DNA of 64,000 nucleotides, from IMG/VR virus record IMGVR_UViG_3300025450_000020, positions 18,186 through 82,185 of that record. The stretch is one strand, 5' to 3'. Below the pieces are notes generated by a model. It was not told the origin of the DNA and searched no databases. It worked only from the letters and a program-made list of their open reading frames with translations. Both the position numbers and the translations under genes were made by a program. This document shows positions 1-64,000 of the stretch, in pieces. This DNA comes from a virus. How positions within the stretch are numbered: the first letter of the stretch is position 1; every line of letters begins with the position of its first letter.

Positions 1-1
1 A

Positions 2-1084
2 AAAAGTTATTCTTCTGACTCGGTAAGCGAAAATAATGCAACTCTTTCGTATGCCCAAATGCAAGCAACCTTATGGAGCTATACAGGCAATCCAGCCATT
101 ACAAGTATTTTAATTACTTTATCAAGCGGTAACTTTGCCCAATACTCCACCTTCTCTCTCTACGCCCTAGCCGCAGTAGGCACTACTCCTACTAAAGCTC
201 CGAAGGCATCAGGTGGAGATATTGTTCAATATGACGGTACATATTGGTATCATGCATTTATTAATTCGGGAAGTTTTATTCCACAGATCCCGCTTTCTTG
301 TGATGTGCTAGTCGTTGCTGGTGGTGGTTCGGGTGGCGCTGGAACTGGTGGCGGTGGTGGAGCTGGTGGTTTGCGTTTATTAGCTAGCCAAGGTTTTGCA
401 CCAAATACTGCTTACACTTGCACGACTGGCGCTGGCGCTGCTTCTGTTACTGGAAGCGCACACGGTAATAATGGAACTAACTCCAGCCTTATTGGAGGTT
501 CTATTTCTATCAGCGCAACTGGTGGTGGCGGTGGAGCTGCCGAAAATACGAACAACGCTCAAACAGGTGGTTCTGGTGGTGGCGGAAGCTACAACGGTTA
601 CAACGGAGCTGCTGGTAACGCTGGTTCATATTCGCCAGTTGAAGGTTATGCAGGTGGTGTTGCTTCCGCAACCTACAACGGCTCTGGTGGTGGTGGAGCT
701 GGTGGAACTGGTTTTGCATCAACAACATCAGGCTCTACTGGAGTTGGTGGTGTGGGCGGTGTAGGTGCTGGCGGAACTTCATACACTAATTACGCAATTC
801 TTGATGCTATGGGCGCGGCTACTACAACTGGCGTACTTTCGTCATCTCACTATTACTATGCAGGTGGCGGCGGTGGTGGTGGACAGTATTCAACTTCGCC
901 ATATACAGGACAAGGTGGAGCTGGCGGAACTGGTGGTGGCGGAACTGGCGGTGCTTACAATCCAGCAACCGCAGGAACCTCAGCACTTGCCAATACAGGC
1001 GGTGGCGGTGGCGGAGGCGGAACAAACTCAAACACCTCTGGAGCTGGCGGTTCAGGTGTAGTTATAGTACGCTATCTAGCTTAA
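2..1084 (+). CDS. Glycine-rich virion adhesin/fibre protein (C-type N-domain plus Gly-rich domain), 5'-truncated by window
   Basis: Frame is open from nt 2 (KSYSSDSVSENNAT, matching KAYSADSVTENGAT in paralogue 6799-8181). Gly-rich domain runs LVVAGGGSGG...GGSGVVIVRY. Confidence 0.75.
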   Translation, partial: KSYSSDSVSENNATLSYAQMQATLWSYTGNPAITSILITLSSGNFAQYSTFSLYALAAVGTTPTKAPKASGGDIVQYDGTYWYHAFINSGSFIPQIPLSCDVLVVAGGGSGGAGTGGGGGAGGLRLLASQGFAPNTAYTCTTGAGAASVTGSAHGNNGTNSSLIGGSISISATGGGGGAAENTNNAQTGGSGGGGSYNGYNGAAGNAGSYSPVEGYAGGVASATYNGSGGGGAGGTGFASTTSGSTGVGGVGGVGAGGTSYTNYAILDAMGAATTTGVLSSSHYYYAGGGGGGGQYSTSPYTGQGGAGGTGGGGTGGAYNPATAGTSALANTGGGGGGGGTNSNTSGAGGSGVVIVRYLA

Positions 1085-1111
1085 ATTAAAATATGATTAT
1101 ATTAATTAACT

Positions 1112-1120
1112 TGATATAAT
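1112..1120 (+). promoter_or_regulatory. Extended -10 promoter (TGATATAAT)
   Basis: TGnTATAAT in an AT-rich intergenic gap, followed by SD GGGAG and ATG 1136. Confidence 0.6.
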
Positions 1121-1135
1121 TAGCAGGGAGATAAA

Positions 1136-2149
1136 ATGACAAAATCTAGAGATTTATCTAATTCGGGACGTAGCATTGGAACAACATCCAATCGTCCCGC
1201 TTCTCCCTTTGTTGGACAAGAGTATTATGATACAACTTTAGGTCAATTATTAAATTATACAGTTCAAGGAACTTGGGTTGCAGTTGGAACAGCTGCACCA
1301 AATGCAGTATCTGTAAACTATCTTGTAGTAGCAGGTGGCGGCGGTGGTGGTTACAACCGTGGTGGCGGAGGTGGAGCTGGTGGATTACGTTCAACCGTTA
1401 CTGCAACTGGAGGCGGAGGCTCTTTAGAATCAGCACTTCCTTTAACTATTGGCACTTCATACACAGTAACTGTAGGCGCAGGAGGTGCTGGAGCAATTCA
1501 AGTTTCTCCATATACACCAGCGCAAAATGGTTCTAACTCTGTATTAGCAACAGTTACTTCCACTGGAGGCGGCGCTGCTGGTGCTGGCACTACTGCTGGT
1601 TCTAACGGAGGCTCTGGAGGTGGCGGCGGTGGTAATGGTGCCCCAGGTGCTTCAACAGCATACGTTTCTGCTGGAACAGGAACAAACAATCAAGGTTATG
1701 CTGGAGGACAAGGCGCAAACTCTGGTGGCGGTGGCGGTGGTGCAGGTCAAGCAGGATATTCGGTATCTAGTCAAACAACAACAGTGGGCGCTAATGGAGG
1801 TAGCGGTGTAGCAGTTTCAATTACTGGTTCATCTGTAACCTATGCGGGCGGCGGAGCGGGCGGCGGAGAATCTGGCTCACCAACAGGTGGTTCAGGCGGC
1901 GGCGGAAATGGCGGAAACAATAACGGTACTAATTCTTATGGATCTGCTGGAACTGCTAATTTGGGTGGCGGTGGCGGCGGTGGTTCTGATGGTCAATCAA
2001 CAAACTATTATGGTGGAAATGGCGGCTCTGGAGTTGTTATTATTTCTGCACCTCAAGCTGCTGCATCTACAACAGGTTCACCAACTGTAACAACATCAGG
2101 TTCTAATACGATTTACAAATTCACTGGTTCAGGGAGTATAACCTTCTAA
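1136..2149 (+). CDS. Glycine-rich virion protein
   Basis: N-terminal RPASPFVGQEYYDTT motif, then Gly-rich domain (YLVVAGGGGGG...GGSGVVII). Confidence 0.75.
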   Translation: MTKSRDLSNSGRSIGTTSNRPASPFVGQEYYDTTLGQLLNYTVQGTWVAVGTAAPNAVSVNYLVVAGGGGGGYNRGGGGGAGGLRSTVTATGGGGSLESALPLTIGTSYTVTVGAGGAGAIQVSPYTPAQNGSNSVLATVTSTGGGAAGAGTTAGSNGGSGGGGGGNGAPGASTAYVSAGTGTNNQGYAGGQGANSGGGGGGAGQAGYSVSSQTTTVGANGGSGVAVSITGSSVTYAGGGAGGGESGSPTGGSGGGGNGGNNNGTNSYGSAGTANLGGGGGGGSDGQSTNYYGGNGGSGVVIISAPQAAASTTGSPTVTTSGSNTIYKFTGSGSITF

Positions 2150-3189
2150 TGTCTAACGCTAGAAATATTGCTAATAATGGGGGAGTTGGATCAACATCTA
2201 ACCGTCCCGCCAATCCATATGTAGGACAAGAATATTACGATACCACAGTTAATGCAATTGTGGTTTGGAATGGAACTACTTGGGGCGGATTATTTCCAGC
2301 TTTTTATCCAGTCGTTACTGGCGGCACTATTTTTTCAGATGCAACTTATTATTACCGTGCTTTTACTTCTACTGGTACTTTATCTGTTTCTAACGTAGCT
2401 TTAGCTGCCGATGTTTTAGTAATTGCTGGTGGCGCAAGCGGTGGTTATAACATAAATCAAGCCAATGGTGGTGGCGGAGCTGGTGGTCTTAGATTATTAG
2501 CTTCTCAATCATTGCCTGTTAACACTTATACTTGTTCAGTTGGTGCGGGTGGCGCTTCGGTTTCATCAAGTCCATCTATGGGTAATAACGGAACTAACTC
2601 ATACATTAGTGCAAGCGGTTTCTCTACTATTACCGCTTCAGGTGGTGGCGCAGGTGGTTACGGAACTACCAACAACGGTTTATCTGGTGGTTCAGGCGGT
2701 GGTGCTGGTTCTGGTGGACACAGTGGCGGAGCAGGAAACACTGGTGGTTATACCCCCGTTGAAGGATATGCGGGCGGTACATCTTCAGCAGTTCAAGCTG
2801 GTGGTGGTGGTGGTGGCGCAGGCGGAGTTGGCGGCAACGGTGGTTCAGGCGGCGGTGCATACGGCGGCAACGGTGGCGTAGGTGCTGGAGGAACTGGATA
2901 CACAAATTACGCAATTCTTGACACTATAGGTGCTGCAACATCAACAGGCGTTCTTTCATCTTCGCATTATTATTATGCAGGTGGTGGCGGAGCTTCTGCT
3001 GATAGCGGTTCAACTGGTGGACTTGGCGGTGGCGGCAATGGCCCTAGCGGTTCTGTTACATCAGCAAACGCAGGTTTAACTAATACAGGCGGCGGCGGTT
3101 CTGGTGCTTTTGGTAATTCAACACCATCGGGTGCTGGCGGTTCTGGTTTAATTGTTGTTCGTTACACTAGAACTCAGGTAGGTGGATAA
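2149..3189 (+). CDS. Glycine-rich virion protein
   Basis: Same N-terminal RPANPYVGQEYYDTT motif as the previous gene, Gly-rich domain, TAATG coupling. Confidence 0.75.
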   Translation: MSNARNIANNGGVGSTSNRPANPYVGQEYYDTTVNAIVVWNGTTWGGLFPAFYPVVTGGTIFSDATYYYRAFTSTGTLSVSNVALAADVLVIAGGASGGYNINQANGGGGAGGLRLLASQSLPVNTYTCSVGAGGASVSSSPSMGNNGTNSYISASGFSTITASGGGAGGYGTTNNGLSGGSGGGAGSGGHSGGAGNTGGYTPVEGYAGGTSSAVQAGGGGGGAGGVGGNGGSGGGAYGGNGGVGAGGTGYTNYAILDTIGAATSTGVLSSSHYYYAGGGGASADSGSTGGLGGGGNGPSGSVTSANAGLTNTGGGGSGAFGNSTPSGAGGSGLIVVRYTRTQVGG

Positions 3190-3617
3190 TGGCTATTAAT
3201 TTTCCTTCATCTCCAACAGTAAACCAACAATATACGTATAATGGTTTAACTTGGTATTGGACTGGACAAGTTTGGAAATCTCTAGGAACTGTTCAGGGCG
3301 TACAAGGCACACAGGGTGTGCAAGGTTTTGGATATGCCCAACTTCAAGGTGTTCAAGGACTTCAGGGTTCTGCAGGATATGTTGGAACAAATGGAGCACA
3401 GGGTACACAAGGTATATCAGGATTAACTGGTAATTATCAATCAATTCAGGGATCGGGAATTTCTGTTACAGCCCGCCCAGTTATAAACTTTTTAAATGCA
3501 ACAGTAACTGATGATTCTGCCAATAACCGAACAAATGTTACAATTGCAACAGCGATAGATGGCGGAAGTTCCAATAGTACATATGGAGGAGCCATAAGCG
3601 GAGGTAATGCAATATAA
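3189..3617 (+). CDS. Collagen-like fibre protein
   Basis: MAINFPSSP...TWYWTG N-terminus and G-X-Q triplets (QGVQGTQGVQG). Confidence 0.65.
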   Translation: MAINFPSSPTVNQQYTYNGLTWYWTGQVWKSLGTVQGVQGTQGVQGFGYAQLQGVQGLQGSAGYVGTNGAQGTQGISGLTGNYQSIQGSGISVTARPVINFLNATVTDDSANNRTNVTIATAIDGGSSNSTYGGAISGGNAI

Positions 3618-4441
3618 TGGCAGTCTTACAGATTCAACTACGTCGTGACACAGCATCTAACTGGACCACTAACAACCCAACCCTTGCTCAGGGCGAGTTT
3701 GGATATGAGACTGATACTGGTTTGCTAAAACTTGGAAATGGCGGTACTGCCTGGAACTCCCTAGCATATTTTGGCGGTAGTTCAGGATATTCATCTACAG
3801 CTACAGCAGCAGGTACAACAACACTTACTGTTAATAGCAATTCAAATCAATTTTTTACAGGTTCTACAACCCAAACAGTTGTTTTGCCAGCTGTAAGTAC
3901 TTTGCCTTTAGGTAAGCAATATACAATTTATAATGCAAGTACAGGTGTTGTAACTGTTCAATCATCAGGTGCAAATACTATTTTTGCACAACCAGCAGGA
4001 ACTGCATTTACATATACAAGCATAGCAACATCTGGAACTGGAACATCTTCATGGTCAGCATATTATGACGGTAACTTTTCAGGAGTAACGGGAACGGGAG
4101 CAGAAGTTCTTGCTACAAACCCAGTACTTACTGGAACAACACTTACTGGTGCATATTCTGGAGCATATACCGATGGTGTAGTTGTAGATTATGTCACGGG
4201 TAATGGACGCATATCTGTAGGTACTGGCGATGGAGTAACTTTTTATAATAATACAGACAGCTCTCGTTCACAAATTTTTGGAATTAGCTCTACTGGAGGA
4301 TTAACAATTCTTGGTAGCGTAACGGCAAATAGCTCAACTGGAACTAGTGGACAAGTTCTTACATCAACTGGAACTGGTGTTCAATGGGCAGCAGTTGCAG
4401 CAGACCCTACACCTACAGTATTTATGTTAATGGGTGCATAA
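3617..4441 (+). CDS. Fibre protein with major tropism determinant N-terminal (Mtd_N-like) domain
   Basis: IQLRRDTASNWTTNNPTLAQGEFGYETDTGLLKLGNG is the recognisable Mtd_N/hyaluronidase N-terminal motif. Confidence 0.75.
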   Translation: MAVLQIQLRRDTASNWTTNNPTLAQGEFGYETDTGLLKLGNGGTAWNSLAYFGGSSGYSSTATAAGTTTLTVNSNSNQFFTGSTTQTVVLPAVSTLPLGKQYTIYNASTGVVTVQSSGANTIFAQPAGTAFTYTSIATSGTGTSSWSAYYDGNFSGVTGTGAEVLATNPVLTGTTLTGAYSGAYTDGVVVDYVTGNGRISVGTGDGVTFYNNTDSSRSQIFGISSTGGLTILGSVTANSSTGTSGQVLTSTGTGVQWAAVAADPTPTVFMLMGA

Positions 4442-4472
4442 TGAATTTAAATTTTAGAAAAGGAGATAAATA

Positions 4473-4838
4473 ATGGCAACAGCATACAAGGTATTAGGCA
4501 TGACAGGTGCGGCTGGAGCAACAGGAAATGGTGCCCAGCAATTAGCAGCAGCAAATACAAACTATAATCTTTATACAGTACCTTCAGCAACATCTACTGT
4601 AGTTTCAACTATAACTGTTTGTAATCAAGCTTCAACTGCAGCTACATTTAATATATTGGTAAGACCTGCAGGTGCAACTGCAGATACCCGCCACTATATT
4701 GCATATGGTACACCAATTGCGGGGAATGACACAATAGCCCTCACATTAGGTATTACCCTAGCTACAACAGATGTAATTACAATCAATTCATCAACAACTA
4801 CTCTTTCATTTGCAGCATTTGGATCAGAGCTATCATAA
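4473..4838 (+). CDS. Small beta-rich virion/adaptor protein
   Basis: SD AAGGAG; LYTVPSATSTVVSTITVCN...SFAAFGSE pattern typical of phage fibre-associated proteins. Confidence 0.55.
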   Translation: MATAYKVLGMTGAAGATGNGAQQLAAANTNYNLYTVPSATSTVVSTITVCNQASTAATFNILVRPAGATADTRHYIAYGTPIAGNDTIALTLGITLATTDVITINSSTTTLSFAAFGSELS

Positions 4839-4849
4839 AGGAGTAATTA

Positions 4850-5413
4850 ATGTCAGTTAGTAGATTCTCCAGACAGAGTGTTCAAGCGGGTTTTCCAAAA
4901 CAGCAAAATGTTTGGGATGGGTTAACACAGCCGTCTGCTATGGATGCTTTAAGCGCTATTACCCTTGGTTCGTCTCAAAACAGCATCAACTTTAACAACA
5001 TACCGCAAACATACACCCATTTACAGTTGCGTGGAATTGTTCAAATCTCAAGCGGAGCAGCACAAATAACCTCTAACTTTAACAACGATTTTTCTTCCAG
5101 CTACTTTTGGCACGAGTTAGTGGGCGACGGTGGCAGTACTTCAGCAGGATATTCAGCAGACACATCTATGAGAACAGTCTATTGCAACTCATCAAGTAAC
5201 GTATACTCTGTTTTCATCATTGACATACTAGACTATTCAAATGTAAACAAAAATACAACACTAAGAACATTAACTGGGATAGATACAAACGGCGGTGGTC
5301 AAGTAAAGCTCTTGAGTGGTTTGTGGAATAACACTGCTGCTGTCACTTCCTTTACTATGGCAGGAGCCACGTTTATACAGTATTCTTCCTTTTCTTTGTA
5401 TGGGATTAAATAA
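4850..5413 (+). CDS. Fibre cassette subunit A (no Gly-rich domain), copy 1
   Basis: INFNNIPQTYTHLQLR...IIDILDYSN.NK..T.R...FSLYGIK; paralogue of 8223-8864. Confidence 0.65.
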   Translation: MSVSRFSRQSVQAGFPKQQNVWDGLTQPSAMDALSAITLGSSQNSINFNNIPQTYTHLQLRGIVQISSGAAQITSNFNNDFSSSYFWHELVGDGGSTSAGYSADTSMRTVYCNSSSNVYSVFIIDILDYSNVNKNTTLRTLTGIDTNGGGQVKLLSGLWNNTAAVTSFTMAGATFIQYSSFSLYGIK

Positions 5414-6799
5414 ATGGCTAATTATGTACCTTTACAGTCAGTATCATTAGCCAGTTCTGCAGCAAGTGTTACGTTTAACAACATTGACCAAACATACACG
5501 GATTTAATTTTGACTATCAACGCTTCCGTAGTTACTGGCAATGGTTACACGATTCGTTTTCAAGTAGGTAATGGAAGCATTGATAGTGGTGCAAACTACT
5601 CTTGGACACAACTTATTGGTGATGGCTCTTCAATATCTTCAGGACGTAACAGCTCCTCCAATCCGCAAAACCAGTACATGTATGGTGGCAGAGCTGATAA
5701 CCTTCCTAACTTTGGAACCACAACTGCACACTTTATGAGCTATACCAACCCGAACATCTACAAATCTGCTCTCATTAGAGGTGGAGTGGGAACCGTAAGA
5801 GGCGGAGTTACAGTGAATTTATGGCGTTCAACTTCTGCCATTAATACCATAACGGTGTCTAACGAAGCAGCAGTCAACTTTGCTGCAGGTTCTACTTTTT
5901 CTCTGTACGGTGTCAGTCCAGTGAACGCTAAAATCGCTCAAGCATCTGGCGGTACTAGCATCTATTACGACTCCTCGTATGTTTACCACGTGTTTGCTGG
6001 TACTGGAGTATTTGTTCCAAATAAAAACCTTACTGCTGACATTTTAGTTGTCGCTGGTGGTGGCGGAGGAGCTGGTGGTGGCGGTGGCGCAGGCGGATTA
6101 GTTGGTTCTGGTTCATACTCTCTTACTTCGGGAACAAGCTATTCTTGCATTGTAGGTGCAGGAGGCTCCTTGGGTGGTAACGGAAACAACATCGGTTCAA
6201 GCGGAACTAACTCTCAATTTGGGTCCATAACTGCCGCTGTTGGCGGCGGAGCTGGTGGAGTTAACGGGTCAACTGCCGTTGCTGGAGGCTCAGGTGGTGG
6301 AGCTGGACTAAACGGAGACTACAGCGGTCACCCAGGAGGAACTGGTACTGCTAATCAAGGTTACGCTGGTGGAACCGACTTGAACACTACCTACGTACCT
6401 GGTGGTGGTGGCGGTGGTGCTGGCGGATTAGGCGGTAACGCTATAAGTGGTGTTGGCGGAGGACTTGGCGGTGTTGGAGCTACGTACAACACTCTTATTG
6501 GGGGTACAGCAGGTCCTTACTCGTTTATTGACCCCATGGGTGCTGCAACTGGTTACGGACAACCTTCTTCTTCTCACTACTATTTTGCAGGTGGTGGAGG
6601 AGGTGGAAGCAATGGAGGAGCTTCCGCAGCAGGTGGGCTAGGAGGCGGAGGAACTGGCTACGGAGCTAGCAACGTCAACGGACTTCCTGGAACCACCAAC
6701 AGTGGAGGTGGAGGTGGAGGAGCTAATAACAATGGTTCAGGCCAAGGTTGGGGAGGCTCTGGAGGCTCTGGAGTTATTATTGTGAGGTATGCACGCTAA
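5414..6799 (+). CDS. Fibre cassette subunit B plus Gly-rich domain, copy 1
   Basis: SVTFNNIDQTYTDLIL...FSLYG N-domain followed by Gly-rich domain. Confidence 0.7.
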   Translation: MANYVPLQSVSLASSAASVTFNNIDQTYTDLILTINASVVTGNGYTIRFQVGNGSIDSGANYSWTQLIGDGSSISSGRNSSSNPQNQYMYGGRADNLPNFGTTTAHFMSYTNPNIYKSALIRGGVGTVRGGVTVNLWRSTSAINTITVSNEAAVNFAAGSTFSLYGVSPVNAKIAQASGGTSIYYDSSYVYHVFAGTGVFVPNKNLTADILVVAGGGGGAGGGGGAGGLVGSGSYSLTSGTSYSCIVGAGGSLGGNGNNIGSSGTNSQFGSITAAVGGGAGGVNGSTAVAGGSGGGAGLNGDYSGHPGGTGTANQGYAGGTDLNTTYVPGGGGGGAGGLGGNAISGVGGGLGGVGATYNTLIGGTAGPYSFIDPMGAATGYGQPSSSHYYFAGGGGGGSNGGASAAGGLGGGGTGYGASNVNGLPGTTNSGGGGGGANNNGSGQGWGGSGGSGVIIVRYAR

Positions 6800-8181
6800 T
6801 GAACGAGACACTAACTAAGCTACAGACTATTACCGTTGGTTCTGGTGGTGCTTCATCCGTTACTTTTTCAAACATACCTCAAAACTACACAGATTTAGTC
6901 ATTAAGTATTCTGCTCGTTCAAACGGAACATCCAACTACTGTGATGGCTTTTTGCTAAGTTTAAATGGGATAAGCACTGGACAAACTGGGAATGCTCTTT
7001 ACCAATGGTGGGGCTCACATACTGCAAGTGACCCTTCATTTGAAGCGTATCTCGCTAACGCAAATACTACTGCGGGTACTTTTGGAAATGGAGAAATTTA
7101 TTTTTCAAACTACTCAGGTAGTAATTACAAAGCTTATTCTGCAGATTCAGTCACAGAAAATGGTGCAACATACAGCTTTAATGTACTATCAAGTGGGATT
7201 TGGGCAAACACCTCTCCAATTACCTCTATAACCTTAACTGTTTCCAATTCATTCCAACTTGTTCAGTATTCCACGCTTACTCTATACGGCGTAAAAAATA
7301 TGGCAACAGTACTTGGAAACTCTATTAAAGCTACTGGTGGAACTATTACAACAGATGGTACTTATGTTTACCACACGTTTTTATCTACTGCCACATTTCA
7401 ACCTACTACAAAACTTGTAGCAGACGCTCTAGTTATTGGTGGTGGCGGAGGAGTAGAAAACAGCGCACGTTTTGGTGGCGGAGGTGGTGCTGGTGGCCTT
7501 GTTTATCTGCCTTTTAGTACTTTTACTTCAGGAACATCTTATGTTTGCACTATAGGTGCTGGAGGAGCAACTAGTTCTACAATCTCTGCTACAAACGGAA
7601 CATACTCTCAAATCGGCTCCTTGTTACAGGCTGCAGGAGGAGGCGGAGGCTCCACTGTAGGTGTTGGTCAAAATGGAGGTTCTGGTGGCGGTGGTGCTCA
7701 GGGGTCTGCTGGAGGCTCCGCTTCCCCAGCAGGACAAGGAAATGCTGGTGGAGCTGGTTGGTCAAGCACAAACAGAACTGGTGGAGCAGGCGGTGGCGCA
7801 GGCGCAGTAGGTGGAGCAGCAACTGCTAGTTATGGTGGCGCTGGTGGAAATGGCTCCTCTGCATATAGCACATGGGGTTACGCAACTAACACGGGACAAA
7901 ACGTAAATGGTGTCTATTACTATGCTGGTGGCGGAGGTGGCTCTGCTTACGAGTACAGCGATTCTCCTGGAGCTGTTATAGACGCAGGCGGCGGCGGATA
8001 CGGTGGCGGCGGAAAAGGCGCCTATTACAGAACGGATTCTGGAGGAAACCCCACATCTAATGCTATTGCAGGAACTGCGAACACTGGAGGTGGTGGCGGA
8101 GGAAATGCTTGGGGAGGCGCAAACGGTGCCGCTGGATCTGCTGGTGGTTCTGGACTTATCATTGTTCGTTATAAGGCTTAA
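6799..8181 (+). CDS. Fibre cassette subunit C plus Gly-rich domain, copy 1
   Basis: Start moved from 6748 to ATG 6799 (TAATG overlap). SVTFSNIPQNYTDLVIKYSAR...FGNGEIY...SVTEN, then Gly-rich domain. Confidence 0.7.
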   Translation: MNETLTKLQTITVGSGGASSVTFSNIPQNYTDLVIKYSARSNGTSNYCDGFLLSLNGISTGQTGNALYQWWGSHTASDPSFEAYLANANTTAGTFGNGEIYFSNYSGSNYKAYSADSVTENGATYSFNVLSSGIWANTSPITSITLTVSNSFQLVQYSTLTLYGVKNMATVLGNSIKATGGTITTDGTYVYHTFLSTATFQPTTKLVADALVIGGGGGVENSARFGGGGGAGGLVYLPFSTFTSGTSYVCTIGAGGATSSTISATNGTYSQIGSLLQAAGGGGGSTVGVGQNGGSGGGGAQGSAGGSASPAGQGNAGGAGWSSTNRTGGAGGGAGAVGGAATASYGGAGGNGSSAYSTWGYATNTGQNVNGVYYYAGGGGGSAYEYSDSPGAVIDAGGGGYGGGGKGAYYRTDSGGNPTSNAIAGTANTGGGGGGNAWGGANGAAGSAGGSGLIIVRYKA

Positions 8182-8222
8182 TATAATTAAAATGGTAAAA
8201 TTAAAGGGCGGGAGGTAGAAAA

Positions 8223-8864
8223 ATGTCATTTAAACATCTAAATGGTGCAGGTATATATGGATCTAAGTCTTTAAAGCTATGGGATCAAACTACCGTACAG
8301 AACGATTTTCAGTCTATTGCTACTGTTGTAGTTCCTGCTGCTGGTCAAGCAAACATTACGTTTAGCAATATTCCGCAAAACTTTACACACTTGCATCTAC
8401 GCATCAGTGCACGAAGTGATAACGCATCTGGTACAGATGCTTGTTCTATTTATATGCAGCTAGGTAACGCTGGAACTATTGACTCTTCAGGGAGTCACTA
8501 CTCTCAACATCAATACACTGCATATACGGGCGCAGGAAATGGCTGGCAAGCGGGTGGCTCTGGAAGCTTAAACGCTTCATATATTGGACTTGCAACTTCT
8601 GCTGGGCAAGGGGCAAACATTTTTGGAGCCAATATAATTGATATTTTAGACTACTCAAACACTAGCAAATTTAAAACTATGCGCTCTCAATTTGGAGTAG
8701 AAACAAATAGCTCTAGTTATTGGAATTACACAGGCGTAGATACAGGCTCTTGGCAAAGCAATAATGCAATTACCGACATCAAGCTTTATCTTAATGACGG
8801 CTCTGCAAGAAACTTTACTCAGTATTCCCAAGTAGCTTTGTACGGAATAAAGGTATCTTCATAA
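8223..8864 (+). CDS. Fibre cassette subunit A, copy 2
   Basis: ITFSNIPQNFTHLHLR...IIDILDYSNTSKFKT.R...ALYGIK; SD GGAGG. Confidence 0.65.
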   Translation: MSFKHLNGAGIYGSKSLKLWDQTTVQNDFQSIATVVVPAAGQANITFSNIPQNFTHLHLRISARSDNASGTDACSIYMQLGNAGTIDSSGSHYSQHQYTAYTGAGNGWQAGGSGSLNASYIGLATSAGQGANIFGANIIDILDYSNTSKFKTMRSQFGVETNSSSYWNYTGVDTGSWQSNNAITDIKLYLNDGSARNFTQYSQVALYGIKVSS

Positions 8865-10246
8865 TGGCTGGTCAAAGCGCATCCACATATAATTTTATTG
8901 CTAACCAAACTTTGGCTTCAGCAACTGCCTCAGTAACATTTAGCAATATTCCGCAGAACTTTACTGACCTAGTGCTTGTAGCAGCACACAATGAAAACGC
9001 TAGTGGCGCTGGTGGATATATGCAATTTAACGGCGATACGGCAACTAACTACAGCTCTAACTATGGGTATGGCAGTGGAAGCGGTACTGGACAAGGACGA
9101 GGTAATAGCCAAACTTTTTTCAGCTTTTCTTACGATACTAATACAACTTATCTAGCGCCTCAAATTTTGCACATAATGAATTACTCAAGCAGCAATATGT
9201 ACAAAACAATTATAGAAACTCAAATGAGTAGTGCGTCTACTCAGACAAGTCCCCAAACAGCGTTATGGAGAGGCTTGAACCCAATAACTAGCATATACAT
9301 GTATGCTGGTACAGGTAGCTTTATTGCTGGTTCTTCTTTTACTCTTTATGGAATTAAAGCCGCAGATGTAGCGTCCATTATTCCTACAAAAGCTATTGGT
9401 GGAGACCTTATTACCTCTGATGGTACTTATACTTATCATGCTTTTAAATCAACAGGTAATTTTATTCCCGCACAAGCACTTACTTGCGATATTTTGATGA
9501 TTGCTGGTGGTGGCGGTGGCGGACCAACTTATGTTGGTGGCGGCGGCGGTGCTGGTGGATTGCGCCTTTTAACTTCTCAAAGTTTTTCTACTAGCCAAAC
9601 AGTTACTATCGGTGCTGGGGGTACTGGCGGAAGTGGTTATGGCAACCAAGGAACAAATGGTGGAACTTCATCACTAGGTTCTATTTCTGCATCTGGTGGT
9701 GGCGCAGGTTCTACAAATGATGGAACTAATCCTAAAGCGGCGGCATCTGGAGGTTCTGGCGGTGGAGCAAACTACACAACTTTAACTGCTGGTTCAGGTA
9801 ACGCTGGCTCATATTCTCCAGTTGAAGGTTACGCTGGAGGTACTGCTTTTAACGGTGGCGCTTATGGCTCAGGTGGCGGTGGCGGCGCGGGTGGAGCAGG
9901 TAATGCTGGAACAACATCTATCGGCGGTGCTGGTGGTGTAGGTGCTGGCGGAACTGGTTATACAAATTATGCAATTTTGAATGCAATGGGTACAGCAACA
10001 TCTACTGGAGTTTTATCATCTGGTAATTATTATTATGCAGGCGGTGGTGGCGGTTCTTCTTATGGCGCTGGCGGTGGTTCAACTTCATCTGGTGGTTTAG
10101 GTGGAGGTGGAACTGGCTCAACAGGTCAAGGAGGAAATGCCACATCTAATACTGGTGGCGGTGGCGGTGGTTCAGAGCGAGCAAGTGGCGCTTTGGCGGG
10201 CGGCAATGGCGGTTCAGGAATTGTTATTGTGAGGTATTTATCCTAA
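8864..10246 (+). CDS. Fibre cassette subunit B plus Gly-rich domain, copy 2
   Basis: SVTFSNIPQNFTDLVL...HIMNYS...YKT...FTLYGI, then Gly-rich domain; TAATG coupling. Confidence 0.7.
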   Translation: MAGQSASTYNFIANQTLASATASVTFSNIPQNFTDLVLVAAHNENASGAGGYMQFNGDTATNYSSNYGYGSGSGTGQGRGNSQTFFSFSYDTNTTYLAPQILHIMNYSSSNMYKTIIETQMSSASTQTSPQTALWRGLNPITSIYMYAGTGSFIAGSSFTLYGIKAADVASIIPTKAIGGDLITSDGTYTYHAFKSTGNFIPAQALTCDILMIAGGGGGGPTYVGGGGGAGGLRLLTSQSFSTSQTVTIGAGGTGGSGYGNQGTNGGTSSLGSISASGGGAGSTNDGTNPKAAASGGSGGGANYTTLTAGSGNAGSYSPVEGYAGGTAFNGGAYGSGGGGGAGGAGNAGTTSIGGAGGVGAGGTGYTNYAILNAMGTATSTGVLSSGNYYYAGGGGGSSYGAGGGSTSSGGLGGGGTGSTGQGGNATSNTGGGGGGSERASGALAGGNGGSGIVIVRYLS

Positions 10247-11610
10247 TGGCTAAAACATACTCTGCTATTCAGACTATTACACTGTCTGCAACTACATCGT
10301 CTGTTACTTTTGCAAATATCCCTCAAAACTATACAGATTTACGACTTCTTGTTAGCGCACGTACTACAGACTCAAATACTGTTAGCTCTACCGCTATGCG
10401 TGTAGGTAACGGTAACGTTGATGCTGGAGCAAACTACACGCAAAAAGACGTACAGTATGCAAACGGCTCTGCTTCTTCTGGTAATACTAGCGGAACCAAC
10501 CAATGGTATTTTGTTCACGATGCGGCAAGTAACACATCGGGAATATTTGGAAATGCAGAAATTTACATACCTAGCTACACCAATGGAATACAAAAATCTG
10601 CTCAATTAAACAGTGTAACTGAGGACAACTCTAGCACCAGCATACAAAGCAGAACAACCTCTGCATTATGGACTGGAACGTCTGCAATTAATATTATTAC
10701 ACTTACTGGAAGCGGTACCAGTTATGCGGCTGGTTCTACTTTTACTCTTTACGGTATTGGTCAAGGAGCTAAAGCTACTGGTGGAACTGTAGTGGGTGCT
10801 GGTAACTATATTTATCATACCTTTACTTCTTCTGGAACATTTACACCAACAGAGTATATTAAGAACGCAGAAGTTCTTGTTATCGCTGGTGGTGGTGGCG
10901 GAGGTTCTCAGGATGGAGCTGGAGCTGGAGCTGGTGGAGTGCTATACGCCCCACCAAATTACCCGTTTAATGCAGGAACAAACTACGGAATTACAGTAGG
11001 AGCTGGTGGCGCTGGAGGTACTTCTAGCGGAGCTGGTTCACAAGGAAACAACTCAGTTGTAAATGCGCTTGTATCCATTGGTGGCGGTGGTGGTGCTGGA
11101 AGAAACACTGTAGGAACTACAGGAGGTTCTGGCGCTGGTGGAAATACAAACGGTGGCTCTCAAGGACCTACGTCTGCACTACAAGCTAGCGTTGGTGGAG
11201 GAATAGGTTATGGTAATGCGGGTGGAGCTAGTGGTAACTCTGGTAGCGGCGCTTCTGGTGGTGGCGGAGGTGCTGGTGCAGCAGGTGGCGCTGGAGTAGG
11301 AGCCACACCTAAAGGTGGAGACGGCGGAATTGGATTAACAACCTGGTCAAGCTGGGGCTACGCCACGGGAACAGGACAAAACATTGGTGGAACTTACTAC
11401 TACGCAGGTGGCGGTGGCGGCGGGGCCGAGCCTACTGGCTCTCAAACTCAAGGTGTTGGTGGTTATGGTGGCGGAGGAACAGCAACTGCCTCTGGCACGG
11501 GTGGAAGTGGGACATCCAATACTGGCGGTGGAGGCGGAGCAGCCTCTGCAAGTGCGGCTGGTGGAGCTGGTGGTTCTGGTTTAGTAATCATTCGTTACCC
11601 AGTTAACTAA
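10246..11610 (+). CDS. Fibre cassette subunit C plus Gly-rich domain, copy 2
   Basis: SVTFANIPQNYTDLRLLVSAR...FGNAEIYIP...SVTEDN, then Gly-rich domain; TAATG coupling. Confidence 0.7.
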   Translation: MAKTYSAIQTITLSATTSSVTFANIPQNYTDLRLLVSARTTDSNTVSSTAMRVGNGNVDAGANYTQKDVQYANGSASSGNTSGTNQWYFVHDAASNTSGIFGNAEIYIPSYTNGIQKSAQLNSVTEDNSSTSIQSRTTSALWTGTSAINIITLTGSGTSYAAGSTFTLYGIGQGAKATGGTVVGAGNYIYHTFTSSGTFTPTEYIKNAEVLVIAGGGGGGSQDGAGAGAGGVLYAPPNYPFNAGTNYGITVGAGGAGGTSSGAGSQGNNSVVNALVSIGGGGGAGRNTVGTTGGSGAGGNTNGGSQGPTSALQASVGGGIGYGNAGGASGNSGSGASGGGGGAGAAGGAGVGATPKGGDGGIGLTTWSSWGYATGTGQNIGGTYYYAGGGGGGAEPTGSQTQGVGGYGGGGTATASGTGGSGTSNTGGGGGAASASAAGGAGGSGLVIIRYPVN

Positions 11611-11633
11611 CAATATGCTAAATAAACAAATAA

Positions 11634-11642
11634 TGCTATAAT
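11634..11642 (+). promoter_or_regulatory. Extended -10 promoter (TGCTATAAT)
   Basis: Consensus TGnTATAAT upstream of SD AGGAGG and ATG 11667. Confidence 0.6.
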
Positions 11643-11666
11643 ATAAAAAGTAACAGGAGGTATAAA

Positions 11667-11900
11667 ATGTCAGATACACCAACAAAGATTATTGTTGATT
11701 GCTCTACAGGAGAACAAAAGATTGTTCCTTTGACTCCCGCCGAGATTGCAGCTAACGATCAAGCAGCAGCAGCGGCAGCTACAGCAGCTCAAGAAAAGGC
11801 AGCAGCAGATGCTGCGGCAGCAGCAGCAAAAGCAAGTGCGGTAGCAAAGCTATCTTCACTTGGACTTACAGCAGAAGAAATTGCAGCATTAACTGCATAA
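11667..11900 (+). CDS. Small Ala-rich helical protein, putative fibre assembly chaperone
   Basis: Strong SD; beta N-terminus plus Ala-rich helix ending KLSSLGLTAEEIAAL; position after the fibre array. Confidence 0.5.
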   Translation: MSDTPTKIIVDCSTGEQKIVPLTPAEIAANDQAAAAAATAAQEKAAADAAAAAAKASAVAKLSSLGLTAEEIAALTA

Positions 11901-11924
11901 TTTAAAATAACTAAGGAGAAATAA

Positions 11925-12317
11925 ATGGCACATATGGCCGAAATTGATTCAGATAATAAGGTGGTTCGTGTTCTTGTTGTCTCTGACGCAGACGCAGCAG
12001 ATGGCCATAACTTCCTTGCAAACACATTAGGACTTGGTGGAACGTGGATCGCTACATCATACAACACTCGTGGTGGAGTACACTACGGTCCAGATGGTCA
12101 GCCAGACGGTAAGCCACAAGTTGGATTCAACTATGCTGGAATTGGATATTCATGGGACGGTACAGGATTTGCTGCACCACAACCATTTCCATCATGGACT
12201 CTAGATAAGACAACCTACACATGGACTGCACCTGTTGCATATCCTACAGATGGCAAGCTTTATACCTGGGACGAAGATAAGAAGTCTTGGGATGAAGTTC
12301 CAGCCCCTCAAGCATAA
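11925..12317 (+). CDS. Putative tail-fibre assembly/partner protein of Gly-rich adhesins
   Basis: MAHMAEID..NKVVRVLVV...WIATSYN...NYAGIGYSWD...PQPFPSWTLD...WTAPVAYP; family recalled as a neighbour of Gly-rich genes. Confidence 0.5.
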   Translation: MAHMAEIDSDNKVVRVLVVSDADAADGHNFLANTLGLGGTWIATSYNTRGGVHYGPDGQPDGKPQVGFNYAGIGYSWDGTGFAAPQPFPSWTLDKTTYTWTAPVAYPTDGKLYTWDEDKKSWDEVPAPQA

Positions 12318-12336
12318 TAAATAAAATAATAATGTG

Positions 12337-12375
12337 ATATTTAGCCGCTATTTTACATAGCGGTTAAATATTTTT
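12337..12375 (+). terminator. Intrinsic terminator
   Basis: ATATTTAGCCGCTA / TAGCGGTTAAATAT stem followed by a T run. Confidence 0.7.
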
Positions 12376-12400
12376 GTAGCAAAATAACATAGGAGAATAA

Positions 12401-12607
12401 ATGGCTAAAGTAACACCAAAAGAAGATGAAAAAGTTATGAAGTGCTTTACATTTAATGTAAATATGATGATTCACATTTTTGCAGAAGATGAAACTTCAG
12501 CAAGAGAGAAATTGGATAAAGAAGGCGGATTTGTAGGAAAAAGAGACGTAACTCTAGAAGACTCTATTATTCTCCATCCTAATAAAAGAAATTTGAAGTC
12601 AATCTGA
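12401..12607 (+). CDS. Hypothetical protein
   Basis: SD AGGAG, 68 aa, flanked by two terminators. Confidence 0.55.
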   Translation: MAKVTPKEDEKVMKCFTFNVNMMIHIFAEDETSAREKLDKEGGFVGKRDVTLEDSIILHPNKRNLKSI

Positions 12608-12612
12608 TTCCA

Positions 12613-12637
12613 TCCCGCCTTTTTAGGCGGGACTTTC
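12613..12637 (+). terminator. Intrinsic terminator
   Basis: TCCCGCCT-TTTT-AGGCGGGA hairpin plus CTTTT. Confidence 0.7.
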
Positions 12638-12668
12638 AAATAACCCGATTACATAGTAAAATAGTCTT

Positions 12669-15293
12669 ATGTCATATAAACAAGTAGTTCTCAGGGATAA
12701 TCCAATAGCATTTTGGCCTTTAAATGGCACATCTAGCTTGAGAACCTATGCAACAATTTTGCTGGAGTATAAGACATATCAAGATTGGCTAGATGCTGAG
12801 CCTAACTATGGGGCAGATCCAATTACATTTACATTGCAGGATATATCACAAGGTGGGAACCATGCAGCATATACTTTAGGTTCCCCCAACTTTTTGGACA
12901 TCTTGCCACTTGCAACACTTTCAAATTATGACACACAACTTGCAGGATGCAAGATAAATTCAACTTCTGAGATTGGCATACAAAACCAATACAGTCCAAC
13001 AGGAACTGGATCAACACCTCTTTACAACATGTTCTATACAGGAACAGAGAATTTAACTTTTGGTATTGAAATGTGGTTGGCTTTTGATTCAAACCCGCCA
13101 ACAGACAATGTTGTTTTCCAAGTACAATCGGGCGGGAGTAGCCCAGAAGTTATTGCTAAAGCCTATATAAACAACGATAAGATTTACTTTACAGTTAATG
13201 GAAAAGATAAAGTAGCTGGAACTAATCTTTCATATACAACATATAAGCAGGTATCCTCATGGGATTCACAGATGCATATATTCTTTTACTACTCAAAGGG
13301 ATCAATTAATATTGGCGTTAACTCGTTGTTTGGACAAGCAACACAAGTTAGCCAGAACTTTATTTGGCACAATTCATATTCATCATCTCCAGAGTATTTT
13401 TATAAGATTGGTCCATCAGGATCAAACAATAAGTTTACAATAAATGATCTATCATTCTATGATTATGTTTTGTCAGATAATCAAATCAAGTCTCACATGG
13501 TTTGGGGAACTTATGATTCATCCCCGCAAAATTATGTAAAGCAGTCAAGTGGTTTCTTCTTTGATATTAAAGATGACCCCAATATGCTTGCTTATCAAAA
13601 AGACTTTACAAATCCAGCAAATTATAGAAGTGGTGTCATTAACAATTTAATTGTTGATAAAACTGGAATGACTTTGCAGACTATTCCATCTTTAACAAAA
13701 AGTGGATCAGGCACATTAACAGCATCTAATGGTCTGTCAGTAACATCAACAGCTGGAGCTATGTTTTCAAATCTATCAAAGTATTATTCTTTGGGCGGGA
13801 TTTCAATACTAGGTCAAATAAATTGGACCCTTAACGGAGGTTCATCCCCAGCAACTATACTGGCTATAGATGGAATTAACAACAACGAATCCCTATATCT
13901 AGCTCAAAGCACAGATAACAAACTAACGCTTTACTATCATAGCGTAGCTAACTACTACCCATATGCCTCTACAGACACTATAATTGCTCAAGTTCCAACC
14001 GCTGTTGCTTCAAACGGAAACTATAATTTTGGACTATCAATAAATAACAATATTGCAACAATTTATTTATCGGGTAACAGCTCAGTATCAGGCAATCTTC
14101 CAAGCTATACTTATTCTAATTTAAATCTTTATTTTGGTAATCAGTATTCATCTGCAACAACTCTCCCATTATCGGGCAGCATAAGCAATGTTTCAATATT
14201 GAACTCATACATTAATCCATCTACATATTCTTTGTACGGATCAAACGATATGCTAACAATACCTTTTATAAGCAGTCTTGCAGTTTCACAGATTGGAACA
14301 TGGACATACGGAGTTCTATCTTCTCAACTTAACAAGATATTTGGGTCAAGAGTAACTTGGGAAACTGGAACTTCCGATAATTCTGTAATAAGCTTAAATG
14401 AAAGTGTAGTGTTCCAGTACTCCATGGACAACGGCACTACTTGGAATCAAATAACAAATGGCTATCCAGTAACAAAGTTTGCAGATAATTCACAAGTAGC
14501 ATATCCAGATATAACATTCAGAGCTATCTTATCGGTTCAAGATTCCTCATCCCTACAGTTACCTAGAGTAGATAAAGTTTTGATTAATTTTTATAAGAAC
14601 CTAGAAATTTTCTCAGATGCGGGAGCTTTCGTATTGGCGCCAAGACAAGGCAGCTACATTGGAGACACTTATTCAATTAAGAATAATTTCTTTAATATTC
14701 TTTCACGTACAAGCAATTTTGGCATCAAGGTGGCACAAGTTCAGAATAGTAATTCTGTGGCTACAATTAATACTGTTAATGGAACTGCCACATATCAAAC
14801 GATAGAGTTCTGGTTTAGATATGATTCTGTAAGCTCAAGTATTGCTCAAACGATATTGGACACAGTAGGTCTATCTGCAAAGCTATATATTGACCCCGCC
14901 ACAAACATTGTTTATTCAAATGGTTTTTCAAATGTATTTATAAACGGCGTATCTTTAGCTGCAGGTCGTGTATTAAGCCAGGGCGAGGCATATCATTTTG
15001 TTTGCGTATATCCAAACCAAACAAACGCACAGATATATTTGGGCGGGGATCAAAGACTACAGACCTTCTCATACGGCACATTTGGCTATATAAGCCTATA
15101 TCCTTCAGCATTTGCCCAAGGGGATGCACAGACAAGGTACCTAGAATTCCTGTCTAGCAATGTTGCACAAGTTACAGTATCATCTAATACTGACAGCATA
15201 GGTACAATTGGAGAATATTCAAGCACTGTGACTGGATATAACGGTGGGCAACCAGTTCTGGCATACCCTCATCCCATAAGTATTACCGTATAA
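12669..15293 (+). CDS. Large virion protein with LamG/concanavalin A-like domains
   Basis: MSYKQVVLRDNPIAFWPL start, FGIEMW and TIEFWF strands, INDLSFYDYVLSDNQIKSH LamG-type ending. Confidence 0.6.
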   Translation: MSYKQVVLRDNPIAFWPLNGTSSLRTYATILLEYKTYQDWLDAEPNYGADPITFTLQDISQGGNHAAYTLGSPNFLDILPLATLSNYDTQLAGCKINSTSEIGIQNQYSPTGTGSTPLYNMFYTGTENLTFGIEMWLAFDSNPPTDNVVFQVQSGGSSPEVIAKAYINNDKIYFTVNGKDKVAGTNLSYTTYKQVSSWDSQMHIFFYYSKGSINIGVNSLFGQATQVSQNFIWHNSYSSSPEYFYKIGPSGSNNKFTINDLSFYDYVLSDNQIKSHMVWGTYDSSPQNYVKQSSGFFFDIKDDPNMLAYQKDFTNPANYRSGVINNLIVDKTGMTLQTIPSLTKSGSGTLTASNGLSVTSTAGAMFSNLSKYYSLGGISILGQINWTLNGGSSPATILAIDGINNNESLYLAQSTDNKLTLYYHSVANYYPYASTDTIIAQVPTAVASNGNYNFGLSINNNIATIYLSGNSSVSGNLPSYTYSNLNLYFGNQYSSATTLPLSGSISNVSILNSYINPSTYSLYGSNDMLTIPFISSLAVSQIGTWTYGVLSSQLNKIFGSRVTWETGTSDNSVISLNESVVFQYSMDNGTTWNQITNGYPVTKFADNSQVAYPDITFRAILSVQDSSSLQLPRVDKVLINFYKNLEIFSDAGAFVLAPRQGSYIGDTYSIKNNFFNILSRTSNFGIKVAQVQNSNSVATINTVNGTATYQTIEFWFRYDSVSSSIAQTILDTVGLSAKLYIDPATNIVYSNGFSNVFINGVSLAAGRVLSQGEAYHFVCVYPNQTNAQIYLGGDQRLQTFSYGTFGYISLYPSAFAQGDAQTRYLEFLSSNVAQVTVSSNTDSIGTIGEYSSTVTGYNGGQPVLAYPHPISITV

Positions 15294-15349
15294 CACATTT
15301 TTGGCAGCCATATGTTCCGTTTTTAAGACTTAGGTGGTATTATTGGCAT

Positions 15350-15688
15350 ATGAGCAAGATGCGTACAACCGTCGTAGAAGAAGTTAATTGGGGCCTTTAT
15401 GTTTGGCAGATGCCAGATGGTAAGGTTGTTATGGATGAAGAGGGTGCATATTTGAGTATCCCGTCCCTAAAAGGCGATATTCGCCAGATTAAAAAGCTAA
15501 AGGATGCAGCAAAGCACTACGGCCTAGAAGATGGAACACCATTATTTATGTCTGGTCACAGACCCGTTACAGATGAAGAGCTTGAAATGCAAAAGCAAAG
15601 ATTGGAAATGGGGCTTGTTCCAGACGAGCATGACCTTCCAGCTATGATGGATTATGTTAAAGAAATGAGGGACATGAAGCTTGGTTAA
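15350..15688 (+). CDS. Hypothetical protein upstream of portal (probably leaderless)
   Basis: 112 aa ORF; TGGTATTAT ends 6 nt before the ATG; no SD. Confidence 0.6.
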   Translation: MSKMRTTVVEEVNWGLYVWQMPDGKVVMDEEGAYLSIPSLKGDIRQIKKLKDAAKHYGLEDGTPLFMSGHRPVTDEELEMQKQRLEMGLVPDEHDLPAMMDYVKEMRDMKLG

Positions 15689-15703
15689 AGCTTTATAAAA
15701 AAT

Positions 15704-17281
15704 ATGGCTAATTTAAGAATTGATGACAGTATTGATGAAGATGAGGGTGGGATCACAGTAAAGCTGGATGCCCCATCACATACTATAGAGCACGATTTTG
15801 GTGACCCGTTTAATGCAACTTGGTCAGATATTAAGAAGGCAGATGGCCTAAGTCCTAATTTCCGTCGTCAAGTAAATAGAATGGAAAAGTCATTTACTGG
15901 TGTTGGTGATGCAAAGTCTAAGAAGTTAGATCCGCTTGACCTTACAGGATATTCTCTTTTCCAGATTGTTCAACCTCCTTACAACGTACTATATTTGGCA
16001 CAGCTTTATGATATCTCCCCATATCATCACTCTGCTGTAAATGCTAAAGCTGCCAACGTTGTCGGGCTCGGTTATAAATTTGAAAACACATGGGCAACAA
16101 CTGCAAAGATTGAAGAAGTAATGGATCAGCCTAAAAAGCTTGACAAGTTGCGTTCAAAGCTTGAAGGCCTTAAAGAAGAGATGCGGGAGTTCCTAGAATC
16201 TCTTAACTCTGATGATTCATTTACAGAGACAATGAAAAAGATCTTCATTGACCTAGAATCAACAGGAAATGCTTATCTTGAAGTTGGTCGTACATCAACT
16301 GGTAAGATTGGCTACATTGGTCATATTCCTACAACAACAATGCGTATTCGCCGTCACCGTGACGGATTTGTTCAAGTTGTTTATAACCGCTACACATTTT
16401 TTAGAAACTTCGGTGATACCGAGACCCCAGATCAGATAGGTACTGATCCCCAGCCAAACGAAGTAATTCACTTTAAAGTATTTACTCCGTCAAATACCTA
16501 CTATGGCATTCCAGATGTTTTGTCTGCTAAGAATGCAGTTGCTGGTGATGAATTCGCACAGCGATTTAACTTGGACTACTTTGAAAACAAAGCTGTGCCT
16601 CGTTACATTATTACCGTAAAGGGAGCAAAGCTTACAGCAGAATCAGAGCGTAAGTTACTAGAGTTCTTCCAGACGGGGCTTAAAGGAAGAAATCACAGAA
16701 CCCTTTATATCCCTCTTCCATCAGATGGCGAGCAAGGTCGTGTTGAGTTTAACATGGAGCCAATTGAAGCGGGAATTCAAGATTCTTCGTTTAGGAACTA
16801 TGCGGTAGAAAACAGAGATCGTATTCTTTTGTCTCACCGTGTTCCAGTATCAAAGCTTGGAATGCCTGCAAACGTTTCGTTGGCTAATGCTAAAGATGCT
16901 GACAAGACATTTAAAGAGCAAGTATGTCGTCCACGTCAAGAAGAACTTGAGTTTAAGATTAATTTAATTATCAAGGAATTTACTGATGCGTTCAAACTTC
17001 AATTTAACGAACTTGCACTTACAGATGAAGAGACTCAATCTCGTATTGATGACCGTTATCTGAAGGATCAAGTTATTACTCCTAACGAAGTTCGTGCACG
17101 TCGTGGAATGGCTCCACTTGAAGGCGGTGATGCAGTGTTGGTTATTAATCCTAAAGCAGCACAAGATGCAGCATCAGATGCAAGTGGTAATAAAGCCAGA
17201 AGCCAAGACCGTGTTTTAAATGCACCTGATAAAATGGGCACGGGTCGTGCTCCAAAGGGTGAGGGAAGACAACAGGCATAA
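15704..17281 (+). CDS. Portal protein (HK97/PBSX family)
   Basis: DLESTGNAYLE, EVIHFK...YYGIP, FENKAVP, ILLSHRVP..KLG, ITPNEVRARRGMAPLEGGD. Confidence 0.92.
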   Translation: MANLRIDDSIDEDEGGITVKLDAPSHTIEHDFGDPFNATWSDIKKADGLSPNFRRQVNRMEKSFTGVGDAKSKKLDPLDLTGYSLFQIVQPPYNVLYLAQLYDISPYHHSAVNAKAANVVGLGYKFENTWATTAKIEEVMDQPKKLDKLRSKLEGLKEEMREFLESLNSDDSFTETMKKIFIDLESTGNAYLEVGRTSTGKIGYIGHIPTTTMRIRRHRDGFVQVVYNRYTFFRNFGDTETPDQIGTDPQPNEVIHFKVFTPSNTYYGIPDVLSAKNAVAGDEFAQRFNLDYFENKAVPRYIITVKGAKLTAESERKLLEFFQTGLKGRNHRTLYIPLPSDGEQGRVEFNMEPIEAGIQDSSFRNYAVENRDRILLSHRVPVSKLGMPANVSLANAKDADKTFKEQVCRPRQEELEFKINLIIKEFTDAFKLQFNELALTDEETQSRIDDRYLKDQVITPNEVRARRGMAPLEGGDAVLVINPKAAQDAASDASGNKARSQDRVLNAPDKMGTGRAPKGEGRQQA

Positions 17282-17284
17282 CAA

Positions 17285-18148
17285 ATGTCTACAGCATTAG
17301 ACGTTTTAAATGTTGCTAGAAGTCAAATAGGTTTTGTTGAAGGACCAGTAAATGAAAACCCATATGGAATTTGGTATGGGGTTCCAAATGCAAGTTATTG
17401 TGCTATGGGTATAAGTTGGTGCTTTGCACAAGTTGGACTTTCATCTTTAGTTGCAGCACAAACTCCAAAAGGTTTTGCATATTGCCCTGCAGGTCTTGCA
17501 TGGTTTCAAAGACAAGGTTTAGTTGTAAATAAATATCAAGCACAACCAGGTGACCTTGTTTTCTTTTCATGGGGTACTGGTGTTGCAGAGCATGTTGAAA
17601 TTGTTGAAGCTGCATCTGCAGACGGATTAACAACAATTGGTTTCAATACAACTGATAAAAATACAAAAGAAGCAGCAAATGGCGGAGGGTGCTACAGAGA
17701 ACACCGTCCATATCTTTATGTTATGGCAATTGTAAGACCTAAGTATCCAGTGCCTCTAAAACCTGTTTCAAAGGGTGTTACAAGTAAAAAAGCTACGGCA
17801 GGTGTAGCAGCTACTGGAACAGCCGCAGCAGGCGTTGCAGCAGCTTTACATGGCACTCCAATCACAACCTCGGGAACAACACCAACACCCACTCCATCAC
17901 CTACAGTATTTGTAGCACCACCTTTTCCTACTAGTGCAACAGCTTTTAATTTAGGGCAAAAAAGTGATGCTGTTATGGCTGTAGAAAAAGCACTGTTAAA
18001 GGCGGGACTGCTTCCAAGTAACTATGTAACTGGAATAATGAATAAACAAACACAAGCGGCATTAGTAAAGTATGAGGCAAAGCAAGGAATTAAAGTTACA
18101 GGTACGCTGCCACAAATTATATATGATGAATTAAAGGGATCACTATGA
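17285..18148 (+). CDS. Endolysin: CHAP amidase plus C-terminal peptidoglycan-binding domain
   Basis: YCAMGISWC catalytic Cys, PGDLVFF...HVEIV His, PT linker, V..VEKALLKAG...TQAALVKYE PG-binding-like tail. Confidence 0.8.
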   Translation: MSTALDVLNVARSQIGFVEGPVNENPYGIWYGVPNASYCAMGISWCFAQVGLSSLVAAQTPKGFAYCPAGLAWFQRQGLVVNKYQAQPGDLVFFSWGTGVAEHVEIVEAASADGLTTIGFNTTDKNTKEAANGGGCYREHRPYLYVMAIVRPKYPVPLKPVSKGVTSKKATAGVAATGTAAAGVAAALHGTPITTSGTTPTPTPSPTVFVAPPFPTSATAFNLGQKSDAVMAVEKALLKAGLLPSNYVTGIMNKQTQAALVKYEAKQGIKVTGTLPQIIYDELKGSL

Positions 18149-18480
18149 GCCTAAAACACCATTTTAAGTTCAGTGTTGCAGATGCTAAACAGCTAGGTAT
18201 AGCCTTTGTAGGTGCAATTTCAGCCTGGGCAGCCACGGGATTTCAGAGGGATATAGCCCATCTAATGTATCCAATTGTTGGTTTTATAACAGGAGGCCTG
18301 GCATCCCACAACTCTATGGCTAACCCAAATGTCACTCCAGACTCACACATAGTAACTCCTTATGTCTCTAACATAGAAGATCACAATCCTGGGGTTCCTA
18401 CCCCAGTTGAACAAAACTATAAACCAGAGGGGGCGGATGTCAAAAAAGTCATCCAAATCAATAGCGGAATTATAAAATAA
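18145..18480 (+). CDS. Putative holin
   Basis: Two hydrophobic segments at the N-terminus; overlaps the endolysin stop. Confidence 0.5.
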   Translation: MSLKHHFKFSVADAKQLGIAFVGAISAWAATGFQRDIAHLMYPIVGFITGGLASHNSMANPNVTPDSHIVTPYVSNIEDHNPGVPTPVEQNYKPEGADVKKVIQINSGIIK

Positions 18481-18532
18481 TTTTTACCGAAATTATGACT
18501 TATTTATAAAACTTGCTATTATTTATTTACAT

Positions 18533-19963
18533 ATGGACATTCAAAAAACTTATTGGCAAAACAGCGAATCTTCAACAGCCTTGCATTTTCCTATTACCAA
18601 GGTTGACAAGGAGAAGCGTCTTGTATCAGGATTTGCGTCACTAGATAACGTTGACCGCCACGGAGATATTGTAACGGCGGATGCAAATAAGAAAGCCTTT
18701 GAAAGATTCAGAGGAAATATCCGTGAGATGCACGGGCCAACAGCAGTTGGTAAGATGGTTAAGTTTAAGCATGACACATTTTTTGATCCAGAGACTCAGA
18801 AGAAGTACAACGGCGTATATGTAACTGCCTATATTTCAAAGGGTGCACAGGATGCATGGGAGAAGTGCCTAGATGGTACTTATTCAGGTTTTTCTATTGG
18901 TGGAAACATCAATGATGCAAAGATGGAAAAAGTTGACGGGGAGAACGAAACTCGTCGTGTTATCCATGATTATGATTTGCACGAATTGTCATTAGTTGAT
19001 TCACCAGCAAACCAGCTTGCAAACTTTTTTTCTATTGAAAAGAATGTAGATGGAAGCACATTTGTTAAAGGAATGGTTGCAGACATCACACTAGAAAATG
19101 TATTCTGGTGCAAGCAAGATGAAGTTGCATCAACATCAGAAGCTATGTCAAAGGATTGCGTTGTATGTGATGCACCTATGACAAATATTGGTTGGGTTGA
19201 GCAAAAGGATTCAGAGAAGTTTGAAGCAATTGAAAAGGTAATTGATTCTTATTTCAAGAAAGATGATGCACCAACATCCGCACACGAAGCTGGCGAGACA
19301 GCTGCACCAGGTTTGGCAGGTAATGTCATTGATAGCAACGCTACCATTAATCTTTATCCTGATCAAAATAGCAAGAAAAAAGTCACGTTTGAAGACGGAC
19401 TTAAAAAGAGTGAAGAGATTTCGCTCAACGAAGGAGGTAACAAAATGACAGAAAATACAGATGCAACAATTGAGAAGTCAATTGATGTTGAGACTCCTGC
19501 CGAAGAAGTTTCATCTGTTTCGGAGATTGCAGATACTACAGTTGAAAAGGCTGCAGAGATTTCTGAAGTTGAAGATACACTTGATTTTGAGAAGATGGTT
19601 TCAGACCTTAAAGCCTTCTTTGGTGAGTCACTAGAAAAGTCCAACACTAACTATGCTACACACGCAGCAACAGTAGCGGACATGTATAACATTGTTAACG
19701 AGACCAGAGCTGAAATGGCTCGTTTGTCCAAGGCATATGAGGATATCCAGAAGGCAAATGAAGATCTCGCTACAAAGTACGAAACCTTGAGTAAGTCAGT
19801 AACAGATATGTTCGGAAAGATTGAGTATGTTGATCATCAACTCAAGAATTTTGAATCTGCTACTGCAGTTCAGAAGTCCATTGGGGTAGAAGCTCCAATG
19901 GGTCAAACAAAACCAAAACAAAGTATATGGCAAGGTGCTTTCCTCAGTGCTTCTAGCATATAA
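18533..19963 (+). CDS. Prohead maturation protease fused to acidic coiled-coil scaffold
   Basis: VSGFAS...DRHGDIV, IREMH, YSGFSIGG, LHELSLVDSPAN (HK97-type protease); C-terminal acidic coiled coil. Confidence 0.85.
   Translation: MDIQKTYWQNSESSTALHFPITKVDKEKRLVSGFASLDNVDRHGDIVTADANKKAFERFRGNIREMHGPTAVGKMVKFKHDTFFDPETQKKYNGVYVTAYISKGAQDAWEKCLDGTYSGFSIGGNINDAKMEKVDGENETRRVIHDYDLHELSLVDSPANQLANFFSIEKNVDGSTFVKGMVADITLENVFWCKQDEVASTSEAMSKDCVVCDAPMTNIGWVEQKDSEKFEAIEKVIDSYFKKDDAPTSAHEAGETAAPGLAGNVIDSNATINLYPDQNSKKKVTFEDGLKKSEEISLNEGGNKMTENTDATIEKSIDVETPAEEVSSVSEIADTTVEKAAEISEVEDTLDFEKMVSDLKAFFGESLEKSNTNYATHAATVADMYNIVNETRAEMARLSKAYEDIQKANEDLATKYETLSKSVTDMFGKIEYVDHQLKNFESATAVQKSIGVEAPMGQTKPKQSIWQGAFLSASSI
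19445..19963 (+). CDS. Putative scaffolding protein from in-frame internal start
   Basis: AAGGAGGT SD immediately before in-frame ATG 19445. Confidence 0.55.
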   Translation: MTENTDATIEKSIDVETPAEEVSSVSEIADTTVEKAAEISEVEDTLDFEKMVSDLKAFFGESLEKSNTNYATHAATVADMYNIVNETRAEMARLSKAYEDIQKANEDLATKYETLSKSVTDMFGKIEYVDHQLKNFESATAVQKSIGVEAPMGQTKPKQSIWQGAFLSASSI

Positions 19964-19997
19964 AAAAATACAGAAAAAATAAGGTGGTGAAATAAAA

Positions 19998-21140
19998 ATG
20001 AGTAATGAACTTCTACAAAAAGTAATTGATACTACGGACCTCGGTTCTTCAGCAGTCAATGCATCTACAGACTCTGCTACCCTTTCAGGTAACGGTCTCC
20101 TATATCCAGATCAAGCTAACCGCTTCTTGGATTACATGTGGGATGCAACAATCTTGGCTAAGACAGCCCGTACAATCCGTATGCGTTCAAACACAACCGA
20201 GATTGATCGTGTTGCTGTTGGACAACGTATCATGACCGTCGCACAGGAAGATAACCCACGTAACTTCGTGGCAAGTGGTGATAGCTATACAAACGCTAAT
20301 ACTACTACTTTCTCTGCACAAAATGCTACATTTAACAAGGTATCTCTTACAACACGCAAGCTCCGTCTTGACTGGGAACTTTCAGCAGAGTCTCTTGAAG
20401 ACAATATTGAAGGTCCAGATCTAGAGGATCACATTGCACGTCTTATGGCTACCCAGGCTGGTAACGATATTGAGGATACCCTTATTAACGGTACTGGAAC
20501 TGGTTCAGGTTTGATGTCAGCATTCGCAGGCTTCCGTACATTGGCACTTAACAACGCACACGTTGTTGACGCTGCTGGTTATGGACTTGACAAGACCGTA
20601 TTCAACCAAGCTATCAAGACCCTTCCACGTAAGTACAAGCAACGCAGAAACCAACTTCGCTTCTTCACAGGATCAAACTTGGTTCAGGATTACCTATTCA
20701 ACCTAACAGCTAACGCTGGTAACGGCAACCCATTTGATATCGCTTCAGGTATCATCCGTGGAGATGTCGCTGCTAACGATGGCGGTCCAGGTTCAGTAAC
20801 TCCTTTTGCGTTTGGAATTCCAGTTATCAACGTTCCGTTGATCAGCGAAACCCAGACTTACAATGGATCAGCTAACACAGGTGATGTTCACTTGACATTC
20901 CCGCAAAACTTCATTATTGGTATCAAGCGTGACGTAACCGTCTATCGTTTGTTCCAGCCAAAGAAGGACACAATTGAATATACACTATTCATTCGTGTTG
21001 GTTGCGTAATGGAAAACTACGATGCACACGTCATCGTTAAGAACATTGCAGTAGCAGGCTCAGTAATGTCTACCCCATCATTTGGATCAGCATACAATGG
21101 TTCAAACGTTACAGGTGGATTGAACGGCGAGACATTCTAA
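19998..21140 (+). CDS. Major capsid protein (HK97 fold)
   Basis: GLLYPDQANRF, ELSAESLEDNIEG, IGIKRDVTV; follows the protease; strongly biased codon usage. Confidence 0.92.
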   Translation: MSNELLQKVIDTTDLGSSAVNASTDSATLSGNGLLYPDQANRFLDYMWDATILAKTARTIRMRSNTTEIDRVAVGQRIMTVAQEDNPRNFVASGDSYTNANTTTFSAQNATFNKVSLTTRKLRLDWELSAESLEDNIEGPDLEDHIARLMATQAGNDIEDTLINGTGTGSGLMSAFAGFRTLALNNAHVVDAAGYGLDKTVFNQAIKTLPRKYKQRRNQLRFFTGSNLVQDYLFNLTANAGNGNPFDIASGIIRGDVAANDGGPGSVTPFAFGIPVINVPLISETQTYNGSANTGDVHLTFPQNFIIGIKRDVTVYRLFQPKKDTIEYTLFIRVGCVMENYDAHVIVKNIAVAGSVMSTPSFGSAYNGSNVTGGLNGETF

Positions 21141-21154
21141 TTTTAATTAGATGC

Positions 21155-21193
21155 AAGGCGGGGAGTTACTTCGGTAGCTCCCTTAGCCATTTA
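21155..21193 (+). terminator. Hairpin/terminator after capsid gene
   Basis: GGGAGTTAC-TTCG-GTAGCTCCC stem with cUUCGg tetraloop. Confidence 0.65.
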
Positions 21194-21226
21194 ATGCTAT
21201 AATAAACAATGACGAGAGGAAGTCAA

Positions 21227-21628
21227 ATGTCATTTACAGATTTAAAAATTACAGAACTAAGAAAAGTCGCAGATTCTTTTGCTATTGATGCATCAGAATT
21301 AAAGACAAAACAAGAAATCATTGCAGCCCTTGAAGAAGAGGGCATCAGCTATCAAATGTATGCTAAGTTTGATAATGCTGAAAAGCAAGATATTGAAGTA
21401 CCAGAGTTTGAAAAGCAGAAGAGAGAAAAGAAGATCATGTCAAAGACAGCAAATCAAGTGCTTGTAAAGATGGAAAGAAATAACCATTCATATCAAGTTG
21501 GCGTTTTCCAGTTTACACAAGAGCATCCATTTTTGGCTATGTCAGAAGCAGACGCTCAAAAGATTTTTGATACAGAGCAGGGTTTCCGTCTTGCGACTCC
21601 TCGTGAGGCTCAAGAGTACTACGCTTAA
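21227..21628 (+). CDS. Rho N-terminal/HeH-like domain protein
   Basis: LKITELRKVADSFAID...KTKQEIIAAL; SD GAGAGGA; own TGCTATAAT promoter at 21195. Confidence 0.6.
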   Translation: MSFTDLKITELRKVADSFAIDASELKTKQEIIAALEEEGISYQMYAKFDNAEKQDIEVPEFEKQKREKKIMSKTANQVLVKMERNNHSYQVGVFQFTQEHPFLAMSEADAQKIFDTEQGFRLATPREAQEYYA

Positions 21629-21651
21629 AAATTAAATAGGGGGTGTTCTGA

Positions 21652-22623
21652 TTGCAAACAATCAACACAAACAGCCAGGAAAAGATTTACCTAGAGGTAT
21701 ATAGTAATGGAGTATTATCGCAGGCAGATTCACTGCCAACATTGTCAATATACAATGCGGACAGCGATATTTACAATCCTGGAGGTACAATCAGTCAGAC
21801 ACCCCTCTATACCAATTTAAATGCTTACGATGAGCCCGCAACTGGAGTTTATTCATATCAACTAACACCAAACATTACAAGTGTAAATATGGTGCTTGAA
21901 GTAGTTTGGTCTTATACCCAAGGCGGGGTAGCGGTGAAGACAACAGATTACTATAGTATTGAAACTCCATATGCTTCAATACCAGAAACAATGGATTTTC
22001 TAGGATACACGGGAGACTCTTCTAAGCCTAACTATATTGATCCGAACACAATTATTAAGACCGAAAAAATGGCAAGAACCATTATTGAAGGTTATGCGGG
22101 AATTAAATTTTATAAGTATTATGGTTTTCAAGAAATTTACGGAATTGGTGCAAATACAATTCAGCTAACAGAGAAGATGCTCTCGTTGGATCAGATTTGG
22201 GAAAATCAAATTTTAGTATTTGATGGAACAACCAGTCCAGTCTATAATACTTTTGGATATAACACAGAGATTAGCCCTACTGGTTATCAGCTTCGCATTT
22301 GGTACCCAGCCTGGCCAGACGGCTGGAACAACGAAATGGATCCAACCATTTACGAATCGGGTCGTTTTAGAGATACCTACCTATATCGTTTTGTTGGAGA
22401 AATTGGTTACAATTATGTTCCAGAAGATATTAAGCTTGCTTCAATGCTTTTGCAACAGGATATTATGTCAAACGACTACAACTGGAGGAACAAGTATTTG
22501 TCACAAGTTAACTTGAGTGAAATTTCATTCAAGATGGCAGGCGGGGCATTTAATGGTACAGGCAATGTTATGGTTGATAACATCCTAGATCAATACCGCA
22601 AGGCAAATATTGTAATTATCTAA
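21652..22623 (+). CDS. Head-to-tail adaptor
   Basis: TPYASI, ARTIIEGY, GYNYVPEDIKLAS, VDNILDQY; position after capsid. Confidence 0.7.
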   Translation: MQTINTNSQEKIYLEVYSNGVLSQADSLPTLSIYNADSDIYNPGGTISQTPLYTNLNAYDEPATGVYSYQLTPNITSVNMVLEVVWSYTQGGVAVKTTDYYSIETPYASIPETMDFLGYTGDSSKPNYIDPNTIIKTEKMARTIIEGYAGIKFYKYYGFQEIYGIGANTIQLTEKMLSLDQIWENQILVFDGTTSPVYNTFGYNTEISPTGYQLRIWYPAWPDGWNNEMDPTIYESGRFRDTYLYRFVGEIGYNYVPEDIKLASMLLQQDIMSNDYNWRNKYLSQVNLSEISFKMAGGAFNGTGNVMVDNILDQYRKANIVII

Positions 22624-23075
22624 TGTTAAATAACCTAGTCTCATTTGCAGGATCAATCATGAATATGAACGCAGATGTTTATATTCAAGAAAATACTCAG
22701 GATGCCAATACTGGAGAGATTACCCGTCAATGGGTATATTCTCAAACTATTCAGTGTCGTATTGAGCCTGTTAAATCACGTGGTGCTTCTACAAGAACAG
22801 ACAATAAGACGTTCGGAACAACTGGAGACGAGTTATATAACGAAAAATTTCAATTAAAGATGTACGGAACCTCCTTGCTTAGTAAGCGTTGGCGTATTCA
22901 AAATATCAGAACAAATAAAGGTAAGTCAGTATTTGTTGAAATTGATAGAACAGGAACACCAGATACAATTTTTGAAGTAATGTCTTCACATGCGGTTGTT
23001 GATCCTTTTGGATCAATTTCCTATTATGTGTCAGTACTTCTAAGGACTGAGCTACAAGATGACTCTGAAGCTTGA
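22623..23075 (+). CDS. Head-to-tail stopper
   Basis: Size, synteny, QDANTGEITRQW pattern. Confidence 0.55.
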   Translation: MLNNLVSFAGSIMNMNADVYIQENTQDANTGEITRQWVYSQTIQCRIEPVKSRGASTRTDNKTFGTTGDELYNEKFQLKMYGTSLLSKRWRIQNIRTNKGKSVFVEIDRTGTPDTIFEVMSSHAVVDPFGSISYYVSVLLRTELQDDSEA

Positions 23076-23778
23076 GATTGACACAAAACAACTAGTTCAA
23101 GGCTTGGATGATTTAGTTATAGGAATTGATCAACTTGTAAAGCCAAAAGCACTTGAGCAAATATCAAGAGCCGTATTCTCCATAACAGGAGAAAGATTTA
23201 TGGTTGATATTGATAACTACTCAAGAGCTAATCCTAAAAAAATGCACCACGTTTATGAGTGGGGTCAAATAGGAGAAAAAACAGCAAGGCTATTTGTTTT
23301 AGAAAGAACCTCTGTTCTTGATGGAAGTCTTTTAATAACAACAAATTTTTTGCAATCAAAAATGCCAGTTCCAATAAGCCCAGAGCTTTTAAGACCAGGT
23401 AAGACTGGCAAGGTTGTAACTGCAAGAAATATTTTTGCTAATAAAGCACAAGTTATGGAGCAAGGAAATCCAGTGTCTTTTCAAGCAAAAAGAATACTTG
23501 CCATGACTTCTGGAAACGGCATCGCTTTCGTAGCACCTGGCACACAGATTAATATTCTTCACCCAGGAGGAATTCAGACAAGAAATGCTTTTGCTGAGTA
23601 TTTGCTTGAATGGTACAGCAAAAATGGTAATGTAATTATGGAATCATCTGGGGTGTATGAGAGAATAGCTAGTGACGTTGCAAAAGTTTTAAGCACTAAG
23701 GGTGGAAATGCGACGGGAGTACAAAAAGCAGTTACTTTAATTGCTGATGCAGTAGATACAGGGAGTGTAATAAGATGA
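23059..23778 (+). CDS. Neck/tail completion protein
   Basis: Synteny; HHVYEWG and FANKAQVMEQG motifs. Confidence 0.5.
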   Translation: MTLKLEIDTKQLVQGLDDLVIGIDQLVKPKALEQISRAVFSITGERFMVDIDNYSRANPKKMHHVYEWGQIGEKTARLFVLERTSVLDGSLLITTNFLQSKMPVPISPELLRPGKTGKVVTARNIFANKAQVMEQGNPVSFQAKRILAMTSGNGIAFVAPGTQINILHPGGIQTRNAFAEYLLEWYSKNGNVIMESSGVYERIASDVAKVLSTKGGNATGVQKAVTLIADAVDTGSVIR

Positions 23779-24314
23779 CGGTAGATTATTCAAGAGTGGC
23801 AGCCACAGATGTCAGAAATGCTATTTGGGCTCAGTTGCAAAGCTATGGCATACTTCATGCTAATGACTATATTCCACAAGGCTCTAATGGCCTTACAACC
23901 GCTCTTTGCCCTATTATTCCATCACAGCAGGTGCCAGAATTTAACAATTTGCTGCCAGGTAAAACCTATATAACCTATGACATTATTCAAAAAAATTACG
24001 GGGTTCAATGGTGGCTTTCACAAGAAACTATGGTTCTCCAGATTATTTCAAGAAGCAATGCTCAGATCCTGACCATATCAAACTTCCTGACAGACTTTGT
24101 CAGACGCTATGAGTATTCAGCTGCTGATATAAATGACGTGGCTCATACAGCAAATAGCCCATTTAAGTTCTTATATTGCAGACTAGAGGCAGCCAACCCA
24201 ATCCAGCCATTCCAAGATGAAGGCGGGTTCATGAGTGGTGACTTCTCATTCATGTATACCTATACCCGTTCGGTAGATGAGGGTACAAACTCCAATACTG
24301 GAAGATATATCTAA
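23775..24314 (+). CDS. Tail terminator
   Basis: Synteny directly before the tail tube; YITYD...LQIISR pattern. Confidence 0.55.
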   Translation: MTVDYSRVAATDVRNAIWAQLQSYGILHANDYIPQGSNGLTTALCPIIPSQQVPEFNNLLPGKTYITYDIIQKNYGVQWWLSQETMVLQIISRSNAQILTISNFLTDFVRRYEYSAADINDVAHTANSPFKFLYCRLEAANPIQPFQDEGGFMSGDFSFMYTYTRSVDEGTNSNTGRYI

Positions 24315-24416
24315 AGTTTGAATTATTTCCAACAAATGCTATGATTTTCTATGAGGAAGCAAGTTGTCGTCTTTTTTGTTTTAAATTTAAAATAAATAAG
24401 GTGGTGAAATAAATAA

Positions 24417-25226
24417 ATGGCTCTAAACACTAAAAATGTAATCGTAGGTGCAGCAGCACTTTTTACTAGCGTTGGAAACAACACTAATACTTTTGGTCGT
24501 CCAGCAACAGACTCTACAACTCTTGGTACTTTGTTCCCAGCTGGTGTTCCAGCTCGTCAAGGTCTCCTTGCATCTAATGGAGCATCTAACGGTGGATACC
24601 GTGAAGTAGGATTTACAAACACAGGACTTGAGATTTCATACGAACCAGTATATGGTGAGATTATGGTTGATCAACTTTTGGACGCAGCTCGTATCTTTAA
24701 GCAAACTCTCAAGGTTTTGCTAAAGACCGAACTTACAGAAGCAACTCTTGAGAACCTTACATTCTCATGGGGACAAATGGACTCTTACTATGTTGCAAAT
24801 ACTGCAAGCACAGTAACAGCAGTCCCATCATTGGTTAACAATGATACAGCTTTGGGTAACTCAGACTCTCCAGCAGCAACATTGAACTTGGCTGCAGGTG
24901 CTCTTGGTGATACACCAGTAGAGCGTGTACTTATTGCAGTTGGACAAGCTCCAGCTCAGATTGGTACATCTCAGTCATACGCAGATCCAAGCGGTGCATC
25001 AGGATCAACAGTAATCGGCGCAGGTGCAAATACAAACGCACTTCGTAGCCGTGAGCGTGTCTATGTGGCACGTCGTGTTGTTTCAATTGATACAACAATG
25101 CATGCTTTGAAGCGTGATGCAGCAACAGTATTCCCAGTGAATTTCCGTTGCTTGCCTGATACTTCATATGCTTATGCAGGATCAGAATACGGTGTAGTTA
25201 TTGACCGTGTATACGGAACTAACTAA
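24417..25226 (+). CDS. Major tail tube protein
   Basis: NVIVGAA, VGFTNTGLEISYEP..EIMVDQ, TELTEATLENL, VFPVNFRCL. Confidence 0.85.
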   Translation: MALNTKNVIVGAAALFTSVGNNTNTFGRPATDSTTLGTLFPAGVPARQGLLASNGASNGGYREVGFTNTGLEISYEPVYGEIMVDQLLDAARIFKQTLKVLLKTELTEATLENLTFSWGQMDSYYVANTASTVTAVPSLVNNDTALGNSDSPAATLNLAAGALGDTPVERVLIAVGQAPAQIGTSQSYADPSGASGSTVIGAGANTNALRSRERVYVARRVVSIDTTMHALKRDAATVFPVNFRCLPDTSYAYAGSEYGVVIDRVYGTN

Positions 25227-25249
25227 GCTGTAAACTACAACTTAATATA

Positions 25250-25290
25250 GAATTTCAGGCCCCGTCAGAAATGGCGGGGTTCTGAATTTG
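25250..25290 (+). terminator. Terminator after tail tube gene
   Basis: AATTTCAGGCCCCGTCA / TGGCGGGGTTCTGAATT stem. Confidence 0.65.
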
Positions 25291-25339
25291 TCTTGACTAA
25301 TTATATTGGTATAATTTAACTAAACAAAGGAGCTATAAA

Positions 25340-25678
25340 TTGGCAACAACCGTATATGATATAGTAGAAATTGAATTAAGTGATGGAACATCCATTACTC
25401 TCAAGCCGCTGCCTATTAAGCAGTTGAAGAAGTTCATGGATATTATTAACGCCATGCAAAAGGATGAGAATCAATCAGAAACCGCCGCAATGGATATATT
25501 TGCGGATGCAGCAATGATTTGTTTAAATGCTTTGGGTAGAACAGATCTCGGAACAAACAAAGATAAGTTTGAAGAGACAATTGAAGTTCCTACTATGATG
25601 AAGATTTTGGAAGTCGCAGGAGGTCTAAAGCTTACAGACCCAAACCTTCTGGGAGCGGCTCTAGTTGGGACGAACTAG
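25340..25678 (+). CDS. Tail assembly chaperone (G)
   Basis: TTG start after AAGGAG; lies between tail tube and tape measure. Confidence 0.8.
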   Translation: MATTVYDIVEIELSDGTSITLKPLPIKQLKKFMDIINAMQKDENQSETAAMDIFADAAMICLNALGRTDLGTNKDKFEETIEVPTMMKILEVAGGLKLTDPNLLGAALVGTN

Positions 25679-25956
25679 ATCTACGCTCCTTAGAGTCTGA
25701 AGTTTTCTTACTCGGTCATTGGAAAAACTTTGACGAGTTAGAAGAAAGTCTTTCTATCAATGAATTAGATGCAATTCTAAATTCAATGAGAGAGAAAGAA
25801 CATCGTGAAATGAAGTTTATGGCTTCATTGCAGGGTGTGGACCTTGACGAAGCTTCCAAGGAACCAGAAGATGTTACTGCACTTAAAAATGCAAGAATTG
25901 CTTCTGACGAAGGTTTCGGAATTGGTGAAGGACTTGGATTCATGTCGCAGGAATGA
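25639..25956 (+). CDS. Tail assembly chaperone -1 frameshift extension (GT)
   Basis: Slippery C CCA AAC at 25639-25645; -1 frame open to TGA 25954-25956 (SSWDELDLRSLESEVFLLGHWKNFDELEE...). Confidence 0.8.
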   Translation, partial: PKPSGSGSSWDELDLRSLESEVFLLGHWKNFDELEESLSINELDAILNSMREKEHREMKFMASLQGVDLDEASKEPEDVTALKNARIASDEGFGIGEGLGFMSQE

Positions 25957-25972
25957 TGGGGGTGTAAACTAA

Positions 25973-28900
25973 TTGGCTAATATAGAACTTAATATTGTTG
26001 CGTTAGGTGACTTCTCCTCAGTTAACGCACAAATTAAAGCTCTTCAAGCCCAAGTCGCATTGCTCCAACAGGGCATGGCGGGTGTTGGTGTAAACTCAAC
26101 CCTTGCAAAAGATTTAAATAATATAGCCAATTCCTTTAAGCAGACAATGCTTTCAACTGGTCAATTTACTGCATCTACAGTTAAGATGGCCACTGAAACA
26201 GAAAAGTTTGGTCAAGCACTTCAAAAGGGTAGCTTAGGAATTGGTAACTATTTTAATATACTTACCAATAGAGCTTCTTCTGCAACGAGTAGTGTCAAAG
26301 CTTTAGCTGTAGAACAAACAAAGCTTCAAAATTCTGTCATTATGTCAGACCCTACAAAACAGGGCTTTTATTCAGTATTTACTCCTACCACTATAAATGC
26401 AGTGGCGAATGCAACAAAGATTGCTGCAAATGAACAAAATATTTACAATATCGCAGTTGAAAAAGGATCACAAGCTTTAATCAACTGGGGTAAGAATACA
26501 CAATGGGCGGGACGTCAGCTAACAGTTGGTATGTCTATGCCATTAATCCTATTTGGACAACAGGCTATAGCATCTTTTGATAGTGTAAACAAGGCCATTA
26601 CACAGCTTCAAAAAGTTTATGGAGAAGGATTGACTCCTCCAAGCCAAAATTCAATTAATCAAATTTCTCAACAGGTTTTGGACCTTGGAAGAAATATGGC
26701 TTCTACCCTAGGAATTACCCAAGAATTTACTGTTCAAGTAGCATCATCATTTGCTGCTATGGGTAAAATGGGGACAGATTTAACCACTGCTACCGAGCAA
26801 ACTGTAAGATTAGCAAAACTTGGCAACCTTGATCAACAGACAGCTACAAGTGCTGTTATTGCTCTTCAAAATGTTTATAAGCTAAATACAACCCAGTTGT
26901 CAGATGCAGTTAATTACTTTGGTGCAATTCAGAAGCAAACATCCCTTTCTATGAATGACCTTGTTTCTGCAGAAAGTAGAGTCGGACCAATTATTGATCA
27001 GCTTGGCGGAAGTTATAAAGATACTTCTGTTATGTTGCTTGCTATGAAAGAAGCAGGTGTTCCAGCAGCACAAGCTGCAAACGCATTAAAGTCAGCATTT
27101 GGCTCTATCATCGCTCCAACCGCTGCTGCAAATAAGGAATTCCAGTCGTTTGGTATTAATCTGGATTCAATTAAAAATGCTGGCGGACCAGTTCAAATGA
27201 TTCAGGCTTTGCAAGCAAGCCTTCAAAATTTGTCTCCACTTGTTAGAGAACAGCTTATTGAAAAGCTATTTGGAAAATATCAGTTTGCAAGAATCTCAGC
27301 CCTTATTGAAAACTTTGGAAAAGTAGGAAGCCAGACTGCAAATGCTATTAAGGTTGCAAATGCTTCAAGCCAACAGATACAAAATCTTGCAAATCAAGAG
27401 CTTACACAAGCTACATCAACTCCATCTGCACAGTGGACAAAAGCTATGGCTACTATTAAAGCAGATTTGTATCCTGTAGGACAAAAACTTCTTGAATTTG
27501 GAACTAAGATTCTTCAATTTGGCAATGGTATCGCAAAATTATTCCAGGGACTACCTGGTCCAGTTAAAGCTGTTATGGGAGCACTTGCAATAGGTGTGGC
27601 TTTATCAGGACCAATAATTATGTTAACTGGTTTGTTTGCAAACTTTGTTGGATATGTAATTAAAGGAATATTTAATTTAAAGCAACTTGCCACGGGCGGC
27701 AAGACCTTAGGACAACTATTAACTCCAGAAATGATTGCAGCCCAAAACGCTAGTAAATTGTTTGGTGATGGAATAGCTTCAGATGTAGAAGAAATTGATT
27801 TGTTAAATACTGCTATTAAGCAATTGACGGTAAGTATGCAAGAGCTTATAGCAAGCATGAACCAAGGCGCAGGAATTTCAACTCTTACAGAAGCAGTAAC
27901 AGCTCTTGATTCAGTTGCCACGGCCGAGGCGGGTATACCAGAAGCCATTAGAAACATTCCTTTCAAGGCACCAGGTATGGCTACAGGAGGATATGTTCCA
28001 GGATCAGGAAATTCAGATACATTCCCAGCAATGCTTACTCCAGGTGAAGCGGTAATTCCAAAGGATAAGGCTAGAAAGTATGGACCATTTATCAGTGCAA
28101 TGATTGATGGTAATTTGCCAGGGTACGCTGTCGGAACACAATCAACATTCGGAGAAGCAACATTTGTTAAGCCAGGTTCAACAAGTGCTCCTTCAGAAAT
28201 TGCGGGACTTGCAAACTATATAATAGGTCCACAGCTTGAAGCAATAAGAGCAATAATAGAAAAATTAAATCTTACATTAAATCCAAAGCAAATTAATGAT
28301 ATGTTAACTGCAGACGCAGCACACATAAATCATGCAACAACACCAGAGGGCTACAAGGCTTGGCAACTAAGCAATTTGACAGGTGCAACAGGAGCAGAGA
28401 ATAAAGCTTTGGAATACATGTCTGGCGAGGGTGAAGCAAGAAAAAACATTAGACCACAATGGCAAGCTTCAACAGACAAAGTAATGGAAGCAATGCTTGA
28501 GGGAGTTAATGATCCAGCAGTAAGAGAGCAAATTAAAGCAACAGCAGCAAGAGTAAGAGTAGGCTCTCAACCTATTGATAGGTTTGAAGGCGAATTTATG
28601 AACGCCGTTTTGGCGGACATGATGGAAAAAGTAAAAAGTGGTCAAATTAAAGCATCTTCAGCTACAACCAATTATTTGCCCGTTGCAAAAGCAATTTCAG
28701 ATGCAAGACTAAATGGAGATTTGCCAAGTTATGAGTCTTTAACTTATAAGGCAAATGAACCAGGAATCTTAGCTGCAATGACAAAGAGCGGAAAAGATGC
28801 AGAAATGGCTGCACGTGAAGCTGCAGCACAATATATTGCCGCATTAAAAGCAGGAATTCAAGCAGGTACAGTAACTGTTGAAGAAGCAGTTGCAGATCTT

Positions 28901-31318
28901 GTAGCAAAAGGATTATCTGCAGGACAAGCAACAGCAGAAATTGCAAGCCCATCTGGTTTGTTTAGAAGAATGTTGGGATTGCCTCTTGCACAAGGGGCAG
29001 CACAAGGAGTTATTGAAGGCACACCAGAGTTAGAAGCAGCAGTAACACAATCTGTTGAAGCTGCAGTTACAACTGGAGAAGAAGTTGCAACCAAATCTGG
29101 AGGAGTTTTAGGCAGGGCTAGAAACTTTATGTCTGGCAATGCCATGGGTGGCGGAGTTGCTGGAGGTATGGGTGCAGGAATGACTGCAATGATGATGGGC
29201 CAGATGGCTTCCCCATTGTTAAAAAAGATTCCAGGTGTTGGTGGAGCAGCTTCAGCAGGCGTTGGCGATGCGTCAAGTGCATTCGGTTTAGCAATGATGG
29301 TTCCAGGTCTTCAAGAACTTGCACCAGCAATCGCTGGCGTGGCGGGAGCCTTGGGAATAGCTAAATCTGGAATAGATTCATTGATGGCATCAGAAAAACA
29401 ACATCAAGCTGAAGCCACATCTTCATTTACTGCAAGTTCAGATGCAATTACAATGTTTGGCAGTGCAGTAAATAATTCATCTACTAATATAATAGCTTTT
29501 ACAAATGGAGTAAAAGAAACTGCTCCAGAGTTAACAGCTTTACAACAAAATGTTCAAGCTATAAGTAAACTTGCAAAAGATAATCCATTTAAATTGATGA
29601 CTGAAGATATTAAAGGTTTAAATACGCCTTCATCAATAATTGGAACATTAAAGCAATTTGCAGCAACACAAGTGATGAACGGGCTAGACCCTTCTAAAGT
29701 TAAAGATATGGTTACAGCTATATTGTCATATACTGGTCAGACACAATATCTTAATGCCGCCCTTAAAGAAATTGTTCCTTCTACAGAAAGTGCAGCTGCA
29801 GCAACTCAAACTTGGTTTGATAAGATAAATAAAGGTGTTGGAATAATTGATTCTAATGCTACAAGCTTTTCTCAATTAAGTAAAATACAGCAACAGTATG
29901 CTCAAGGATTACTTCAAGTTGTAACAACTCAGGTTGAATCAGGTTCAACTGCACAACAAATTAAAAGTACTTATGATATTCTTACAAATAGCATTAAAGA
30001 TCAAGTAGGAGCTTATCAGTCTTTAATTTTAGCTGCAGAGCAAGCAGGACAGACGGGCTTAGCAACCAGTTTACAACTTTCTCAAGCTAATGGTCTATCA
30101 ATAGCACAAGCTACTACTTTGGCTCAAGTAACACAAGCAAGTGGTTCAAACGTACCTATGGACGCAAAGTCCTTAGCTGAAGCTTTATCAACAACTAACG
30201 GTATAACTGCTATTGCTCAAAAATATGAAGACAGTGTACATTCAACAGCTCAACAAGCATTAAATGTTCAAAAAACAGCAGTAGGACAAGCTCAAACATT
30301 GCAATCACTACAACAACAAAAAAAGGTTGTAGATGCACAACTTAAAGACGAAAAAGATAAAGAAGCTGCTATTAAAGCACAAAATCAATTTTTACTTTCA
30401 CAAACAGATATTGACAATCAAATTCGTACAGCAACAGCTTCAGGAAATTTCTTACAAGCTTCCCTACTTAGACAACAAAAAGCTTCAAATGCTTATGATT
30501 ATGCAACATCTCAAAACGTAAGTCCGCTTCAAGCAAAATCAGATGCTCTTGCACAAAAAATAGCAGACATGCAAGATGCTGCTGCAACAACACAAACTCA
30601 AGCAGCAGGTATACAGCTTAAAGCTGCACAAACTGCTGTTGATGCAAGCGCAAAAGGAACTGCAGGATATGCTGCTGCTGTACAAGCACTTGTTCCAATT
30701 CTTCAGGCAATTGCTCAAAAACTTGGTAATCCAAATGCTAAACAAGGTGATTACTCAAATCCTATTAATGCAACAAATTCAATACCAAAAACTACAGAAG
30801 GCGATGCATCATTTGATCCAAATTACAATGGCGGAAGATTAAGTCAAGAAGCAGTATTTAATTATGTAAATAAAAATAAATTAAAAAAGGGACAATATTT
30901 TACTTATAATAATCAAAAATATAGAGTTACATCAGGATATAATGACAATGCTGGAGGAGCAGCTATACATGTAAAAGCTGCAGGAGGTTTAATTTCTGGC
31001 CCAGGAACCTGGACGTCTGATTCAATACCCGCAATGCTTTCAAATGGAGAGTATATAACAAAGGCTGCATCAGTTGCTAAATATGGCGTAAGTTTTATGA
31101 ATTCAATTAATAATGGTTCTTACCGCCCATCAATTCCAAATATGGCGGGAGCTTCAAGTTTGGCTTTAGCCAATTCTGGAACAGTAGGCGGTTCAGTATA
31201 TAATATTACAGTGAACGCACAAACAAGTGCCAATACTGATGAAATAGTAAAGGCAGTAGTAAATAGCGTAAAGAGACTAGAAGGAATGTCTAGCTCAAAT
31301 AGAACTGTGAGGGTATAA
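25973..31318 (+). CDS. Tape measure protein
   Basis: 1781 aa, Ala/Gln-rich helical, TP901-type core, GG..SG..SD..PAML..GE motifs. Confidence 0.92.
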   Translation: MANIELNIVALGDFSSVNAQIKALQAQVALLQQGMAGVGVNSTLAKDLNNIANSFKQTMLSTGQFTASTVKMATETEKFGQALQKGSLGIGNYFNILTNRASSATSSVKALAVEQTKLQNSVIMSDPTKQGFYSVFTPTTINAVANATKIAANEQNIYNIAVEKGSQALINWGKNTQWAGRQLTVGMSMPLILFGQQAIASFDSVNKAITQLQKVYGEGLTPPSQNSINQISQQVLDLGRNMASTLGITQEFTVQVASSFAAMGKMGTDLTTATEQTVRLAKLGNLDQQTATSAVIALQNVYKLNTTQLSDAVNYFGAIQKQTSLSMNDLVSAESRVGPIIDQLGGSYKDTSVMLLAMKEAGVPAAQAANALKSAFGSIIAPTAAANKEFQSFGINLDSIKNAGGPVQMIQALQASLQNLSPLVREQLIEKLFGKYQFARISALIENFGKVGSQTANAIKVANASSQQIQNLANQELTQATSTPSAQWTKAMATIKADLYPVGQKLLEFGTKILQFGNGIAKLFQGLPGPVKAVMGALAIGVALSGPIIMLTGLFANFVGYVIKGIFNLKQLATGGKTLGQLLTPEMIAAQNASKLFGDGIASDVEEIDLLNTAIKQLTVSMQELIASMNQGAGISTLTEAVTALDSVATAEAGIPEAIRNIPFKAPGMATGGYVPGSGNSDTFPAMLTPGEAVIPKDKARKYGPFISAMIDGNLPGYAVGTQSTFGEATFVKPGSTSAPSEIAGLANYIIGPQLEAIRAIIEKLNLTLNPKQINDMLTADAAHINHATTPEGYKAWQLSNLTGATGAENKALEYMSGEGEARKNIRPQWQASTDKVMEAMLEGVNDPAVREQIKATAARVRVGSQPIDRFEGEFMNAVLADMMEKVKSGQIKASSATTNYLPVAKAISDARLNGDLPSYESLTYKANEPGILAAMTKSGKDAEMAAREAAAQYIAALKAGIQAGTVTVEEAVADLVAKGLSAGQATAEIASPSGLFRRMLGLPLAQGAAQGVIEGTPELEAAVTQSVEAAVTTGEEVATKSGGVLGRARNFMSGNAMGGGVAGGMGAGMTAMMMGQMASPLLKKIPGVGGAASAGVGDASSAFGLAMMVPGLQELAPAIAGVAGALGIAKSGIDSLMASEKQHQAEATSSFTASSDAITMFGSAVNNSSTNIIAFTNGVKETAPELTALQQNVQAISKLAKDNPFKLMTEDIKGLNTPSSIIGTLKQFAATQVMNGLDPSKVKDMVTAILSYTGQTQYLNAALKEIVPSTESAAAATQTWFDKINKGVGIIDSNATSFSQLSKIQQQYAQGLLQVVTTQVESGSTAQQIKSTYDILTNSIKDQVGAYQSLILAAEQAGQTGLATSLQLSQANGLSIAQATTLAQVTQASGSNVPMDAKSLAEALSTTNGITAIAQKYEDSVHSTAQQALNVQKTAVGQAQTLQSLQQQKKVVDAQLKDEKDKEAAIKAQNQFLLSQTDIDNQIRTATASGNFLQASLLRQQKASNAYDYATSQNVSPLQAKSDALAQKIADMQDAAATTQTQAAGIQLKAAQTAVDASAKGTAGYAAAVQALVPILQAIAQKLGNPNAKQGDYSNPINATNSIPKTTEGDASFDPNYNGGRLSQEAVFNYVNKNKLKKGQYFTYNNQKYRVTSGYNDNAGGAAIHVKAAGGLISGPGTWTSDSIPAMLSNGEYITKAASVAKYGVSFMNSINNGSYRPSIPNMAGASSLALANSGTVGGSVYNITVNAQTSANTDEIVKAVVNSVKRLEGMSSSNRTVRV

Positions 31319-31890
31319 TGAATTTTCCAATAGCGGCGGGAATCCAAGTATCCTTAGACTACAATGAATCTACAAATACGGGTACATGGTATAAGCTAAG
31401 CGACCATGGAAGAAACCCCATAGGCATTCAGTATGACCTAGTTCAACAACAGCAAAGAATGGCAAATGGAACAATGCGTCAATATGTTGTTGCAAGAAAG
31501 TTTAAGATTACCGCCGATTGGAAAGACTTGCCAACACTTGACTCAAATGTAGTTGACTACTCGGCAAGTCAGTATGGACCATTTGGTGCAGCATGGATAA
31601 GATCGTTTTATGAAAAGAATGCATTCTACCCTATTTGGGTTAAGCTAACTGTTGCACAAGATACAGGTTCTTTAAATTCAAATGCTTTGCTTCCAGATCC
31701 CGCCACATATCAAGACTCGCTTGGAGTAACTAATAGCGGATTGCCAGGAGACAATAATACAAGCGGCACCACAATATATAATGCTTTTATGACTACTTTT
31801 ACATATGATGTAACAAAAAGAATGAAGCCGTCAGGTTCAACACAAGGATACGATTACGTAAACGTTAAAATAGAATTTACGGAGATTTAA
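31318..31890 (+). CDS. Distal tail (Dit-like) protein
   Basis: Follows the tape measure; QRMANGTMRQYVVARK...W..LP...VKIEFTEI. Confidence 0.65.
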   Translation: MNFPIAAGIQVSLDYNESTNTGTWYKLSDHGRNPIGIQYDLVQQQQRMANGTMRQYVVARKFKITADWKDLPTLDSNVVDYSASQYGPFGAAWIRSFYEKNAFYPIWVKLTVAQDTGSLNSNALLPDPATYQDSLGVTNSGLPGDNNTSGTTIYNAFMTTFTYDVTKRMKPSGSTQGYDYVNVKIEFTEI

Positions 31891-34800
31891 TGCTATCCGT
31901 AACTACAGACATTCAGAATTATTTTAATTCAAATTCAATTCGTGTGCTCCCGCATGTATCTGGGGAATGGAACTATAATTTAATTTATTCTCCATATGCA
32001 ACATATTCGGGAACTGGTAAAGGCCCAACAACTGCAAAAATTATGAACCCAGCATCTTGGAATTTTGCAGGTAAGACGAGCGTAGTATCTTCAACAGCAG
32101 GCAAAGTTACAAGCACTTTTACAGGCAAGACAGCTCTAGAATTTTTAGTATCAACAACCACAAATGTAGCAGGAGCGCTGGATACAAGTGACACAACAAA
32201 TTTTAATGGTTCTGCAAGCATAAACATATCAACGGGTGGTTCTGTAAATAAATGCTATAAGATTGTATTCCTTGCAAGATCACTTGATAATAACAGAATT
32301 AATCTTATTGCACAAGGTTCAAGTGCGGGTACACAATTAAGCGGTACAGCATCAGTAGAACTTGACAACCTAGATTGGCAAAAAGTAGAGTTTAAAATAG
32401 GTCAAAAGCCAACTGATGGAAACTTTTCAAACTTTACATTGACCCTAGATATGGTTAACTCTACACTTAGTTCAACAGGAAACTGGGGGATACTTGTAGA
32501 TCAGATACAGATTTATGAAATTACATATTTTGATTATCTATACGGAAACTTATGGGATACAGATAGCGTGTTTCACTGGTTTAGACCAGGTGATAGCTTT
32601 GTAAGATCTGGAAATTCTTCATTGCCAGATTCGGCAGTAGCAAGAACTATTGCTGCAACTCCGTCAGGATGGAATAACTCTGCACCATGTAGTGCAATGG
32701 TTTACTCGCCAAGAGTACTTTTTTCAGCTGCACAAAACGCAATATATAAAAACGGAGTTTTAAGCCCATTCTCACAATATAAGTATTTTGTTTCAGAATT
32801 GCCAAATGGCTCAACTTCAATAGGAGCAACATATCAAGAGCTTCTTGCAACTAATAAGATTGTTTTAAAGTTTAACGTAAGTCAATCCATTCCAGACAAC
32901 ATTGTAGTAAATATTTCTAATAGCACTACTAATGTAACTACTGCAATAGCCGTACCCTCAAACTGGATTTCAAGCTCGGGTGTTTGCGTACTATATTGGA
33001 ACGGATCAACATGGTCAAACACCAAGTGGACCTGGTCTCCGAATACAACTTCTGGGATGCCATTTATAGGCCCTCAAGGAGAGATTCAGGTATATTCGGG
33101 CGGGAGTTTAGTAAATGGCTACCAATATATAGATAGTATCTCTGTAACCCAATTATCTTCAACCCCAGTAAATAACTATATAGGTCTAAAGACAAGCAAT
33201 CCAAGTGCATATAATGAACTTACTAGAATGCAGGTAATTGAAGTATCCCCTAGAATGGAGATTGATTTATCCTCGTTTGTTCTTGATTTTGATATAAAGA
33301 AAGAGCTAGATAACTCTGGTACCCCGCTTCCTATATCTTCAATGTCAGCAAATTCTGCTACGGTTTCTTTTTCTAACATACCGCTGATTGGCCCAAATAA
33401 CTATCCACTTTCAGTATTTTCTAATGATGCTAATTCATCACAATATATATCACCATTGCAAGGAATGATAGTTAAAAACATTAAGCTTTACTTAAACTAT
33501 TATTTGCCAGAAAAAAGCAATTATGTAATTCCTTCTGGTGTAGTTTACGTTGATAGCTGGGATAACACAGATATCAAGGTTGCAAAAGCAAACTGCTATG
33601 ACATTATAAAGTTCTTGCAAACATTACCTGTTGCTGACTATGTATCTCAATCTCAAAGCACAATTAATATCTTTACTAACTTAATGGATACCGCTGGGTT
33701 TACGGATTATGATTACGATAGCTTGCTTTCAGTTCTTTCAGATTCAAATCAGCAAGTTGTAACGAACTACTTTTTTGCTGATAATGCAAACAAAACTGTT
33801 TATCAAATACTTCAAGAAGCCTTCTTAGCTTTTCAGGTTGGTTGTTTTATTGATGAATATGGAATTATGAGGTTCTTAAACCTTAACCAAATTATTTCAA
33901 ATGATACACCATCAAAAAATGCTGATGGAACATCTCTTGCAATTGTTGATAAAGATGTAGTTATAGATACTTATAACGAAAACATTAAAACTAAAATTGG
34001 TAAAATATTAATGCGTTACCGTGCGCCACAAATTAAAAGAAGCATTGGGCTAGGATCTAGCACCACAACACCTACAAGCATTTTGCAGGTAGCGCCAGAC
34101 ATTATCTGGCAACAAGATTCCGAGGACCTGGTTCCATTTAACATTTTACAAAATGATATTTCAAGTGTTTCTCAAAATTATTATACAACACCACAAAGTT
34201 CTTTTGACAACTTGTTCCTTACAACCGTGCTGGGGCACAAAGGATATTGTGTCATTGAAGGCGAAGTAATCTCATATGGAGACATGGAAATTATTATTTC
34301 AGCAACTGACACAAATGGAGTAGTTGTAGCATCAGAAACAGTTTATGTAAAAGATCAAAATGACTTAACTGCAAAAATAGCTCAGTTTTCTAACCAGTAC
34401 GGGTTGGCAAATGTTACTTCAAATTACACGGGCAGATTTGTAAATGTTTCAAGAGGTTTGTTTGGTACAGTAGCAAAAACACATAAGATTATGACAAATG
34501 CCAATAAAGAATATTCTAACAAATTCTATACAAGAGCGCTTTCTCCAAACTCTTCTACCATATCAGTAACTTCAGATCCATCAGTTTCAACGGTTATCAA
34601 TGTTCCGACTTTGGGCGCAAATATTAAGACTATGGTTTTTGCAAATCAGCAAGATGCTGGATATTCAACATACTCTGCAAACTTTAGGTTGCCTCAATCA
34701 TCAACAGATATAAGCGGAGGAATCTTCTTTAACTGCTCTGGAAACACTTCGCTATCGGGCAATACATATTTTATTGAAGTAGCGTCTAGCCCTTCATCTA

Positions 34801-37800
34801 AAAATAATGCAGAAAGAACTTATAAATTATATTTTTATGAGTTGGATTCTTCGGGCAATAAAACATCTTTGTTGACTAAAACAAGCTTAGATGTCACTTC
34901 AGCTATTACAAACTATATGATTAATGAACCAGATGACTCTTTGTATCAAGGATATGTGGGGGGATTTGTAAATATAAAGTTTGTAAATACTCCAGGCAAA
35001 AGAGTTATTTATGTAAACAAAACAAGATTTATACTTGATCAACTAACATATACTGATCCTAAATCAAGTAAAACAACAATAACAAACCCAGGATACTTTA
35101 ACGCTGCCGTATCTTTATTAATGCCTTCAAGTTTTCAAAATACTAACTTTGGCTTCTTTACAAATACTACAAGTTCTTCAACTACAACGGTAGAGTTATC
35201 TACAGTTTATGCAACCGAAAGCCCAATTGATGATATTGTTGATTATTATTTTCAAACTAAAGATTTTCTTAATGCTATGGTTGCTGGTTACAATGTAACT
35301 GAAAAGAGCTTCTTTGCACAAGCAAGACCACAGATATTTGGAATTAACTTTTATGATGTACAACTAGCCTTAACACCATCCCTTGGAACAGATATATTTA
35401 AGGCAAACTATTTGTTTACATATTATCCTAACAACGATCAATCGCAACCTCCTATAACCTTAAATGTTCCAGACTATGCCCTTTCATATTCTAATGTTGC
35501 CTCAACAGGATTTAGAGCTAAGTTTGCTGTAGCCAACGCAAGCAATTACTCTGTGTATACAAAGACTGGGCCAGAATTAAAACAACTTGTAGATTCCGCC
35601 CTTCTGTTATCTTCAAGAGGTGTTACAGTTTTAACTCCACAATTAACAATTGAAAAAGTAATTAGTCCGCAAAATGTTAATGAAGTTGTAGAACTACAGT
35701 CAGACTGGATTCAATCTGCAGATGCAGCAGATAGCATATTAAAATTATTATCATATTCTGCAGATTCTTTTAGTAGAGATATTGTTATAAATGTGTTTGG
35801 CAAACCACTTATACAGGTAGGCGACGTTTTGACTTTGCATTACAATTTAAAAAACATTGGTAATCCAAATGACAGTCTTGCAGACATAACATTTTTTGTT
35901 CAAGGTGTGGAGCAAGCCTGGGCAAACGGAGGTATTACAACAACTCTAACATTGAATCAGATAACTTATAATGGAGTAACAAGACAGTCTTTGAAAAATT
36001 ATTATCCACAAACAAGCTATCTTGCACAACTTCCAAAGCCAGTTAAAGTCACTCCAACAACTGGCTCAGACTTAGGTGGAACAAACGTAACAATTACGGG
36101 AACAAACTTTCTTCCAAACTCTACAGTATATTTTGGTAAAAATGCAGCAACAAATGTTACATATGTAAATAGTACAACTATAACTGCTACAACTCCTGCC
36201 ACAACAATTCCAGGACCTACAACAATATCAGTTGTTGCAAACGGTGTCACGGGATCGTCTGGACCAATATTTACTTATACAGTTCCAGCACAACAAATAC
36301 AGACGGTATCAAATCTATCAGCTACGCTTGGCACGTACAACTCATCAATTTTTGCATATCCTCTAAACATAACTTGGAATGTAAGTAGCACGGCGGGAAG
36401 TCAGTATAACGCCTTTAATCTAGAAATAGATGGTCCAGTATCTAAATATACATATTCAAATGTTGGAGATACTATAAAGAGTCAGAATACCTATACAACA
36501 CCTGCCGCATTTTATTTTGGAGATCAATTAACTATTACGCTAACTCCTTTATATATTGATGGTAATGGAAATGTAAATAAGGGTACTGCTGCAACATATG
36601 TTTTAAATACAATACCTCAAAATATAGGACCTCAACAACCAGCGTTGGTTGCAGGGGATTTTACAGTAGCAGCAAGCCAAAATCAGTTCGGAAGCATACC
36701 ATTGGTAGATGTAACTATAGGTTATATATTAGGAGCTAATACTACTTATACTCATGGATATTTAACCAATCCATCAGGAGGAAGTGCAACTGTTGTTGCA
36801 ACAGGAAACGCAAATCAAATAACTTTCAGTGGTATATCCAGTAACCTGGGCAATGTTACATTTTATGTAACTGGTGTAGGTTCATCTTCTGAAAGTGCTG
36901 CAAGCTCAGAAACAATTAATGTAACAAGTGGCACATCAACATCAACAAATAACGGTTTGCTTGCACCAGTTATTACAAATTTAACCACAAACATTATTAA
37001 TGGTAAATCAGGAACTGTTTCAGTAGAAATACAACCCACTAGCGGATCAAAACCTTTGCAATATTCGTTAAACCATATTTCTGGAACTGTGGCTTCTTCA
37101 AGCAATTTGCCAGTAACTGATTTGTATCCAGTATCTCAACTAACCACATTACCTGATAATAATTTGCTAATAACAAGCTCTTTAATAACAAATTTGGTAG
37201 GGAGCACATATACATTTTATGTAGATGCAATTGATTCAACGGGCGCAGTATCTTCGTCAAGCAATAATTTAACAGTATCGGTACCTGCTACATCTATAAG
37301 TGCTACAGGTGTTTCAAACACTGGATACCTAGACTGGACAGTTTCTTCAAATATATTTGATAAAATAACTATAGTAGCATCAGCAGTTATTGGCAACACT
37401 ACGGTTAGCGATACATTAACGAAATCGGGAAACAACTGGGTTTCTACAGCTGGAACAGTAATATCAACAGATGGATCAAATTTTGCTTACCCAGCCTCTA
37501 GTTTGTTCAGTTCTAGCTCGTATGTATCATACACCGTAACGGGATACACTTCTGGAAAATCGGGCGGTACTTCAAGCGGTTATGGATATATGCCAGGAAC
37601 AGTATCTTCAAATACCGTACAAGCTGCACCAAATATATTTTATACATATAATGCAGGTACTACCCTATGGAGCTGGCAAAAAGATGCAATGGTAGGCGGT
37701 GCTACATTTGTAAACTATACTTGGAACCTGTATAGCTCTTATGCATTTGGTTCTAATCAACAACCTTATGGAACCGTTCTATATAGAAGTGGAACAGCTA

Positions 37801-37940
37801 CCCAGCAATCTAATGGGTCATATGCGGTACAGACTGGTTATAAGAATTATTTGCTGGTAGTTTATATGCAATATACAGATGCGGGTAGCTCAACAGTTAA
37901 AAATGGACCTTCATCCTATAGTTTCTCCTCATCTGTCTAA
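31890..37940 (+). CDS. Baseplate hub/central fibre protein with IPT/TIG and Ig/Fn3-like domains
   Basis: Hub motifs (CFIDEYGIMRF, GKPLIQVGDVL); IPT/TIG domain VTPTTGSDLGGTNVTITGTNF...VYFG...ITATTP; Ser/Thr-rich repeats. Confidence 0.75.
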   Translation: MLSVTTDIQNYFNSNSIRVLPHVSGEWNYNLIYSPYATYSGTGKGPTTAKIMNPASWNFAGKTSVVSSTAGKVTSTFTGKTALEFLVSTTTNVAGALDTSDTTNFNGSASINISTGGSVNKCYKIVFLARSLDNNRINLIAQGSSAGTQLSGTASVELDNLDWQKVEFKIGQKPTDGNFSNFTLTLDMVNSTLSSTGNWGILVDQIQIYEITYFDYLYGNLWDTDSVFHWFRPGDSFVRSGNSSLPDSAVARTIAATPSGWNNSAPCSAMVYSPRVLFSAAQNAIYKNGVLSPFSQYKYFVSELPNGSTSIGATYQELLATNKIVLKFNVSQSIPDNIVVNISNSTTNVTTAIAVPSNWISSSGVCVLYWNGSTWSNTKWTWSPNTTSGMPFIGPQGEIQVYSGGSLVNGYQYIDSISVTQLSSTPVNNYIGLKTSNPSAYNELTRMQVIEVSPRMEIDLSSFVLDFDIKKELDNSGTPLPISSMSANSATVSFSNIPLIGPNNYPLSVFSNDANSSQYISPLQGMIVKNIKLYLNYYLPEKSNYVIPSGVVYVDSWDNTDIKVAKANCYDIIKFLQTLPVADYVSQSQSTINIFTNLMDTAGFTDYDYDSLLSVLSDSNQQVVTNYFFADNANKTVYQILQEAFLAFQVGCFIDEYGIMRFLNLNQIISNDTPSKNADGTSLAIVDKDVVIDTYNENIKTKIGKILMRYRAPQIKRSIGLGSSTTTPTSILQVAPDIIWQQDSEDLVPFNILQNDISSVSQNYYTTPQSSFDNLFLTTVLGHKGYCVIEGEVISYGDMEIIISATDTNGVVVASETVYVKDQNDLTAKIAQFSNQYGLANVTSNYTGRFVNVSRGLFGTVAKTHKIMTNANKEYSNKFYTRALSPNSSTISVTSDPSVSTVINVPTLGANIKTMVFANQQDAGYSTYSANFRLPQSSTDISGGIFFNCSGNTSLSGNTYFIEVASSPSSKNNAERTYKLYFYELDSSGNKTSLLTKTSLDVTSAITNYMINEPDDSLYQGYVGGFVNIKFVNTPGKRVIYVNKTRFILDQLTYTDPKSSKTTITNPGYFNAAVSLLMPSSFQNTNFGFFTNTTSSSTTTVELSTVYATESPIDDIVDYYFQTKDFLNAMVAGYNVTEKSFFAQARPQIFGINFYDVQLALTPSLGTDIFKANYLFTYYPNNDQSQPPITLNVPDYALSYSNVASTGFRAKFAVANASNYSVYTKTGPELKQLVDSALLLSSRGVTVLTPQLTIEKVISPQNVNEVVELQSDWIQSADAADSILKLLSYSADSFSRDIVINVFGKPLIQVGDVLTLHYNLKNIGNPNDSLADITFFVQGVEQAWANGGITTTLTLNQITYNGVTRQSLKNYYPQTSYLAQLPKPVKVTPTTGSDLGGTNVTITGTNFLPNSTVYFGKNAATNVTYVNSTTITATTPATTIPGPTTISVVANGVTGSSGPIFTYTVPAQQIQTVSNLSATLGTYNSSIFAYPLNITWNVSSTAGSQYNAFNLEIDGPVSKYTYSNVGDTIKSQNTYTTPAAFYFGDQLTITLTPLYIDGNGNVNKGTAATYVLNTIPQNIGPQQPALVAGDFTVAASQNQFGSIPLVDVTIGYILGANTTYTHGYLTNPSGGSATVVATGNANQITFSGISSNLGNVTFYVTGVGSSSESAASSETINVTSGTSTSTNNGLLAPVITNLTTNIINGKSGTVSVEIQPTSGSKPLQYSLNHISGTVASSSNLPVTDLYPVSQLTTLPDNNLLITSSLITNLVGSTYTFYVDAIDSTGAVSSSSNNLTVSVPATSISATGVSNTGYLDWTVSSNIFDKITIVASAVIGNTTVSDTLTKSGNNWVSTAGTVISTDGSNFAYPASSLFSSSSYVSYTVTGYTSGKSGGTSSGYGYMPGTVSSNTVQAAPNIFYTYNAGTTLWSWQKDAMVGGATFVNYTWNLYSSYAFGSNQQPYGTVLYRSGTATQQSNGSYAVQTGYKNYLLVVYMQYTDAGSSTVKNGPSSYSFSSSV

Positions 37941-37969
37941 AATGATATAATTGGGTGTACTGGAGAAAA

Positions 37970-38668
37970 ATGACAAATCAACCAAAAAATAGTTATAATT
38001 ATGAATTAACCACTAAACAGCGTGGTAAGATTTATATCTCCAAAACTGATGATAGATGGAAAGACCCTAAGAAAAGGGCAATACTTTATGCATATTATGG
38101 AGCTGCCAATGTAATTCCAGTTGATCCCGCCACATTAACTCAGCTTGAAGGATCAGGCAGCACACTGGCAACATATGCACAAGAAAATTTTAGTCCACAA
38201 ATAGCTGTAACTGATTCTGTTATTTCAACAAACATACCAGGGCTTGGCGGGGGAGTAATAAATATTGATCCTCCAACAAATCTATCAGTGGTTAGTACTT
38301 CATTAAGTACAGGTTCAGACGGATCTGCATTGGTAAATATAAATGTTAGTTTTGATGGATCGCCAGGTTTTACATATGATGTAGTTGCAGTACCAGCCTC
38401 AGCCGCACTAGGCCCAGATACAGTAACAAACGTAAGCGCTACAACCTCTGGACTAACTTTTAATGTTAGTTGGACTGGTGTTTCAAATGCTTCAAATTAT
38501 GTCATTTCTGCATCATCAGGATTGTCAACTTATTATTCTGCAACCCCAGTCACTGGCACCTCGGGGACTGTAACGGTAGCAAGTCATGGATCGTATACAA
38601 TTAGTGTTACTCCATACAACTCTATAGGTATTGGAGGGGGAGCAGGATCAACAACTGCTACAATATAA
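37970..38668 (+). CDS. Minor tail protein with Fn3-like domain
   Basis: SD GGAGA before ATG 37970; VSWTGVSNASNY...YTISVTPYNSIG. Confidence 0.6.
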   Translation: MTNQPKNSYNYELTTKQRGKIYISKTDDRWKDPKKRAILYAYYGAANVIPVDPATLTQLEGSGSTLATYAQENFSPQIAVTDSVISTNIPGLGGGVINIDPPTNLSVVSTSLSTGSDGSALVNINVSFDGSPGFTYDVVAVPASAALGPDTVTNVSATTSGLTFNVSWTGVSNASNYVISASSGLSTYYSATPVTGTSGTVTVASHGSYTISVTPYNSIGIGGGAGSTTATI

Positions 38669-38680
38669 TATGGGGGTAAA

Positions 38681-39550
38681 ATGTTAAAAGGTACTTATGT
38701 ATTCAAGCAAGACGGTGTTGAGATAGGACGTTCTGAGAACGTAATTACAACAAACGGCAAAAACACCATAGTTCAATATTTGGCGGGAGCTGTAACAGAT
38801 TGGGCATCAGCTATTTCAGTAGGTGCTATATCAACAGCTACATCTGTATCAGATACAAATCTATACTATGAGATTGCAAGAACTCCAGTAACTTTAAAGT
38901 CTTATATTTATGGAACCCCAAATATTATTGTTGTAAAAGGCACTATTGATTCTACAGTTGCCGCAAATATTTATGAGATTGGCGTATACCCTTATAGCAC
39001 AAGTCAAGTATTTGGAAAGAGAGATCAGTTAATTATAGATGATTTTTCTAATATAGCTAACTGGTCAGGAACATATACGACAAACGCTTACGCTGCACAA
39101 AGTCCTATATCTCCTAGAAGCGGTTTGTACAATGTAAATCTTACATCGGGCAATGCAATTACCAACAGTAGCCTAGTTTTAGATTTTTCTACATATAGTA
39201 CTATTGATACGGTTGATTTGCTTGTAAATGTACCGAGCGGATCTTCAGGAACGCTAACACTAACTTTTACAGATGTTAATGGATTGACATCTACAATATC
39301 TTATCCATATAGTTCAACAGGATATCAAGTATTATCTCAAGTATTTCCTTCAAGTGTATTTAATTTATCTACAGTATCTACAGTTTCTTTATCATCAACC
39401 TCAAATATTACGGTTGATGCAATGCGAGTTTCAGTAAATGCAGAACTTTCAAATAGTGCGGCCCTGGTTAGCCGTTCAGTATTAAGTACGCCTATTGCAA
39501 AAATTGCAGGCACACCATTGGATATTGAATACTACGTTCAATTATCTTAA
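38681..39550 (+). CDS. Minor tail protein
   Basis: ENVITTNGK...IYEIGVY...LVSRSVL..PIAK pattern; synteny. Confidence 0.6.
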   Translation: MLKGTYVFKQDGVEIGRSENVITTNGKNTIVQYLAGAVTDWASAISVGAISTATSVSDTNLYYEIARTPVTLKSYIYGTPNIIVVKGTIDSTVAANIYEIGVYPYSTSQVFGKRDQLIIDDFSNIANWSGTYTTNAYAAQSPISPRSGLYNVNLTSGNAITNSSLVLDFSTYSTIDTVDLLVNVPSGSSGTLTLTFTDVNGLTSTISYPYSSTGYQVLSQVFPSSVFNLSTVSTVSLSSTSNITVDAMRVSVNAELSNSAALVSRSVLSTPIAKIAGTPLDIEYYVQLS

Positions 39551-39564
39551 AGGGAGGGAAGTAA

Positions 39565-40449
39565 ATGGTAACAACAGTTCCAGTAACACAACAGCAAAAA
39601 ACTGTAACCGCCTCACCAGGCGATAATGTTGTTATTCTTGTAAGAGCTAAACAAGGCAATTCTTATTCAGACTGGGCTTCACTGCCATATACCGTCCCAT
39701 CAACTTCACAATCAGGTGCAAATCTTACTACTACAAACTCATCTACAGATATTAAATTAAATGGTGGATCATTATATGCAGGATCATTCCCAGGAACTAC
39801 GGTAGGAACATTTAATGTTGTTTCAGGTTCAACAACAGGCACGGGAATTATTTTAAACAGCACGGGCATAGCTGGATTTGCAAACGGATCTAAAAAGTTT
39901 TATATAGATGCCTCTACTGGTAACGCATACTTTGGAGGTACTCTAAATGCAGCATCAGGAACTTTTACAGGTACTTTATCTGGAGCTTCGGGAACATTTA
40001 CGGGTACTATTTCTGCTTCAACAATTACTGGTTCAACAATTTCTGGATCTATACTCAGCACAAATCCTGTAACTTATACAGGACAAACAATAAATAATTA
40101 TATTTATATACATAACGGACCCACAGCAGGACAAATAGATTTTTACAACAACGGTTCAGCAATAACCTCTATGTATGGTTTATCAAGTCAATTTTTTATA
40201 AGTGGGCCAGTTCCTACCACTGTAGATTCTTATACAAACGCAAATATTACGCTTGCGGCATCAAATATTTCAATAGGATATATAGGAAGTTCAATTCTTA
40301 ATAATTTAAATATAAGCGGAACTACAAAAACAGTTTCTCTAACATTTTCAACAGGTTCTTCTTACAATGGTTTAAGAAATATATCTGTTGTTTCTTCTTC
40401 ATCCCCCGCCCCTTCAGGATATGATGGAGACATATATGTTACTTACTAG
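39565..40449 (+). CDS. Tail fibre protein
   Basis: FYIDASTGNAYFGGTL, ASGTFTGT repeats, C-terminal PSGYDGDIYV. Confidence 0.6.
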   Translation: MVTTVPVTQQQKTVTASPGDNVVILVRAKQGNSYSDWASLPYTVPSTSQSGANLTTTNSSTDIKLNGGSLYAGSFPGTTVGTFNVVSGSTTGTGIILNSTGIAGFANGSKKFYIDASTGNAYFGGTLNAASGTFTGTLSGASGTFTGTISASTITGSTISGSILSTNPVTYTGQTINNYIYIHNGPTAGQIDFYNNGSAITSMYGLSSQFFISGPVPTTVDSYTNANITLAASNISIGYIGSSILNNLNISGTTKTVSLTFSTGSSYNGLRNISVVSSSSPAPSGYDGDIYVTY

Positions 40450-40457
40450 GGAATAAA

Positions 40458-42113
40458 ATGGCAGCCAATATATTTTCAAATAATACATGGAATACTGTTA
40501 AGAATATTTATGTTTATATTAAAAATTCAACGCTGGATGGTTGGCAAACTGTTAAAAAAGGTTATGTTTTTATTTCAAATCAATGGCAACTATTTTATAC
40601 TTCTTATAATGGCCCAACACAATTAACAAAACCTACAATATCAGGAACAGGTGCATCACTTTCAAGCGTTACTGGCACAGCTGGAACTTATCAATCTGGA
40701 ACATATATATCAAAAACTTCTTATATAGGAGTTACCACATCTTCTTCTCCGCAAACAGATGGATTGACAACTTCCTCGCTTGGATCAGAATCTACAAACC
40801 CATATACAATTACACAGTCTGATGCCACAACTCCATCGTATATTTTTTATTATGTTGACGCAGTAACTGGCAATGATTCTAAAACTTATTATTATTATAG
40901 TTCATCAATACCATCATATATAGGTTCAATTTCTGACAACTATAATAGATCCGTGTCTGCTGGCCTAGGAACAGGTTCGGGTGGATATATATATAATCTT
41001 TCTAATTTAAATTCAACATGGTCAACAGCACAGATTAGTGGAACAAATTATGCTGCTAATCATACAAGACCAGCATCGGGAGCAACTCCCGCAAACTACC
41101 CATTAGAAGCCATAGAATTAACTGGCAAAACTGATATTACAGCACAAATAGATATTCCATATGATGGATCTGGGCCAGGAATTTTATTTTGGGCGGCAAG
41201 TGGAACGCAATGGTGGGCTGCATCTTCAATTAATGGTACATATTCAACAACAACATACACTTGTAGCCCAGGTTCTTACACCTATTATAATTGTGGAACT
41301 TCGGGTTCAACAACAGTATCAGATTGCCTTGGGCCAGCTGTTAATTATTTTGGTACAACTCAATCTGCTGCCACTTCAAGCGCAACAACATATTGTCATG
41401 GATGCTCAGTAACTCCAGGAGGACTGTATTCTTCTCAAACAACTTATGCTTGTGGTCCTTCTCAAAGAGCTTATACTGGTTCTCAAACAGTTGTAACAAC
41501 AATTGATTCTTCAACTGTAGGTCAACCTTGCCAATTTGCTTCTTCAAATTATCCAACATTTTATTACTATATAGTTGTTGCAACTACAACAAATACTTAT
41601 TCATCATCTTGTAATTATGAATCATATTCAGTATCAACATGTAGCGGAAGTTCGGCGTATTCAAACAATACTACAAGTGGAACTTGCAATTGCAGTGCAC
41701 CACAAACAGGAAGCAACTGTTCGGGATCTACAATATATACAGATTCAGGAGGCACGGGATGCGGGTCTTGTGGAGTAACCACTGGAACTGGTACAGCATA
41801 CTATACTGATTTAGTAATTTATTCAGCAAATGGTTCATCTGTTTCTTCTATGGCTACTTCGTCTAGCCACATAGCTACAAGTTTTTCAGGGTATAGTTCA
41901 ATTGATGTCGGAAGACTTAAAGTTGTTACATCAGGAAATAGTATTGTGGTTTCTGCATATGATAGCTCTCTTACAAATCAGCTTGGAACTTTAAGTTATA
42001 CAGCGTCATCTCCAACAAAAAAGTCTGCAAATGGTTCATCGTATGCTGGTATAATTATAACTCCAAGTTCAAATGACGGTTCAATTTGGGCAGATAATCT
42101 TTCAATACAGTAG
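40458..42113 (+). CDS. Putative receptor-binding protein with Cys-rich insertion
   Basis: WNTVKNIYV...WQTVKKGYV N-terminus, Ser/Thr/Tyr-rich body, 14 Cys confined to 41262-41771. Confidence 0.6.
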   Translation: MAANIFSNNTWNTVKNIYVYIKNSTLDGWQTVKKGYVFISNQWQLFYTSYNGPTQLTKPTISGTGASLSSVTGTAGTYQSGTYISKTSYIGVTTSSSPQTDGLTTSSLGSESTNPYTITQSDATTPSYIFYYVDAVTGNDSKTYYYYSSSIPSYIGSISDNYNRSVSAGLGTGSGGYIYNLSNLNSTWSTAQISGTNYAANHTRPASGATPANYPLEAIELTGKTDITAQIDIPYDGSGPGILFWAASGTQWWAASSINGTYSTTTYTCSPGSYTYYNCGTSGSTTVSDCLGPAVNYFGTTQSAATSSATTYCHGCSVTPGGLYSSQTTYACGPSQRAYTGSQTVVTTIDSSTVGQPCQFASSNYPTFYYYIVVATTTNTYSSSCNYESYSVSTCSGSSAYSNNTTSGTCNCSAPQTGSNCSGSTIYTDSGGTGCGSCGVTTGTGTAYYTDLVIYSANGSSVSSMATSSSHIATSFSGYSSIDVGRLKVVTSGNSIVVSAYDSSLTNQLGTLSYTASSPTKKSANGSSYAGIIITPSSNDGSIWADNLSIQ

Positions 42114-42139
42114 ACAGAAATACGCTAATAGTGTATAAT
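42111..42139 (+). promoter_or_regulatory. Sigma70-type promoter
   Basis: TAGACA-N17-TATAAT. Confidence 0.6.
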
Positions 42140-42158
42140 GAATAAAAAGGAGAAATAA

Positions 42159-42392
42159 ATGGTTGATAATGTTACACAAAATAATTTAACACCTATTAAA
42201 ATAGCTTATGTTTTGGATGGCAAGGTAGTTGATATTTTGCATACGGACGAAAGACTTTCTGCAATATTTATGAGTAATCCAATAATCATTGATGTCACCA
42301 CTCAGTTTGATGCTGATAATTCTTCTGTAAGAATTGGAATGTACTATGATCAAGCCACAGGAACCTTTTCTGAGCCTACAACAGGAGCTTAA
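42159..42392 (+). CDS. Small protein, putative fibre chaperone
   Basis: SD AAGGAG; IAYVLDGKVVD...IGMYYD..TGTF resembles fibre assembly proteins. Confidence 0.45.
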   Translation: MVDNVTQNNLTPIKIAYVLDGKVVDILHTDERLSAIFMSNPIIIDVTTQFDADNSSVRIGMYYDQATGTFSEPTTGA

Positions 42393-42395
42393 TTA

Positions 42396-42683
42396 ATGTC
42401 TGAAAAAACACCATGGCAATTATGGAAAGAAAAAAATGAAGGCGACTCTGTAAGACCTTGGGACTTAATAAATCCAAACATTGCTAATGTGCCAAATGAT
42501 GTTTTTGAACATAGATTTGAAATTTGCAAGAATTGTCCATCTTTAATTAAATTGACAAATCAATGCAAAAAATGTGGATGTTTTATGAATGCAAAAGCTA
42601 AGCTTCCACATGCTACTTGTCCAATTGGAAAATGGGGAGCATTCCATGATGTTCCAGACATGATATCGGAGGAAGAAAACTAA
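42396..42683 (+). CDS. Cys-rich DUF6171-like protein
   Basis: RFEICKNC...QCKKCGCFM..K..L..ATCPIGKW. Confidence 0.7.
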   Translation: MSEKTPWQLWKEKNEGDSVRPWDLINPNIANVPNDVFEHRFEICKNCPSLIKLTNQCKKCGCFMNAKAKLPHATCPIGKWGAFHDVPDMISEEEN

Positions 42684-42898
42684 TGGAATTGACGAATCAA
42701 GAAAAGATAGATATAATTAATCAGCACTACAAATCTTCTATGCAGAATGCTTTTGATATTCAACTAAGAATTATTGAAGAGAACGCACTAGAAAATCCAA
42801 ATCAAGACACAATCAATGCTTTGAATAACAATCTTAATGTTGAGATTGCAAAACAAAAAGCTCTTGATGAACAGCTTTTATCTTTACAAAATAACTAA
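42683..42898 (+). CDS. Hypothetical coiled-coil protein
   Basis: 71 aa, TAATG coupling. Confidence 0.55.
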   Translation: MELTNQEKIDIINQHYKSSMQNAFDIQLRIIEENALENPNQDTINALNNNLNVEIAKQKALDEQLLSLQNN

Positions 42899-42905
42899 GG
42901 AAAAA

Positions 42906-43076
42906 ATGGAAAAATCAGAATTGATTATCGCTGCTTTAAAAGAGCGTATATCTCAAATGGCTGGAGATCATGCTATTGAAATAGCATTATTAAGAGCAGA
43001 AATTACAGAGTTAATGGATAAGCAAAAGGCTAAAGATGAATATTCCAAGACTATTTCAGAAATCACTTCCCAGTAA
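42906..43076 (+). CDS. Hypothetical coiled-coil protein
   Basis: SD AAGGA before ATG 42906. Confidence 0.5.
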   Translation: MEKSELIIAALKERISQMAGDHAIEIALLRAEITELMDKQKAKDEYSKTISEITSQ

Positions 43077-43446
43077 AAATTATAATCCTTTGGTTCCAAG
43101 TGGGTTAATTGCCCATACAGACAAGGGTTATTTTTATATTAAGGGTAATAAGAAGTTTAAGTTTGTGTCTGAGAGGGCCATGCTTTCTTGGTCCCTGCCC
43201 ATTGTTAAAACAAATGACAATATGTTAAGCAAGCTTATGACTGCAGGAACATTAGGATTCAGAGACGGCACTTTGGTCAAGGACATCTCAGATGGTAAAA
43301 TATATCTTATAAGCGATTCAAAAAGACGCCACATCATAGAACCAGATGTGCTAGAATGGATTGAAGCGAATATAATCAAGGCGGGACAAAAAGAGATTCT
43401 TGTCCATACAGAAGGAGAACCACTAGATGGCAGCAATAACAACTGA
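43036..43446 (+). CDS. Hypothetical protein
   Basis: Two similar halves (YFYIKGNKKF / IYLISDSKRRHI). Confidence 0.55.
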   Translation: MNIPRLFQKSLPSKNYNPLVPSGLIAHTDKGYFYIKGNKKFKFVSERAMLSWSLPIVKTNDNMLSKLMTAGTLGFRDGTLVKDISDGKIYLISDSKRRHIIEPDVLEWIEANIIKAGQKEILVHTEGEPLDGSNNN

Positions 43447-43864
43447 TAATGCAATTATTGACTATAATACTATTACCAACATTGTCAACACCTTAAATAC
43501 CCATGAGGATGTATTTACAGCATTTCAGCAACAGGCACTTGTGGTATCAGCAGATCAAACAAGCAATACAATCAATAACCTTCTTGTAAGTGGAACACAA
43601 ATTGCATGTGTAAGAATACAGATTCCAGCGGGATTCACTGGAAAAGCAGTAACCCTTAATCAAGCATTTAGTAATCCACCTATTATTTCAATAGCTGTTG
43701 AAACAAGTTCAACAACAGCAGTATATGTTCCACAATTTAGTTTTCAAGCAAATGCGGCAAACAGCTCATACAATATAATTAATGTATCTGTAGTTAATCC
43801 TCTTAGAACTTATGATACAACCCCAGTTGTTCTCCACATAACTGCGATCGGACAAAAGCAGTAA
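43427..43864 (+). CDS. Putative small fibre/H-type lectin-like protein
   Basis: C-terminal VTLNQAFSNPPII...VVLHITAIG pattern. Confidence 0.45.
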   Translation: MAAITTDNAIIDYNTITNIVNTLNTHEDVFTAFQQQALVVSADQTSNTINNLLVSGTQIACVRIQIPAGFTGKAVTLNQAFSNPPIISIAVETSSTTAVYVPQFSFQANAANSSYNIINVSVVNPLRTYDTTPVVLHITAIGQKQ

Positions 43865-43865
43865 A

Positions 43866-44126
43866 ATGTACGAGCCTATCAAGTTTTGGACAAAACGAGA
43901 TAGAAGAATTAGCAAAGAAGGTTATGTTTTGATTAAAGTTCCAGAGCACCCAAAGAATTTTAAGGGTTGGTATTATGAGCATCGCCTTATTATAGAAAAA
44001 CAATTAAATAGAATAATTAATGATTGGGAAACCATTCATCATATAAATAACGACAAGAAAGATAATAGATTAATTAATCTATTTTTATGTTCAAGATTGG
44101 AACATAACAAAGCACACGTTGCTTGA
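43866..44126 (+). CDS. HNH endonuclease (short, HNH_3-like)
   Basis: EHRLIIEKQL...IHHINNDKKDNRLINL...EH..AH. Confidence 0.8.
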   Translation: MYEPIKFWTKRDRRISKEGYVLIKVPEHPKNFKGWYYEHRLIIEKQLNRIINDWETIHHINNDKKDNRLINLFLCSRLEHNKAHVA

Positions 44127-44152
44127 CAAAAAACAATAGCATACGCTACAAT
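44123..44152 (+). promoter_or_regulatory. Sigma70-type promoter
   Basis: TTGACA-N18-TACAAT. Confidence 0.65.
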
Positions 44153-44177
44153 TAACTAAACCTAAACAAAGGATTAT

Positions 44178-44933
44178 ATGAACGATTTAAAATGGATGAT
44201 GGTGTCGGATATTCATTTCCCCCGCCACGATGCAAGAAAGGTAGAACTCTTCATGAAGGTTATGAAGTGGTTCAAACCAGATGCAGTTGACCTACTTGGC
44301 GACATTGATGATGCTGATTCAACATCTCGTTGGGCTGCAGAATACCCTGCAGAATTTTCTATTCCCGTATCTGACGGTGGAGTTACAGGCACAAGAGATT
44401 TTCTTGCTGACCTAAGACAAACGTCGGGAGCTAATGCAGAACTACATTTTCATGACGGTAACCACGGCTGGACAAGACATGGCGATTATCTTGCAAAGAA
44501 AGCTCCAGCATTCCTAGAATTCATTACGCCTGATTCACTCTATGAATATAAAAAGCATGGCATTCACTGGCACGAATATAACGAGCCTCCTGTGAAACGT
44601 TATGGTGATATGTATGGTCATCATGGTGAGTCCATTTCCAAACACTCTGGAGAATCAGTACGTAATGACGTAAACAACTGGGGGGTATCCCTAGTACGTG
44701 GACATTCTCATCGTATGGGTGCCTATTATCAAACATACAACATCACGGGGCAAGAGCTTCGTGGGTATGAGATAGGTCATCTTTGCGACGAGGACAAGAT
44801 GGATTATTCCATCCAAAAGAATTGGCAGGCAGGATTTGCAGTGGCACACGTTGTCAATGATTATCCACATATGCAGCTAATTCAAATTCATGACTACACT
44901 TGTGTAGTTGACGGTAAAATTTTTACCGCATAA
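44178..44933 (+). CDS. Calcineurin-like metallophosphoesterase
   Basis: SDIH, GD, GNHG, HHG, GHSH motifs. Confidence 0.85.
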   Translation: MNDLKWMMVSDIHFPRHDARKVELFMKVMKWFKPDAVDLLGDIDDADSTSRWAAEYPAEFSIPVSDGGVTGTRDFLADLRQTSGANAELHFHDGNHGWTRHGDYLAKKAPAFLEFITPDSLYEYKKHGIHWHEYNEPPVKRYGDMYGHHGESISKHSGESVRNDVNNWGVSLVRGHSHRMGAYYQTYNITGQELRGYEIGHLCDEDKMDYSIQKNWQAGFAVAHVVNDYPHMQLIQIHDYTCVVDGKIFTA

Positions 44934-44950
44934 CCTATAAGGAGAAATAA

Positions 44951-45130
44951 ATGAACGCAAAGCGTAAGGCTCTTGTAGAGCACTATGTATATGCAACAGC
45001 TGCAGCAGCAGTGGCAATTTGGCAGGGTGGAAATCACGATGTCAAGAAGGTAGCATGGGCAGCACTCGTTGGTGTACTTGGTCCAGTTTTGAAGGCTACC
45101 ATTGATCACTTCAACGCACCAGCAAAGTAA
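44951..45130 (+). CDS. Small two-TM membrane protein (holin-like), not in ORF track
   Basis: SD AAGGAG; MNAKRKALVEHYVYATAAAAVAIWQGGNHDVKKVAWAALVGVLGPVLKATIDHFNAPAK (59 aa). Confidence 0.6.
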   Translation: MNAKRKALVEHYVYATAAAAVAIWQGGNHDVKKVAWAALVGVLGPVLKATIDHFNAPAK

Positions 45131-45150
45131 GTAATATATACAACTAAATA

Positions 45151-45336
45151 ATGCTGAATTGTAAAAAATGTACAGGACGAGTATTCGTTGACAGAGTTTA
45201 TTCCCAGAACCTGCGGGTTGAATTGTTCTGTGTAATGTGTGGGAAAAGATGGATGGTCAAGAGAGATAATAGGTTTGGTTCATGGGTAGCAAGACAAGAG
45301 GAAATTCTGCAACACGGTTACGGTATTTCTATCTAA
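45151..45336 (+). CDS. Zinc-ribbon protein
   Basis: CKKC...CVMCG. Confidence 0.6.
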   Translation: MLNCKKCTGRVFVDRVYSQNLRVELFCVMCGKRWMVKRDNRFGSWVARQEEILQHGYGISI

Positions 45337-45797
45337 ACGATAAGTTGCATAAAGTTTTGCGTCGCTCACGTGCCGAGGACCTAGTTGTCGCTTGGGATTA
45401 CCAGTTGGGTAAGCGTGTTGCTTATAGTTTGGCTGATGTCAACAAAAATAAACAATACGCTTACTCCATCAAAGAGGTATGCAAGTTAATAGGAAAGCAT
45501 GAAGATACTATTAAGTGGCATTTGTATAGAGGTGATTTAAGATTCCCTCAAAGAATTTATTCTCTTAATGGTAAGAAAACTCCAGGGAAGTACTTTTGGA
45601 GCGAAGATAATATTAGAGAGATGCATGATTTTTTTAAGACGGTTCATAGAGGTAGACCACGCAACGATGGCGGGATTACCCCAGGAGACATGCCGTCTAG
45701 AGCAGAATTAGAAGCAATGATGAAACAAGAAAACATTTTATATGTTAAAAATAGCGATGGGGAATTTGTCCCAGTTTGGAAAGCACCAGAATGGTAA
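45282..45797 (+). CDS. MerR-like HTH DNA-binding protein
   Basis: YSIKEVCKLIGKHEDTIKWHLYRG...YFWSEDNI. Confidence 0.6.
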   Translation: MGSKTRGNSATRLRYFYLNDKLHKVLRRSRAEDLVVAWDYQLGKRVAYSLADVNKNKQYAYSIKEVCKLIGKHEDTIKWHLYRGDLRFPQRIYSLNGKKTPGKYFWSEDNIREMHDFFKTVHRGRPRNDGGITPGDMPSRAELEAMMKQENILYVKNSDGEFVPVWKAPEW

Positions 45798-46024
45798 ATA
45801 AGTCTGACAAAGATGCTAAGCATGTCTTGCATCAAGCGCTTCGTGTGTTGGAATTCACAATGGAGTTGGCTGTACAAAAGCAGGATATTGATGCTATGAT
45901 AGGCATATCAGATCGTTTGATGATGTTGTATCAGCATTTATCGGACGGGACCAATGCCAAAAAGTTCAGACCAGGATTTGCTTTTGCAGATAAGGAAGAA
46001 AAGGTAGAAGATGAATCAGACTAA
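45791..46024 (+). CDS. Hypothetical protein
   Basis: Coupled ORF in the replication operon. Confidence 0.5.
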   Translation: MVNKSDKDAKHVLHQALRVLEFTMELAVQKQDIDAMIGISDRLMMLYQHLSDGTNAKKFRPGFAFADKEEKVEDESD

Positions 46025-46217
46025 TGTCAAGGTTGAATTACAATTCACCAAGAATCTAGGTAACTATGAAAGCCTACGCATTGGTATTGGTATTGAAGAT
46101 TTTAAGCGTGACGGTGAAACTACTGATGAAGCTACAGATAGAGTTTATGCTTTTGTTGAGAAAAAGCTAATGGATAAAGTTCACGAGATTGAAGAAGAGC
46201 TAAAGGGTAAGAAATGA
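46011..46217 (+). CDS. Hypothetical protein
   Basis: TKNLGNYESLRI motif seen in small phage proteins. Confidence 0.6.
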   Translation: MNQTNVKVELQFTKNLGNYESLRIGIGIEDFKRDGETTDEATDRVYAFVEKKLMDKVHEIEEELKGKK

Positions 46218-46546
46218 CAAAGGATGAAGCAAAGTTAGCCTACGGATTAGTTGGGCTCTACTGTGCTTTATACAAAGAGCATTATAAGAAGCCTGCAGTA
46301 GTAAATAAGTACAGAGAAAAGTGGGCTATGCAAGACGTCATTGATAGTGTAGGATATGACAGAGCAAAGGTCCTCCTAGAGTATTACTTTAAGATTACAA
46401 AGAGTGGTCATCCACTAACTTGGTTCTTTTATAATTTTGAAAAGCTTGACCTTACATTGCAACAGACTGAAGAAGATAAGTCCCGCAGGGAATTGATTAG
46501 AGCTAGAACCAAGGATATGGTTCAGGAAAGAGACAATGAATACTGA
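46214..46546 (+). CDS. Hypothetical protein (possible helicase loader)
   Basis: Helical ORF overlapping the helicase start; function inferred from position only. Confidence 0.5.
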   Translation: MTKDEAKLAYGLVGLYCALYKEHYKKPAVVNKYREKWAMQDVIDSVGYDRAKVLLEYYFKITKSGHPLTWFFYNFEKLDLTLQQTEEDKSRRELIRARTKDMVQERDNEY

Positions 46547-47762
46547 GTCAGCCGTAATCACAGCAATATGTACCAACAAGGATATCGCAACAGTCCTTGC
46601 TGAAAATATTGACGAAGTATTTACTTCTCATAGAGATGTGTGGGAAGGATTAAAGTCTTACTATTTAAAGTTTAAAGCCGTGCCTGACGTTTCAGTTCTT
46701 ACTGATAAGTTTAAAGATTTTGAACCCGCAAGTGTCAAGGGTGAGACAGCTTATTATCTTAACGAACTTAAAAATGAATACCTAGCAAGTAGAGTTAGAA
46801 ACTTGCTATTGTCTTCGGGGGCAAGTCTTAAAACAGAAGCATCCTCTAGAGTTATTCAGCAAATGCAAGCTGAACTTAATACACTCGGAAAGCTTACAGC
46901 AAATGTACGAGACGTTGACCTTACAGATTTTAAGTTAGCAGAACAACACTTTGAAGCAGTTAAAAATCGTTCTGATGCTATGGGCGGTAGCCCAGGAATC
47001 ATGACAGGCTTTAAGGCTATTGATTATGCATATCCCACAGGAATGGCTCCAGGACACCTTATCGTTATGATTGGTTGGCCAGGTAGGGGTAAGACATGGT
47101 TCTCCTCTTATTTGGCCTGCAAAGCTTGGGAACAGGGATTTAAACCTATGATCATATCCCTTGAAATGACCCCAGAGAATATGCGTGACCGTATCTATAC
47201 TATGATGGGGTCGGGATTGTTCAAGGCTTCAGACTTCTCTAGAGGTAATATTGATATAGAGCAATTTGATGATTGGGGTACAAAGAAGTTTGCCAATAAG
47301 AACCAATTCATCCTTGTATCAAATGAAGGCACAGGTCAAGTTACACCGAATACGGTGCAAGCAAAGATTGACCAACATAAGCCTGATATTGTGATTCTTG
47401 ATTATCACCAGTTGTTTAATGATTCATCTGGTGCAAAATCTGAAGTAGAACGTAACCGTAATATTTCTCGTGACTTCAAGTTGTTGGCAGTTCGCAATAA
47501 TATTCCTATCATTGATATTACTGCTGCAACTATGGATGATGTGTCTGACCAAGATGCCCCGCCATTGTTGTCACAAGTTGCTTGGTCAAAGGCAATTGAA
47601 TATGATGCTGATATGGCTATTGCAGTCCATAAGCAACCTGATTCAAATGTTATGGAAATTATAAGTCGCAAGAACCGTCACGGTACTGAGTTCGGGTTCT
47701 ATTTGGACTGGGATTTGAACCGAGGCGTTATTACAGAGCTGTATGACAAGGGTATAGCGTAA
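46536..47762 (+). CDS. dnaB: DnaB-like replicative helicase
   Basis: Walker A GWPGRGKT, SLEM, VILDY, IEYDAD, KNRHG. Confidence 0.92.
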   Translation: MNTESAVITAICTNKDIATVLAENIDEVFTSHRDVWEGLKSYYLKFKAVPDVSVLTDKFKDFEPASVKGETAYYLNELKNEYLASRVRNLLLSSGASLKTEASSRVIQQMQAELNTLGKLTANVRDVDLTDFKLAEQHFEAVKNRSDAMGGSPGIMTGFKAIDYAYPTGMAPGHLIVMIGWPGRGKTWFSSYLACKAWEQGFKPMIISLEMTPENMRDRIYTMMGSGLFKASDFSRGNIDIEQFDDWGTKKFANKNQFILVSNEGTGQVTPNTVQAKIDQHKPDIVILDYHQLFNDSSGAKSEVERNRNISRDFKLLAVRNNIPIIDITAATMDDVSDQDAPPLLSQVAWSKAIEYDADMAIAVHKQPDSNVMEIISRKNRHGTEFGFYLDWDLNRGVITELYDKGIA

Positions 47763-47805
47763 TTTATGTAATCACTGTCTAACTTGATATAATTATCAAG
47801 AAAGA

Positions 47806-48099
47806 TTGGTGATCATGTACCCAAGAAAAATACATGACTTCTGGATGAATGGGATTATCAAAGATGATTCTATCTTTCAGAGCTCAAGGGAGAACTATGA
47901 GAGACTTTTGGTCCAGCAGATGCGAGACAAAGGTTACGTTCCTGTCCTTGACATGCAGCCTCAGTTTAATGTAAAATATAACGAGAGCAAGGATCACTAC
48001 TCTTTCAACCTTGTAATGTACGGAATTTACATTGGTAAATCCAAAGCATTAAAGTATGAAGGGTTCTCTGGTCAGAGTTTAATACCTAAAGGAAAATAA
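47806..48099 (+). CDS. Hypothetical protein
   Basis: ORF between helicase and primase, preceded by TGATATAAT at 47785. Confidence 0.55.
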   Translation: MVIMYPRKIHDFWMNGIIKDDSIFQSSRENYERLLVQQMRDKGYVPVLDMQPQFNVKYNESKDHYSFNLVMYGIYIGKSKALKYEGFSGQSLIPKGK

Positions 48100-49059
48100 A
48101 TGACGGATGCATATGCTAAAGCGGACCTCCGCTCTATTCTGCAATCCTGCGGTATTGAAATTGTATCTGAAACAGGCACAGACTTTTTGTGTCTATGCCC
48201 ATTCCACCATAATACAGACTCGCCAGCTTTTGCTGTAAGTTATTCAAAAGGCCTTTATATTTGTTATAATCAGAACTGTGATTCGTCTGGCACAGTACTT
48301 GATCTTGTTAAGACATTAACTAATCGCAATGATTTTGAAGCTATGCGCTTTATATCAGCAAACAAGCTTTCGCCAGCGGAGATACTTGAAGAAGAACTCA
48401 AGGACTTGCTAGATGACAAGCCAGAGTTTGTGGAGTTCCCGCAAGCAACGTTGGATAAGCTTAATACAAATTTGGAGCAAAACCCAAAAGCACAAGAATA
48501 CTTTTTATCAAGAAAGATTAATCAAGAAGCTGGTCGTCACTTTAACTTAGGTTATTCAGATACTCAGGGTATGGTTACCGTACCTCTGCATTCTCCAGAC
48601 GGAATTCCTGTAGGCGTAATTGGTCGTTCAATAGAAGGTAAATCTTTTAAGAATAGCCCTAACCTGCCACGCAACAAGACCATGTTTAATTTGCATAGAG
48701 CAAAGCGACAAGGTGGAACCATTATAGTCGTAGAGTCTAGTTTTGATGCTATTCGTTTATGGCAGGCGGGATTTCCAAATGCTGTTGCCACACTAGGTGG
48801 TAGCATATCAGATACTAATATTCAACATTTAAATAAGTATGCATCTACAATTATTATAATGACAGACAACGACTCCGCTGGGCGGGCGTTGGGAAATACA
48901 ATAGCTAATAAACTAAGGAATAAAAATATTTTGTGGGCTAGATATGACCACAAGACTGTATATCCTCACATGGCAAAAGATGTGGGCGATCTCACAGATG
49001 AAGAAATAAAAACATGCGTAAAAAATGCGATTCCGCACTTTGAGTACGCAAATATATGA
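48100..49059 (+). CDS. dnaG: DNA primase (CHC2 zinc finger plus TOPRIM)
   Basis: CPFH...CYNQNC, VVESSFD, ATLGG, DNDSAG, KDVGD. Confidence 0.9.
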   Translation: MTDAYAKADLRSILQSCGIEIVSETGTDFLCLCPFHHNTDSPAFAVSYSKGLYICYNQNCDSSGTVLDLVKTLTNRNDFEAMRFISANKLSPAEILEEELKDLLDDKPEFVEFPQATLDKLNTNLEQNPKAQEYFLSRKINQEAGRHFNLGYSDTQGMVTVPLHSPDGIPVGVIGRSIEGKSFKNSPNLPRNKTMFNLHRAKRQGGTIIVVESSFDAIRLWQAGFPNAVATLGGSISDTNIQHLNKYASTIIIMTDNDSAGRALGNTIANKLRNKNILWARYDHKTVYPHMAKDVGDLTDEEIKTCVKNAIPHFEYANI

Positions 49060-49111
49060 TATACTGAAGAAACAGGGCATCAAACAGCCCTTACACTAAG
49101 GAGAAATAAAT

Positions 49112-49789
49112 ATGGGTATCGTAACAGGTTTGTCAGCAATGACAAAGCAAATGGAAAACAAAGCTGCATCAGGTGATGCACAAAAGGGAAGATGGCTACA
49201 GCTTAAAGATGGCCAATCACTAAAAATCCGCTTCATGCAAGAAATTGATCCAGACTCAAAGAATTATATTCAAGAGGCTGGCTTGGCTTTCATTGCGGTA
49301 GAGCACACAAATCCAAAGGATTACAAGCGTAAGGCACTTTGCACAATTGAAGACCAGGGTCGTTGCTTCGGATGCGAACAGCATCGTCGTGACCCAAAGG
49401 CTGGTTGGAAGGGTCGTTCACGATTCTACGCAAATGTCCTTGTTGATGATGGTTCGGAAGACCCATACATCGCAATCTTTTCTCAGGGTGCAGGTCCAAA
49501 GTCTGCAACTCCAGAGATTATCAACTATGCAGGCGAGACAGGCAGTATTTCCAACTTGACTTGGAAGTTAAAGCGTACTGGCACTGCAACTGATACTAAC
49601 TACTCTATCATTCCACTTCCAACTGCAGATGTTCCTCCAGTTGATTTGGAAAAGTATGAATTGTTTGACCTCCAGAAGTCAGCAGTTCGTGATGTTCCTT
49701 ACGAGGAGCAAGAGAATTTCTACTTGGGAATCACCTCAGATTCTTCAGAAGAGTCTCTTCAATCAACATCATCAGCGGTAGAGTGGTAA
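49112..49789 (+). CDS. Single-stranded DNA-binding protein (gp32-like)
   Basis: LKDGQSLKIRF, C..CFGC, KRTGTATDTNY, acidic C-terminal tail. Confidence 0.7.
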   Translation: MGIVTGLSAMTKQMENKAASGDAQKGRWLQLKDGQSLKIRFMQEIDPDSKNYIQEAGLAFIAVEHTNPKDYKRKALCTIEDQGRCFGCEQHRRDPKAGWKGRSRFYANVLVDDGSEDPYIAIFSQGAGPKSATPEIINYAGETGSISNLTWKLKRTGTATDTNYSIIPLPTADVPPVDLEKYELFDLQKSAVRDVPYEEQENFYLGITSDSSEESLQSTSSAVEW

Positions 49790-49800
49790 GAATCTAAACA

Positions 49801-52800
49801 ATGAAATTTGCCCACCTTCACGTTCATTCGCATTACTCGCTTATGGATGGCCTCAACACGCCTCATGAGCTTCTTGAAGCTGCAAAGAAGGCTGGGCAAA
49901 AATCATTAGCAATAACTGACCATGGAACATTGTCATCTCACAGAGATATGCAAATCGCCGCTAAAGAATTAGGCATGAAGCCTATACTCGGTCTAGAAGC
50001 TTATATCTCGGCTACAGACCGTTTTGATAAAAGAGCAGTGGCAAAACGAGATGACAATACTTCCTTGTACAACCACATTATCCTTCTAGCTAAGGATGAT
50101 TTGGGATTAAAGAATTTGCAAAAGCTATCTCAGATTGCATGGACAGAAGGATACTATCACAAGCCCCGCATTGATATTGATGCACTTTGGGAGTTTGGTG
50201 ACGGTATAATTGTAGTATCAGGATGTATGAATGGTCTTATCTCTAAAGCAATTGAGCGGGGAGATAACGATAAGGCAAGAGAATATGTCAAGATGTTCAA
50301 GAACCGTTTTGGCAAAGACTTTTATATTGAAGTTCAAGCACATAATCCTGAGAGTTTAAACACAGCTCTGCTTGCATTAGCAGATGAATTTGGGGTGAAG
50401 CCAGTTGCTACGGGAGATTGTCATTTTGCAAAGAAAGAGGAGAGGGATCTGGAAGAACTCCTCCTTATATTATCAACTAAGCCCACGCAGAACAAAGATG
50501 CGGACTATACTAGTGGTCGTTCCTATAGGAATGTTATTGACCGCTTTGACCACTTATATCCTGACCGCCCAATTAGTTTCGCCGATATTAATGTTTATAT
50601 CCAGTCGTATGATGAAATCAAGGCGGATTTTGAGAATGCAGGCATTACCAGAACAGATATCTACGAGTCATCAATAGAAATTTCCGATAAGGTTGAGGCA
50701 TATGACTTTCACGAAAACCTTGACCTGCTCCCAGTACCAAAAAAGAATGCATTAAAAACACTCAAAGAAATGTGTGACAAGTCTCTAGTAGAAATGGGAT
50801 TAGACAATGAGACATACAGAGAACGGCTCCAAGAAGAACTTCAAGTCATCGCTGATAAAAATTTTGCTAGTTACTTCCTTGTTGTTGGCGATATGGTGGG
50901 TTGGGCAAAAGAAAACCAAATCATGGTTGGCCCAGGACGAGGATCCGCTGCTGGATCTTTAGTTTGTTATCTATTGGGTATTACTGATGTAGACCCAATT
51001 AAGTTTGACCTTTTGTTTTTCCGATTTATTAACCCTGAACGTAATGACTTTCCAGATATTGATACAGACTTTATGGACCGTCGTCGTGGTGAAGTAAAAG
51101 ATTATCTGAAGAAGAAGTTTAAGCACGTTGCATCTATCTCAACTTATACTTACTTTAAAGATAAGGGTGTTATTCGTGACGTAGCTCGTGCCTTCTTGGT
51201 ACCACTTGGTGAAGTAAATAAAGCCTTAAAAGGCGTTGAAACATTTGAAGAGTGGGAAGTTTCACCAAGCACTGCAGAGTTCAGAGATAAGTATCCAGAA
51301 GTTACAAAGTATGCTTCAATGTTGCGTGGTAAGATTCGTGGTAATGGTATGCATGCTGCGGGTGTTGTTGTAGCTAAAGATGACATCAGCAAGTATGTTC
51401 CAATTGAAACTCGCAAAGACCCAGATGATTCTGTATCAGGTCGTATCCCAGTAGTTGCATACGATATGGAACAAACTGCTGAACTTGGACTTATCAAGCT
51501 TGACGTACTTGGACTTAAAACTTTATCAGTTATTGATGATGCATTAAAGACGATTAAACATATCAGTAAAAAAACAATTAATCTTAAAGACATTAAACTT
51601 GATGACCCGAAAGTATATGAAATGCTTTCAAGTGGTTTTACAAAGGGCGTCTTTCAGGCAGAAGCAACTCCATATACCAATCTCCTCATGAAGATGGGCG
51701 TAAGCACATTTGAAGACCTTGCAGCATCTAACGCACTTGTTCGTCCAGGCGCTATGAATACTGTGGGTGGATCATATATTCGTCGTAAGAAAGGCGAAGA
51801 AATGGTTACTTACGCTCATCCAATCATGTATGAGTTTACGGAAAGAACATATGGTGTTATCATATACCAAGAGCAGGTTATGCAAGCCTGCGTTTATCTT
51901 GGCGGTATGACCTGGGCGGATGCAGATAAAGTCCGTAAGATTATCGGTAAGAAGAAAGATGCGAGTGAATTTGATGCTTACAAAGACCAGTTTATTCAAG
52001 GTGCGAGCAAGCATATTACAAGCGAGGATGCAAACAAATTATGGCATGACTTTGAAGCTCATGCGGGTTATTCCTTTAACCGTTCTCACGCTATTGCTTA
52101 CTCTATGCTGTCTTATTACACTGCTTGGCTTAAATGCTATTACCCTCTTGAGTTTATGTTTGCCATTCTCAAGAATGAAAAAGACAAGGATGCCAGGACG
52201 GATTATTTACTTGAGGCTAAGCGGTTGGGCATTAAAGTATTACTCCCGCATATCAACGAATCTGAGCTAGACTTCAGCATTCAGGGCAATTCAATTCGCT
52301 TTGGTTTGTCAAACATTAAGTATATTTCTGACAACATTGGTAACAAGATTATGAATCTTCGTCCATTTAAATCATACTCAGACTTTACAGAGAAGGCGGG
52401 AGTCAAGGGTAGCGGTATCAATTCAAGAGCTATAGACTCTCTTAATACAATTGGTGCTGCAGCATTTCCAGACAATCCCCGCAAGGGCACAGAGAATGAA
52501 AAGCTGTATGAGTATCTAGGCATTCCTAAATTTGATACAGGCAAGCTAAGCCCCGCTATTAAGGCTCAGGTTAATCCGCTTGAAGATTTCCTAGAAGAGG
52601 GCTGTTTCGTCCTTCTAGCCATGGTTAAATCCATTAAAAAGGGTCCTACATGGGCACGTATAGAACTTGTTGATGACACAGGTTCGGTGGGAATCTTCCA
52701 TGAGGTCAATACAAAGATTGAACCAGGAATGATGTATTTCTTCTTAGTAGGAGATAACCGTATTCACAAGTACGTAACAATTGATGAAGTTGTTGAAAAG

Positions 52801-53073
52801 ACTGACGATCCATTTGTTCAATGGCTTTACAAAGATAAACTAAAGATTGATGACGGAAAGATGCTTGTACTTGATTTTACACATTACAAGACAAAGGCAA
52901 ATAAGATGATGGCTCATATTATTTTGTCTGATGCAGACAAGAATCTTGAGCGAGTAATTGCATTTCCTAAGCTATATGCCAAAGCTCTAGGAAAGATGCA
53001 GCCAGGAAAGATTTGTGACCCCGCAATTTCCAAAATGGAAGACGGAACGTTATATGTAAAGGAGGTAGGTTAA
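49801..53073 (+). CDS. dnaE: DNA polymerase III alpha subunit (family C)
   Basis: PHP HLHVHSHYSLMDG/TDHG, GRGSAAGSL, FPDIDTDF, HAAGVV, KLDVLGL, YSFNRSHA; no intein. Confidence 0.97.
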   Translation: MKFAHLHVHSHYSLMDGLNTPHELLEAAKKAGQKSLAITDHGTLSSHRDMQIAAKELGMKPILGLEAYISATDRFDKRAVAKRDDNTSLYNHIILLAKDDLGLKNLQKLSQIAWTEGYYHKPRIDIDALWEFGDGIIVVSGCMNGLISKAIERGDNDKAREYVKMFKNRFGKDFYIEVQAHNPESLNTALLALADEFGVKPVATGDCHFAKKEERDLEELLLILSTKPTQNKDADYTSGRSYRNVIDRFDHLYPDRPISFADINVYIQSYDEIKADFENAGITRTDIYESSIEISDKVEAYDFHENLDLLPVPKKNALKTLKEMCDKSLVEMGLDNETYRERLQEELQVIADKNFASYFLVVGDMVGWAKENQIMVGPGRGSAAGSLVCYLLGITDVDPIKFDLLFFRFINPERNDFPDIDTDFMDRRRGEVKDYLKKKFKHVASISTYTYFKDKGVIRDVARAFLVPLGEVNKALKGVETFEEWEVSPSTAEFRDKYPEVTKYASMLRGKIRGNGMHAAGVVVAKDDISKYVPIETRKDPDDSVSGRIPVVAYDMEQTAELGLIKLDVLGLKTLSVIDDALKTIKHISKKTINLKDIKLDDPKVYEMLSSGFTKGVFQAEATPYTNLLMKMGVSTFEDLAASNALVRPGAMNTVGGSYIRRKKGEEMVTYAHPIMYEFTERTYGVIIYQEQVMQACVYLGGMTWADADKVRKIIGKKKDASEFDAYKDQFIQGASKHITSEDANKLWHDFEAHAGYSFNRSHAIAYSMLSYYTAWLKCYYPLEFMFAILKNEKDKDARTDYLLEAKRLGIKVLLPHINESELDFSIQGNSIRFGLSNIKYISDNIGNKIMNLRPFKSYSDFTEKAGVKGSGINSRAIDSLNTIGAAAFPDNPRKGTENEKLYEYLGIPKFDTGKLSPAIKAQVNPLEDFLEEGCFVLLAMVKSIKKGPTWARIELVDDTGSVGIFHEVNTKIEPGMMYFFLVGDNRIHKYVTIDEVVEKTDDPFVQWLYKDKLKIDDGKMLVLDFTHYKTKANKMMAHIILSDADKNLERVIAFPKLYAKALGKMQPGKICDPAISKMEDGTLYVKEVG

Positions 53074-53273
53074 TGGAAGATAATGATTTGTCAAATGTAA
53101 ATATATCTATTGAACAAATTCTTGCAGCTATAATAAACCATTTTGGTACTATAGAGATTACAACAGAGGAATTGTTGAGTAATTATTCAAACAAGAATCT
53201 TGCTGTAACGCAGGATCCCGAGACAGCCAAGCTTAGATTTGAGCTTGCTGATAACCAAACAGAAACCGAATAA
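53073..53273 (+). CDS. Hypothetical protein
   Basis: SD AAGGAGG, TAATG coupling. Confidence 0.55.
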   Translation: MEDNDLSNVNISIEQILAAIINHFGTIEITTEELLSNYSNKNLAVTQDPETAKLRFELADNQTETE

Positions 53274-53293
53274 ATAGTGTATAATATAAGTAT

Positions 53294-53548
53294 ATGGCTC
53301 AGTCCTACATACTTAAAGGTACGGAGAACGAGTTCCTGTTAGTAATTAGAGCAGAGGACGAAAAAGCAATCTATAACATAATAGATTTATTAGTGACCAG
53401 TCGTAATGAACAGATTAAAGAGTTAGCAATAGAGTTAGAGAAGAGTTTACATGATAACGGAAGAGATTCTAGCAAAGCTAGACCCAAAAACAAGAGCAAG
53501 ACTACAACTAGCAACAACAGTAAGCGTAGAAAAACAAAAGACGCCTAG
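53294..53548 (+). CDS. Hypothetical protein (overlaps recA start)
   Basis: TATAAT 8 nt upstream; 3' 98 nt overlap recA. Confidence 0.45.
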   Translation: MAQSYILKGTENEFLLVIRAEDEKAIYNIIDLLVTSRNEQIKELAIELEKSLHDNGRDSSKARPKNKSKTTTSNNSKRRKTKDA

Positions 53549-54449
53549 CATTGGCTTAACAATGGGACTCAAAGGCGGATTAGGCTTTGGTCGCCAAATC
53601 CTTATCTGGGGAAATAAGTCTGCTGGTAAATCTTCATTCTGCTTACAAATGATTGGTCAAGCTCAAAAAGAAGGCAAGACTTGTGCTTGGATTGATGCAG
53701 AAGCATCGTATGACCCAGCTTGGGCTGCCAGATTAGGCGTAGATTCAGAAAAGCTAATTTATTCACCCGCTAAATCTATCAATGACATGGTAGATGTTGC
53801 ACAGCAACTTATGGAGGCGGGAGTAGATATTATTGTTGTAGATTCTATCTCAGCATTACTTCCTGCCATTTACTTTGAGAAAGATAGTTCCGATCTAAAG
53901 AAATTGGAAGATACCAAGCAGATTGGTGCTGAAGCAAAGGATATGACACATGCAGTCAAAATGCTTAACTATGCAAACAAAAATACGCTACTCGTTCTTA
54001 TCTCTCAACAGAGAAACCAGTTTGGATCTATGCATGCAAGCCATATCCCAACAGGAGGAATGGCTGTTAAGTTTTTCTCCAGCACCGTTATCAAGCTCTG
54101 GGCATCAGAAGCTGATGCAAATGCTATTAAGTCTGGAATCCAAGTTGGTGACAAAATTATTGAACAAAAGGTGGGAAGGCCAGTCAACTGGATTATTGAC
54201 TACAACAAAACTGGACCAATGGGGTTATCGGGTCAGTATGACTTCTATTTTCAAGGCGATAAAGTTGGAGTTGATGCTGTCGGAGAAATCCTAGATACTG
54301 CAGAAATGATGGGTATTGTGCAAAAAGGCGGTGCTTGGTACACTGTTAATGAAGAAAGATTCCAGGGTCGTGCAAAGGCTGTAGAGTACCTTAGAGACAA
54401 CCCTAAAGTAGCGGATAAGATTAAGGAAGAGATATATGACAAGTCTTGA
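53451..54449 (+). CDS. recA: RecA/UvsX-like recombinase
   Basis: GNKSAGKS Walker A, WIDAE, VVDSISAL, PTGG..KFFSS, GAWY, QGRAK. Confidence 0.92.
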   Translation: MITEEILAKLDPKTRARLQLATTVSVEKQKTPSIGLTMGLKGGLGFGRQILIWGNKSAGKSSFCLQMIGQAQKEGKTCAWIDAEASYDPAWAARLGVDSEKLIYSPAKSINDMVDVAQQLMEAGVDIIVVDSISALLPAIYFEKDSSDLKKLEDTKQIGAEAKDMTHAVKMLNYANKNTLLVLISQQRNQFGSMHASHIPTGGMAVKFFSSTVIKLWASEADANAIKSGIQVGDKIIEQKVGRPVNWIIDYNKTGPMGLSGQYDFYFQGDKVGVDAVGEILDTAEMMGIVQKGGAWYTVNEERFQGRAKAVEYLRDNPKVADKIKEEIYDKS

Positions 54450-54633
54450 AAATTTTCTTAAAGGCAATAAAAAAGTAGAGCCACCATTGCAATCAATGGA
54501 GCCAGCCAGCGGTTCTTTTGCATGCCAAAATAAAGAATGCAACGAAGTTGTTTATGAAGGTTATGTTGATAGAGCACACAATAAGTTGAAGTGGATTTGC
54601 AGTCAAGGACATGATTCAGCGGTAAGCATCTAA
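54436..54633 (+). CDS. Small zinc-binding protein
   Basis: CQNKEC...WICSQGH. Confidence 0.55.
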   Translation: MTSLENFLKGNKKVEPPLQSMEPASGSFACQNKECNEVVYEGYVDRAHNKLKWICSQGHDSAVSI

Positions 54634-54941
54634 TGTCAGAGCGTGGAGAAATAAAACGTGACGGAGCTAAAGGACAGAAAAATTCTGGTCGTGGCGATTA
54701 CCAAAAGGGAGACGCTCAGTGGCATAATTTTGTGGTTGATTATAAAGAGTATGAGAAGTCAATCTCTATATCAAAAGCTATTTGGGCTAAAATTTGTACA
54801 GACACTTTTAAGGTGGATAGGAATAAGAGCCCAGTTCTCAAGCTCATACTTGGTGGAGAAGGCTCTAAAACTAGACTTGCAGTAATTGAATGGGCATTGT
54901 TAGAACAATTGATAGAGTGTTGGGAGACACATAATGATTGA
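54633..54941 (+). CDS. Hjc-like PD-(D/E)XK Holliday junction resolvase
   Basis: E...NSGRG..KGD...VDYKE. Confidence 0.6.
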   Translation: MSERGEIKRDGAKGQKNSGRGDYQKGDAQWHNFVVDYKEYEKSISISKAIWAKICTDTFKVDRNKSPVLKLILGGEGSKTRLAVIEWALLEQLIECWETHND

Positions 54942-55116
54942 AGATCAAGACTTAGACGAGTTTCAAATTTGGTTTAGTAATGGTGTAGAGCGTGGTTGGA
55001 TTACTCCACCATTTTGTGCTACTCATGATGGAATACCTTCAATTTCTGAAGAGGAAGAAGAAGAATGGGAAGCAGGCGGAGACCCATGTCAGTTTGTAGT
55101 TAGGATTCTTGAATGA
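54934..55116 (+). CDS. Hypothetical protein
   Basis: GWI...CATHDG...EEWEAGGDPC motif. Confidence 0.6.
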   Translation: MIEDQDLDEFQIWFSNGVERGWITPPFCATHDGIPSISEEEEEEWEAGGDPCQFVVRILE

Positions 55117-55439
55117 CAGAAAAACCAGTTATTGAATTAATCAGCGAACTAACAGAGTTCAATGATATGAAGACATATATGAGTGACCCAGACCTTGACT
55201 ATGCTCTTGACTTGATTATTAAGCTTATTGCTAAGCCTGATGTGCCTTCATCCAAAATTCCCGACCTTATTGTTAAAATGCAGGCTTTGTCTGCTAAGTT
55301 TGCAATGATGTCACGCTACTACACCACCTTTGAAAAAGGCGGGGAGAATTCTAAGAAGAAGAACGTATATTACACTGCTGAAGAAGCAATAGACAAGCTT
55401 GTTGCAGCATTGAAATATTCAATGAAAGGTAATTATTAG
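55113..55439 (+). CDS. Hypothetical helical protein
   Basis: Coupled ORF in the recombination block. Confidence 0.6.
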   Translation: MTEKPVIELISELTEFNDMKTYMSDPDLDYALDLIIKLIAKPDVPSSKIPDLIVKMQALSAKFAMMSRYYTTFEKGGENSKKKNVYYTAEEAIDKLVAALKYSMKGNY

Positions 55440-55468
55440 AACACTTGAGTGTGTGATATAATAAACAT

Positions 55469-56047
55469 ATGAAACCACACAACAAGCTTCCAGAACCAGA
55501 AATTGGTCAAATTTTTGAAGGTTGGACTGTTATAGAAATTGGTCAGTGGCAGTCAAAAACCCCTAACTCGTTCTATAAGTCAGAGCATTATTGTGGAAAT
55601 ACAAGAAAATTTACAGCATCTCAATTATGGTCTAAAAAATTTAAGCCTTGTAAAAAATGTGAAGCAAGGGTTGCATATAGAAAAAACCATAAAGATATAA
55701 TTTTAAACAATATTTATAGGCAATATAAATGGAGTGCCAAAAAAAGAGGTCATTCATTTAATTTATCTAAAGAGGAATTTAATAAAATTGTTTTTATGAA
55801 TTGTTCGTATTGCGGTGATGAGCCAAATCAGAAAAGAAGCATAACTGAAAAATTAAGAAGTGTTCACCATAAAGATGAATATATTTTAATTAATGGAATT
55901 GATAGAATTGATAATTCTATAGGTTATGAATTTAAAAATTGTACCCCATGTTGTTTTGTTTGTAATAAAGCTAAAAGCACCATGACTATAAAAGAATGGA
56001 ATGATATGGTTTTAAAATGGAGTAGAATGGCAAAGATAAATGGGTAG
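55469..56047 (+). CDS. Free-standing HNH-type homing endonuclease
   Basis: AKKRG..FNLS, CSYCG, NGIDRIDNSIGY..NCTPCC..CNKAK; markedly AT-rich. Confidence 0.8.
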   Translation: MKPHNKLPEPEIGQIFEGWTVIEIGQWQSKTPNSFYKSEHYCGNTRKFTASQLWSKKFKPCKKCEARVAYRKNHKDIILNNIYRQYKWSAKKRGHSFNLSKEEFNKIVFMNCSYCGDEPNQKRSITEKLRSVHHKDEYILINGIDRIDNSIGYEFKNCTPCCFVCNKAKSTMTIKEWNDMVLKWSRMAKING

Positions 56048-56825
56048 AGAGCTAATAGCAAACCTAAAGTTTCAAAAGATGGTTGTGCCAGATGGTTTTG
56101 ATCCAATTAAATTTGCAGAAATGTATGAGGAGGCAGTATTAAGTGAAAAAAGACCAAATGAATTTACCCAAAAGAAAACTTTTGCTCCTAGTTCTGTTGG
56201 CTATGGTAACGGTAACTGTCCTAGATATTGGTTCATTGCTTTTACTGGTGCTGAGTTTGAAAATGAAACCGATGCTATGGGCGTCTCTAATATGGATAAT
56301 GGTACGTATGTCCATGATCGGATACAGAAAAACTTTGCTAAAACAGCAGTCTTCAAAGCAAATGAAGTTGAAATTACCCACGATGATCCGCCAATTAGAG
56401 GATTTGCAGACACAATTATAGAATGGAATGGCAAAGAAGTAATTGGTGAAGTAAAATCTGCCAAGCAAGAAATTTTTGATATCAGACAAGCAGAGATGCA
56501 AGGTCTTCCATATCATAAAGTTCAGCTTTTGCATTACATGAAAATCCGTGGGGCAGAGCAAGGTTTCTTTTTTTATGAGAATAAAAATGACAACAGTTTT
56601 CTTGTTATACCAATTAATATGGATGAAAAGAATACAGACTTGATTAATGGAGTTTGGGATTGGATGCGTAAAGTATATGCTGCCTATGAAGCTGGAACTT
56701 TGCCAGAAAGAACATTTACTAAATCGCAGTGGGCATGTAAGGGATGCCCTGTCAAGAAAGTTTGCTGGGCAGATAAAAAAGATTTAGGTGAAGTTTATAT
56801 AGAACCTTTGGTGCTTGAAAAATGA
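56040..56825 (+). CDS. Cas4-like PD-(D/E)XK exonuclease
   Basis: CPR, GTYVHDRIQ, GFAD..EVKS, QLLHY, CKGCPVKKVC (Fe-S cysteines). Confidence 0.85.
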   Translation: MGRELIANLKFQKMVVPDGFDPIKFAEMYEEAVLSEKRPNEFTQKKTFAPSSVGYGNGNCPRYWFIAFTGAEFENETDAMGVSNMDNGTYVHDRIQKNFAKTAVFKANEVEITHDDPPIRGFADTIIEWNGKEVIGEVKSAKQEIFDIRQAEMQGLPYHKVQLLHYMKIRGAEQGFFFYENKNDNSFLVIPINMDEKNTDLINGVWDWMRKVYAAYEAGTLPERTFTKSQWACKGCPVKKVCWADKKDLGEVYIEPLVLEK

Positions 56826-57109
56826 TATGTGCTTACGAAGAGTGCGGTAAAGATTTTACACCTAAAACACACAATCAAAAATATTGTTCTGATGAATGCT
56901 GTCGTACTGCAACTAATGCAAAATTAAAGCAAGCATATTATGACAAAAAAGCTAGGCTAGCGGGCAAGCAAAGAATTTGTAAATCAAAAGGCTGTAACGT
57001 AATCCTTAGTAGATATAATGAAACTAATATATGTGATAAGTGCGTAAGTGCTAAAAAAGAAGAAGAGCGAAAACAGCTTGTAGAAATGGTAAAACGTGTC
57101 TCTGGCTAA
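56822..57109 (+). CDS. Zinc-finger protein
   Basis: CAYEECGKDF..KTHNQKYCSDECC...CKSKGC...CDKC. Confidence 0.65.
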   Translation: MICAYEECGKDFTPKTHNQKYCSDECCRTATNAKLKQAYYDKKARLAGKQRICKSKGCNVILSRYNETNICDKCVSAKKEEERKQLVEMVKRVSG

Positions 57110-57653
57110 ATTAGTTCGTCCAACTGCACATAAAGTTTTGGGGATAGATGCCAGCACAAATAGCATCGCCTTTTGCTTAATGTCTGAAAAGAAACCTGTT
57201 AAATGGGGAGAAATCACATTTGAAGGTTCTGATGTCTATGAAAGAATACTTGACGCAAAACGTAAGATGAAAGCTTTTAAAAACGAACTTGACACTGATT
57301 TTGTTGTAATAGAAGCTGCCATTTCTGTAAGATCAGTTGCAACGGGAATGAAGATGGCATACGTATTCGGTGCTATAATGGGAGAGTTACTTAGTGATAA
57401 TGTTCAGGTTGTTGAAGTTCATCCCATAACCTGGCAATCTTACTTAGGCAACAAAAATTTTACAAAAGCTGAAAAGCAGGCGGTTAAAGATGAATTTCCA
57501 GGAAAGTCTGAAAACTGGTACAAGGCAAAAATCAGAGACATTAGAAAGTCTAGGACGATTGACTTTGCGAGAACATTGGGCGTTGACACTGAAAATGATA
57601 ATGTCGCTGATGCGGCGGGGATAGCATGGTATGCAGTTAATGAAGTTGTGTGA
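57096..57653 (+). CDS. RuvC-like resolvase
   Basis: VLGIDAST, VVIE, P.TWQ, DNVADAAGI. Confidence 0.8.
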   Translation: MSLAKLVRPTAHKVLGIDASTNSIAFCLMSEKKPVKWGEITFEGSDVYERILDAKRKMKAFKNELDTDFVVIEAAISVRSVATGMKMAYVFGAIMGELLSDNVQVVEVHPITWQSYLGNKNFTKAEKQAVKDEFPGKSENWYKAKIRDIRKSRTIDFARTLGVDTENDNVADAAGIAWYAVNEVV

Positions 57654-57662
57654 GGAGGTATA

Positions 57663-57836
57663 ATGGCTAAAAGTACAAAACTTTGGGAGAGCAAAGAGTG
57701 GGTAATGAAAAGATATGTTACCGAAAAGAAAACTGTTCTTCAAATGGCTATGGAAGCTAAATGCTCTCATATGACAATTCAGCGGGCGTTAGAAAGATTT
57801 GATTTGATTAAGAAACCTAGAAAGTGGACTAAGTAG
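57663..57836 (+). CDS. Small HTH protein, not in ORF track
   Basis: SD GAGGAGG; MAKSTKLWESKEWVMKRYVTEKKTVLQMAMEAKCSHMTIQRALERFDLIKKPRKWTK. Confidence 0.6.
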   Translation: MAKSTKLWESKEWVMKRYVTEKKTVLQMAMEAKCSHMTIQRALERFDLIKKPRKWTK

Positions 57837-58489
57837 TGATACCAGTATTGATAATACCAGTATTAAATAGATATGATTTGTTGGATGAAAATCTAAATAC
57901 AATTGATTATCCAATAGAAGAAATTATAATTATAAATAATGGTAAGGAAGACTATGTTCCTAAGAGAGCAGATTTGAATGTAAGAGTTCTTAATCTCCCG
58001 TCCAATTTAGGAATGTCAGGTTCATGGAATTTAGGTATTAAGCTTTATCCATTTAAAGAATATTGGATGTATTCCTCCGCAGACACACATTGGATTCCAG
58101 GATCTCTTGAGCAACTTCATAATGCTAGTGATAAAGGCAAGCTTGTTATGACCACGGAAGGCTGGAGTGCATTTACAATTGGTGAAGATGTTGTAAGAAA
58201 TGTAGGATTATTTGATGAATACTATTACCCAATTTACTTTGAAGATAATGATTACTATGAAAGAATGATGCGTTCTTCAATTAAAGATGGATATGTCAAT
58301 GGTTCTATAGAAGTAAACGCACCCTTGGGACCTTCACAAACTATTAATAGCAACCCAGATCTTCTTAAAAGAAATCATGAAACATTTGTAAATAATGAGA
58401 TGTATTTTAATCTTAAAAAAGCAGAAAATTTTGTAGTAAATGGTGGATGGAATATTGATCGTAGACGGGCTCAAAATTGGCAGCTATAA
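57836..58489 (+). CDS. Glycosyltransferase family 2-like
   Basis: IIPVLNRYDLL, IIINNG, NLGMSGSWNLG, VGLFDE.YYP.YFEDNDY. Confidence 0.85.
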   Translation: MIPVLIIPVLNRYDLLDENLNTIDYPIEEIIIINNGKEDYVPKRADLNVRVLNLPSNLGMSGSWNLGIKLYPFKEYWMYSSADTHWIPGSLEQLHNASDKGKLVMTTEGWSAFTIGEDVVRNVGLFDEYYYPIYFEDNDYYERMMRSSIKDGYVNGSIEVNAPLGPSQTINSNPDLLKRNHETFVNNEMYFNLKKAENFVVNGGWNIDRRRAQNWQL

Positions 58490-59139
58490 TAGGATTACTA
58501 CCAGCTTCGGGTAGTGCTTCAAGACTTGGCGGGATTCCAAAGTTTTGTTTACCATTAACAGATAATCAAAACATGCTTCAATGGCATGTGGAGCAAATGT
58601 TAAAGGTATGCGATATTGTTAAAATATCTACAAGAAAAACATGGCTTCCAATTGTAAACCAAATGGACCTTCCACCCGAAGCTGTTGTTTATGAGATTGA
58701 GCCATCAACAATGTCTGATGCATTGTTAAAGATGATGGTAAACCCAGAATCTAAATATATAATTGGTATGCCTGATACCTATATGCCAGGATCAGATGGA
58801 GAATTCTATAGACAGTTAGCTGAATCAAAAGCAGATGTCACTTTGGCAGCTTTTGATTGTCACAAAGATTTAATGGGGCGGGTAGGTCAAATTAAGTTTA
58901 ATGAATTTGGTAATGTTATTGATGCTCTTGACAAGGATAAAGATTGTGAGTATCCTTATATGTGGGGAGCAATGTCAATACAAAATGTTTATATTGACGA
59001 AGAATTGCCAAATCCAGGTGTGCAGATAATGGACTGGGTTAATGAAGGAAAAGATGTAAAGGCGGTAGTCGCCAAAGGTAAGTACCTAGACATTGGTACT
59101 GTAAACGGTCTTAAAATGTTATATAGAGAGGAACTTTAG
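58477..59139 (+). CDS. Sugar-phosphate nucleotidyltransferase (RmlA/GalU-like fold)
   Basis: IGLLPASGSASRLGGIPKF.LP, GMPD, YLDIGT. Confidence 0.8.
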   Translation: MAAIIGLLPASGSASRLGGIPKFCLPLTDNQNMLQWHVEQMLKVCDIVKISTRKTWLPIVNQMDLPPEAVVYEIEPSTMSDALLKMMVNPESKYIIGMPDTYMPGSDGEFYRQLAESKADVTLAAFDCHKDLMGRVGQIKFNEFGNVIDALDKDKDCEYPYMWGAMSIQNVYIDEELPNPGVQIMDWVNEGKDVKAVVAKGKYLDIGTVNGLKMLYREEL

Positions 59140-59453
59140 TGTCTAAAGTTTATGATGATTTATATCTTCATGCAGTAAATGCACCGTCTGGCTATAGAAT
59201 TTTAAATAAGTGTATGGACGTAGCAAGAATGCTTATTGATAAGAATATATCATACGGAGATTCTGCCATTTCTCCAAACAGAATCTTTGCACAATCAGAT
59301 AGTATTGAGCAGATCAAAGTTAGAATTGATGACAAGCTTAATAGAATTAAAAATAATCAGGGCTTTGCTGGCGATAATGATATTGATGATTTGATTGGTT
59401 ATTTAATCTTACTTAAAGTTGCCATTGACAAGAATGGGTATGAAGGAGTATAA
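59139..59453 (+). CDS. DUF1599 / nucleotide-modification-associated domain 1 protein
   Basis: KNISYGDS...RIDDKLNRI...DDLIGYLIL. Confidence 0.7.
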   Translation: MSKVYDDLYLHAVNAPSGYRILNKCMDVARMLIDKNISYGDSAISPNRIFAQSDSIEQIKVRIDDKLNRIKNNQGFAGDNDIDDLIGYLILLKVAIDKNGYEGV

Positions 59454-59454
59454 T
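59425..59454 (+). promoter_or_regulatory. Consensus sigma70 promoter for FmdB-terminase operon
   Basis: TTGACA-N18-TATAAT ending 5 nt before ATG 59460. Confidence 0.7.
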
Positions 59455-59459
59455 TAAGT

Positions 59460-59642
59460 ATGCCAAAATATGACTACACTTGTATTGAGTGTGATAGAAC
59501 AGAGGAAATAACTAGATCATTTTCTGATCCAGAAGTAATCCCGCCATGTCCAAGCTGTGGTTATAATATGACAAGAGTTTATACCCCTGCGGGGATTCAG
59601 TTCAAAGGATCAGGTTTCTATAAAACCGATAATGGCAGATAA
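59460..59642 (+). CDS. FmdB-family zinc-ribbon protein
   Basis: MPKYDYTCIEC...CPSCG...GIQFKGSGFYKTD. Confidence 0.85.
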   Translation: MPKYDYTCIECDRTEEITRSFSDPEVIPPCPSCGYNMTRVYTPAGIQFKGSGFYKTDNGR

Positions 59643-60162
59643 CGAGTTAGAAGTAGCTGGCAAATTTGACCAGATGAATAAAGTTGTTGAGGAGTTGCTA
59701 AAAGGTAGCACTCCTGCTTCAATTGCACGTACACTTGATTTGACTCGTGTTCAAGTTGATAGTCATATTCAAACTTGGAAAGAACTTGTTCAAGATAACA
59801 GTGCTATCAAAGCCCGTGCTAGAGAAGCTTTGGCGGGAGCAGATGAGCATTACAATATGCTTATTAAAGAAGCATGGCGTACAGTAGAGCAAGCAGATAT
59901 GCAAGATGCATTAAATGTAAAAGCCCAATCTCTTAAACTTATTGCTGATATTGAAGCTAAAAGAATTGATATGTTAAACAAGGCGGGAGTCTTGGAGAAC
60001 AATGATATGGCTGATCAAATTCTAGAATCAGAAAGAAAGCAAGAAGTCCTTATCAGTATTCTTAGAGATGTAACTTCATCTTGTGAACATTGCAAGTGGG
60101 AAGTATCAAGAAGATTGTCAGAAGTCACTGGGCAAGTAGAGGCAGTTGTAATAAGTGACTGA
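59632..60162 (+). CDS. Putative terminase small subunit (HTH)
   Basis: N-terminal HTH (KGSTPASIARTLDLTRVQV), helical body, overlaps terL start. Confidence 0.55.
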   Translation: MADNELEVAGKFDQMNKVVEELLKGSTPASIARTLDLTRVQVDSHIQTWKELVQDNSAIKARAREALAGADEHYNMLIKEAWRTVEQADMQDALNVKAQSLKLIADIEAKRIDMLNKAGVLENNDMADQILESERKQEVLISILRDVTSSCEHCKWEVSRRLSEVTGQVEAVVISD

Positions 60163-61996
60163 TTTTAATGTATTTTTAGATGCATTACAAGGTGATGAAT
60201 TTGATGAAACTCCAGCAACTTTGGAGCAATTTGTAACAGATAAAAAGTATTTGGGCCTTCCGCCATTGTCTGAATTACAATATACAATGATTAAAGCATC
60301 CACTCAAATCTACAAACGTGAAACATTACACAATATATATGGTGAAGTTGAAGGCGAAAAGATTTGGAAACAAACATGTAATGAAGTAATCCTGCAGCTG
60401 GGCAAGGGTTCTGGAAAAGACTATACATCTACTATTGCTTGTGCATATATGGTGCATTTGCTTTTATGTCTTGCAGATCCCGCCAGATATTTTGGTAAGC
60501 CACCAGGCGATGCTATTGATATTATTAACATTGCTATTAACGCTATTCAGGCTAACCGAGTTTTCTTTAAAGGATTTAATCAGCGTATTGAAAAGTCACC
60601 GTGGTTTCAGGGAAGATATGTCGCTAAAGCAAACATGGTTGAGTTTGATAAATCAGTTACAGTTCACTCAGGTCACTCAGAGCGTGAAGCATGGGAAGGT
60701 TATAACGTTCTTGTAGTTATTCTTGATGAGATCTCAGGATTTGAATTGCAATCAACTTCAGGTCATGAGCAAGCTAAAACTGCATCATCAATTTATAAGA
60801 TGTATCGTGCATCTGTCAACTCTCGTTTTCCAGACTTTGGAAAAGTAATTCTACTTTCATTCCCACGTTTTAAAAATGACTATATTCAGCAAAGATACAA
60901 CGAAGTTGTGGCGGAAAAGGAAACTGTTATTCGTCATAATAAATTTAAAGTAGATCCCGATCTTCCTGATGGAACTGATGGTAATGAATTTGAAATTGAA
61001 TGGGAAGAAGACCATATTGTTTCTTATAAAGTACCTAGGGTATATGCATTAAAGAGACCAACTTGGGATATTAACCCGACCCGTAAGATTGAAGATTTTA
61101 CAATTGACTTTTATACAGATCCAACAGATGCATTGTCTCGTTTTGCATGTATGCCACCAGACGCAACGGATGCATTCTTTAAAAATCGCTTAGTAATTGA
61201 AAAAGCATTTAGCAATCCTAAATTAAATGTTGATTCATATGGAAGATTTGATGATGATTTTGTTCCAAAAGAAGATGTTAAGTATTTTATGCATGTTGAC
61301 TTGGCACAAAAACATGACCATTGTGCAGTAGCATTAGCCCACGTTGACGGCTGGGTAACCATGAAGATTGGTGAAAATTTTAAGCAAGCAGCACCTAGAA
61401 TTGTAGTTGATGCAGTCAGATATTGGACACCAACAGCTTCTAAATCAGTTGATTTTACAGAAGTAAAAGATTATATTACAAGTGTGCGGGATAAAGGATT
61501 TAATCTTAAACTTGTTACATTTGACCGCTGGAACTCACACGATATGATGCAACAACTTGGTGTTCATGGTATTAAAACAGAAATTTTATCTGTAGCAAAA
61601 AAACATTATGAAGATATGTCTCTTACTTTAACTGAAGAGAGATTGCATGGTCCACATATTCAATTGTTGATTGATGAATTGCTTCAGCTACGTATTATGA
61701 AGGACAAGGTAGACCACCCTAGAAAAGGATCTAAAGACCTCTCAGACGCCGTTTGTGGAGCTGTATTCAATGCTATATCCTTGACACCACCAGATCAAGA
61801 TAAAGAAGTAGAAATCTATACTTATTCTGGTGTATTTGCGGGGGAATTGGCACAATTAAAGGCGGAATCGGATGCAAGAATGAAGAATACAATCCGTATG
61901 CCTGAAAGAAAAACAATGCCACAAGATATTAGAGATTTCTTTGATGATGAAGACGGGGAATACAAAGATATAGTTGACAACTTCAGAATACTATAG
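60155..61996 (+). CDS. terL: Terminase large subunit
   Basis: GKGSGKD Walker A, VILDE Walker B, HVDLAQKHD, FDRWNS, DHP.KGSKDLSDA nuclease motifs. Confidence 0.9.
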   Translation: MTDFNVFLDALQGDEFDETPATLEQFVTDKKYLGLPPLSELQYTMIKASTQIYKRETLHNIYGEVEGEKIWKQTCNEVILQLGKGSGKDYTSTIACAYMVHLLLCLADPARYFGKPPGDAIDIINIAINAIQANRVFFKGFNQRIEKSPWFQGRYVAKANMVEFDKSVTVHSGHSEREAWEGYNVLVVILDEISGFELQSTSGHEQAKTASSIYKMYRASVNSRFPDFGKVILLSFPRFKNDYIQQRYNEVVAEKETVIRHNKFKVDPDLPDGTDGNEFEIEWEEDHIVSYKVPRVYALKRPTWDINPTRKIEDFTIDFYTDPTDALSRFACMPPDATDAFFKNRLVIEKAFSNPKLNVDSYGRFDDDFVPKEDVKYFMHVDLAQKHDHCAVALAHVDGWVTMKIGENFKQAAPRIVVDAVRYWTPTASKSVDFTEVKDYITSVRDKGFNLKLVTFDRWNSHDMMQQLGVHGIKTEILSVAKKHYEDMSLTLTEERLHGPHIQLLIDELLQLRIMKDKVDHPRKGSKDLSDAVCGAVFNAISLTPPDQDKEVEIYTYSGVFAGELAQLKAESDARMKNTIRMPERKTMPQDIRDFFDDEDGEYKDIVDNFRIL

Positions 61997-62002
61997 TAAA
62001 CT
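61974..62002 (+). promoter_or_regulatory. Sigma70-type promoter
   Basis: TTGACA-N17-TAAACT. Confidence 0.5.
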
Positions 62003-62030
62003 GTCACCAACAACAAACAAAGGGTAATAA

Positions 62031-62318
62031 ATGTTAGCAAACGGAACGATTAAAACTATTGAAGATGAAGATGATATTTATATCAGTTTAACTGCACTTT
62101 GTGAATATTTTACAAAGTCTGTGGTTAGTATGAGAAGTGAAATTGATGCAGCAGATACAAAGCATAAGCGTTATGCTGCAGGATTATATGATATGATGCG
62201 TACTCTTGCAGAAGAAATGGTTGAGCTTGGAAAATTTGAAGCACAACGTCGCATGATTAATAGCCCTGAAGATTTATTGAAAATGATTGACAAGAACCCT
62301 TTCGGTAAGGTAGAATAG
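62031..62318 (+). CDS. Hypothetical protein
   Basis: 95 aa ORF after a promoter. Confidence 0.55.
   Translation: MLANGTIKTIEDEDDIYISLTALCEYFTKSVVSMRSEIDAADTKHKRYAAGLYDMMRTLAEEMVELGKFEAQRRMINSPEDLLKMIDKNPFGKVE
62287..62316 (+). promoter_or_regulatory. Promoter for tRNA-Asn/tRNA region
   Basis: TTGACA-N18-TAGAAT 10 nt upstream of tRNA-Asn. Confidence 0.65.
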
Positions 62319-62326
62319 GGTTACAA

Positions 62327-62400
62327 TGGTCTGTAGCACAATTGGCAGTTGCACTCCGCTGTTAACGGAGATGTTGTAAGTTCGAGTCTTACCAGACCAG
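62327..62400 (+). tRNA. tRNA-Asn(GTT)
   Basis: Acceptor TGGTCTG/CAGACCA, anticodon arm CTCCG-CT GTT AA-CGGAG, TTCGAGT loop. Confidence 0.9.
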
Positions 62401-62440
62401 CTAGATAAATTATTAACCAAACAAACATAGGAGTATAATT

Positions 62441-62689
62441 ATGAATATGATGGCGGAAAAGACAGAAGAAATTTCAGAACAAAAAGAATATATCTTAAAA
62501 GCCATTGATCGTTGTGATGCATGTGCAGCACAAGCTTATGTTTTGGTTAAAGGTGTCACAGGAGAATTAATGTTTTGTGGTCATCATTATCAAAAAAATG
62601 AAAAAGCATTAAAAGAATTTGCTTATGAAATTGTTGATGAGCGAGATAGGCTAATAGAAAATAAACTCATAGGTCAAGCTCACGTATAA
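62441..62689 (+). CDS. Small Cys/His zinc-binding protein
   Basis: DRCDACAAQAYV...LMFCGHH, a motif recalled from actinobacteria and actinophages. Confidence 0.65.
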   Translation: MNMMAEKTEEISEQKEYILKAIDRCDACAAQAYVLVKGVTGELMFCGHHYQKNEKALKEFAYEIVDERDRLIENKLIGQAHV

Positions 62690-62726
62690 TTTGTTATGAT
62701 GCAAAAATTATGATATAATATATATC

Positions 62727-63128
62727 ATGGAATGCGGAACTTATTCAGGATATATAACCCACGGCAAAAACAAGGAAAAACCTTGCAACGAGTGCAGGCT
62801 GGCAGCAAATAAGTATAGAAGAGAAAAAAGAAAATCGGATAATGAAAAGCTTGGGTATGACCCAAGAAGGTTTAGTAGGCATCATATAACAAAAGAGTAT
62901 TATGACAATATGATGTCAAAGCATGACGGAAAATGTTGGATTTGCAAAAAAGCAGAAGCTGTACATATAGACCATGACCATAATTGTTGTGAAGGCGGGT
63001 GGTCTTGTGGAAAATGTATAAGGGGTGTATTATGCAGTAATTGTAATACAGCAATAGGTCTTTTAAAAGACGATATAAATCTTTTAAAAGAAACAATTAA
63101 ATATTTAAAACAACTGACAGTATCCTAG
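62727..63128 (+). CDS. Endonuclease VII-like (His-Me finger) homing endonuclease
   Basis: CWIC...HIDHDHNCC...CIRGVLCSNCNTAIG; N-terminal CGTYSGY..H..PC..C. Confidence 0.85.
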   Translation: MECGTYSGYITHGKNKEKPCNECRLAANKYRREKRKSDNEKLGYDPRRFSRHHITKEYYDNMMSKHDGKCWICKKAEAVHIDHDHNCCEGGWSCGKCIRGVLCSNCNTAIGLLKDDINLLKETIKYLKQLTVS

Positions 63129-63191
63129 CCTGGTTTTGGAAGTACTCTTATAAGGTATGTATCGCTGGTTCAAATCCAGCCTGTCGGACCA
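63114..63191 (+). tRNA. tRNA-Ile(TAT)
   Basis: Acceptor CTGACAG/CTGTCGG, anticodon loop CT TAT AA, GCTGG-TTCAAAT-CCAGC, encoded A-CCA. Confidence 0.8.
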
Positions 63192-63194
63192 CAT

Positions 63195-63265
63195 TCCCGA
63201 TTCGTCTAACGGCAAGACCCCGCCCTTTGGAGGCGGTTATCGTGGTTCGAATCCATGATCGGGAG
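63195..63265 (+). tRNA. tRNA-Gln(TTG)
   Basis: TCCCGAT/ATCGGGA; CCGCC-CT TTG GA-GGCGG. Confidence 0.9.
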
Positions 63266-63268
63266 CTA

Positions 63269-63341
63269 GCACTAATGGCCCAACGGTAGAGGCGCTAGTC
63301 TTAGGAACTAGATGTTGTAGGTTCGAATCCTACTTGGTGCA
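63269..63341 (+). tRNA. tRNA-Leu(TAG), short variable arm
   Basis: GCACTAA/TTGGTGC; CTAGT-CT TAG GA-ACTAG; 5-nt variable loop; A73. Confidence 0.85.
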
Positions 63342-63347
63342 CAAAAG

Positions 63348-63420
63348 GCTCCTCTAGCCCAGCGGTAGAGGCATATCACTTAAAATGATAAAAGCGTTGG
63401 TTCGAATCCAACGAGGAGCA
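63348..63420 (+). tRNA. tRNA-Leu(TAA), short variable arm
   Basis: GCTCCTC/GAGGAGC; TATCA-CT TAA AA-TGATA; 5-nt variable loop; A73. Confidence 0.85.
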
Positions 63421-63423
63421 CTA

Positions 63424-63500
63424 GGTTATAGGTGGCACTTACTTAGGATGTTATAGTTACGTATACAAACTAACTGGGCAATCGCTCACCACCTATAACC
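63424..63500 (+). ncRNA. Putative structured non-tRNA RNA in tRNA array
   Basis: Perfect 12-bp closing stem GGTTATAGGTGG/CCACCTATAACC, internal hairpins, 3-nt spacers to the flanking tRNAs. Confidence 0.55.
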
Positions 63501-63503
63501 CCT

Positions 63504-63574
63504 GCGGATGTTGCATATTGGTAGTGCCTCTGCCTTCCAAGCAGAAGGGGTGAGTTCGATTCTCATCATCCGCT
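63504..63574 (+). tRNA. tRNA-Gly(TCC)
   Basis: GCGGATG/CATCCGC; TCTGC-CT TCC AA-GCAGA. Confidence 0.9.
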
Positions 63575-63577
63575 CTC

Positions 63578-63649
63578 GCCTCCCTAGCTCAGTGGTAGAG
63601 CATCCGCCTTGTAAGCGGAAGGTCGTCAGTTCAATCCTGACGGGGGGCT
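63578..63649 (+). tRNA. tRNA-Thr(TGT)
   Basis: GCCTCCC/GGGGGGC; TCCGC-CT TGT AA-GCGGA. Confidence 0.9.
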
Positions 63650-63650
63650 C

Positions 63651-63736
63651 GGAAAAATGGCAGAGTGGTCTATTGCAACGGTTTGCTAAATCGTCGTACG
63701 AAAGTACCGTAGGTTCGAATCCTACTTTTTCCGCCA
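63651..63736 (+). tRNA. tRNA-Ser(GCT)
   Basis: GGAAAAA/TTTTTCC; anticodon GCT; long variable arm GTAC-GAAA-GTAC; G-CCA. Confidence 0.9.
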
Positions 63737-63737
63737 C

Positions 63738-63817
63738 GGTGTATAAGCCCCAAGGTGGGGCAGTGGACTGTAAATCCGCCGTCAACGACATGCTTGGTTC
63801 GATTCCAAGATACACCA
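63738..63817 (+). tRNA. tRNA-Tyr(GTA)
   Basis: GGTGTAT/ATACACC; GTGGA-CT GTA AA-TCCGC; long variable arm. Confidence 0.9.
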
Positions 63818-63841
63818 CAATTAATGTATAATTAACTTATC

Positions 63842-64000
63842 ATGACAGATGCACATAAGCAAACATTAAATCTTCATTTAATTACATCAATTCCAGATCA
63901 TGCTCCACGAAAAAATGATCCATATTACAAATATTTTATACAGGCAAAAGCTCGTATAAAAAAGACGGGAATGTGGAAGTGTATAATTGATGATGATTTA
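63842..64000 (+). CDS. Hypothetical protein, 3'-truncated
   Basis: ATG 63842 after TATAAT; open to the window end (MTDAHKQTLNLHLITSIPDHAPRKNDPYY...). Confidence 0.55.
   Translation, partial: MTDAHKQTLNLHLITSIPDHAPRKNDPYYKYFIQAKARIKKTGMWKCIIDDDL

Follow-up and report, generated by a model that had tools for sequence, protein, structure and literature searches.

Why does an AT-rich phage genome carry so many copies of a G+C-rich hexamer, GGCGGG, and what might read them? The sequence belongs to an AT-rich freshwater WhiB-type actinophage, syntenic with the Streptomyces cluster-BE phages, and we analyzed a 64-kb stretch of its 82-kb genome (hereafter the window). Exact counting found 36 GGCGGG and 15 CCCGCC in the window (Table 1), identical in number and at the listed coordinates to the original prediction, and over the full 82 kb of the genome the counts are 49 and 24. 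The cores GCGGG and CCCGC occur 64 and 34 times in the window, 98 in all where about 90 had been estimated, and an order-0 model gave 5.1 and 2.7 hexamers, in line with the earlier rough figures of about 5 and 3 from base composition. An unbiased hexamer scan of the 82-kb genome placed CCCGCC first and GGCGGG second of 4,096.

This excess survives when protein sequences are left intact. Synonymous permutation within each gene, set beforehand as a possible refutation, gave 8.8 ± 2.1 GGCGGG (z 13.0) and 4.9 ± 0.9 CCCGCC (z 11.3), and a dinucleotide-preserving third-position permutation gave 12.0 ± 2.7 (z 9.0) and 7.1 ± 1.4 (z 5.9), with about 8 intergenic sites held fixed; across the protein-preserving nulls z was about 6–17. 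Past 12.3 kb, 33 GGCGGG and 11 CCCGCC were observed against 5.7 and 3.5 expected from synonymous permutation, and in genes that are not Gly-rich the counts were 35 and 19 against 2.9 and 0.9 from an analytic codon-aware expectation. GGCGGG (core GCGGG) thus lies some 10–20 times above what protein sequence and codon habit predict, in this phage and most relatives. Plain order-3/4 Markov models do predict the GGCGGG count (38.8–41.1 expected), but only through the very large number of GGYGG words that Gly-rich genes within the first 12 kb contribute, and we rejected this explanation as an artefact.

Table 1. Copies of the hexamer in the window (minus-strand copies read CCCGCC on the plus strand), hairpins that contain it and genes considered in relation to its reader
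Feature	Position	Strand	Context
GGCGGG	8207..8212	+	intergenic; overlaps ribosome-binding region of gene starting 8223
GGCGGG	10195..10200	+	xxG-GCG-GGx, Gly-rich ORF 8864-10246
GGCGGG	11419..11424	+	GGC-GGG, Gly-rich ORF 10246-11610
GGCGGG	12626..12631	+	intergenic; 3' arm of hairpin
GGCGGG	13131..13136	+	GGC-GGG, ORF 12669-15293
GGCGGG	13794..13799	+	GGC-GGG, ORF 12669-15293
GGCGGG	15042..15047	+	GGC-GGG, ORF 12669-15293
GGCGGG	18001..18006	+	xxG-GCG-GGx, ORF 17285-18148
GGCGGG	21157..21162	+	intergenic, after major capsid gene; GGG only in hairpin stem
GGCGGG	21922..21927	+	GGC-GGG, ORF 21652-22623
GGCGGG	22540..22545	+	GGC-GGG, ORF 21652-22623
GGCGGG	24222..24227	+	GGC-GGG, ORF 23775-24314
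GGCGGG	25273..25278	+	intergenic; 3' arm of hairpin; just upstream of promoter-like site 25288
GGCGGG	26077..26082	+	xxG-GCG-GGx, ORF 25973-31318 (tape-measure-sized)
GGCGGG	26506..26511	+	xxG-GCG-GGx, ORF 25973-31318
GGCGGG	27928..27933	+	xxG-GCG-GGx, ORF 25973-31318
GGCGGG	29341..29346	+	xxG-GCG-GGx, ORF 25973-31318
GGCGGG	31144..31149	+	xxG-GCG-GGx, ORF 25973-31318
GGCGGG	31335..31340	+	xxG-GCG-GGx, ORF 31318-31890
GGCGGG	33099..33104	+	GGC-GGG, ORF 31890-37940
GGCGGG	36392..36397	+	xxG-GCG-GGx, ORF 31890-37940
GGCGGG	38246..38251	+	GGC-GGG, ORF 37955-38668
GGCGGG	38782..38787	+	xxG-GCG-GGx, ORF 38681-39550
GGCGGG	43380..43385	+	xxG-GCG-GGx, ORF 43036-43446
GGCGGG	45669..45674	+	GGC-GGG, ORF 45282-45797
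GGCGGG	48765..48770	+	xxG-GCG-GGx, primase gene
GGCGGG	48881..48886	+	xGG-CGG-Gxx, primase gene
GGCGGG	52395..52400	+	xxG-GCG-GGx, DnaE polymerase gene
GGCGGG	53816..53821	+	xxG-GCG-GGx, RecA/UvsX-like gene
GGCGGG	55338..55343	+	GGC-GGG, ORF 55113-55439
GGCGGG	57614..57619	+	xxG-GCG-GGx, RuvC-like gene 57096-57653
GGCGGG	58528..58533	+	GGC-GGG, ORF 58477-59139
GGCGGG	58877..58882	+	xGG-CGG-Gxx, ORF 58477-59139
GGCGGG	59832..59837	+	xxG-GCG-GGx, ORF 59632-60162 (just upstream of large terminase gene)
GGCGGG	59982..59987	+	xxG-GCG-GGx, ORF 59632-60162
GGCGGG	62994..62999	+	GGC-GGG, endonuclease VII-like ORF 62727-63128
CCCGCC	2206..2211	-	CCC-GCC, ORF 2149-3189
CCCGCC	3472..3477	-	xCC-CGC-Cxx, ORF 3189-3617
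CCCGCC	4687..4692	-	xCC-CGC-Cxx, ORF 4473-4838
CCCGCC	11736..11741	-	outside ORFs of at least 100 aa
CCCGCC	12614..12619	-	intergenic; 5' arm of hairpin, partner of site 12626
CCCGCC	13094..13099	-	xxC-CCG-CCx, ORF 12669-15293
CCCGCC	14895..14900	-	CCC-GCC, ORF 12669-15293
CCCGCC	31699..31704	-	CCC-GCC, ORF 31318-31890
CCCGCC	38126..38131	-	CCC-GCC, ORF 37955-38668
CCCGCC	40405..40410	-	CCC-GCC, ORF 39565-40449
CCCGCC	44221..44226	-	xCC-CGC-Cxx, metallophosphoesterase gene
CCCGCC	47558..47563	-	xxC-CCG-CCx, DnaB-like helicase gene
CCCGCC	59540..59545	-	intergenic
CCCGCC	60479..60484	-	CCC-GCC, large terminase gene
CCCGCC	63219..63224	-	within tRNA-Gln (63195-63266)
Hairpin	12614..12632		TCCCGCC-TTTTTA-GGCGGGA; word in both arms
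Hairpin	25259..25279		CCCCGTC-AGAAAT-GGCGGGG; GGCGGG in 3' arm
DnaG-type primase	48100..49059	+	PHROG phrog_47, E 2.5e-61; N-terminal zinc-binding motif, CxCPFH...CxNxxC in alignment
DnaB-like replicative helicase	46536..47762	+	phrog_19, E 5.7e-72; primase partner (context only)
Cas4/RecB-family exonuclease	56040..56825	+	PF01930, phrog_1706; candidate for phage Chi-like reading
RecA/UvsX-like recombinase	53451..54449	+	phrog_97, E 5.9e-52

GGCGGG shows the same enrichment whichever way it points, whatever frame it falls in, and whether it lies in a spacer or in a gene of either strand. As had been claimed, it falls in different reading frames (GGC-GGG 13, xxG-GCG-GGx 17 and xGG-CGG-Gxx 2 in the window), is usually followed by A (20/36) or G (9/36) and forces otherwise scarce codons (GCG 7%, GGG 5%, CCC 7% and CGG 3%), with GCG encoding 26% of the Ala residues that precede Gly and 5% of the others. 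The core takes the best form D-GCGGG-R, GGCGGGA being the commonest version. Its reported rarity in Gly-rich genes is borne out by the fibre genes, where only one of 111 GGC-GGN pairs is GGCGGG, a proportion that a simple per-site advantage model does not predict. The codon-preserving nulls, together with both-strand and intergenic enrichment, rule out a by-product of coding: GGCGGG is a DNA-level word kept through otherwise rare synonymous codons. Since enrichment holds for each of the four pairings of gene strand with motif orientation, in this genome and, at 6–10-fold, in the pooled relatives, the 2:1 strand excess of GGCGGG reflects coding opportunity only, and RNA-level, transcription-coupled and single-strand-polar signals are excluded.

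Placement proved less structured than first described. The sites are roughly uniform, as the description "spread evenly" implied, but evenness beyond random is not significant (gap CV 0.85 versus 0.98 ± 0.11 for random placement); they are also uniform along genes, and no fixed pairing of sites was found. Three terminator hairpins had been said to contain the motif: two hairpins do contain the word, but at the third (site 21157) GGG alone enters the stem, and a simple scan called a terminator at none of the three (12614, 25259 and 21157). Excess conservation of motif-forming synonymous positions, whose absence had been named beforehand as a second possible refutation, was not seen in the DnaE gene, where third-position conservation was 0.28 at the motif and 0.25 where those rare codons occur outside it (n = 13). 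We read this as turnover under selection on copy number, since the clade as a whole retains the enrichment. Sites arise by 1–3 synonymous changes, and this phage lineage keeps the hexamer at about 0.4–0.9 copies per kb, with both strands together giving about one site per kb. The conserved quantity is copy number, and individual sites appear and vanish.

The word is shared by relatives. GGCGGG heads the hexamer ranking in five near-complete genomes (G304, G305, G309, G310 and G311), and its observed/expected ratio climbs along the polymerase tree from 0–1.7 to 3–6. It fades toward the basal lineages, where G312 and G313 instead weakly favour GGCGGA/TCCGCC as the top symmetric hexamer; BillNye shows only 2.6-fold enrichment of GGCGGG. 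Ala is written as GCG in 20% of cases before Gly versus 3.3% elsewhere in four relatives, a bias absent from G313 (4% versus 6%). On the host side, GGCGGGA was enriched over its reversed control in none of some 25 small genomes from the host class, and two complete 1.38-Mb candidate host genomes gave codon-aware ratios of 0.5–0.9 with no skew; this absence is provisional because the host can be placed no more finely than its phylum. The earlier view of a dispersed, DNA-level cis-signal, not driven by protein, is thus strongly upheld by survival under codon nulls, by the spread of the word over several frames, the two strands and intergenic DNA, and by its presence in relatives.

Among the readers proposed at the outset was a Chi-like recombination system. 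Its host version is weakened by the orientation-independent enrichment, by the candidate host genomes without enrichment or skew and by the phage's own RecA-like, RecB-like and RuvC-like genes; a phage Chi-like signal, with the Cas4/RecB-family exonuclease as candidate enzyme, stands as a rival. A site for a phage DNA-binding or DNA-modifying protein is a further candidate, although searches of the phage for C5 and N4/N6 methyltransferases gave no match for the modifying version; no VSP-like signature was found. The leading candidate, still unproven, is the zinc-finger DnaG-type primase of the phage, which we infer to be the most likely reader. DnaG-type primases with a zinc-binding domain are sequence-specific enzymes, and about one site per kb over the two strands is the scale of Okazaki fragments. 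An alignment of primase zinc domains showed no residue pattern splitting motif-rich from motif-poor genomes, and the zinc domain of G310 is BillNye-like though G310 is motif-rich.

As a full explanation we suggest, tentatively and at less than even odds, that copy-number selection keeps a recognition word for a phage-lineage factor, most likely the primase. The reader would belong to the phage lineage, as opposed to a factor for which the host chromosome is marked as well. The primase would use 5'-YCCCGC(H)-3' as its template word for beginning lagging-strand primers, and the resulting primer, 5'-GCGGGR, would be stable and G+C-rich. At 35–40% G+C, chance would supply such words only about once per 10–20 kb per strand, so selection would have to create them, and they would be needed on both strands because replication is presumably bidirectional or recombination-driven. 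Specificity appears to have shifted within the family, with GGCGGA the word of the basal lineages and GGCGGGA that of this clade.

Three bases are normally enough for DnaG-type enzymes. The T7 primase words GGGTC, TGGTC and GTGTC are only 1.2–1.7-fold enriched in T7 under the same null and therefore give no precedent for a 10–20-fold effect. As published cases of sequence specificity, the Aquifex primase initiates on C/G-only trinucleotides (PMC2532735) and plant Twinkle on 5'-(G/C)GGA-3' (PMC5737085).

We found that the counts in the original prediction match exactly: the window holds 36 copies of GGCGGG and 15 of its reverse complement CCCGCC, with 64 copies of the core as GCGGG and 34 as CCCGC, and the whole 82-kb genome holds 49 GGCGGG and 24 CCCGCC. 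Plain Markov nulls of orders 3 and 4 give an expectation of ~39 GGCGGG, an artefact that arises because the Gly-rich genes of the first 12 kb, where GGYGG reaches ~30 per kb, inflate GGCGG; we replaced these models with nulls that preserve the proteins. Permuting synonymous codons while keeping the proteins and the codon usage of each gene gave expectations of 8.8±2.1 GGCGGG and 4.9±0.9 CCCGCC (z of 13 and 11), upholding the view that the excess is not protein-driven and persists under codon-preserving shuffles, and a third-position permutation that keeps all dinucleotides gave 12.0±2.7 and 7.1±1.4 (z of 9.0 and 5.9). With an analytic expectation based on amino-acid context and codon frequencies, from which genes of >14% Gly were left out, we observed 35 copies versus 2.9 expected and 19 versus 0.9, and the word is enriched 12–20-fold as a hexamer. 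Scanning all 4,096 hexamers placed CCCGCC first and GGCGGG second, the next ranks being mostly words that overlap them. The signal is among the strongest measured here, standing at the top of the hexamer scan at 12–20-fold versus at most ~2-fold for any word of phage T7 under the same null.

The base 5' of the GCGGG core is G more often than T and T more often than A; C is essentially never found there because CGCG is nearly wholly avoided (5 versus 124 expected). The base on the 3' side is A (~55%) or G and rarely C, and the predicted A or G follows GGCGGG at 29 of 36 sites. The several reading frames originally reported comprise two main sense frames and three antisense frames, to which intergenic sites are added. 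Sense sites fall mainly on Gly-Gly (GGC-GGG) and x-Ala-Gly (xxG-GCG-GGx), and opposite-strand sites on Pro-Ala, Pro/Ser/Thr-Arg, and x-Pro-Pro. The enrichment arises through codon choice: the Ala codon GCG is used in 26% of cases before Gly versus 5% elsewhere, and Pro-Ala is encoded with CCCGC in 27% of cases. Dipeptide frequencies are the same in motif-rich and motif-poor genomes (AG makes up ~0.6% of codons in each), indicating that protein sequences have not been altered to accommodate the word. The claimed scarcity of the word in Gly-rich genes is also borne out, with a single GGCGGG among 111 GGC-GGN pairs; in the Gly-rich fibre genes, GGG codons are used at 2.5%, and Ala before Gly is GCG in 9% of cases versus 26% elsewhere. 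These fibre genes may have been acquired recently; alternatively, poly-Gly tracts may be under selection against G-runs. As for the three terminator hairpins said to contain the word, word-bearing hairpins do occur, and none of the three was called as a terminator by a simple scan.

Sites are twice as numerous on the plus strand as on the minus strand because coding offers more chances for sense GGCGGG. Relative to expectation, enrichment in plus-strand genes is 11.7-fold in the sense and 16.2-fold in the antisense orientation for the source genome and 7.6-fold and 5.8-fold, respectively, for the pooled relatives, and minus-strand genes of the relatives show ~9.5-fold enrichment in either orientation. 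Because the word is enriched in either orientation whichever strand encodes the gene, models that are RNA-level, translational, transcription-coupled, or strand-polar drop out. A codon-pair or translation effect, which predicts enrichment in the sense orientation and a single frame, was likewise rejected, as it is contradicted by the antisense frames and the intergenic sites. We detected no switch of orientation along the genome; sites are placed uniformly along genes, and the word is found in spacers at about twice the spacers' share of bases. Spacing showed no regularity (the coefficient of variation of the gaps, 0.85, is statistically indistinguishable from random), nor was there any preferred pair spacing or phasing, apart from hairpin-forming short inverted pairs, a dozen in all. 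Within DnaE, some site positions are common to 10–24 of 38 sequences and many are singletons. The anticipated excess conservation of motif-forming synonymous positions did not appear in this gene (0.28 versus 0.25 for the same rare codons elsewhere, n = 13), and at the DnaE sites of the source phage its relatives carry ordinary synonymous alternatives, 1–3 changes away. We conclude that selection, or an equivalent directional force, acts on the copy number of a duplex-symmetric word in this phage lineage.

The source phage is represented by an IMG/VR contig of 82,185 bp, of which the window covers bases 18186–82185, estimated to be 77% complete, with a G+C content of 39.5% in the window and nearly all genes on the plus strand. 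Its closest cultured phages are the Streptomyces cluster-BE phages (Stanwilliamsviridae), with 57% identity in DnaE and 53% in the capsid protein, and the cluster-BE phage BillNye has about the same gene order, nearly gene for gene; a nucleotide search against cultured phages returned no match. Freshwater metagenomes hold hundreds of relatives, and the word belongs to a phage family that is very abundant in lakes, uncultured, and infects Actinobacteria. Judged from gene content, the host is an actinobacterium, an assignment at the level of the phylum, because 13 of 14 large relatives encode WhiB above the Pfam cut-off, including all six relatives that are at least 90% complete; no WhiB domain was found in the source contig, at its 77% completeness. 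One endonuclease VII-like ORF matches the C-terminal end of WhiB-like regulators over its N-terminal 38 residues, and it may be a homing endonuclease that has fused with a whiB remnant, or settled beside one, near the tRNA array. The 82-kb genome carries four endonuclease VII/HNH-type genes, two of them adjacent, which suggests active homing-endonuclease traffic in the phage family.

Features of the source phage (window positions unless a locus is named)
Feature	Position	Content or match
Gly-rich fibre gene block	59-11610	Pfam Gly_rich_2
Inverted pair of the word	12614/12626	
97-aa ORF between helicase and primase genes	47806-48099	phrog_17515, function unknown
DnaG-type primase	48100-49059	phrog_47, E 2.5e-61
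Endonuclease VII/HNH-type genes	locus L001 3109-3970; window 55469-56047, 62727-63128	
Endonuclease VII-like ORF with WhiB-like N-terminal residues	62727-63128 (also 62441-62689)	phrog_12112, phrog_22267
Structural genes		portal, protease, major capsid protein, very large tail proteins, Gly-rich fibre gene block
Replication genes		DnaB-like helicase (46536-47762), DnaG-type primase, SSB, DnaE-type polymerase
Recombination genes		RecA/UvsX-like recombinase, two resolvases, Cas4/RecB-family exonuclease
Other genes		glycosyltransferases, class-II ribonucleotide reductase, large terminase, tRNA array

Across this family, GGCGGG ranks first among hexamers when relatives are pooled at 83–93% and at 70–72% polymerase identity, as it does in the whole near-complete genomes G304, G305, G309, G310, and G311, where observed counts exceed expectation 5–12-fold for GGCGGG and 5–15-fold for CCCGCC. 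On a polymerase tree rooted with BillNye, the observed-to-expected ratio of the core climbs from 0–1.7 in basal members through 2–3 to 3–6 in the clade of the source phage, with a few low exceptions (e.g., locus L110). GGCGGG is at expectation in the basal relatives G312 and G313, where the leading hexamer with strand symmetry is GGCGGA/TCCGCC, different by one base (2.7–2.8-fold sense, 4–5-fold antisense), and in BillNye (53% G+C) the word reaches only 2.6-fold sense and 1.3-fold antisense. Having motif-rich, motif-poor, and GGCGGA-variant lineages within one phage family amounts to a natural experiment for a reader search, and the word could be used as a metagenomic marker for the clade of the source phage.

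Other short words are also skewed in these genomes. G312 (loci L219–L224) and G313 (L207–L212) show a sense-only excess of NCTGGA (core CTGGA), and G313 encodes Ala before Gly as GCT in 59% of cases; the GCT preference looks like avoidance of the Shine-Dalgarno-like AGGA, and the CTGGA excess like a side effect of it. Several palindromes of the source phage fall far below base-composition expectation, namely CCGG (0, ~124 expected), CGCG (5, 124), TCGA (7, 291), ATCGAT (0, 26), and CTTAAG (0, 26). ATCGAT is also absent from G304, G305, G309, and G310; G311 instead lacks any AGCT-containing hexamer, and these absences probably reflect restriction avoidance that differs between lineages. BillNye (L165, 12000–61999) contains no CTGAAG/CTTCAG, CAGCTG, CTGCAG, GTCGAC, GAGCTC, or GATC-containing hexamers, with 18–28 of each expected, and its top strand-symmetric enriched word is CTCAAG/CTTGAG at ~2.5-fold.

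A mis-binned contig gave access to the host class, of which we sampled 301 Actinomycetia genomes; the class-wide tally takes in eight unpublished genomes (G265, G009, G038, G032, G045, G034, G026, and G017), on which no claim rests. About 25 genomes in the sample are small and freshwater-plankton-like (1.0–1.7 Mb), and in none of these candidate hosts did GGCGGGA rise above its reversed control (ratios 0.45–1.27). In two complete genomes (1.38–1.39 Mb, 47% G+C), which are host candidates only, a codon-aware null applied to 200 kb each put the hexamers at 0.54–0.89-fold and the core at 0.7–0.95-fold, and the word was not skewed between strands, although genes favour one strand 2:1. The word is 6–12 times denser in the phage than in candidate host genomes despite the phage's lower G+C. 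As far as can be tested within these candidates, the word is not a host signature. One small actinobacterial genome, G251 (L180–L189), has GGCGGGA/TCCCGCC once in 200 kb versus ~11 expected from codon context, and the sister-like G097 has 12 versus 12 expected. Bins carrying the labels cyanobacterium, Bacteroidia, and Clavibacter also contain the phage capsid gene; the labels contradict one another, and we found no enrichment of the word in the genomes so labelled. The 109,918-bp contig CAINGU010000031.1 (L162), from an 'uncultured cyanobacterium' bin, and JBBALJ010000006.1 (L163), from a 'Bacteroidia bacterium' bin, are near-complete genomes of the source phage's family. They and the like-labelled capsid-bearing bins are probably mis-binned phage contigs and unfit as host evidence. 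The class-II ribonucleotide reductase of the phage had no match in the 301 Actinomycetia genomes at E 1e-30.

We tentatively propose that the word is read by the DnaG-type primase of the phage, which may be the most economical reader because every member of the family encodes one and the enzyme is inherently sequence-specific; the alignment shows conservation of its Cys/His zinc motif. A template 5'-YCCCGC(H)-3' would direct a purine-initiated, G+C-rich primer GCGGGR. Bidirectional or recombination-driven replication would call for such words on both strands; their density lies on the scale of Okazaki fragments, and their chance occurrence would be far too low in a genome of 35–40% G+C. Such rarity by chance would account for an excess that is huge here and only 1.2–1.7-fold for the easily met primase pentamers of T7 (GGGTC, TGGTC, and GTGTC), measured against the same null. 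Initiation is on record for Aquifex primase on C/G-only trinucleotides (PMC2532735) and for plant Twinkle on (G/C)GGA (PMC5737085). Against the primase, an enrichment this large has no known precedent, and a duplex-binding protein would account for the symmetry equally well. An alignment of eight phage primases with that of BillNye revealed no residue pattern parting motif-rich from motif-poor genomes. More speculatively, an abundant freshwater actinophage family might write its own genome-wide 'start/self' word, a G+C-rich 6–7-mer that selection would have to sow through an AT-rich genome. It would evolve together with a phage enzyme of replication or recombination, the primase being the simplest choice, whose specificity would have drifted within the family from GGCGGA to GGCGGGA. 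This would then be the first phage enzyme whose template specificity visibly sculpts synonymous codon choice genome-wide.

Equal enrichment in either orientation and on either gene strand is also what a reader of duplex DNA would produce, and the word could be where a phage-encoded protein binds double-stranded DNA. A small HTH or zinc protein might, for example, organise, condense, or mark the genome or recruit machinery to it, with selection on copy number and both orientations read equally. The graded, lineage-specific nature of the trait and the drift from GGCGGA to GGCGGGA fit a co-evolving phage protein. The lack of enrichment in host candidates and the excess in spacers also speak for a binder, and the replication module holds many conserved small ORFs of unknown function. 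We nevertheless consider such a binder unlikely: a presence/absence screen gave no gene that tracks the trait and no candidate protein, paired or phased sites are not seen, and known nucleoid and occlusion proteins read palindromic or AT-rich sites. The screen did flag the 97-aa ORF listed in the table, which we rejected as a reader because tblastn finds its homologues in motif-poor genomes too; this ORF is 92–94% identical in G304 and G305 and ~45% identical in basal relatives, and BillNye has no annotated gene there. A different kind of reader is implied by Chi, the best-known cause of short G-rich word enrichment in phage genomes, and known Chi words of AddAB have GCGG in common (AGCGG in B. 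subtilis, GAAGCGG in S. aureus). A Chi-like signal would tame a helicase-nuclease, either the AdnAB/RecBCD of the host or a phage complex centred on the RecB-family exonuclease; phage ends would be spared for RecA-type recombination, and host DNA, poor in the motif, would be broken down. The greater density of the word in the phage than in host candidates is consistent with such a role, and the phage brings RecA-like, RecB-like, RuvC-like, and resolvase genes of its own; Chi, however, is reportedly not expected in phages with their own recombination genes, according to one phage-Chi study. The word has neither orientation polarity nor an orientation switch along the genome, host candidates are unenriched (0.5–0.9-fold) and without strand skew, and the phage nuclease is a stand-alone 261-aa RecB/Cas4-family protein without an associated scanning helicase, all of which make a Chi-like signal distinctly improbable.

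The enrichment might also need no reader, if a neutral, strand-symmetric drive, through sequence-specific mismatch correction or context-biased polymerase error, made GCGGG faster than it decays. Such a drive agrees with the strand symmetry, the gradual rise along the polymerase tree, and the quick turnover of sites at unconserved positions, and constant dipeptide frequencies fit a weak force on silent sites. The transition neighbours of the core are not depleted, however, as they would be under VSP-type repair: GTGGG stands at 1.3-fold, GCAGG at 0.9-fold, GCGAG at 1.2-fold, GCGGA at 1.4-fold, and ACGGG at 1.9-fold, and this range of 0.9–1.9 times expectation is unlike a VSP-type signature. 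A simple context-driven drive is further disfavoured because the Gly-rich genes are not flooded, their 111 GGC-GGN pairs being one-step precursors that have yielded one GGCGGG. Many gains require 2–3 changes, and known repair signatures are far weaker than 12–20-fold for a hexamer, and we hold a purely neutral origin to be improbable as well. A role of the word as a target for DNA modification, or for an enzyme of defence or counter-defence, seems very unlikely, whether through motif-specific base modification by a phage glycosyltransferase or kinase module or as a decoy for a host nuclease. The phage does carry a GT4 'conflict-system' and GT2 glycosyltransferases, the genomes of this family bear a clear imprint of restriction pressure, the type IIS enzyme FauI recognises CCCGC, and the Gabija GajA site has CGGG as its core. 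A restriction or defence target would be expected to be avoided, though, rather than enriched 10–20-fold; the flanks do not match the GajA pattern T-N3-CGGG-N2-A, and there is no known advantage in having more modification targets. A search of the source genome and four near-complete relatives for two families of C5 or N4/N6 methyltransferases (PF00145 and PF01555) found none, which also counts against modification.

Literature searches on the word, on actinobacterial Chi, on Stanwilliamsviridae, and on freshwater actinophages gave no description of the signal. We compared it with known dispersed words. Chi resembles it in being short, G-rich, non-palindromic, dispersed, strongly over-represented, and intragenic through synonymous codon choice, and Firmicute Chi words have GCGG in common with it. 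Chi, however, is polar and skewed and is over-represented in the host chromosome, whereas the phage word is equally enriched in both orientations and is not over-represented in the candidate hosts tested, and the phage, unlike the Chi setting, has its own recombination genes. The KOPS/SRS words of FtsK/SpoIIIE are likewise short, G-rich, asymmetric, and present in high copy, but they are strongly polar toward dif, and the phage word has no polarity. HIP1 (GCGATCGC), the highly iterated palindrome that cyanobacteria and certain cyanophages carry and whose function is still unclear, shares with the phage word a G+C-rich composition, a density of ~1 per kb, an intragenic position in any frame, and the standing of a lineage trait; HIP1 is palindromic, cellular, and methyltransferase-associated, whereas the phage word is asymmetric, confined to a phage lineage, and found without PF00145 or PF01555 enzymes. 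The DUS/USS of Neisseria and Pasteurellaceae are, like the word, self-marking, intragenic, and present in either orientation, and they sometimes form inverted pairs that give hairpins after genes, a likeness seen here in one inverted pair (see table). They measure 9–12 bases, however, and occur in competent bacteria, whose uptake machinery reads them, and we know of no DNA-uptake-type process in a lytic phage. A FauI-type restriction target, CCCGC, would be avoided in phage genomes, and the phage word is enriched 12–20-fold, in contrast to the plain avoidance of CCGG, TCGA, ATCGAT, and CTTAAG.

The word is thus a dispersed, over-represented genomic word that nonetheless lacks the defining properties of Chi, KOPS, HIP1, DUS, and restriction targets, and it fits no described class, being non-polar, non-palindromic, not avoided, and not common to host candidates. 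It also cautions that synonymous sites in phage genes can face strong constraint at the level of DNA. Primase words parallel it in several respects, with a zinc-finger DnaG-type primase encoded, a primer that would be purine-initiated and G+C-rich, a need for words on both strands, and near-Okazaki spacing. Known primase recognition words differ in being 3–5 bases long, shorter than the phage word, and to our knowledge are not enriched. Among the dispersed over-represented words compared here, Chi, DUS, and KOPS each led to DNA-handling machinery.

What the first reader, a model, noticed from the sequence alone, without database searches (positions are those of the whole stretch)
63424..63500. 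tRNA-sized structured RNA that is not a tRNA, sitting in a tRNA slot
Seen: 77 nt between tRNA-Leu(TAA) and tRNA-Gly, with the same 3-nt spacers (CTA, CCT) that separate neighbouring tRNAs. Its ends form a perfect 12-bp stem (the length of acceptor plus T stems). Inside are TGGGC-AATC-GCTCA stacked on that stem, a TAGTT/AACTA (or AGTTA/TAACT) hairpin, and an unpaired CACTTACTTAGGATG segment that could pseudoknot (TTAG/CTAA). There is no TTCRA loop, D-loop or U-tail. Inference: processing of the flanking tRNAs would release it as a discrete small RNA, possibly an undescribed class (tRNA/Y-RNA mimic, decoy or antitoxin against host defence, or processing element).
Basis: partly seen in the sequence, partly recalled or inferred. 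Interest (0 to 1): 0.7.

Follow-up and report, generated by a model that had tools for sequence, protein, structure and literature searches.

The report
Phage small RNA antisense to 23S
The 77-base gap between two phage tRNA genes encodes a short member of a conserved, apparently undescribed family of phage small RNAs whose unchanging core is the mirror-image complement of helix 69 of bacterial 23S ribosomal RNA, so the phage probably pairs an RNA with the host's large ribosomal subunit RNA, which no experiment has yet tested.

Summary
Window 63424-63500 is a 77-nt non-tRNA element with a perfect 12-bp terminal stem, between tRNA-Leu(taa) and tRNA-Gly. It matches nothing in Rfam.

It is a short form of a family of 77-138 nt RNAs in uncultured phages. 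The terminal stem covaries at 12 of 12 pairs. Of 43 distinct members, 30 start 0-2 nt after a tRNA. Of 16 members without an upstream tRNA, 15 start 4-9 nt after a -10-like box.

The invariant core (window 63442-63461) is antisense to E. coli 23S rRNA 1909-1929, which is helix 69 plus its 3' flank: 19 Watson-Crick pairs, one U.G and one bulge. The best antisense hit lies there in 42 of 46 members. Other phages carry the same 21-mer as a hairpin after their capsid gene.

Best reading: a tRNA-operon-processed RNA that base-pairs with host large-subunit rRNA. Pairing and effect are inferred, not shown. A second complementarity (23S ~1960-2008) did not beat controls.

I found no paper describing this. 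This scan noted the same idea before on other DNA.

The parts
63348..63421 (+). tRNA-Leu(taa), upstream neighbour
   Evidence: ARAGORN; Rfam tRNA 65 bits
63424..63500 (+). the 77-nt small RNA (short form of the family)
   Evidence: covariance model R1 scores it 38.5 bits, E 1.5e-6, full length; identical copies in 7 other viral contigs
63424..63435 (+). P1 5' arm (12 nt)
   Evidence: perfect pairing with 63489-63500; covariation
63436..63442 (+). single-stranded joiner CACUUAC (nt 13-19)
   Evidence: mean unpaired probability 0.98
63442..63461 (+). core antisense to 23S rRNA 1909-1929 (helix 69 loop, its 3' strand and flank); element nt 19-38
   Evidence: alignment of the reverse complement to E. 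coli rrlH: 19 of 21 columns identical, 1 gap; score 14.5 against a maximum of 12.5 in 920 shuffles; duplex -30.2 kcal/mol against a shuffle mean of -9.5
63456..63461 (+). apical loop GUUACG (nt 33-38), complement of 23S 1909-1914
   Evidence: unpaired probability 0.95; fold
63443..63473 (+). P2/P2a hairpin that partly masks the core (UUAG 63443-63446 pairs with CUAA 63470-63473)
   Evidence: MFE fold; the equivalent hairpin in relatives shows some covariation (UAUA/UAUA to UGUA/UACA in L062 and L075)
63475..63488 (+). P4 hairpin UGGGC-AAUC-GCUCA stacked on P1
   Evidence: kept with other loops in short-form variants L118, L166 and L189
63489..63500 (+). P1 3' arm
63501..63503 (+). CCT spacer; a pyrimidine tail is typical of the family
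   Evidence: C at +1 in 34 of 43 members, a pyrimidine at +1 and at +2 in 42 of 43
63504..63575 (+). tRNA-Gly(tcc), downstream neighbour

Best explanation
The element is a gene for a small non-coding RNA on the + strand. It is the short (77-nt) form of a conserved family of phage RNAs.

Shown:
- The RNA is co-oriented with the tRNAs and spaced like one.
- In other phages the same RNA has its own sigma-70-like promoter, placed so that transcription would start at the first base of the terminal stem.
- The 11-15 bp terminal stem (12 bp in 26 of 43 members) is kept by compensatory changes.
- The family's invariant bases form a roughly 20-nt complement of 23S rRNA helix 69 and its 3' flank.

Inferred:
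- The RNA is cut out when RNase P and the 3' tRNA-processing enzymes mature its neighbours.
- The stem plus a short pyrimidine tail protects its ends.
- The exposed loop GUUACG and the 5' joiner make first contact with the complementary helix 69 loop, on nascent 23S rRNA or on free 50S subunits.
- Pairing can then spread to about 20 bp.
- This would keep helix 69 from forming its bridge to the 30S subunit, or create a double strand open to RNase III. Either way the phage would act on host ribosome function or ribosome production.
For: Strand and gene-like nature:
- 15 of 16 members without an upstream tRNA have a TAnnnT box ending 4-9 nt before the stem. Many also have a TTGACA-like box 17-18 nt further up. 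The figure is 0 of 30 for members that follow a tRNA.
- Two members (L060, L067) end in a T-run.
- There are 15 G.U pairs inside the stems and no A.C pair inside them.
- All 41 strong model hits are on the terminase/tRNA strand.

Structure: P1 has double changes at 10 of 12 pairs with 99.2% of cells paired, and at 12 of 12 pairs with 98.7% paired. In both, 0 of 500 shuffles reach the observed covariation score.

Conservation:
- 13 invariant columns in 29 sequences all lie in nt 19-37.
- The element is present in 34 of 47 terminase-related loci that hold at least 2 kb downstream of the terminase gene.

Complementarity:
- Window nt 19-38 against 23S 1909-1929 gives 19 of 21 identical columns with 1 gap.
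- The best antisense hit falls at 1909/10-1929/32 in 42 of 46 members. Sense-strand controls score at most 9, and the highest of 920 shuffles scores 12.5 against 14.5 for the window copy.
- The duplex is -30.2 kcal/mol, against a shuffle minimum of -16.8.
- The target stretch 1900-1935 is identical in E. coli and in 6 of 6 Bacteroidota genomes sampled.
- The spacer between the two complementary blocks varies from 3 to 7 nt. RNA pairing tolerates that; a DNA protein site would not.
- Several substitutions keep a wobble pair with the target (A to G opposite U in L018, L041, L050, L062; C to U opposite G in L014).

Independent scaffold: unrelated large phages carry the same 21-mer as a hairpin between the capsid-gene stop codon and a terminator. 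In L088 it is 20 of 21 identical to the antisense of 23S, ungapped.

Precedents: an antisense RNA pairs with an rRNA precursor and the duplex is cut by RNase III in H. pylori (PMC6582327, abstract read). A synthetic PNA against helix 69 inhibits E. coli growth (passages of review PMC7038079).
Against: - No expression, processing or binding data exist for any member.
- About half of the core is masked inside the RNA's own hairpin: mean unpaired probability is 0.52 for nt 19-38.
- In co-folding with a 41-nt target fragment, the dimer is only 3.8 kcal/mol better than the two monomers for the window copy. It is no better for L096 and L060.
- Most of 1920-1929 is buried in the mature subunit (own knowledge), so full pairing would need nascent or unfolded rRNA.
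- The middle of the complement is not conserved. G24 is replaced by A or U in some clades, which breaks a pair.
- The family members are related, so 42 of 46 is one evolutionary event, not 42.
- The host is unknown, so its own 23S sequence could not be checked.
- A phage also needs ribosomes, so the benefit of blocking them is unclear.
- The rest of the RNA (P3, P4, the GUGCAG and GGAAU motifs of long forms) is conserved too and is not explained by this reading.
Confidence: 0.5

Rival explanations
1. A structured RNA whose conserved core is a binding site for a protein or small ligand (or a catalytic core). The helix 69 complementarity would only be a trace of descent from a captured rDNA fragment, or a coincidence.
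For: Long forms have further conserved motifs and covarying hairpins outside the complement: P3, P4 and the GAGAUAGGGCAG, GUGCAG and GGAAU motifs. This level of conservation resembles riboswitches or ribozymes. The core is partly base-paired within the RNA.
Against: The invariant bases coincide with the complement. A second, unrelated scaffold keeps the same 21-mer with an even better match: 20 of 21 in L088. The 3' partner strand of the hairpin varies freely while the 5' strand and loop do not. Chance is unlikely: the highest of 920 shuffles scores 12.5 against 14.5.
Confidence: 0.2
2. The functional transcript is the opposite strand. It would be a small mimic (decoy) of helix 69 that titrates an enzyme or toxin acting on that helix.
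For: The reverse complement carries 12 contiguous bases of helix 69. The - strand also folds below shuffles (z -3.09). The conserved AA before and CC after the stem would add two G.U pairs on the - strand.
Against: Promoter-like boxes are on the + strand in 15 of 16 stand-alone members. T-runs follow the + strand stem in L060 and L067. The 15 G.U pairs inside P1 would be A.C mismatches on the - strand. The element is co-oriented with the tRNAs in all 43 members. On the - strand the helix 69 stem is not reproduced; only its closing pair is kept (sequence read).
Confidence: 0.05
3. A DNA-level element: an rDNA-like target or recombination site, for example for the homing endonucleases that crowd this region.
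For: HNH endonuclease ORFs lie next to the element in the window (62727-63128 and 63842 onward). They lie 7-28 nt downstream of it in L089, L094, L179, L147 and L181. The same 23S stretch is interrupted by 0.7-kb insertions in 3 of 21 Bacteroidota genomes. It is also a known homing-endonuclease target (recalled).
Against: Spacing between the two conserved blocks varies by 4 nt. The flanking 12-bp arms change sequence but stay complementary, which DNA sites do not need. G.U asymmetry and promoters point to an RNA.
Confidence: 0.05
4. A self-cleaving ribozyme, or a plain processing signal, that only helps mature the neighbouring tRNAs, like the HDV-like theta ribozymes next to phage tRNAs.
For: The element starts 0-2 nt after the preceding tRNA in 30 of 43 members. 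Theta ribozymes sit with their cleavage site at a tRNA 3' end (PMC10879173, passages read).
Against: No Rfam ribozyme model matches at E<=10. The HDV-type P1 pairing of the 5' end with the core is not kept in distant members such as L146, L183, L181, L060 and L067 (read by eye). Thirteen of the 43 members have no upstream tRNA; 12 of those 13, like 3 further members that only the model found (15 of 16 in all), carry a promoter-like box, and 14 of the 43 have no tRNA within 400 nt downstream, so they have nothing to process.
Confidence: 0.05
5. A degenerate tRNA, or a Y-RNA-like tRNA mimic that works with a Ro protein.
For: The 12-bp stem equals the length of the acceptor plus T stems, and the element sits in a tRNA slot. 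The related cultured Streptomyces phage Gilson has a 539-aa 'RNA-binding protein' gene inside its tRNA region.
Against: ARAGORN and the Rfam tRNA and YrlA models give no match. There is no TROVE domain in the own record or in 5 relatives' records (0 of 6). No homologue of the Gilson protein is found in the roughly 200 loci held at that point. Gilson itself has no copy of the motif above the control count. The stem sequence is free to vary, unlike a Ro-binding stem.
Confidence: 0.03

Closest known systems
Loop-presenting antisense RNAs of plasmids (CopA/CopT of R1, RNA I/RNA II of ColE1); own knowledge
   Same: A small structured RNA shows part of a long complement in a hairpin loop. The complement of a target hairpin is itself a hairpin, so contact could begin as a loop-loop kiss and then spread.
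   Different: Those are cis-encoded and act on an mRNA or a primer. This RNA is trans-encoded by a phage and its complement is to a functional helix of rRNA. Kissing is inferred here, not tested.
Cis-antisense RNA to the 23S-5S rRNA precursor leader of Helicobacter pylori (PMC6582327; abstract read)
   Same: An RNA pairs with an rRNA precursor, and the duplex is cut by RNase III.
   Different: That RNA is host-encoded, overlaps the leader and is perfectly complementary. This one is phage-encoded and aimed at an internal, universally conserved helix.
Synthetic PNA against helix 69 (Kulik et al. 2017, as cited in review PMC7038079; passages read)
   Same: The same target helix. It shows that an antisense agent to helix 69 can inhibit bacterial growth.
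   Different: It is man-made, short and unstructured.
Phage T4 small stable RNAs rnaC and rnaD (species 1 and 2)
   Same: They are non-tRNA stable RNAs placed 1 and 6 nt after the preceding RNA gene at the end of a phage tRNA cluster, with unknown function.
   Different: There is no sequence likeness. rnaC holds a T-arm-like hairpin, and neither T4 RNA has a long perfect stem joining its two ends. The two T4 RNAs were not compared with 23S rRNA here.
HDV-like theta ribozymes next to phage tRNAs (PMC10879173; passages read)
   Same: A non-tRNA RNA that abuts the 3' end of a phage tRNA.
   Different: No HDV-like fold or Rfam match here. This family also occurs as stand-alone genes.
3'-UTR-derived base-pairing sRNAs that share the mRNA's terminator (CpxQ, SroC type; own knowledge)
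   Same: The second scaffold found here (hairpin plus terminator after the capsid gene) has that layout.
   Different: The window's copy is released from a tRNA array and has no terminator.

Membership tests
tRNA (RF00005) | Cloverleaf with D, anticodon and T arms, detectable by ARAGORN or the Rfam model | tested here: not met
   No call in 63424-63500 by ARAGORN or by Rfam at E<=10. The 12-bp stem is continuous, so no T arm can form.
tRNA (RF00005) | 7-bp acceptor stem stacked on a 5-bp T stem (12 bp) with a 3' tail | tested here: inconclusive
   The stem is 12 bp in 26 of 43 members and 11-15 bp overall. A pyrimidine tail follows, usually CCT. The length fits, but the helix is unbroken and no CCA is encoded.
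Y RNA / YrlA (RF02553) | Match to the YrlA model (Ro-binding stem plus tRNA-like domain) | tested here: not met
   No match over the element at E<=10. The only YrlA row (15.5 bits) lies on tRNA-Gly/Thr.
Y RNA / YrlA (RF02553) | A Ro/TROVE protein gene in the same genome, usually nearby | tested here: not met
   PF05731 is absent from the own record and from 5 relatives' records (0 of 6). All are incomplete, 19-81%. tblastn with the Gilson protein found nothing in the held loci.
HDV-like / theta ribozymes | Nested double pseudoknot in which the first 6-7 nt pair with an internal strand; catalytic C before the last helix | tested here: not met
   No Rfam HDV-family match. The candidate pairing of the 5' end with UAUAGUU holds in close relatives only and is lost where the 5' end differs (read).
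RNase P-processed phage antisense RNAs (C4 of P1/P7, CI of P4; recalled) | Match to the Rfam C4 model | tested here: not met
   No match.
RNase P-processed phage antisense RNAs (C4 of P1/P7, CI of P4; recalled) | 5' end made by RNase P; loops complementary to the target RNA | not testable with these tools
   Processing cannot be tested here. A loop complementary to a target is present.
Trans-acting base-pairing antisense RNA | Conserved stretch complementary to a target, beyond chance | tested here: met
   19 of 21 columns against 23S 1909-1929. 42 of 46 members map there. The window score of 14.5 exceeds all 920 shuffles.
Trans-acting base-pairing antisense RNA | Part of the complement accessible in the folded RNA | tested here: met
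   Unpaired probability is 0.95 for nt 33-38 and 0.98 for nt 13-19, with a mean of 0.52 over the whole core.
Trans-acting base-pairing antisense RNA | Physical pairing with the target and an effect on it | not testable with these tools
   Needs experiments.
Box C/D or H/ACA guide RNAs | Conserved boxes next to the terminal stem, with the guide placed relative to them | tested here: not met
   By eye, no such boxes next to P1 in the alignments. The box motifs themselves are recalled, not taken from a tool.

The most novel reading that the evidence does not exclude
Phages make an RNA-only ribosome effector. It would be a tRNA-sized RNA with an acceptor/T-length stem, matured like a tRNA, that clamps helix 69 of the host large subunit by base-pairing. 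This would block or redirect subunit joining, recycling or 50S assembly. It would be the first natural trans-acting antisense RNA against a functional centre of rRNA, and different phage lineages would have reached it on several scaffolds.
Probability: 0.3. Interest if true: 0.9.

Novelty: new variant of a known kind. Interest (0 to 1): 0.8.

Why it matters
Helix 69 forms the central bridge between the ribosomal subunits and touches tRNAs and release and recycling factors (own knowledge). It is identical from E. coli to Bacteroidota in the stretch concerned.

A natural RNA aimed at it would be a new way for viruses to act on host translation. It would give an unexplained class of 'extra' RNAs in phage tRNA operons a testable function. 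It would also be a natural counterpart of the antisense antibacterials designed against the same helix.

Because the target is universal, the idea can be tested in ordinary laboratory strains without the unknown host.

Tried and rejected
- Promoter reading of the core. The motif contains a TGnTATAGT-like string. However, it occurs once in the window, the invariant bases are TAGTTAC rather than the -10 positions, no -35 is conserved, and no single-subunit RNA polymerase (PF00940) is in the record (the control search also rang nowhere, so that negative is weak).
- HDV-like fold, hammerhead, K-turn, tetraloop-receptor, CsrA-site, mini-ORF and C/D-box readings. All were considered by eye and dropped because the needed features vary or are missing.
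- Whole-RNA duplexfold against all of 23S. It was uninformative: shuffles scored alike.
- Longest exact match alone and 12-mers across the window are not significant on their own.
- A second complementarity of the 3' half to 23S ~1955-2008, which I first saw by eye and in one alignment (L108). Per-sequence scores of 7-12 do not exceed shuffles (mean about 8.8, maxima 9-14). Only 4 of 46 members map to 1959-1976. At family level the window 1962-1973 ranks 8th of 2,893, tied with unrelated windows. I therefore do not claim it, nor the four-way-junction model I built on it.
- P3 columns in alignment A3 were partly mis-set or misaligned: 58.8% of cells paired.
- Similarity to T4 rnaC/rnaD: none.
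- Cultured phages: blastn of a long form found nothing real among 7 weak hits. Phage Gilson has no motif above control and only tRNAs in Rfam.
- Host: the one genome-contig hit is a phage-like contig binned into a Bacteroidia MAG, which is not a reliable host call. TerL is closest to Streptomyces phages at 65%.
- I did not scan metagenome contigs. I used no protein-structure tools. I could not see supplements of any paper.
Full report
OBSERVATION

The window is the last 64 kb of an 82,185-nt uncultured virus record that is 77% complete by the record's estimate. At 63424-63500 lies a 77-nt stretch whose first and last 12 nt (GGTTATAGGTGG and CCACCTATAACC) are perfectly complementary. It sits between tRNA-Leu(taa) at 63348-63421 and tRNA-Gly(tcc) at 63504-63575, inside an array of eight tRNA genes whose spacers are 0-5 nt.

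ARAGORN calls no tRNA or tmRNA there. Rfam gives only the nine tRNAs at gathering score. It gives nothing over the element even at E<=10.

The + strand folds at -27.1 kcal/mol, z -4.80, with 0 of 200 shuffles as good. The - strand is weaker: -23.8 kcal/mol, z -3.09. The fold has the 12-bp stem (P1), a 7-nt single strand, an AU-rich hairpin with loop GUUACG closed below by UUAG/CUAA, and the hairpin UGGGC-AAUC-GCUCA stacked on P1.

A FAMILY, NOT AN ORPHAN

The element is single-copy in its own record. Cultured phages share only the tRNA parts of the array.

Using the terminase large subunit (60155-61996) I fetched 80 related viral loci out of 596 relatives found. The identical 77-mer lies in seven other contigs. 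Many relatives match only nt ~10-44. Reading those places showed a longer element of about 100-138 nt. It has the same core, CTTAG..TG..TATAGTTAC, and a terminal stem of different sequence.

In 29 aligned sequences the invariant columns are C19 T20 T21 G23 T26 G27 T31 A32 G33 T34 T35 A36 C37, in element numbering. Over all loci then held I found 88 distinct sequences with the core. I classed 43 of them as 'group 1' (terminal stem score at least 10.5, length at most 140; L104 dropped by hand).

A covariance model built from 20 long forms finds the element in 41 of 81 sources at E<=4e-4, always on the terminase strand. It scores the window copy full-length at 38.5 bits, E 1.5e-6. The model also found members my pattern had missed: L022-24, L014/15 and L050. 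Among terminase loci with at least 2 kb of downstream sequence, 34 of 47 have the element. The 13 without it are mostly the most distant terminases, and one of them (L067) has a copy found by pattern only.

STRUCTURE

P1 is 12 bp in 26 of 43 members and ranges from 11 to 15 bp. It has compensatory double changes at 10 of 12 pairs in 20 sequences, with 99.2% of cells paired. In 33 distinct sequences it has them at 12 of 12 pairs, with 98.7% paired. That second alignment was fitted to the model, which favours the structure. In both, no shuffle of 500 reached the observed covariation score, and sliding the partner by 1-3 columns drops pairing to 18-48%. The sequences are related, so these shuffle counts are not probabilities.

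Support for the inner helices is weaker:
- A hairpin around the loop GUUACA shows UAUA/UAUA changing to UGUA/UACA in L062 and L075.
- A helix joining CCUUA to UAGGG shows one A-U to G-C change (three close relatives) and one mismatch.
- P4 shows C-G to A-U changes.
- My P3 columns were partly misaligned.

The window copy and three variants (L118, L166, L189) are short forms. They lack P3 and the GAGAUAGGG stretch but keep P1, with compensated changes, as well as the core and P4. They are a maintained variant, not debris.

WHICH STRAND, AND IS IT A GENE?

Of the 43 members, 30 have a tRNA ending 0-2 nt upstream and 26 have a tRNA starting 2-10 nt downstream. The neighbours differ: Leu, Gln, Met, Ile or Asp before, and Gly, Gln, Ser, Thr or Pro after.

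Of 16 members without an upstream tRNA, 15 have a TAnnnT box ending 4-9 nt before the first stem base. It is mostly TATAAT or TACAAT at 7-8 nt, and many have a TTGACA-like box 17-18 nt further up. The figure is 0 of 30 for members that follow a tRNA. L060 and L067 have a T-run right after the stem.

Inside the stems there are 15 G.U pairs and no A.C pair. A.C appears only in the flanking AA/CC. C follows the stem in 34 of 43 members, and the next base is a pyrimidine in 42 of 43.

All this says the + strand is transcribed and that the RNA begins at the stem. In arrays it would be freed when the neighbours are matured. That step is inferred.

WHAT THE CORE IS

While looking for a partner of the invariant bases I recognised the reverse complement as 23S rRNA and checked it against E. 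coli rrlH fetched from the genome collection. The reverse complement of window nt 19-38, CGTAACTATAAC-ATCCTAAG, aligns to 23S 1909-1929, CGTAACTATAACGGTCCTAAG. That is 19 of 21 identical columns with one gap.

In RNA terms this is 19 Watson-Crick pairs, one U.G and one bulged G. It covers the loop of helix 69, its 3' strand and the next bases. The helix name and span are from my own knowledge; the hairpin is also predicted.

With a strict local score, the best antisense hit of the 5' part falls at 1909/10-1929/32 in 42 of 46 members. The scores are 9-14.5. Sense-strand controls score at most 9, and 920 shuffles have mean 7.9 and maximum 12.5. The window copy scores 14.5.

The duplex between the window core and 23S 1900-1940 is -30.2 kcal/mol, against a mean of -9.5 and a minimum of -16.8 for 200 shuffled cores. 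The stretch 1900-1935 is identical in E. coli and in 6 of 6 Bacteroidota genomes.

Between the two complementary blocks (CCTTAGGA and TATAGTTAC) the spacer varies from 3 to 7 nt. Several substitutions keep a wobble pair with the target, while G24 to A or U in some clades does not.

In the folded window RNA the loop GUUACG (complement of 1909-1914) and the 5' joiner are open, with unpaired probabilities of 0.95 and 0.98. The rest of the core is masked, with a mean of 0.52.

SECOND SCAFFOLD

About 30 of the other 44 distinct sequences from the pattern scan form a different context. The rest look like chance hits inside coding sequence, which is my reading and is unverified. In this context the sequence CTTAGG(N4)TTATAGTTACG forms the 5' strand and loop of a hairpin that follows the stop codon of a capsid gene and precedes an intrinsic terminator. 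Twelve loci of this kind that I scanned with ARAGORN hold no tRNA.

The capsid protein is distantly related to that of Bacillus phage 0305phi8-36 (38-45% identity). In L088 the 21-mer differs from the exact antisense of 23S 1909-1929 at one base, with no gap (read). My pattern required TG at the position where the exact antisense has CG, so exact copies could not be returned.

Unrelated phages therefore present the same complement on another scaffold. This argues that the complement itself is what is selected.

WHAT DID NOT HOLD

By eye, the 3' half of long forms looked antisense to 23S ~1955-2008, in an order permuted relative to the first site. One alignment (L108) suggested the same.

The test failed. 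Per-sequence scores of 7-12 do not exceed shuffles, and only 4 of 46 members map to 1959-1976. At family level the 12-mer window 1962-1973 ranks 8th of 2,893, level with unrelated windows. I make no claim for a second site.

Co-folding shows the interaction is not a foregone conclusion. The dimer is 3.8 kcal/mol better than the monomers for the window copy, 4.7 for L019 and 6.5 for L182. It is no better for L096 and L060.

HOW IT MOST LIKELY WORKS

Shown:
- a conserved, structured, + strand RNA gene family in or beside phage tRNA arrays;
- an invariant core complementary to helix 69.

Inferred:
1. Release by RNase P and the 3' processing enzymes acting on the neighbours. The 12-bp stem plus pyrimidine tail resembles an acceptor/T minihelix and may itself be recognised.
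2. End protection by P1.
3. First contact between the open loop and the complementary helix 69 loop, as in plasmid antisense systems.
4. Spread to about 20 bp, which needs nascent or unfolded 23S rRNA for positions beyond the loop.
5. An effect on subunit joining, recycling or 50S assembly, or RNase III cutting of the duplex.

Precedents are an H. pylori antisense RNA that pairs with an rRNA precursor and is cut with it by RNase III (PMC6582327, abstract), and a synthetic PNA to helix 69 that inhibits E. coli growth (review PMC7038079, passages).

I put 0.9 on 'real conserved RNA family', about 0.5 on 'acts by pairing with 23S rRNA', and about 0.25 on any one downstream effect.

COMPARISON AND NOVELTY

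The element is not a tRNA, a YrlA/Y RNA, an HDV-like ribozyme or a C4-type RNA by the tests listed in the membership table.

T4 rnaC and rnaD are the classical non-tRNA RNAs in a phage tRNA cluster, but they are unlike it. Theta ribozymes are another non-tRNA neighbour of phage tRNAs.

Seven full-text searches found no description of a phage RNA complementary to helix 69. The library lacks most subscription journals, and supplements were closed.

Earlier notes of this scan describe the same idea on other DNA. They include long forms between phage tRNA genes (e1-5979297, e1-5946329) and 3'-UTR forms. I reached the reading, before opening those notes. They are AI notes, not independent evidence.

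What this window adds: the 77-nt short form, the promoter and strand evidence, the P1 statistics, and a negative test of the second site.

HOST

The host is unknown. The terminase is closest to Streptomyces phages of the Gilson type (65% identity), and gene order around the terminase is shared with Gilson. The one hit among 185,579 species genomes is a phage-like contig binned into a Bacteroidia MAG.

Noticed in passing
L088, L099, L103, L129, L131 and about 25 more loci (e.g. L099:2623-2760): In jumbo-like phages a hairpin sits between the capsid-gene stop codon and an intrinsic terminator. It carries a 21-mer that is nearly the exact antisense of 23S 1909-1929. The layout looks like a 3'-UTR-derived small RNA.
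   Followed up: partly
L116, L159, L123, L120, L163, L104: A third context has the same antisense 20-mer followed by a terminator, in contigs with a shared upstream AGAACGTCAAG-like sequence. I did not study the gene neighbourhood.
   Followed up: no
G009:C1:178558-179399, G020:C4:3596-4395, G015: In 3 of 21 Bacteroidota genomes the 23S match is split near positions ~1917, ~1924 and ~1932. In G009 and G020 the gap is an insertion of about 0.7 kb; in G015 the two pieces lie on different contigs. These are probably group I introns in or next to helix 69, the same stretch that the phage RNA complements.
   Followed up: no
L201 (JBBALJ010000049.1, 23.8 kb): A contig binned into a 'Bacteroidia bacterium' MAG carries a long-form element between tRNA-Gln and tRNA-Gly. 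It looks like a phage contig of this family, so it may be a binning artefact or a host hint.
   Followed up: partly
window 62727-63128 and 63842-64000; L089, L094, L179, L147, L181 just after the element: HNH endonuclease ORFs repeatedly sit next to the element, or replace the downstream tRNA. This is the pattern expected of free-standing homing endonucleases that use conserved RNA genes as landing sites.
   Followed up: no
L199 (Streptomyces phage Gilson 68830-70446): The closest cultured relative by terminase has a 539-aa 'RNA-binding protein' gene inside its scattered tRNA region. It has neither this RNA motif nor an Rfam YrlA hit in the 19.8 kb examined.
   Followed up: partly
L022:9382-9508, L014:3523-3646, L050:7805-7910: These divergent stand-alone members were found only by the covariance model. 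Their spacers between the two complementary blocks are up to 7 nt, and each follows a -10-like box.
   Followed up: partly
long forms, e.g. L019:5090-5201: Conserved motifs outside the complement remain unexplained: GUAAGAGU in the P3 loop, GAGAUAGGGCAG, CAUUC in the P4 loop, and GGAAU before the 3' arm.
   Followed up: partly
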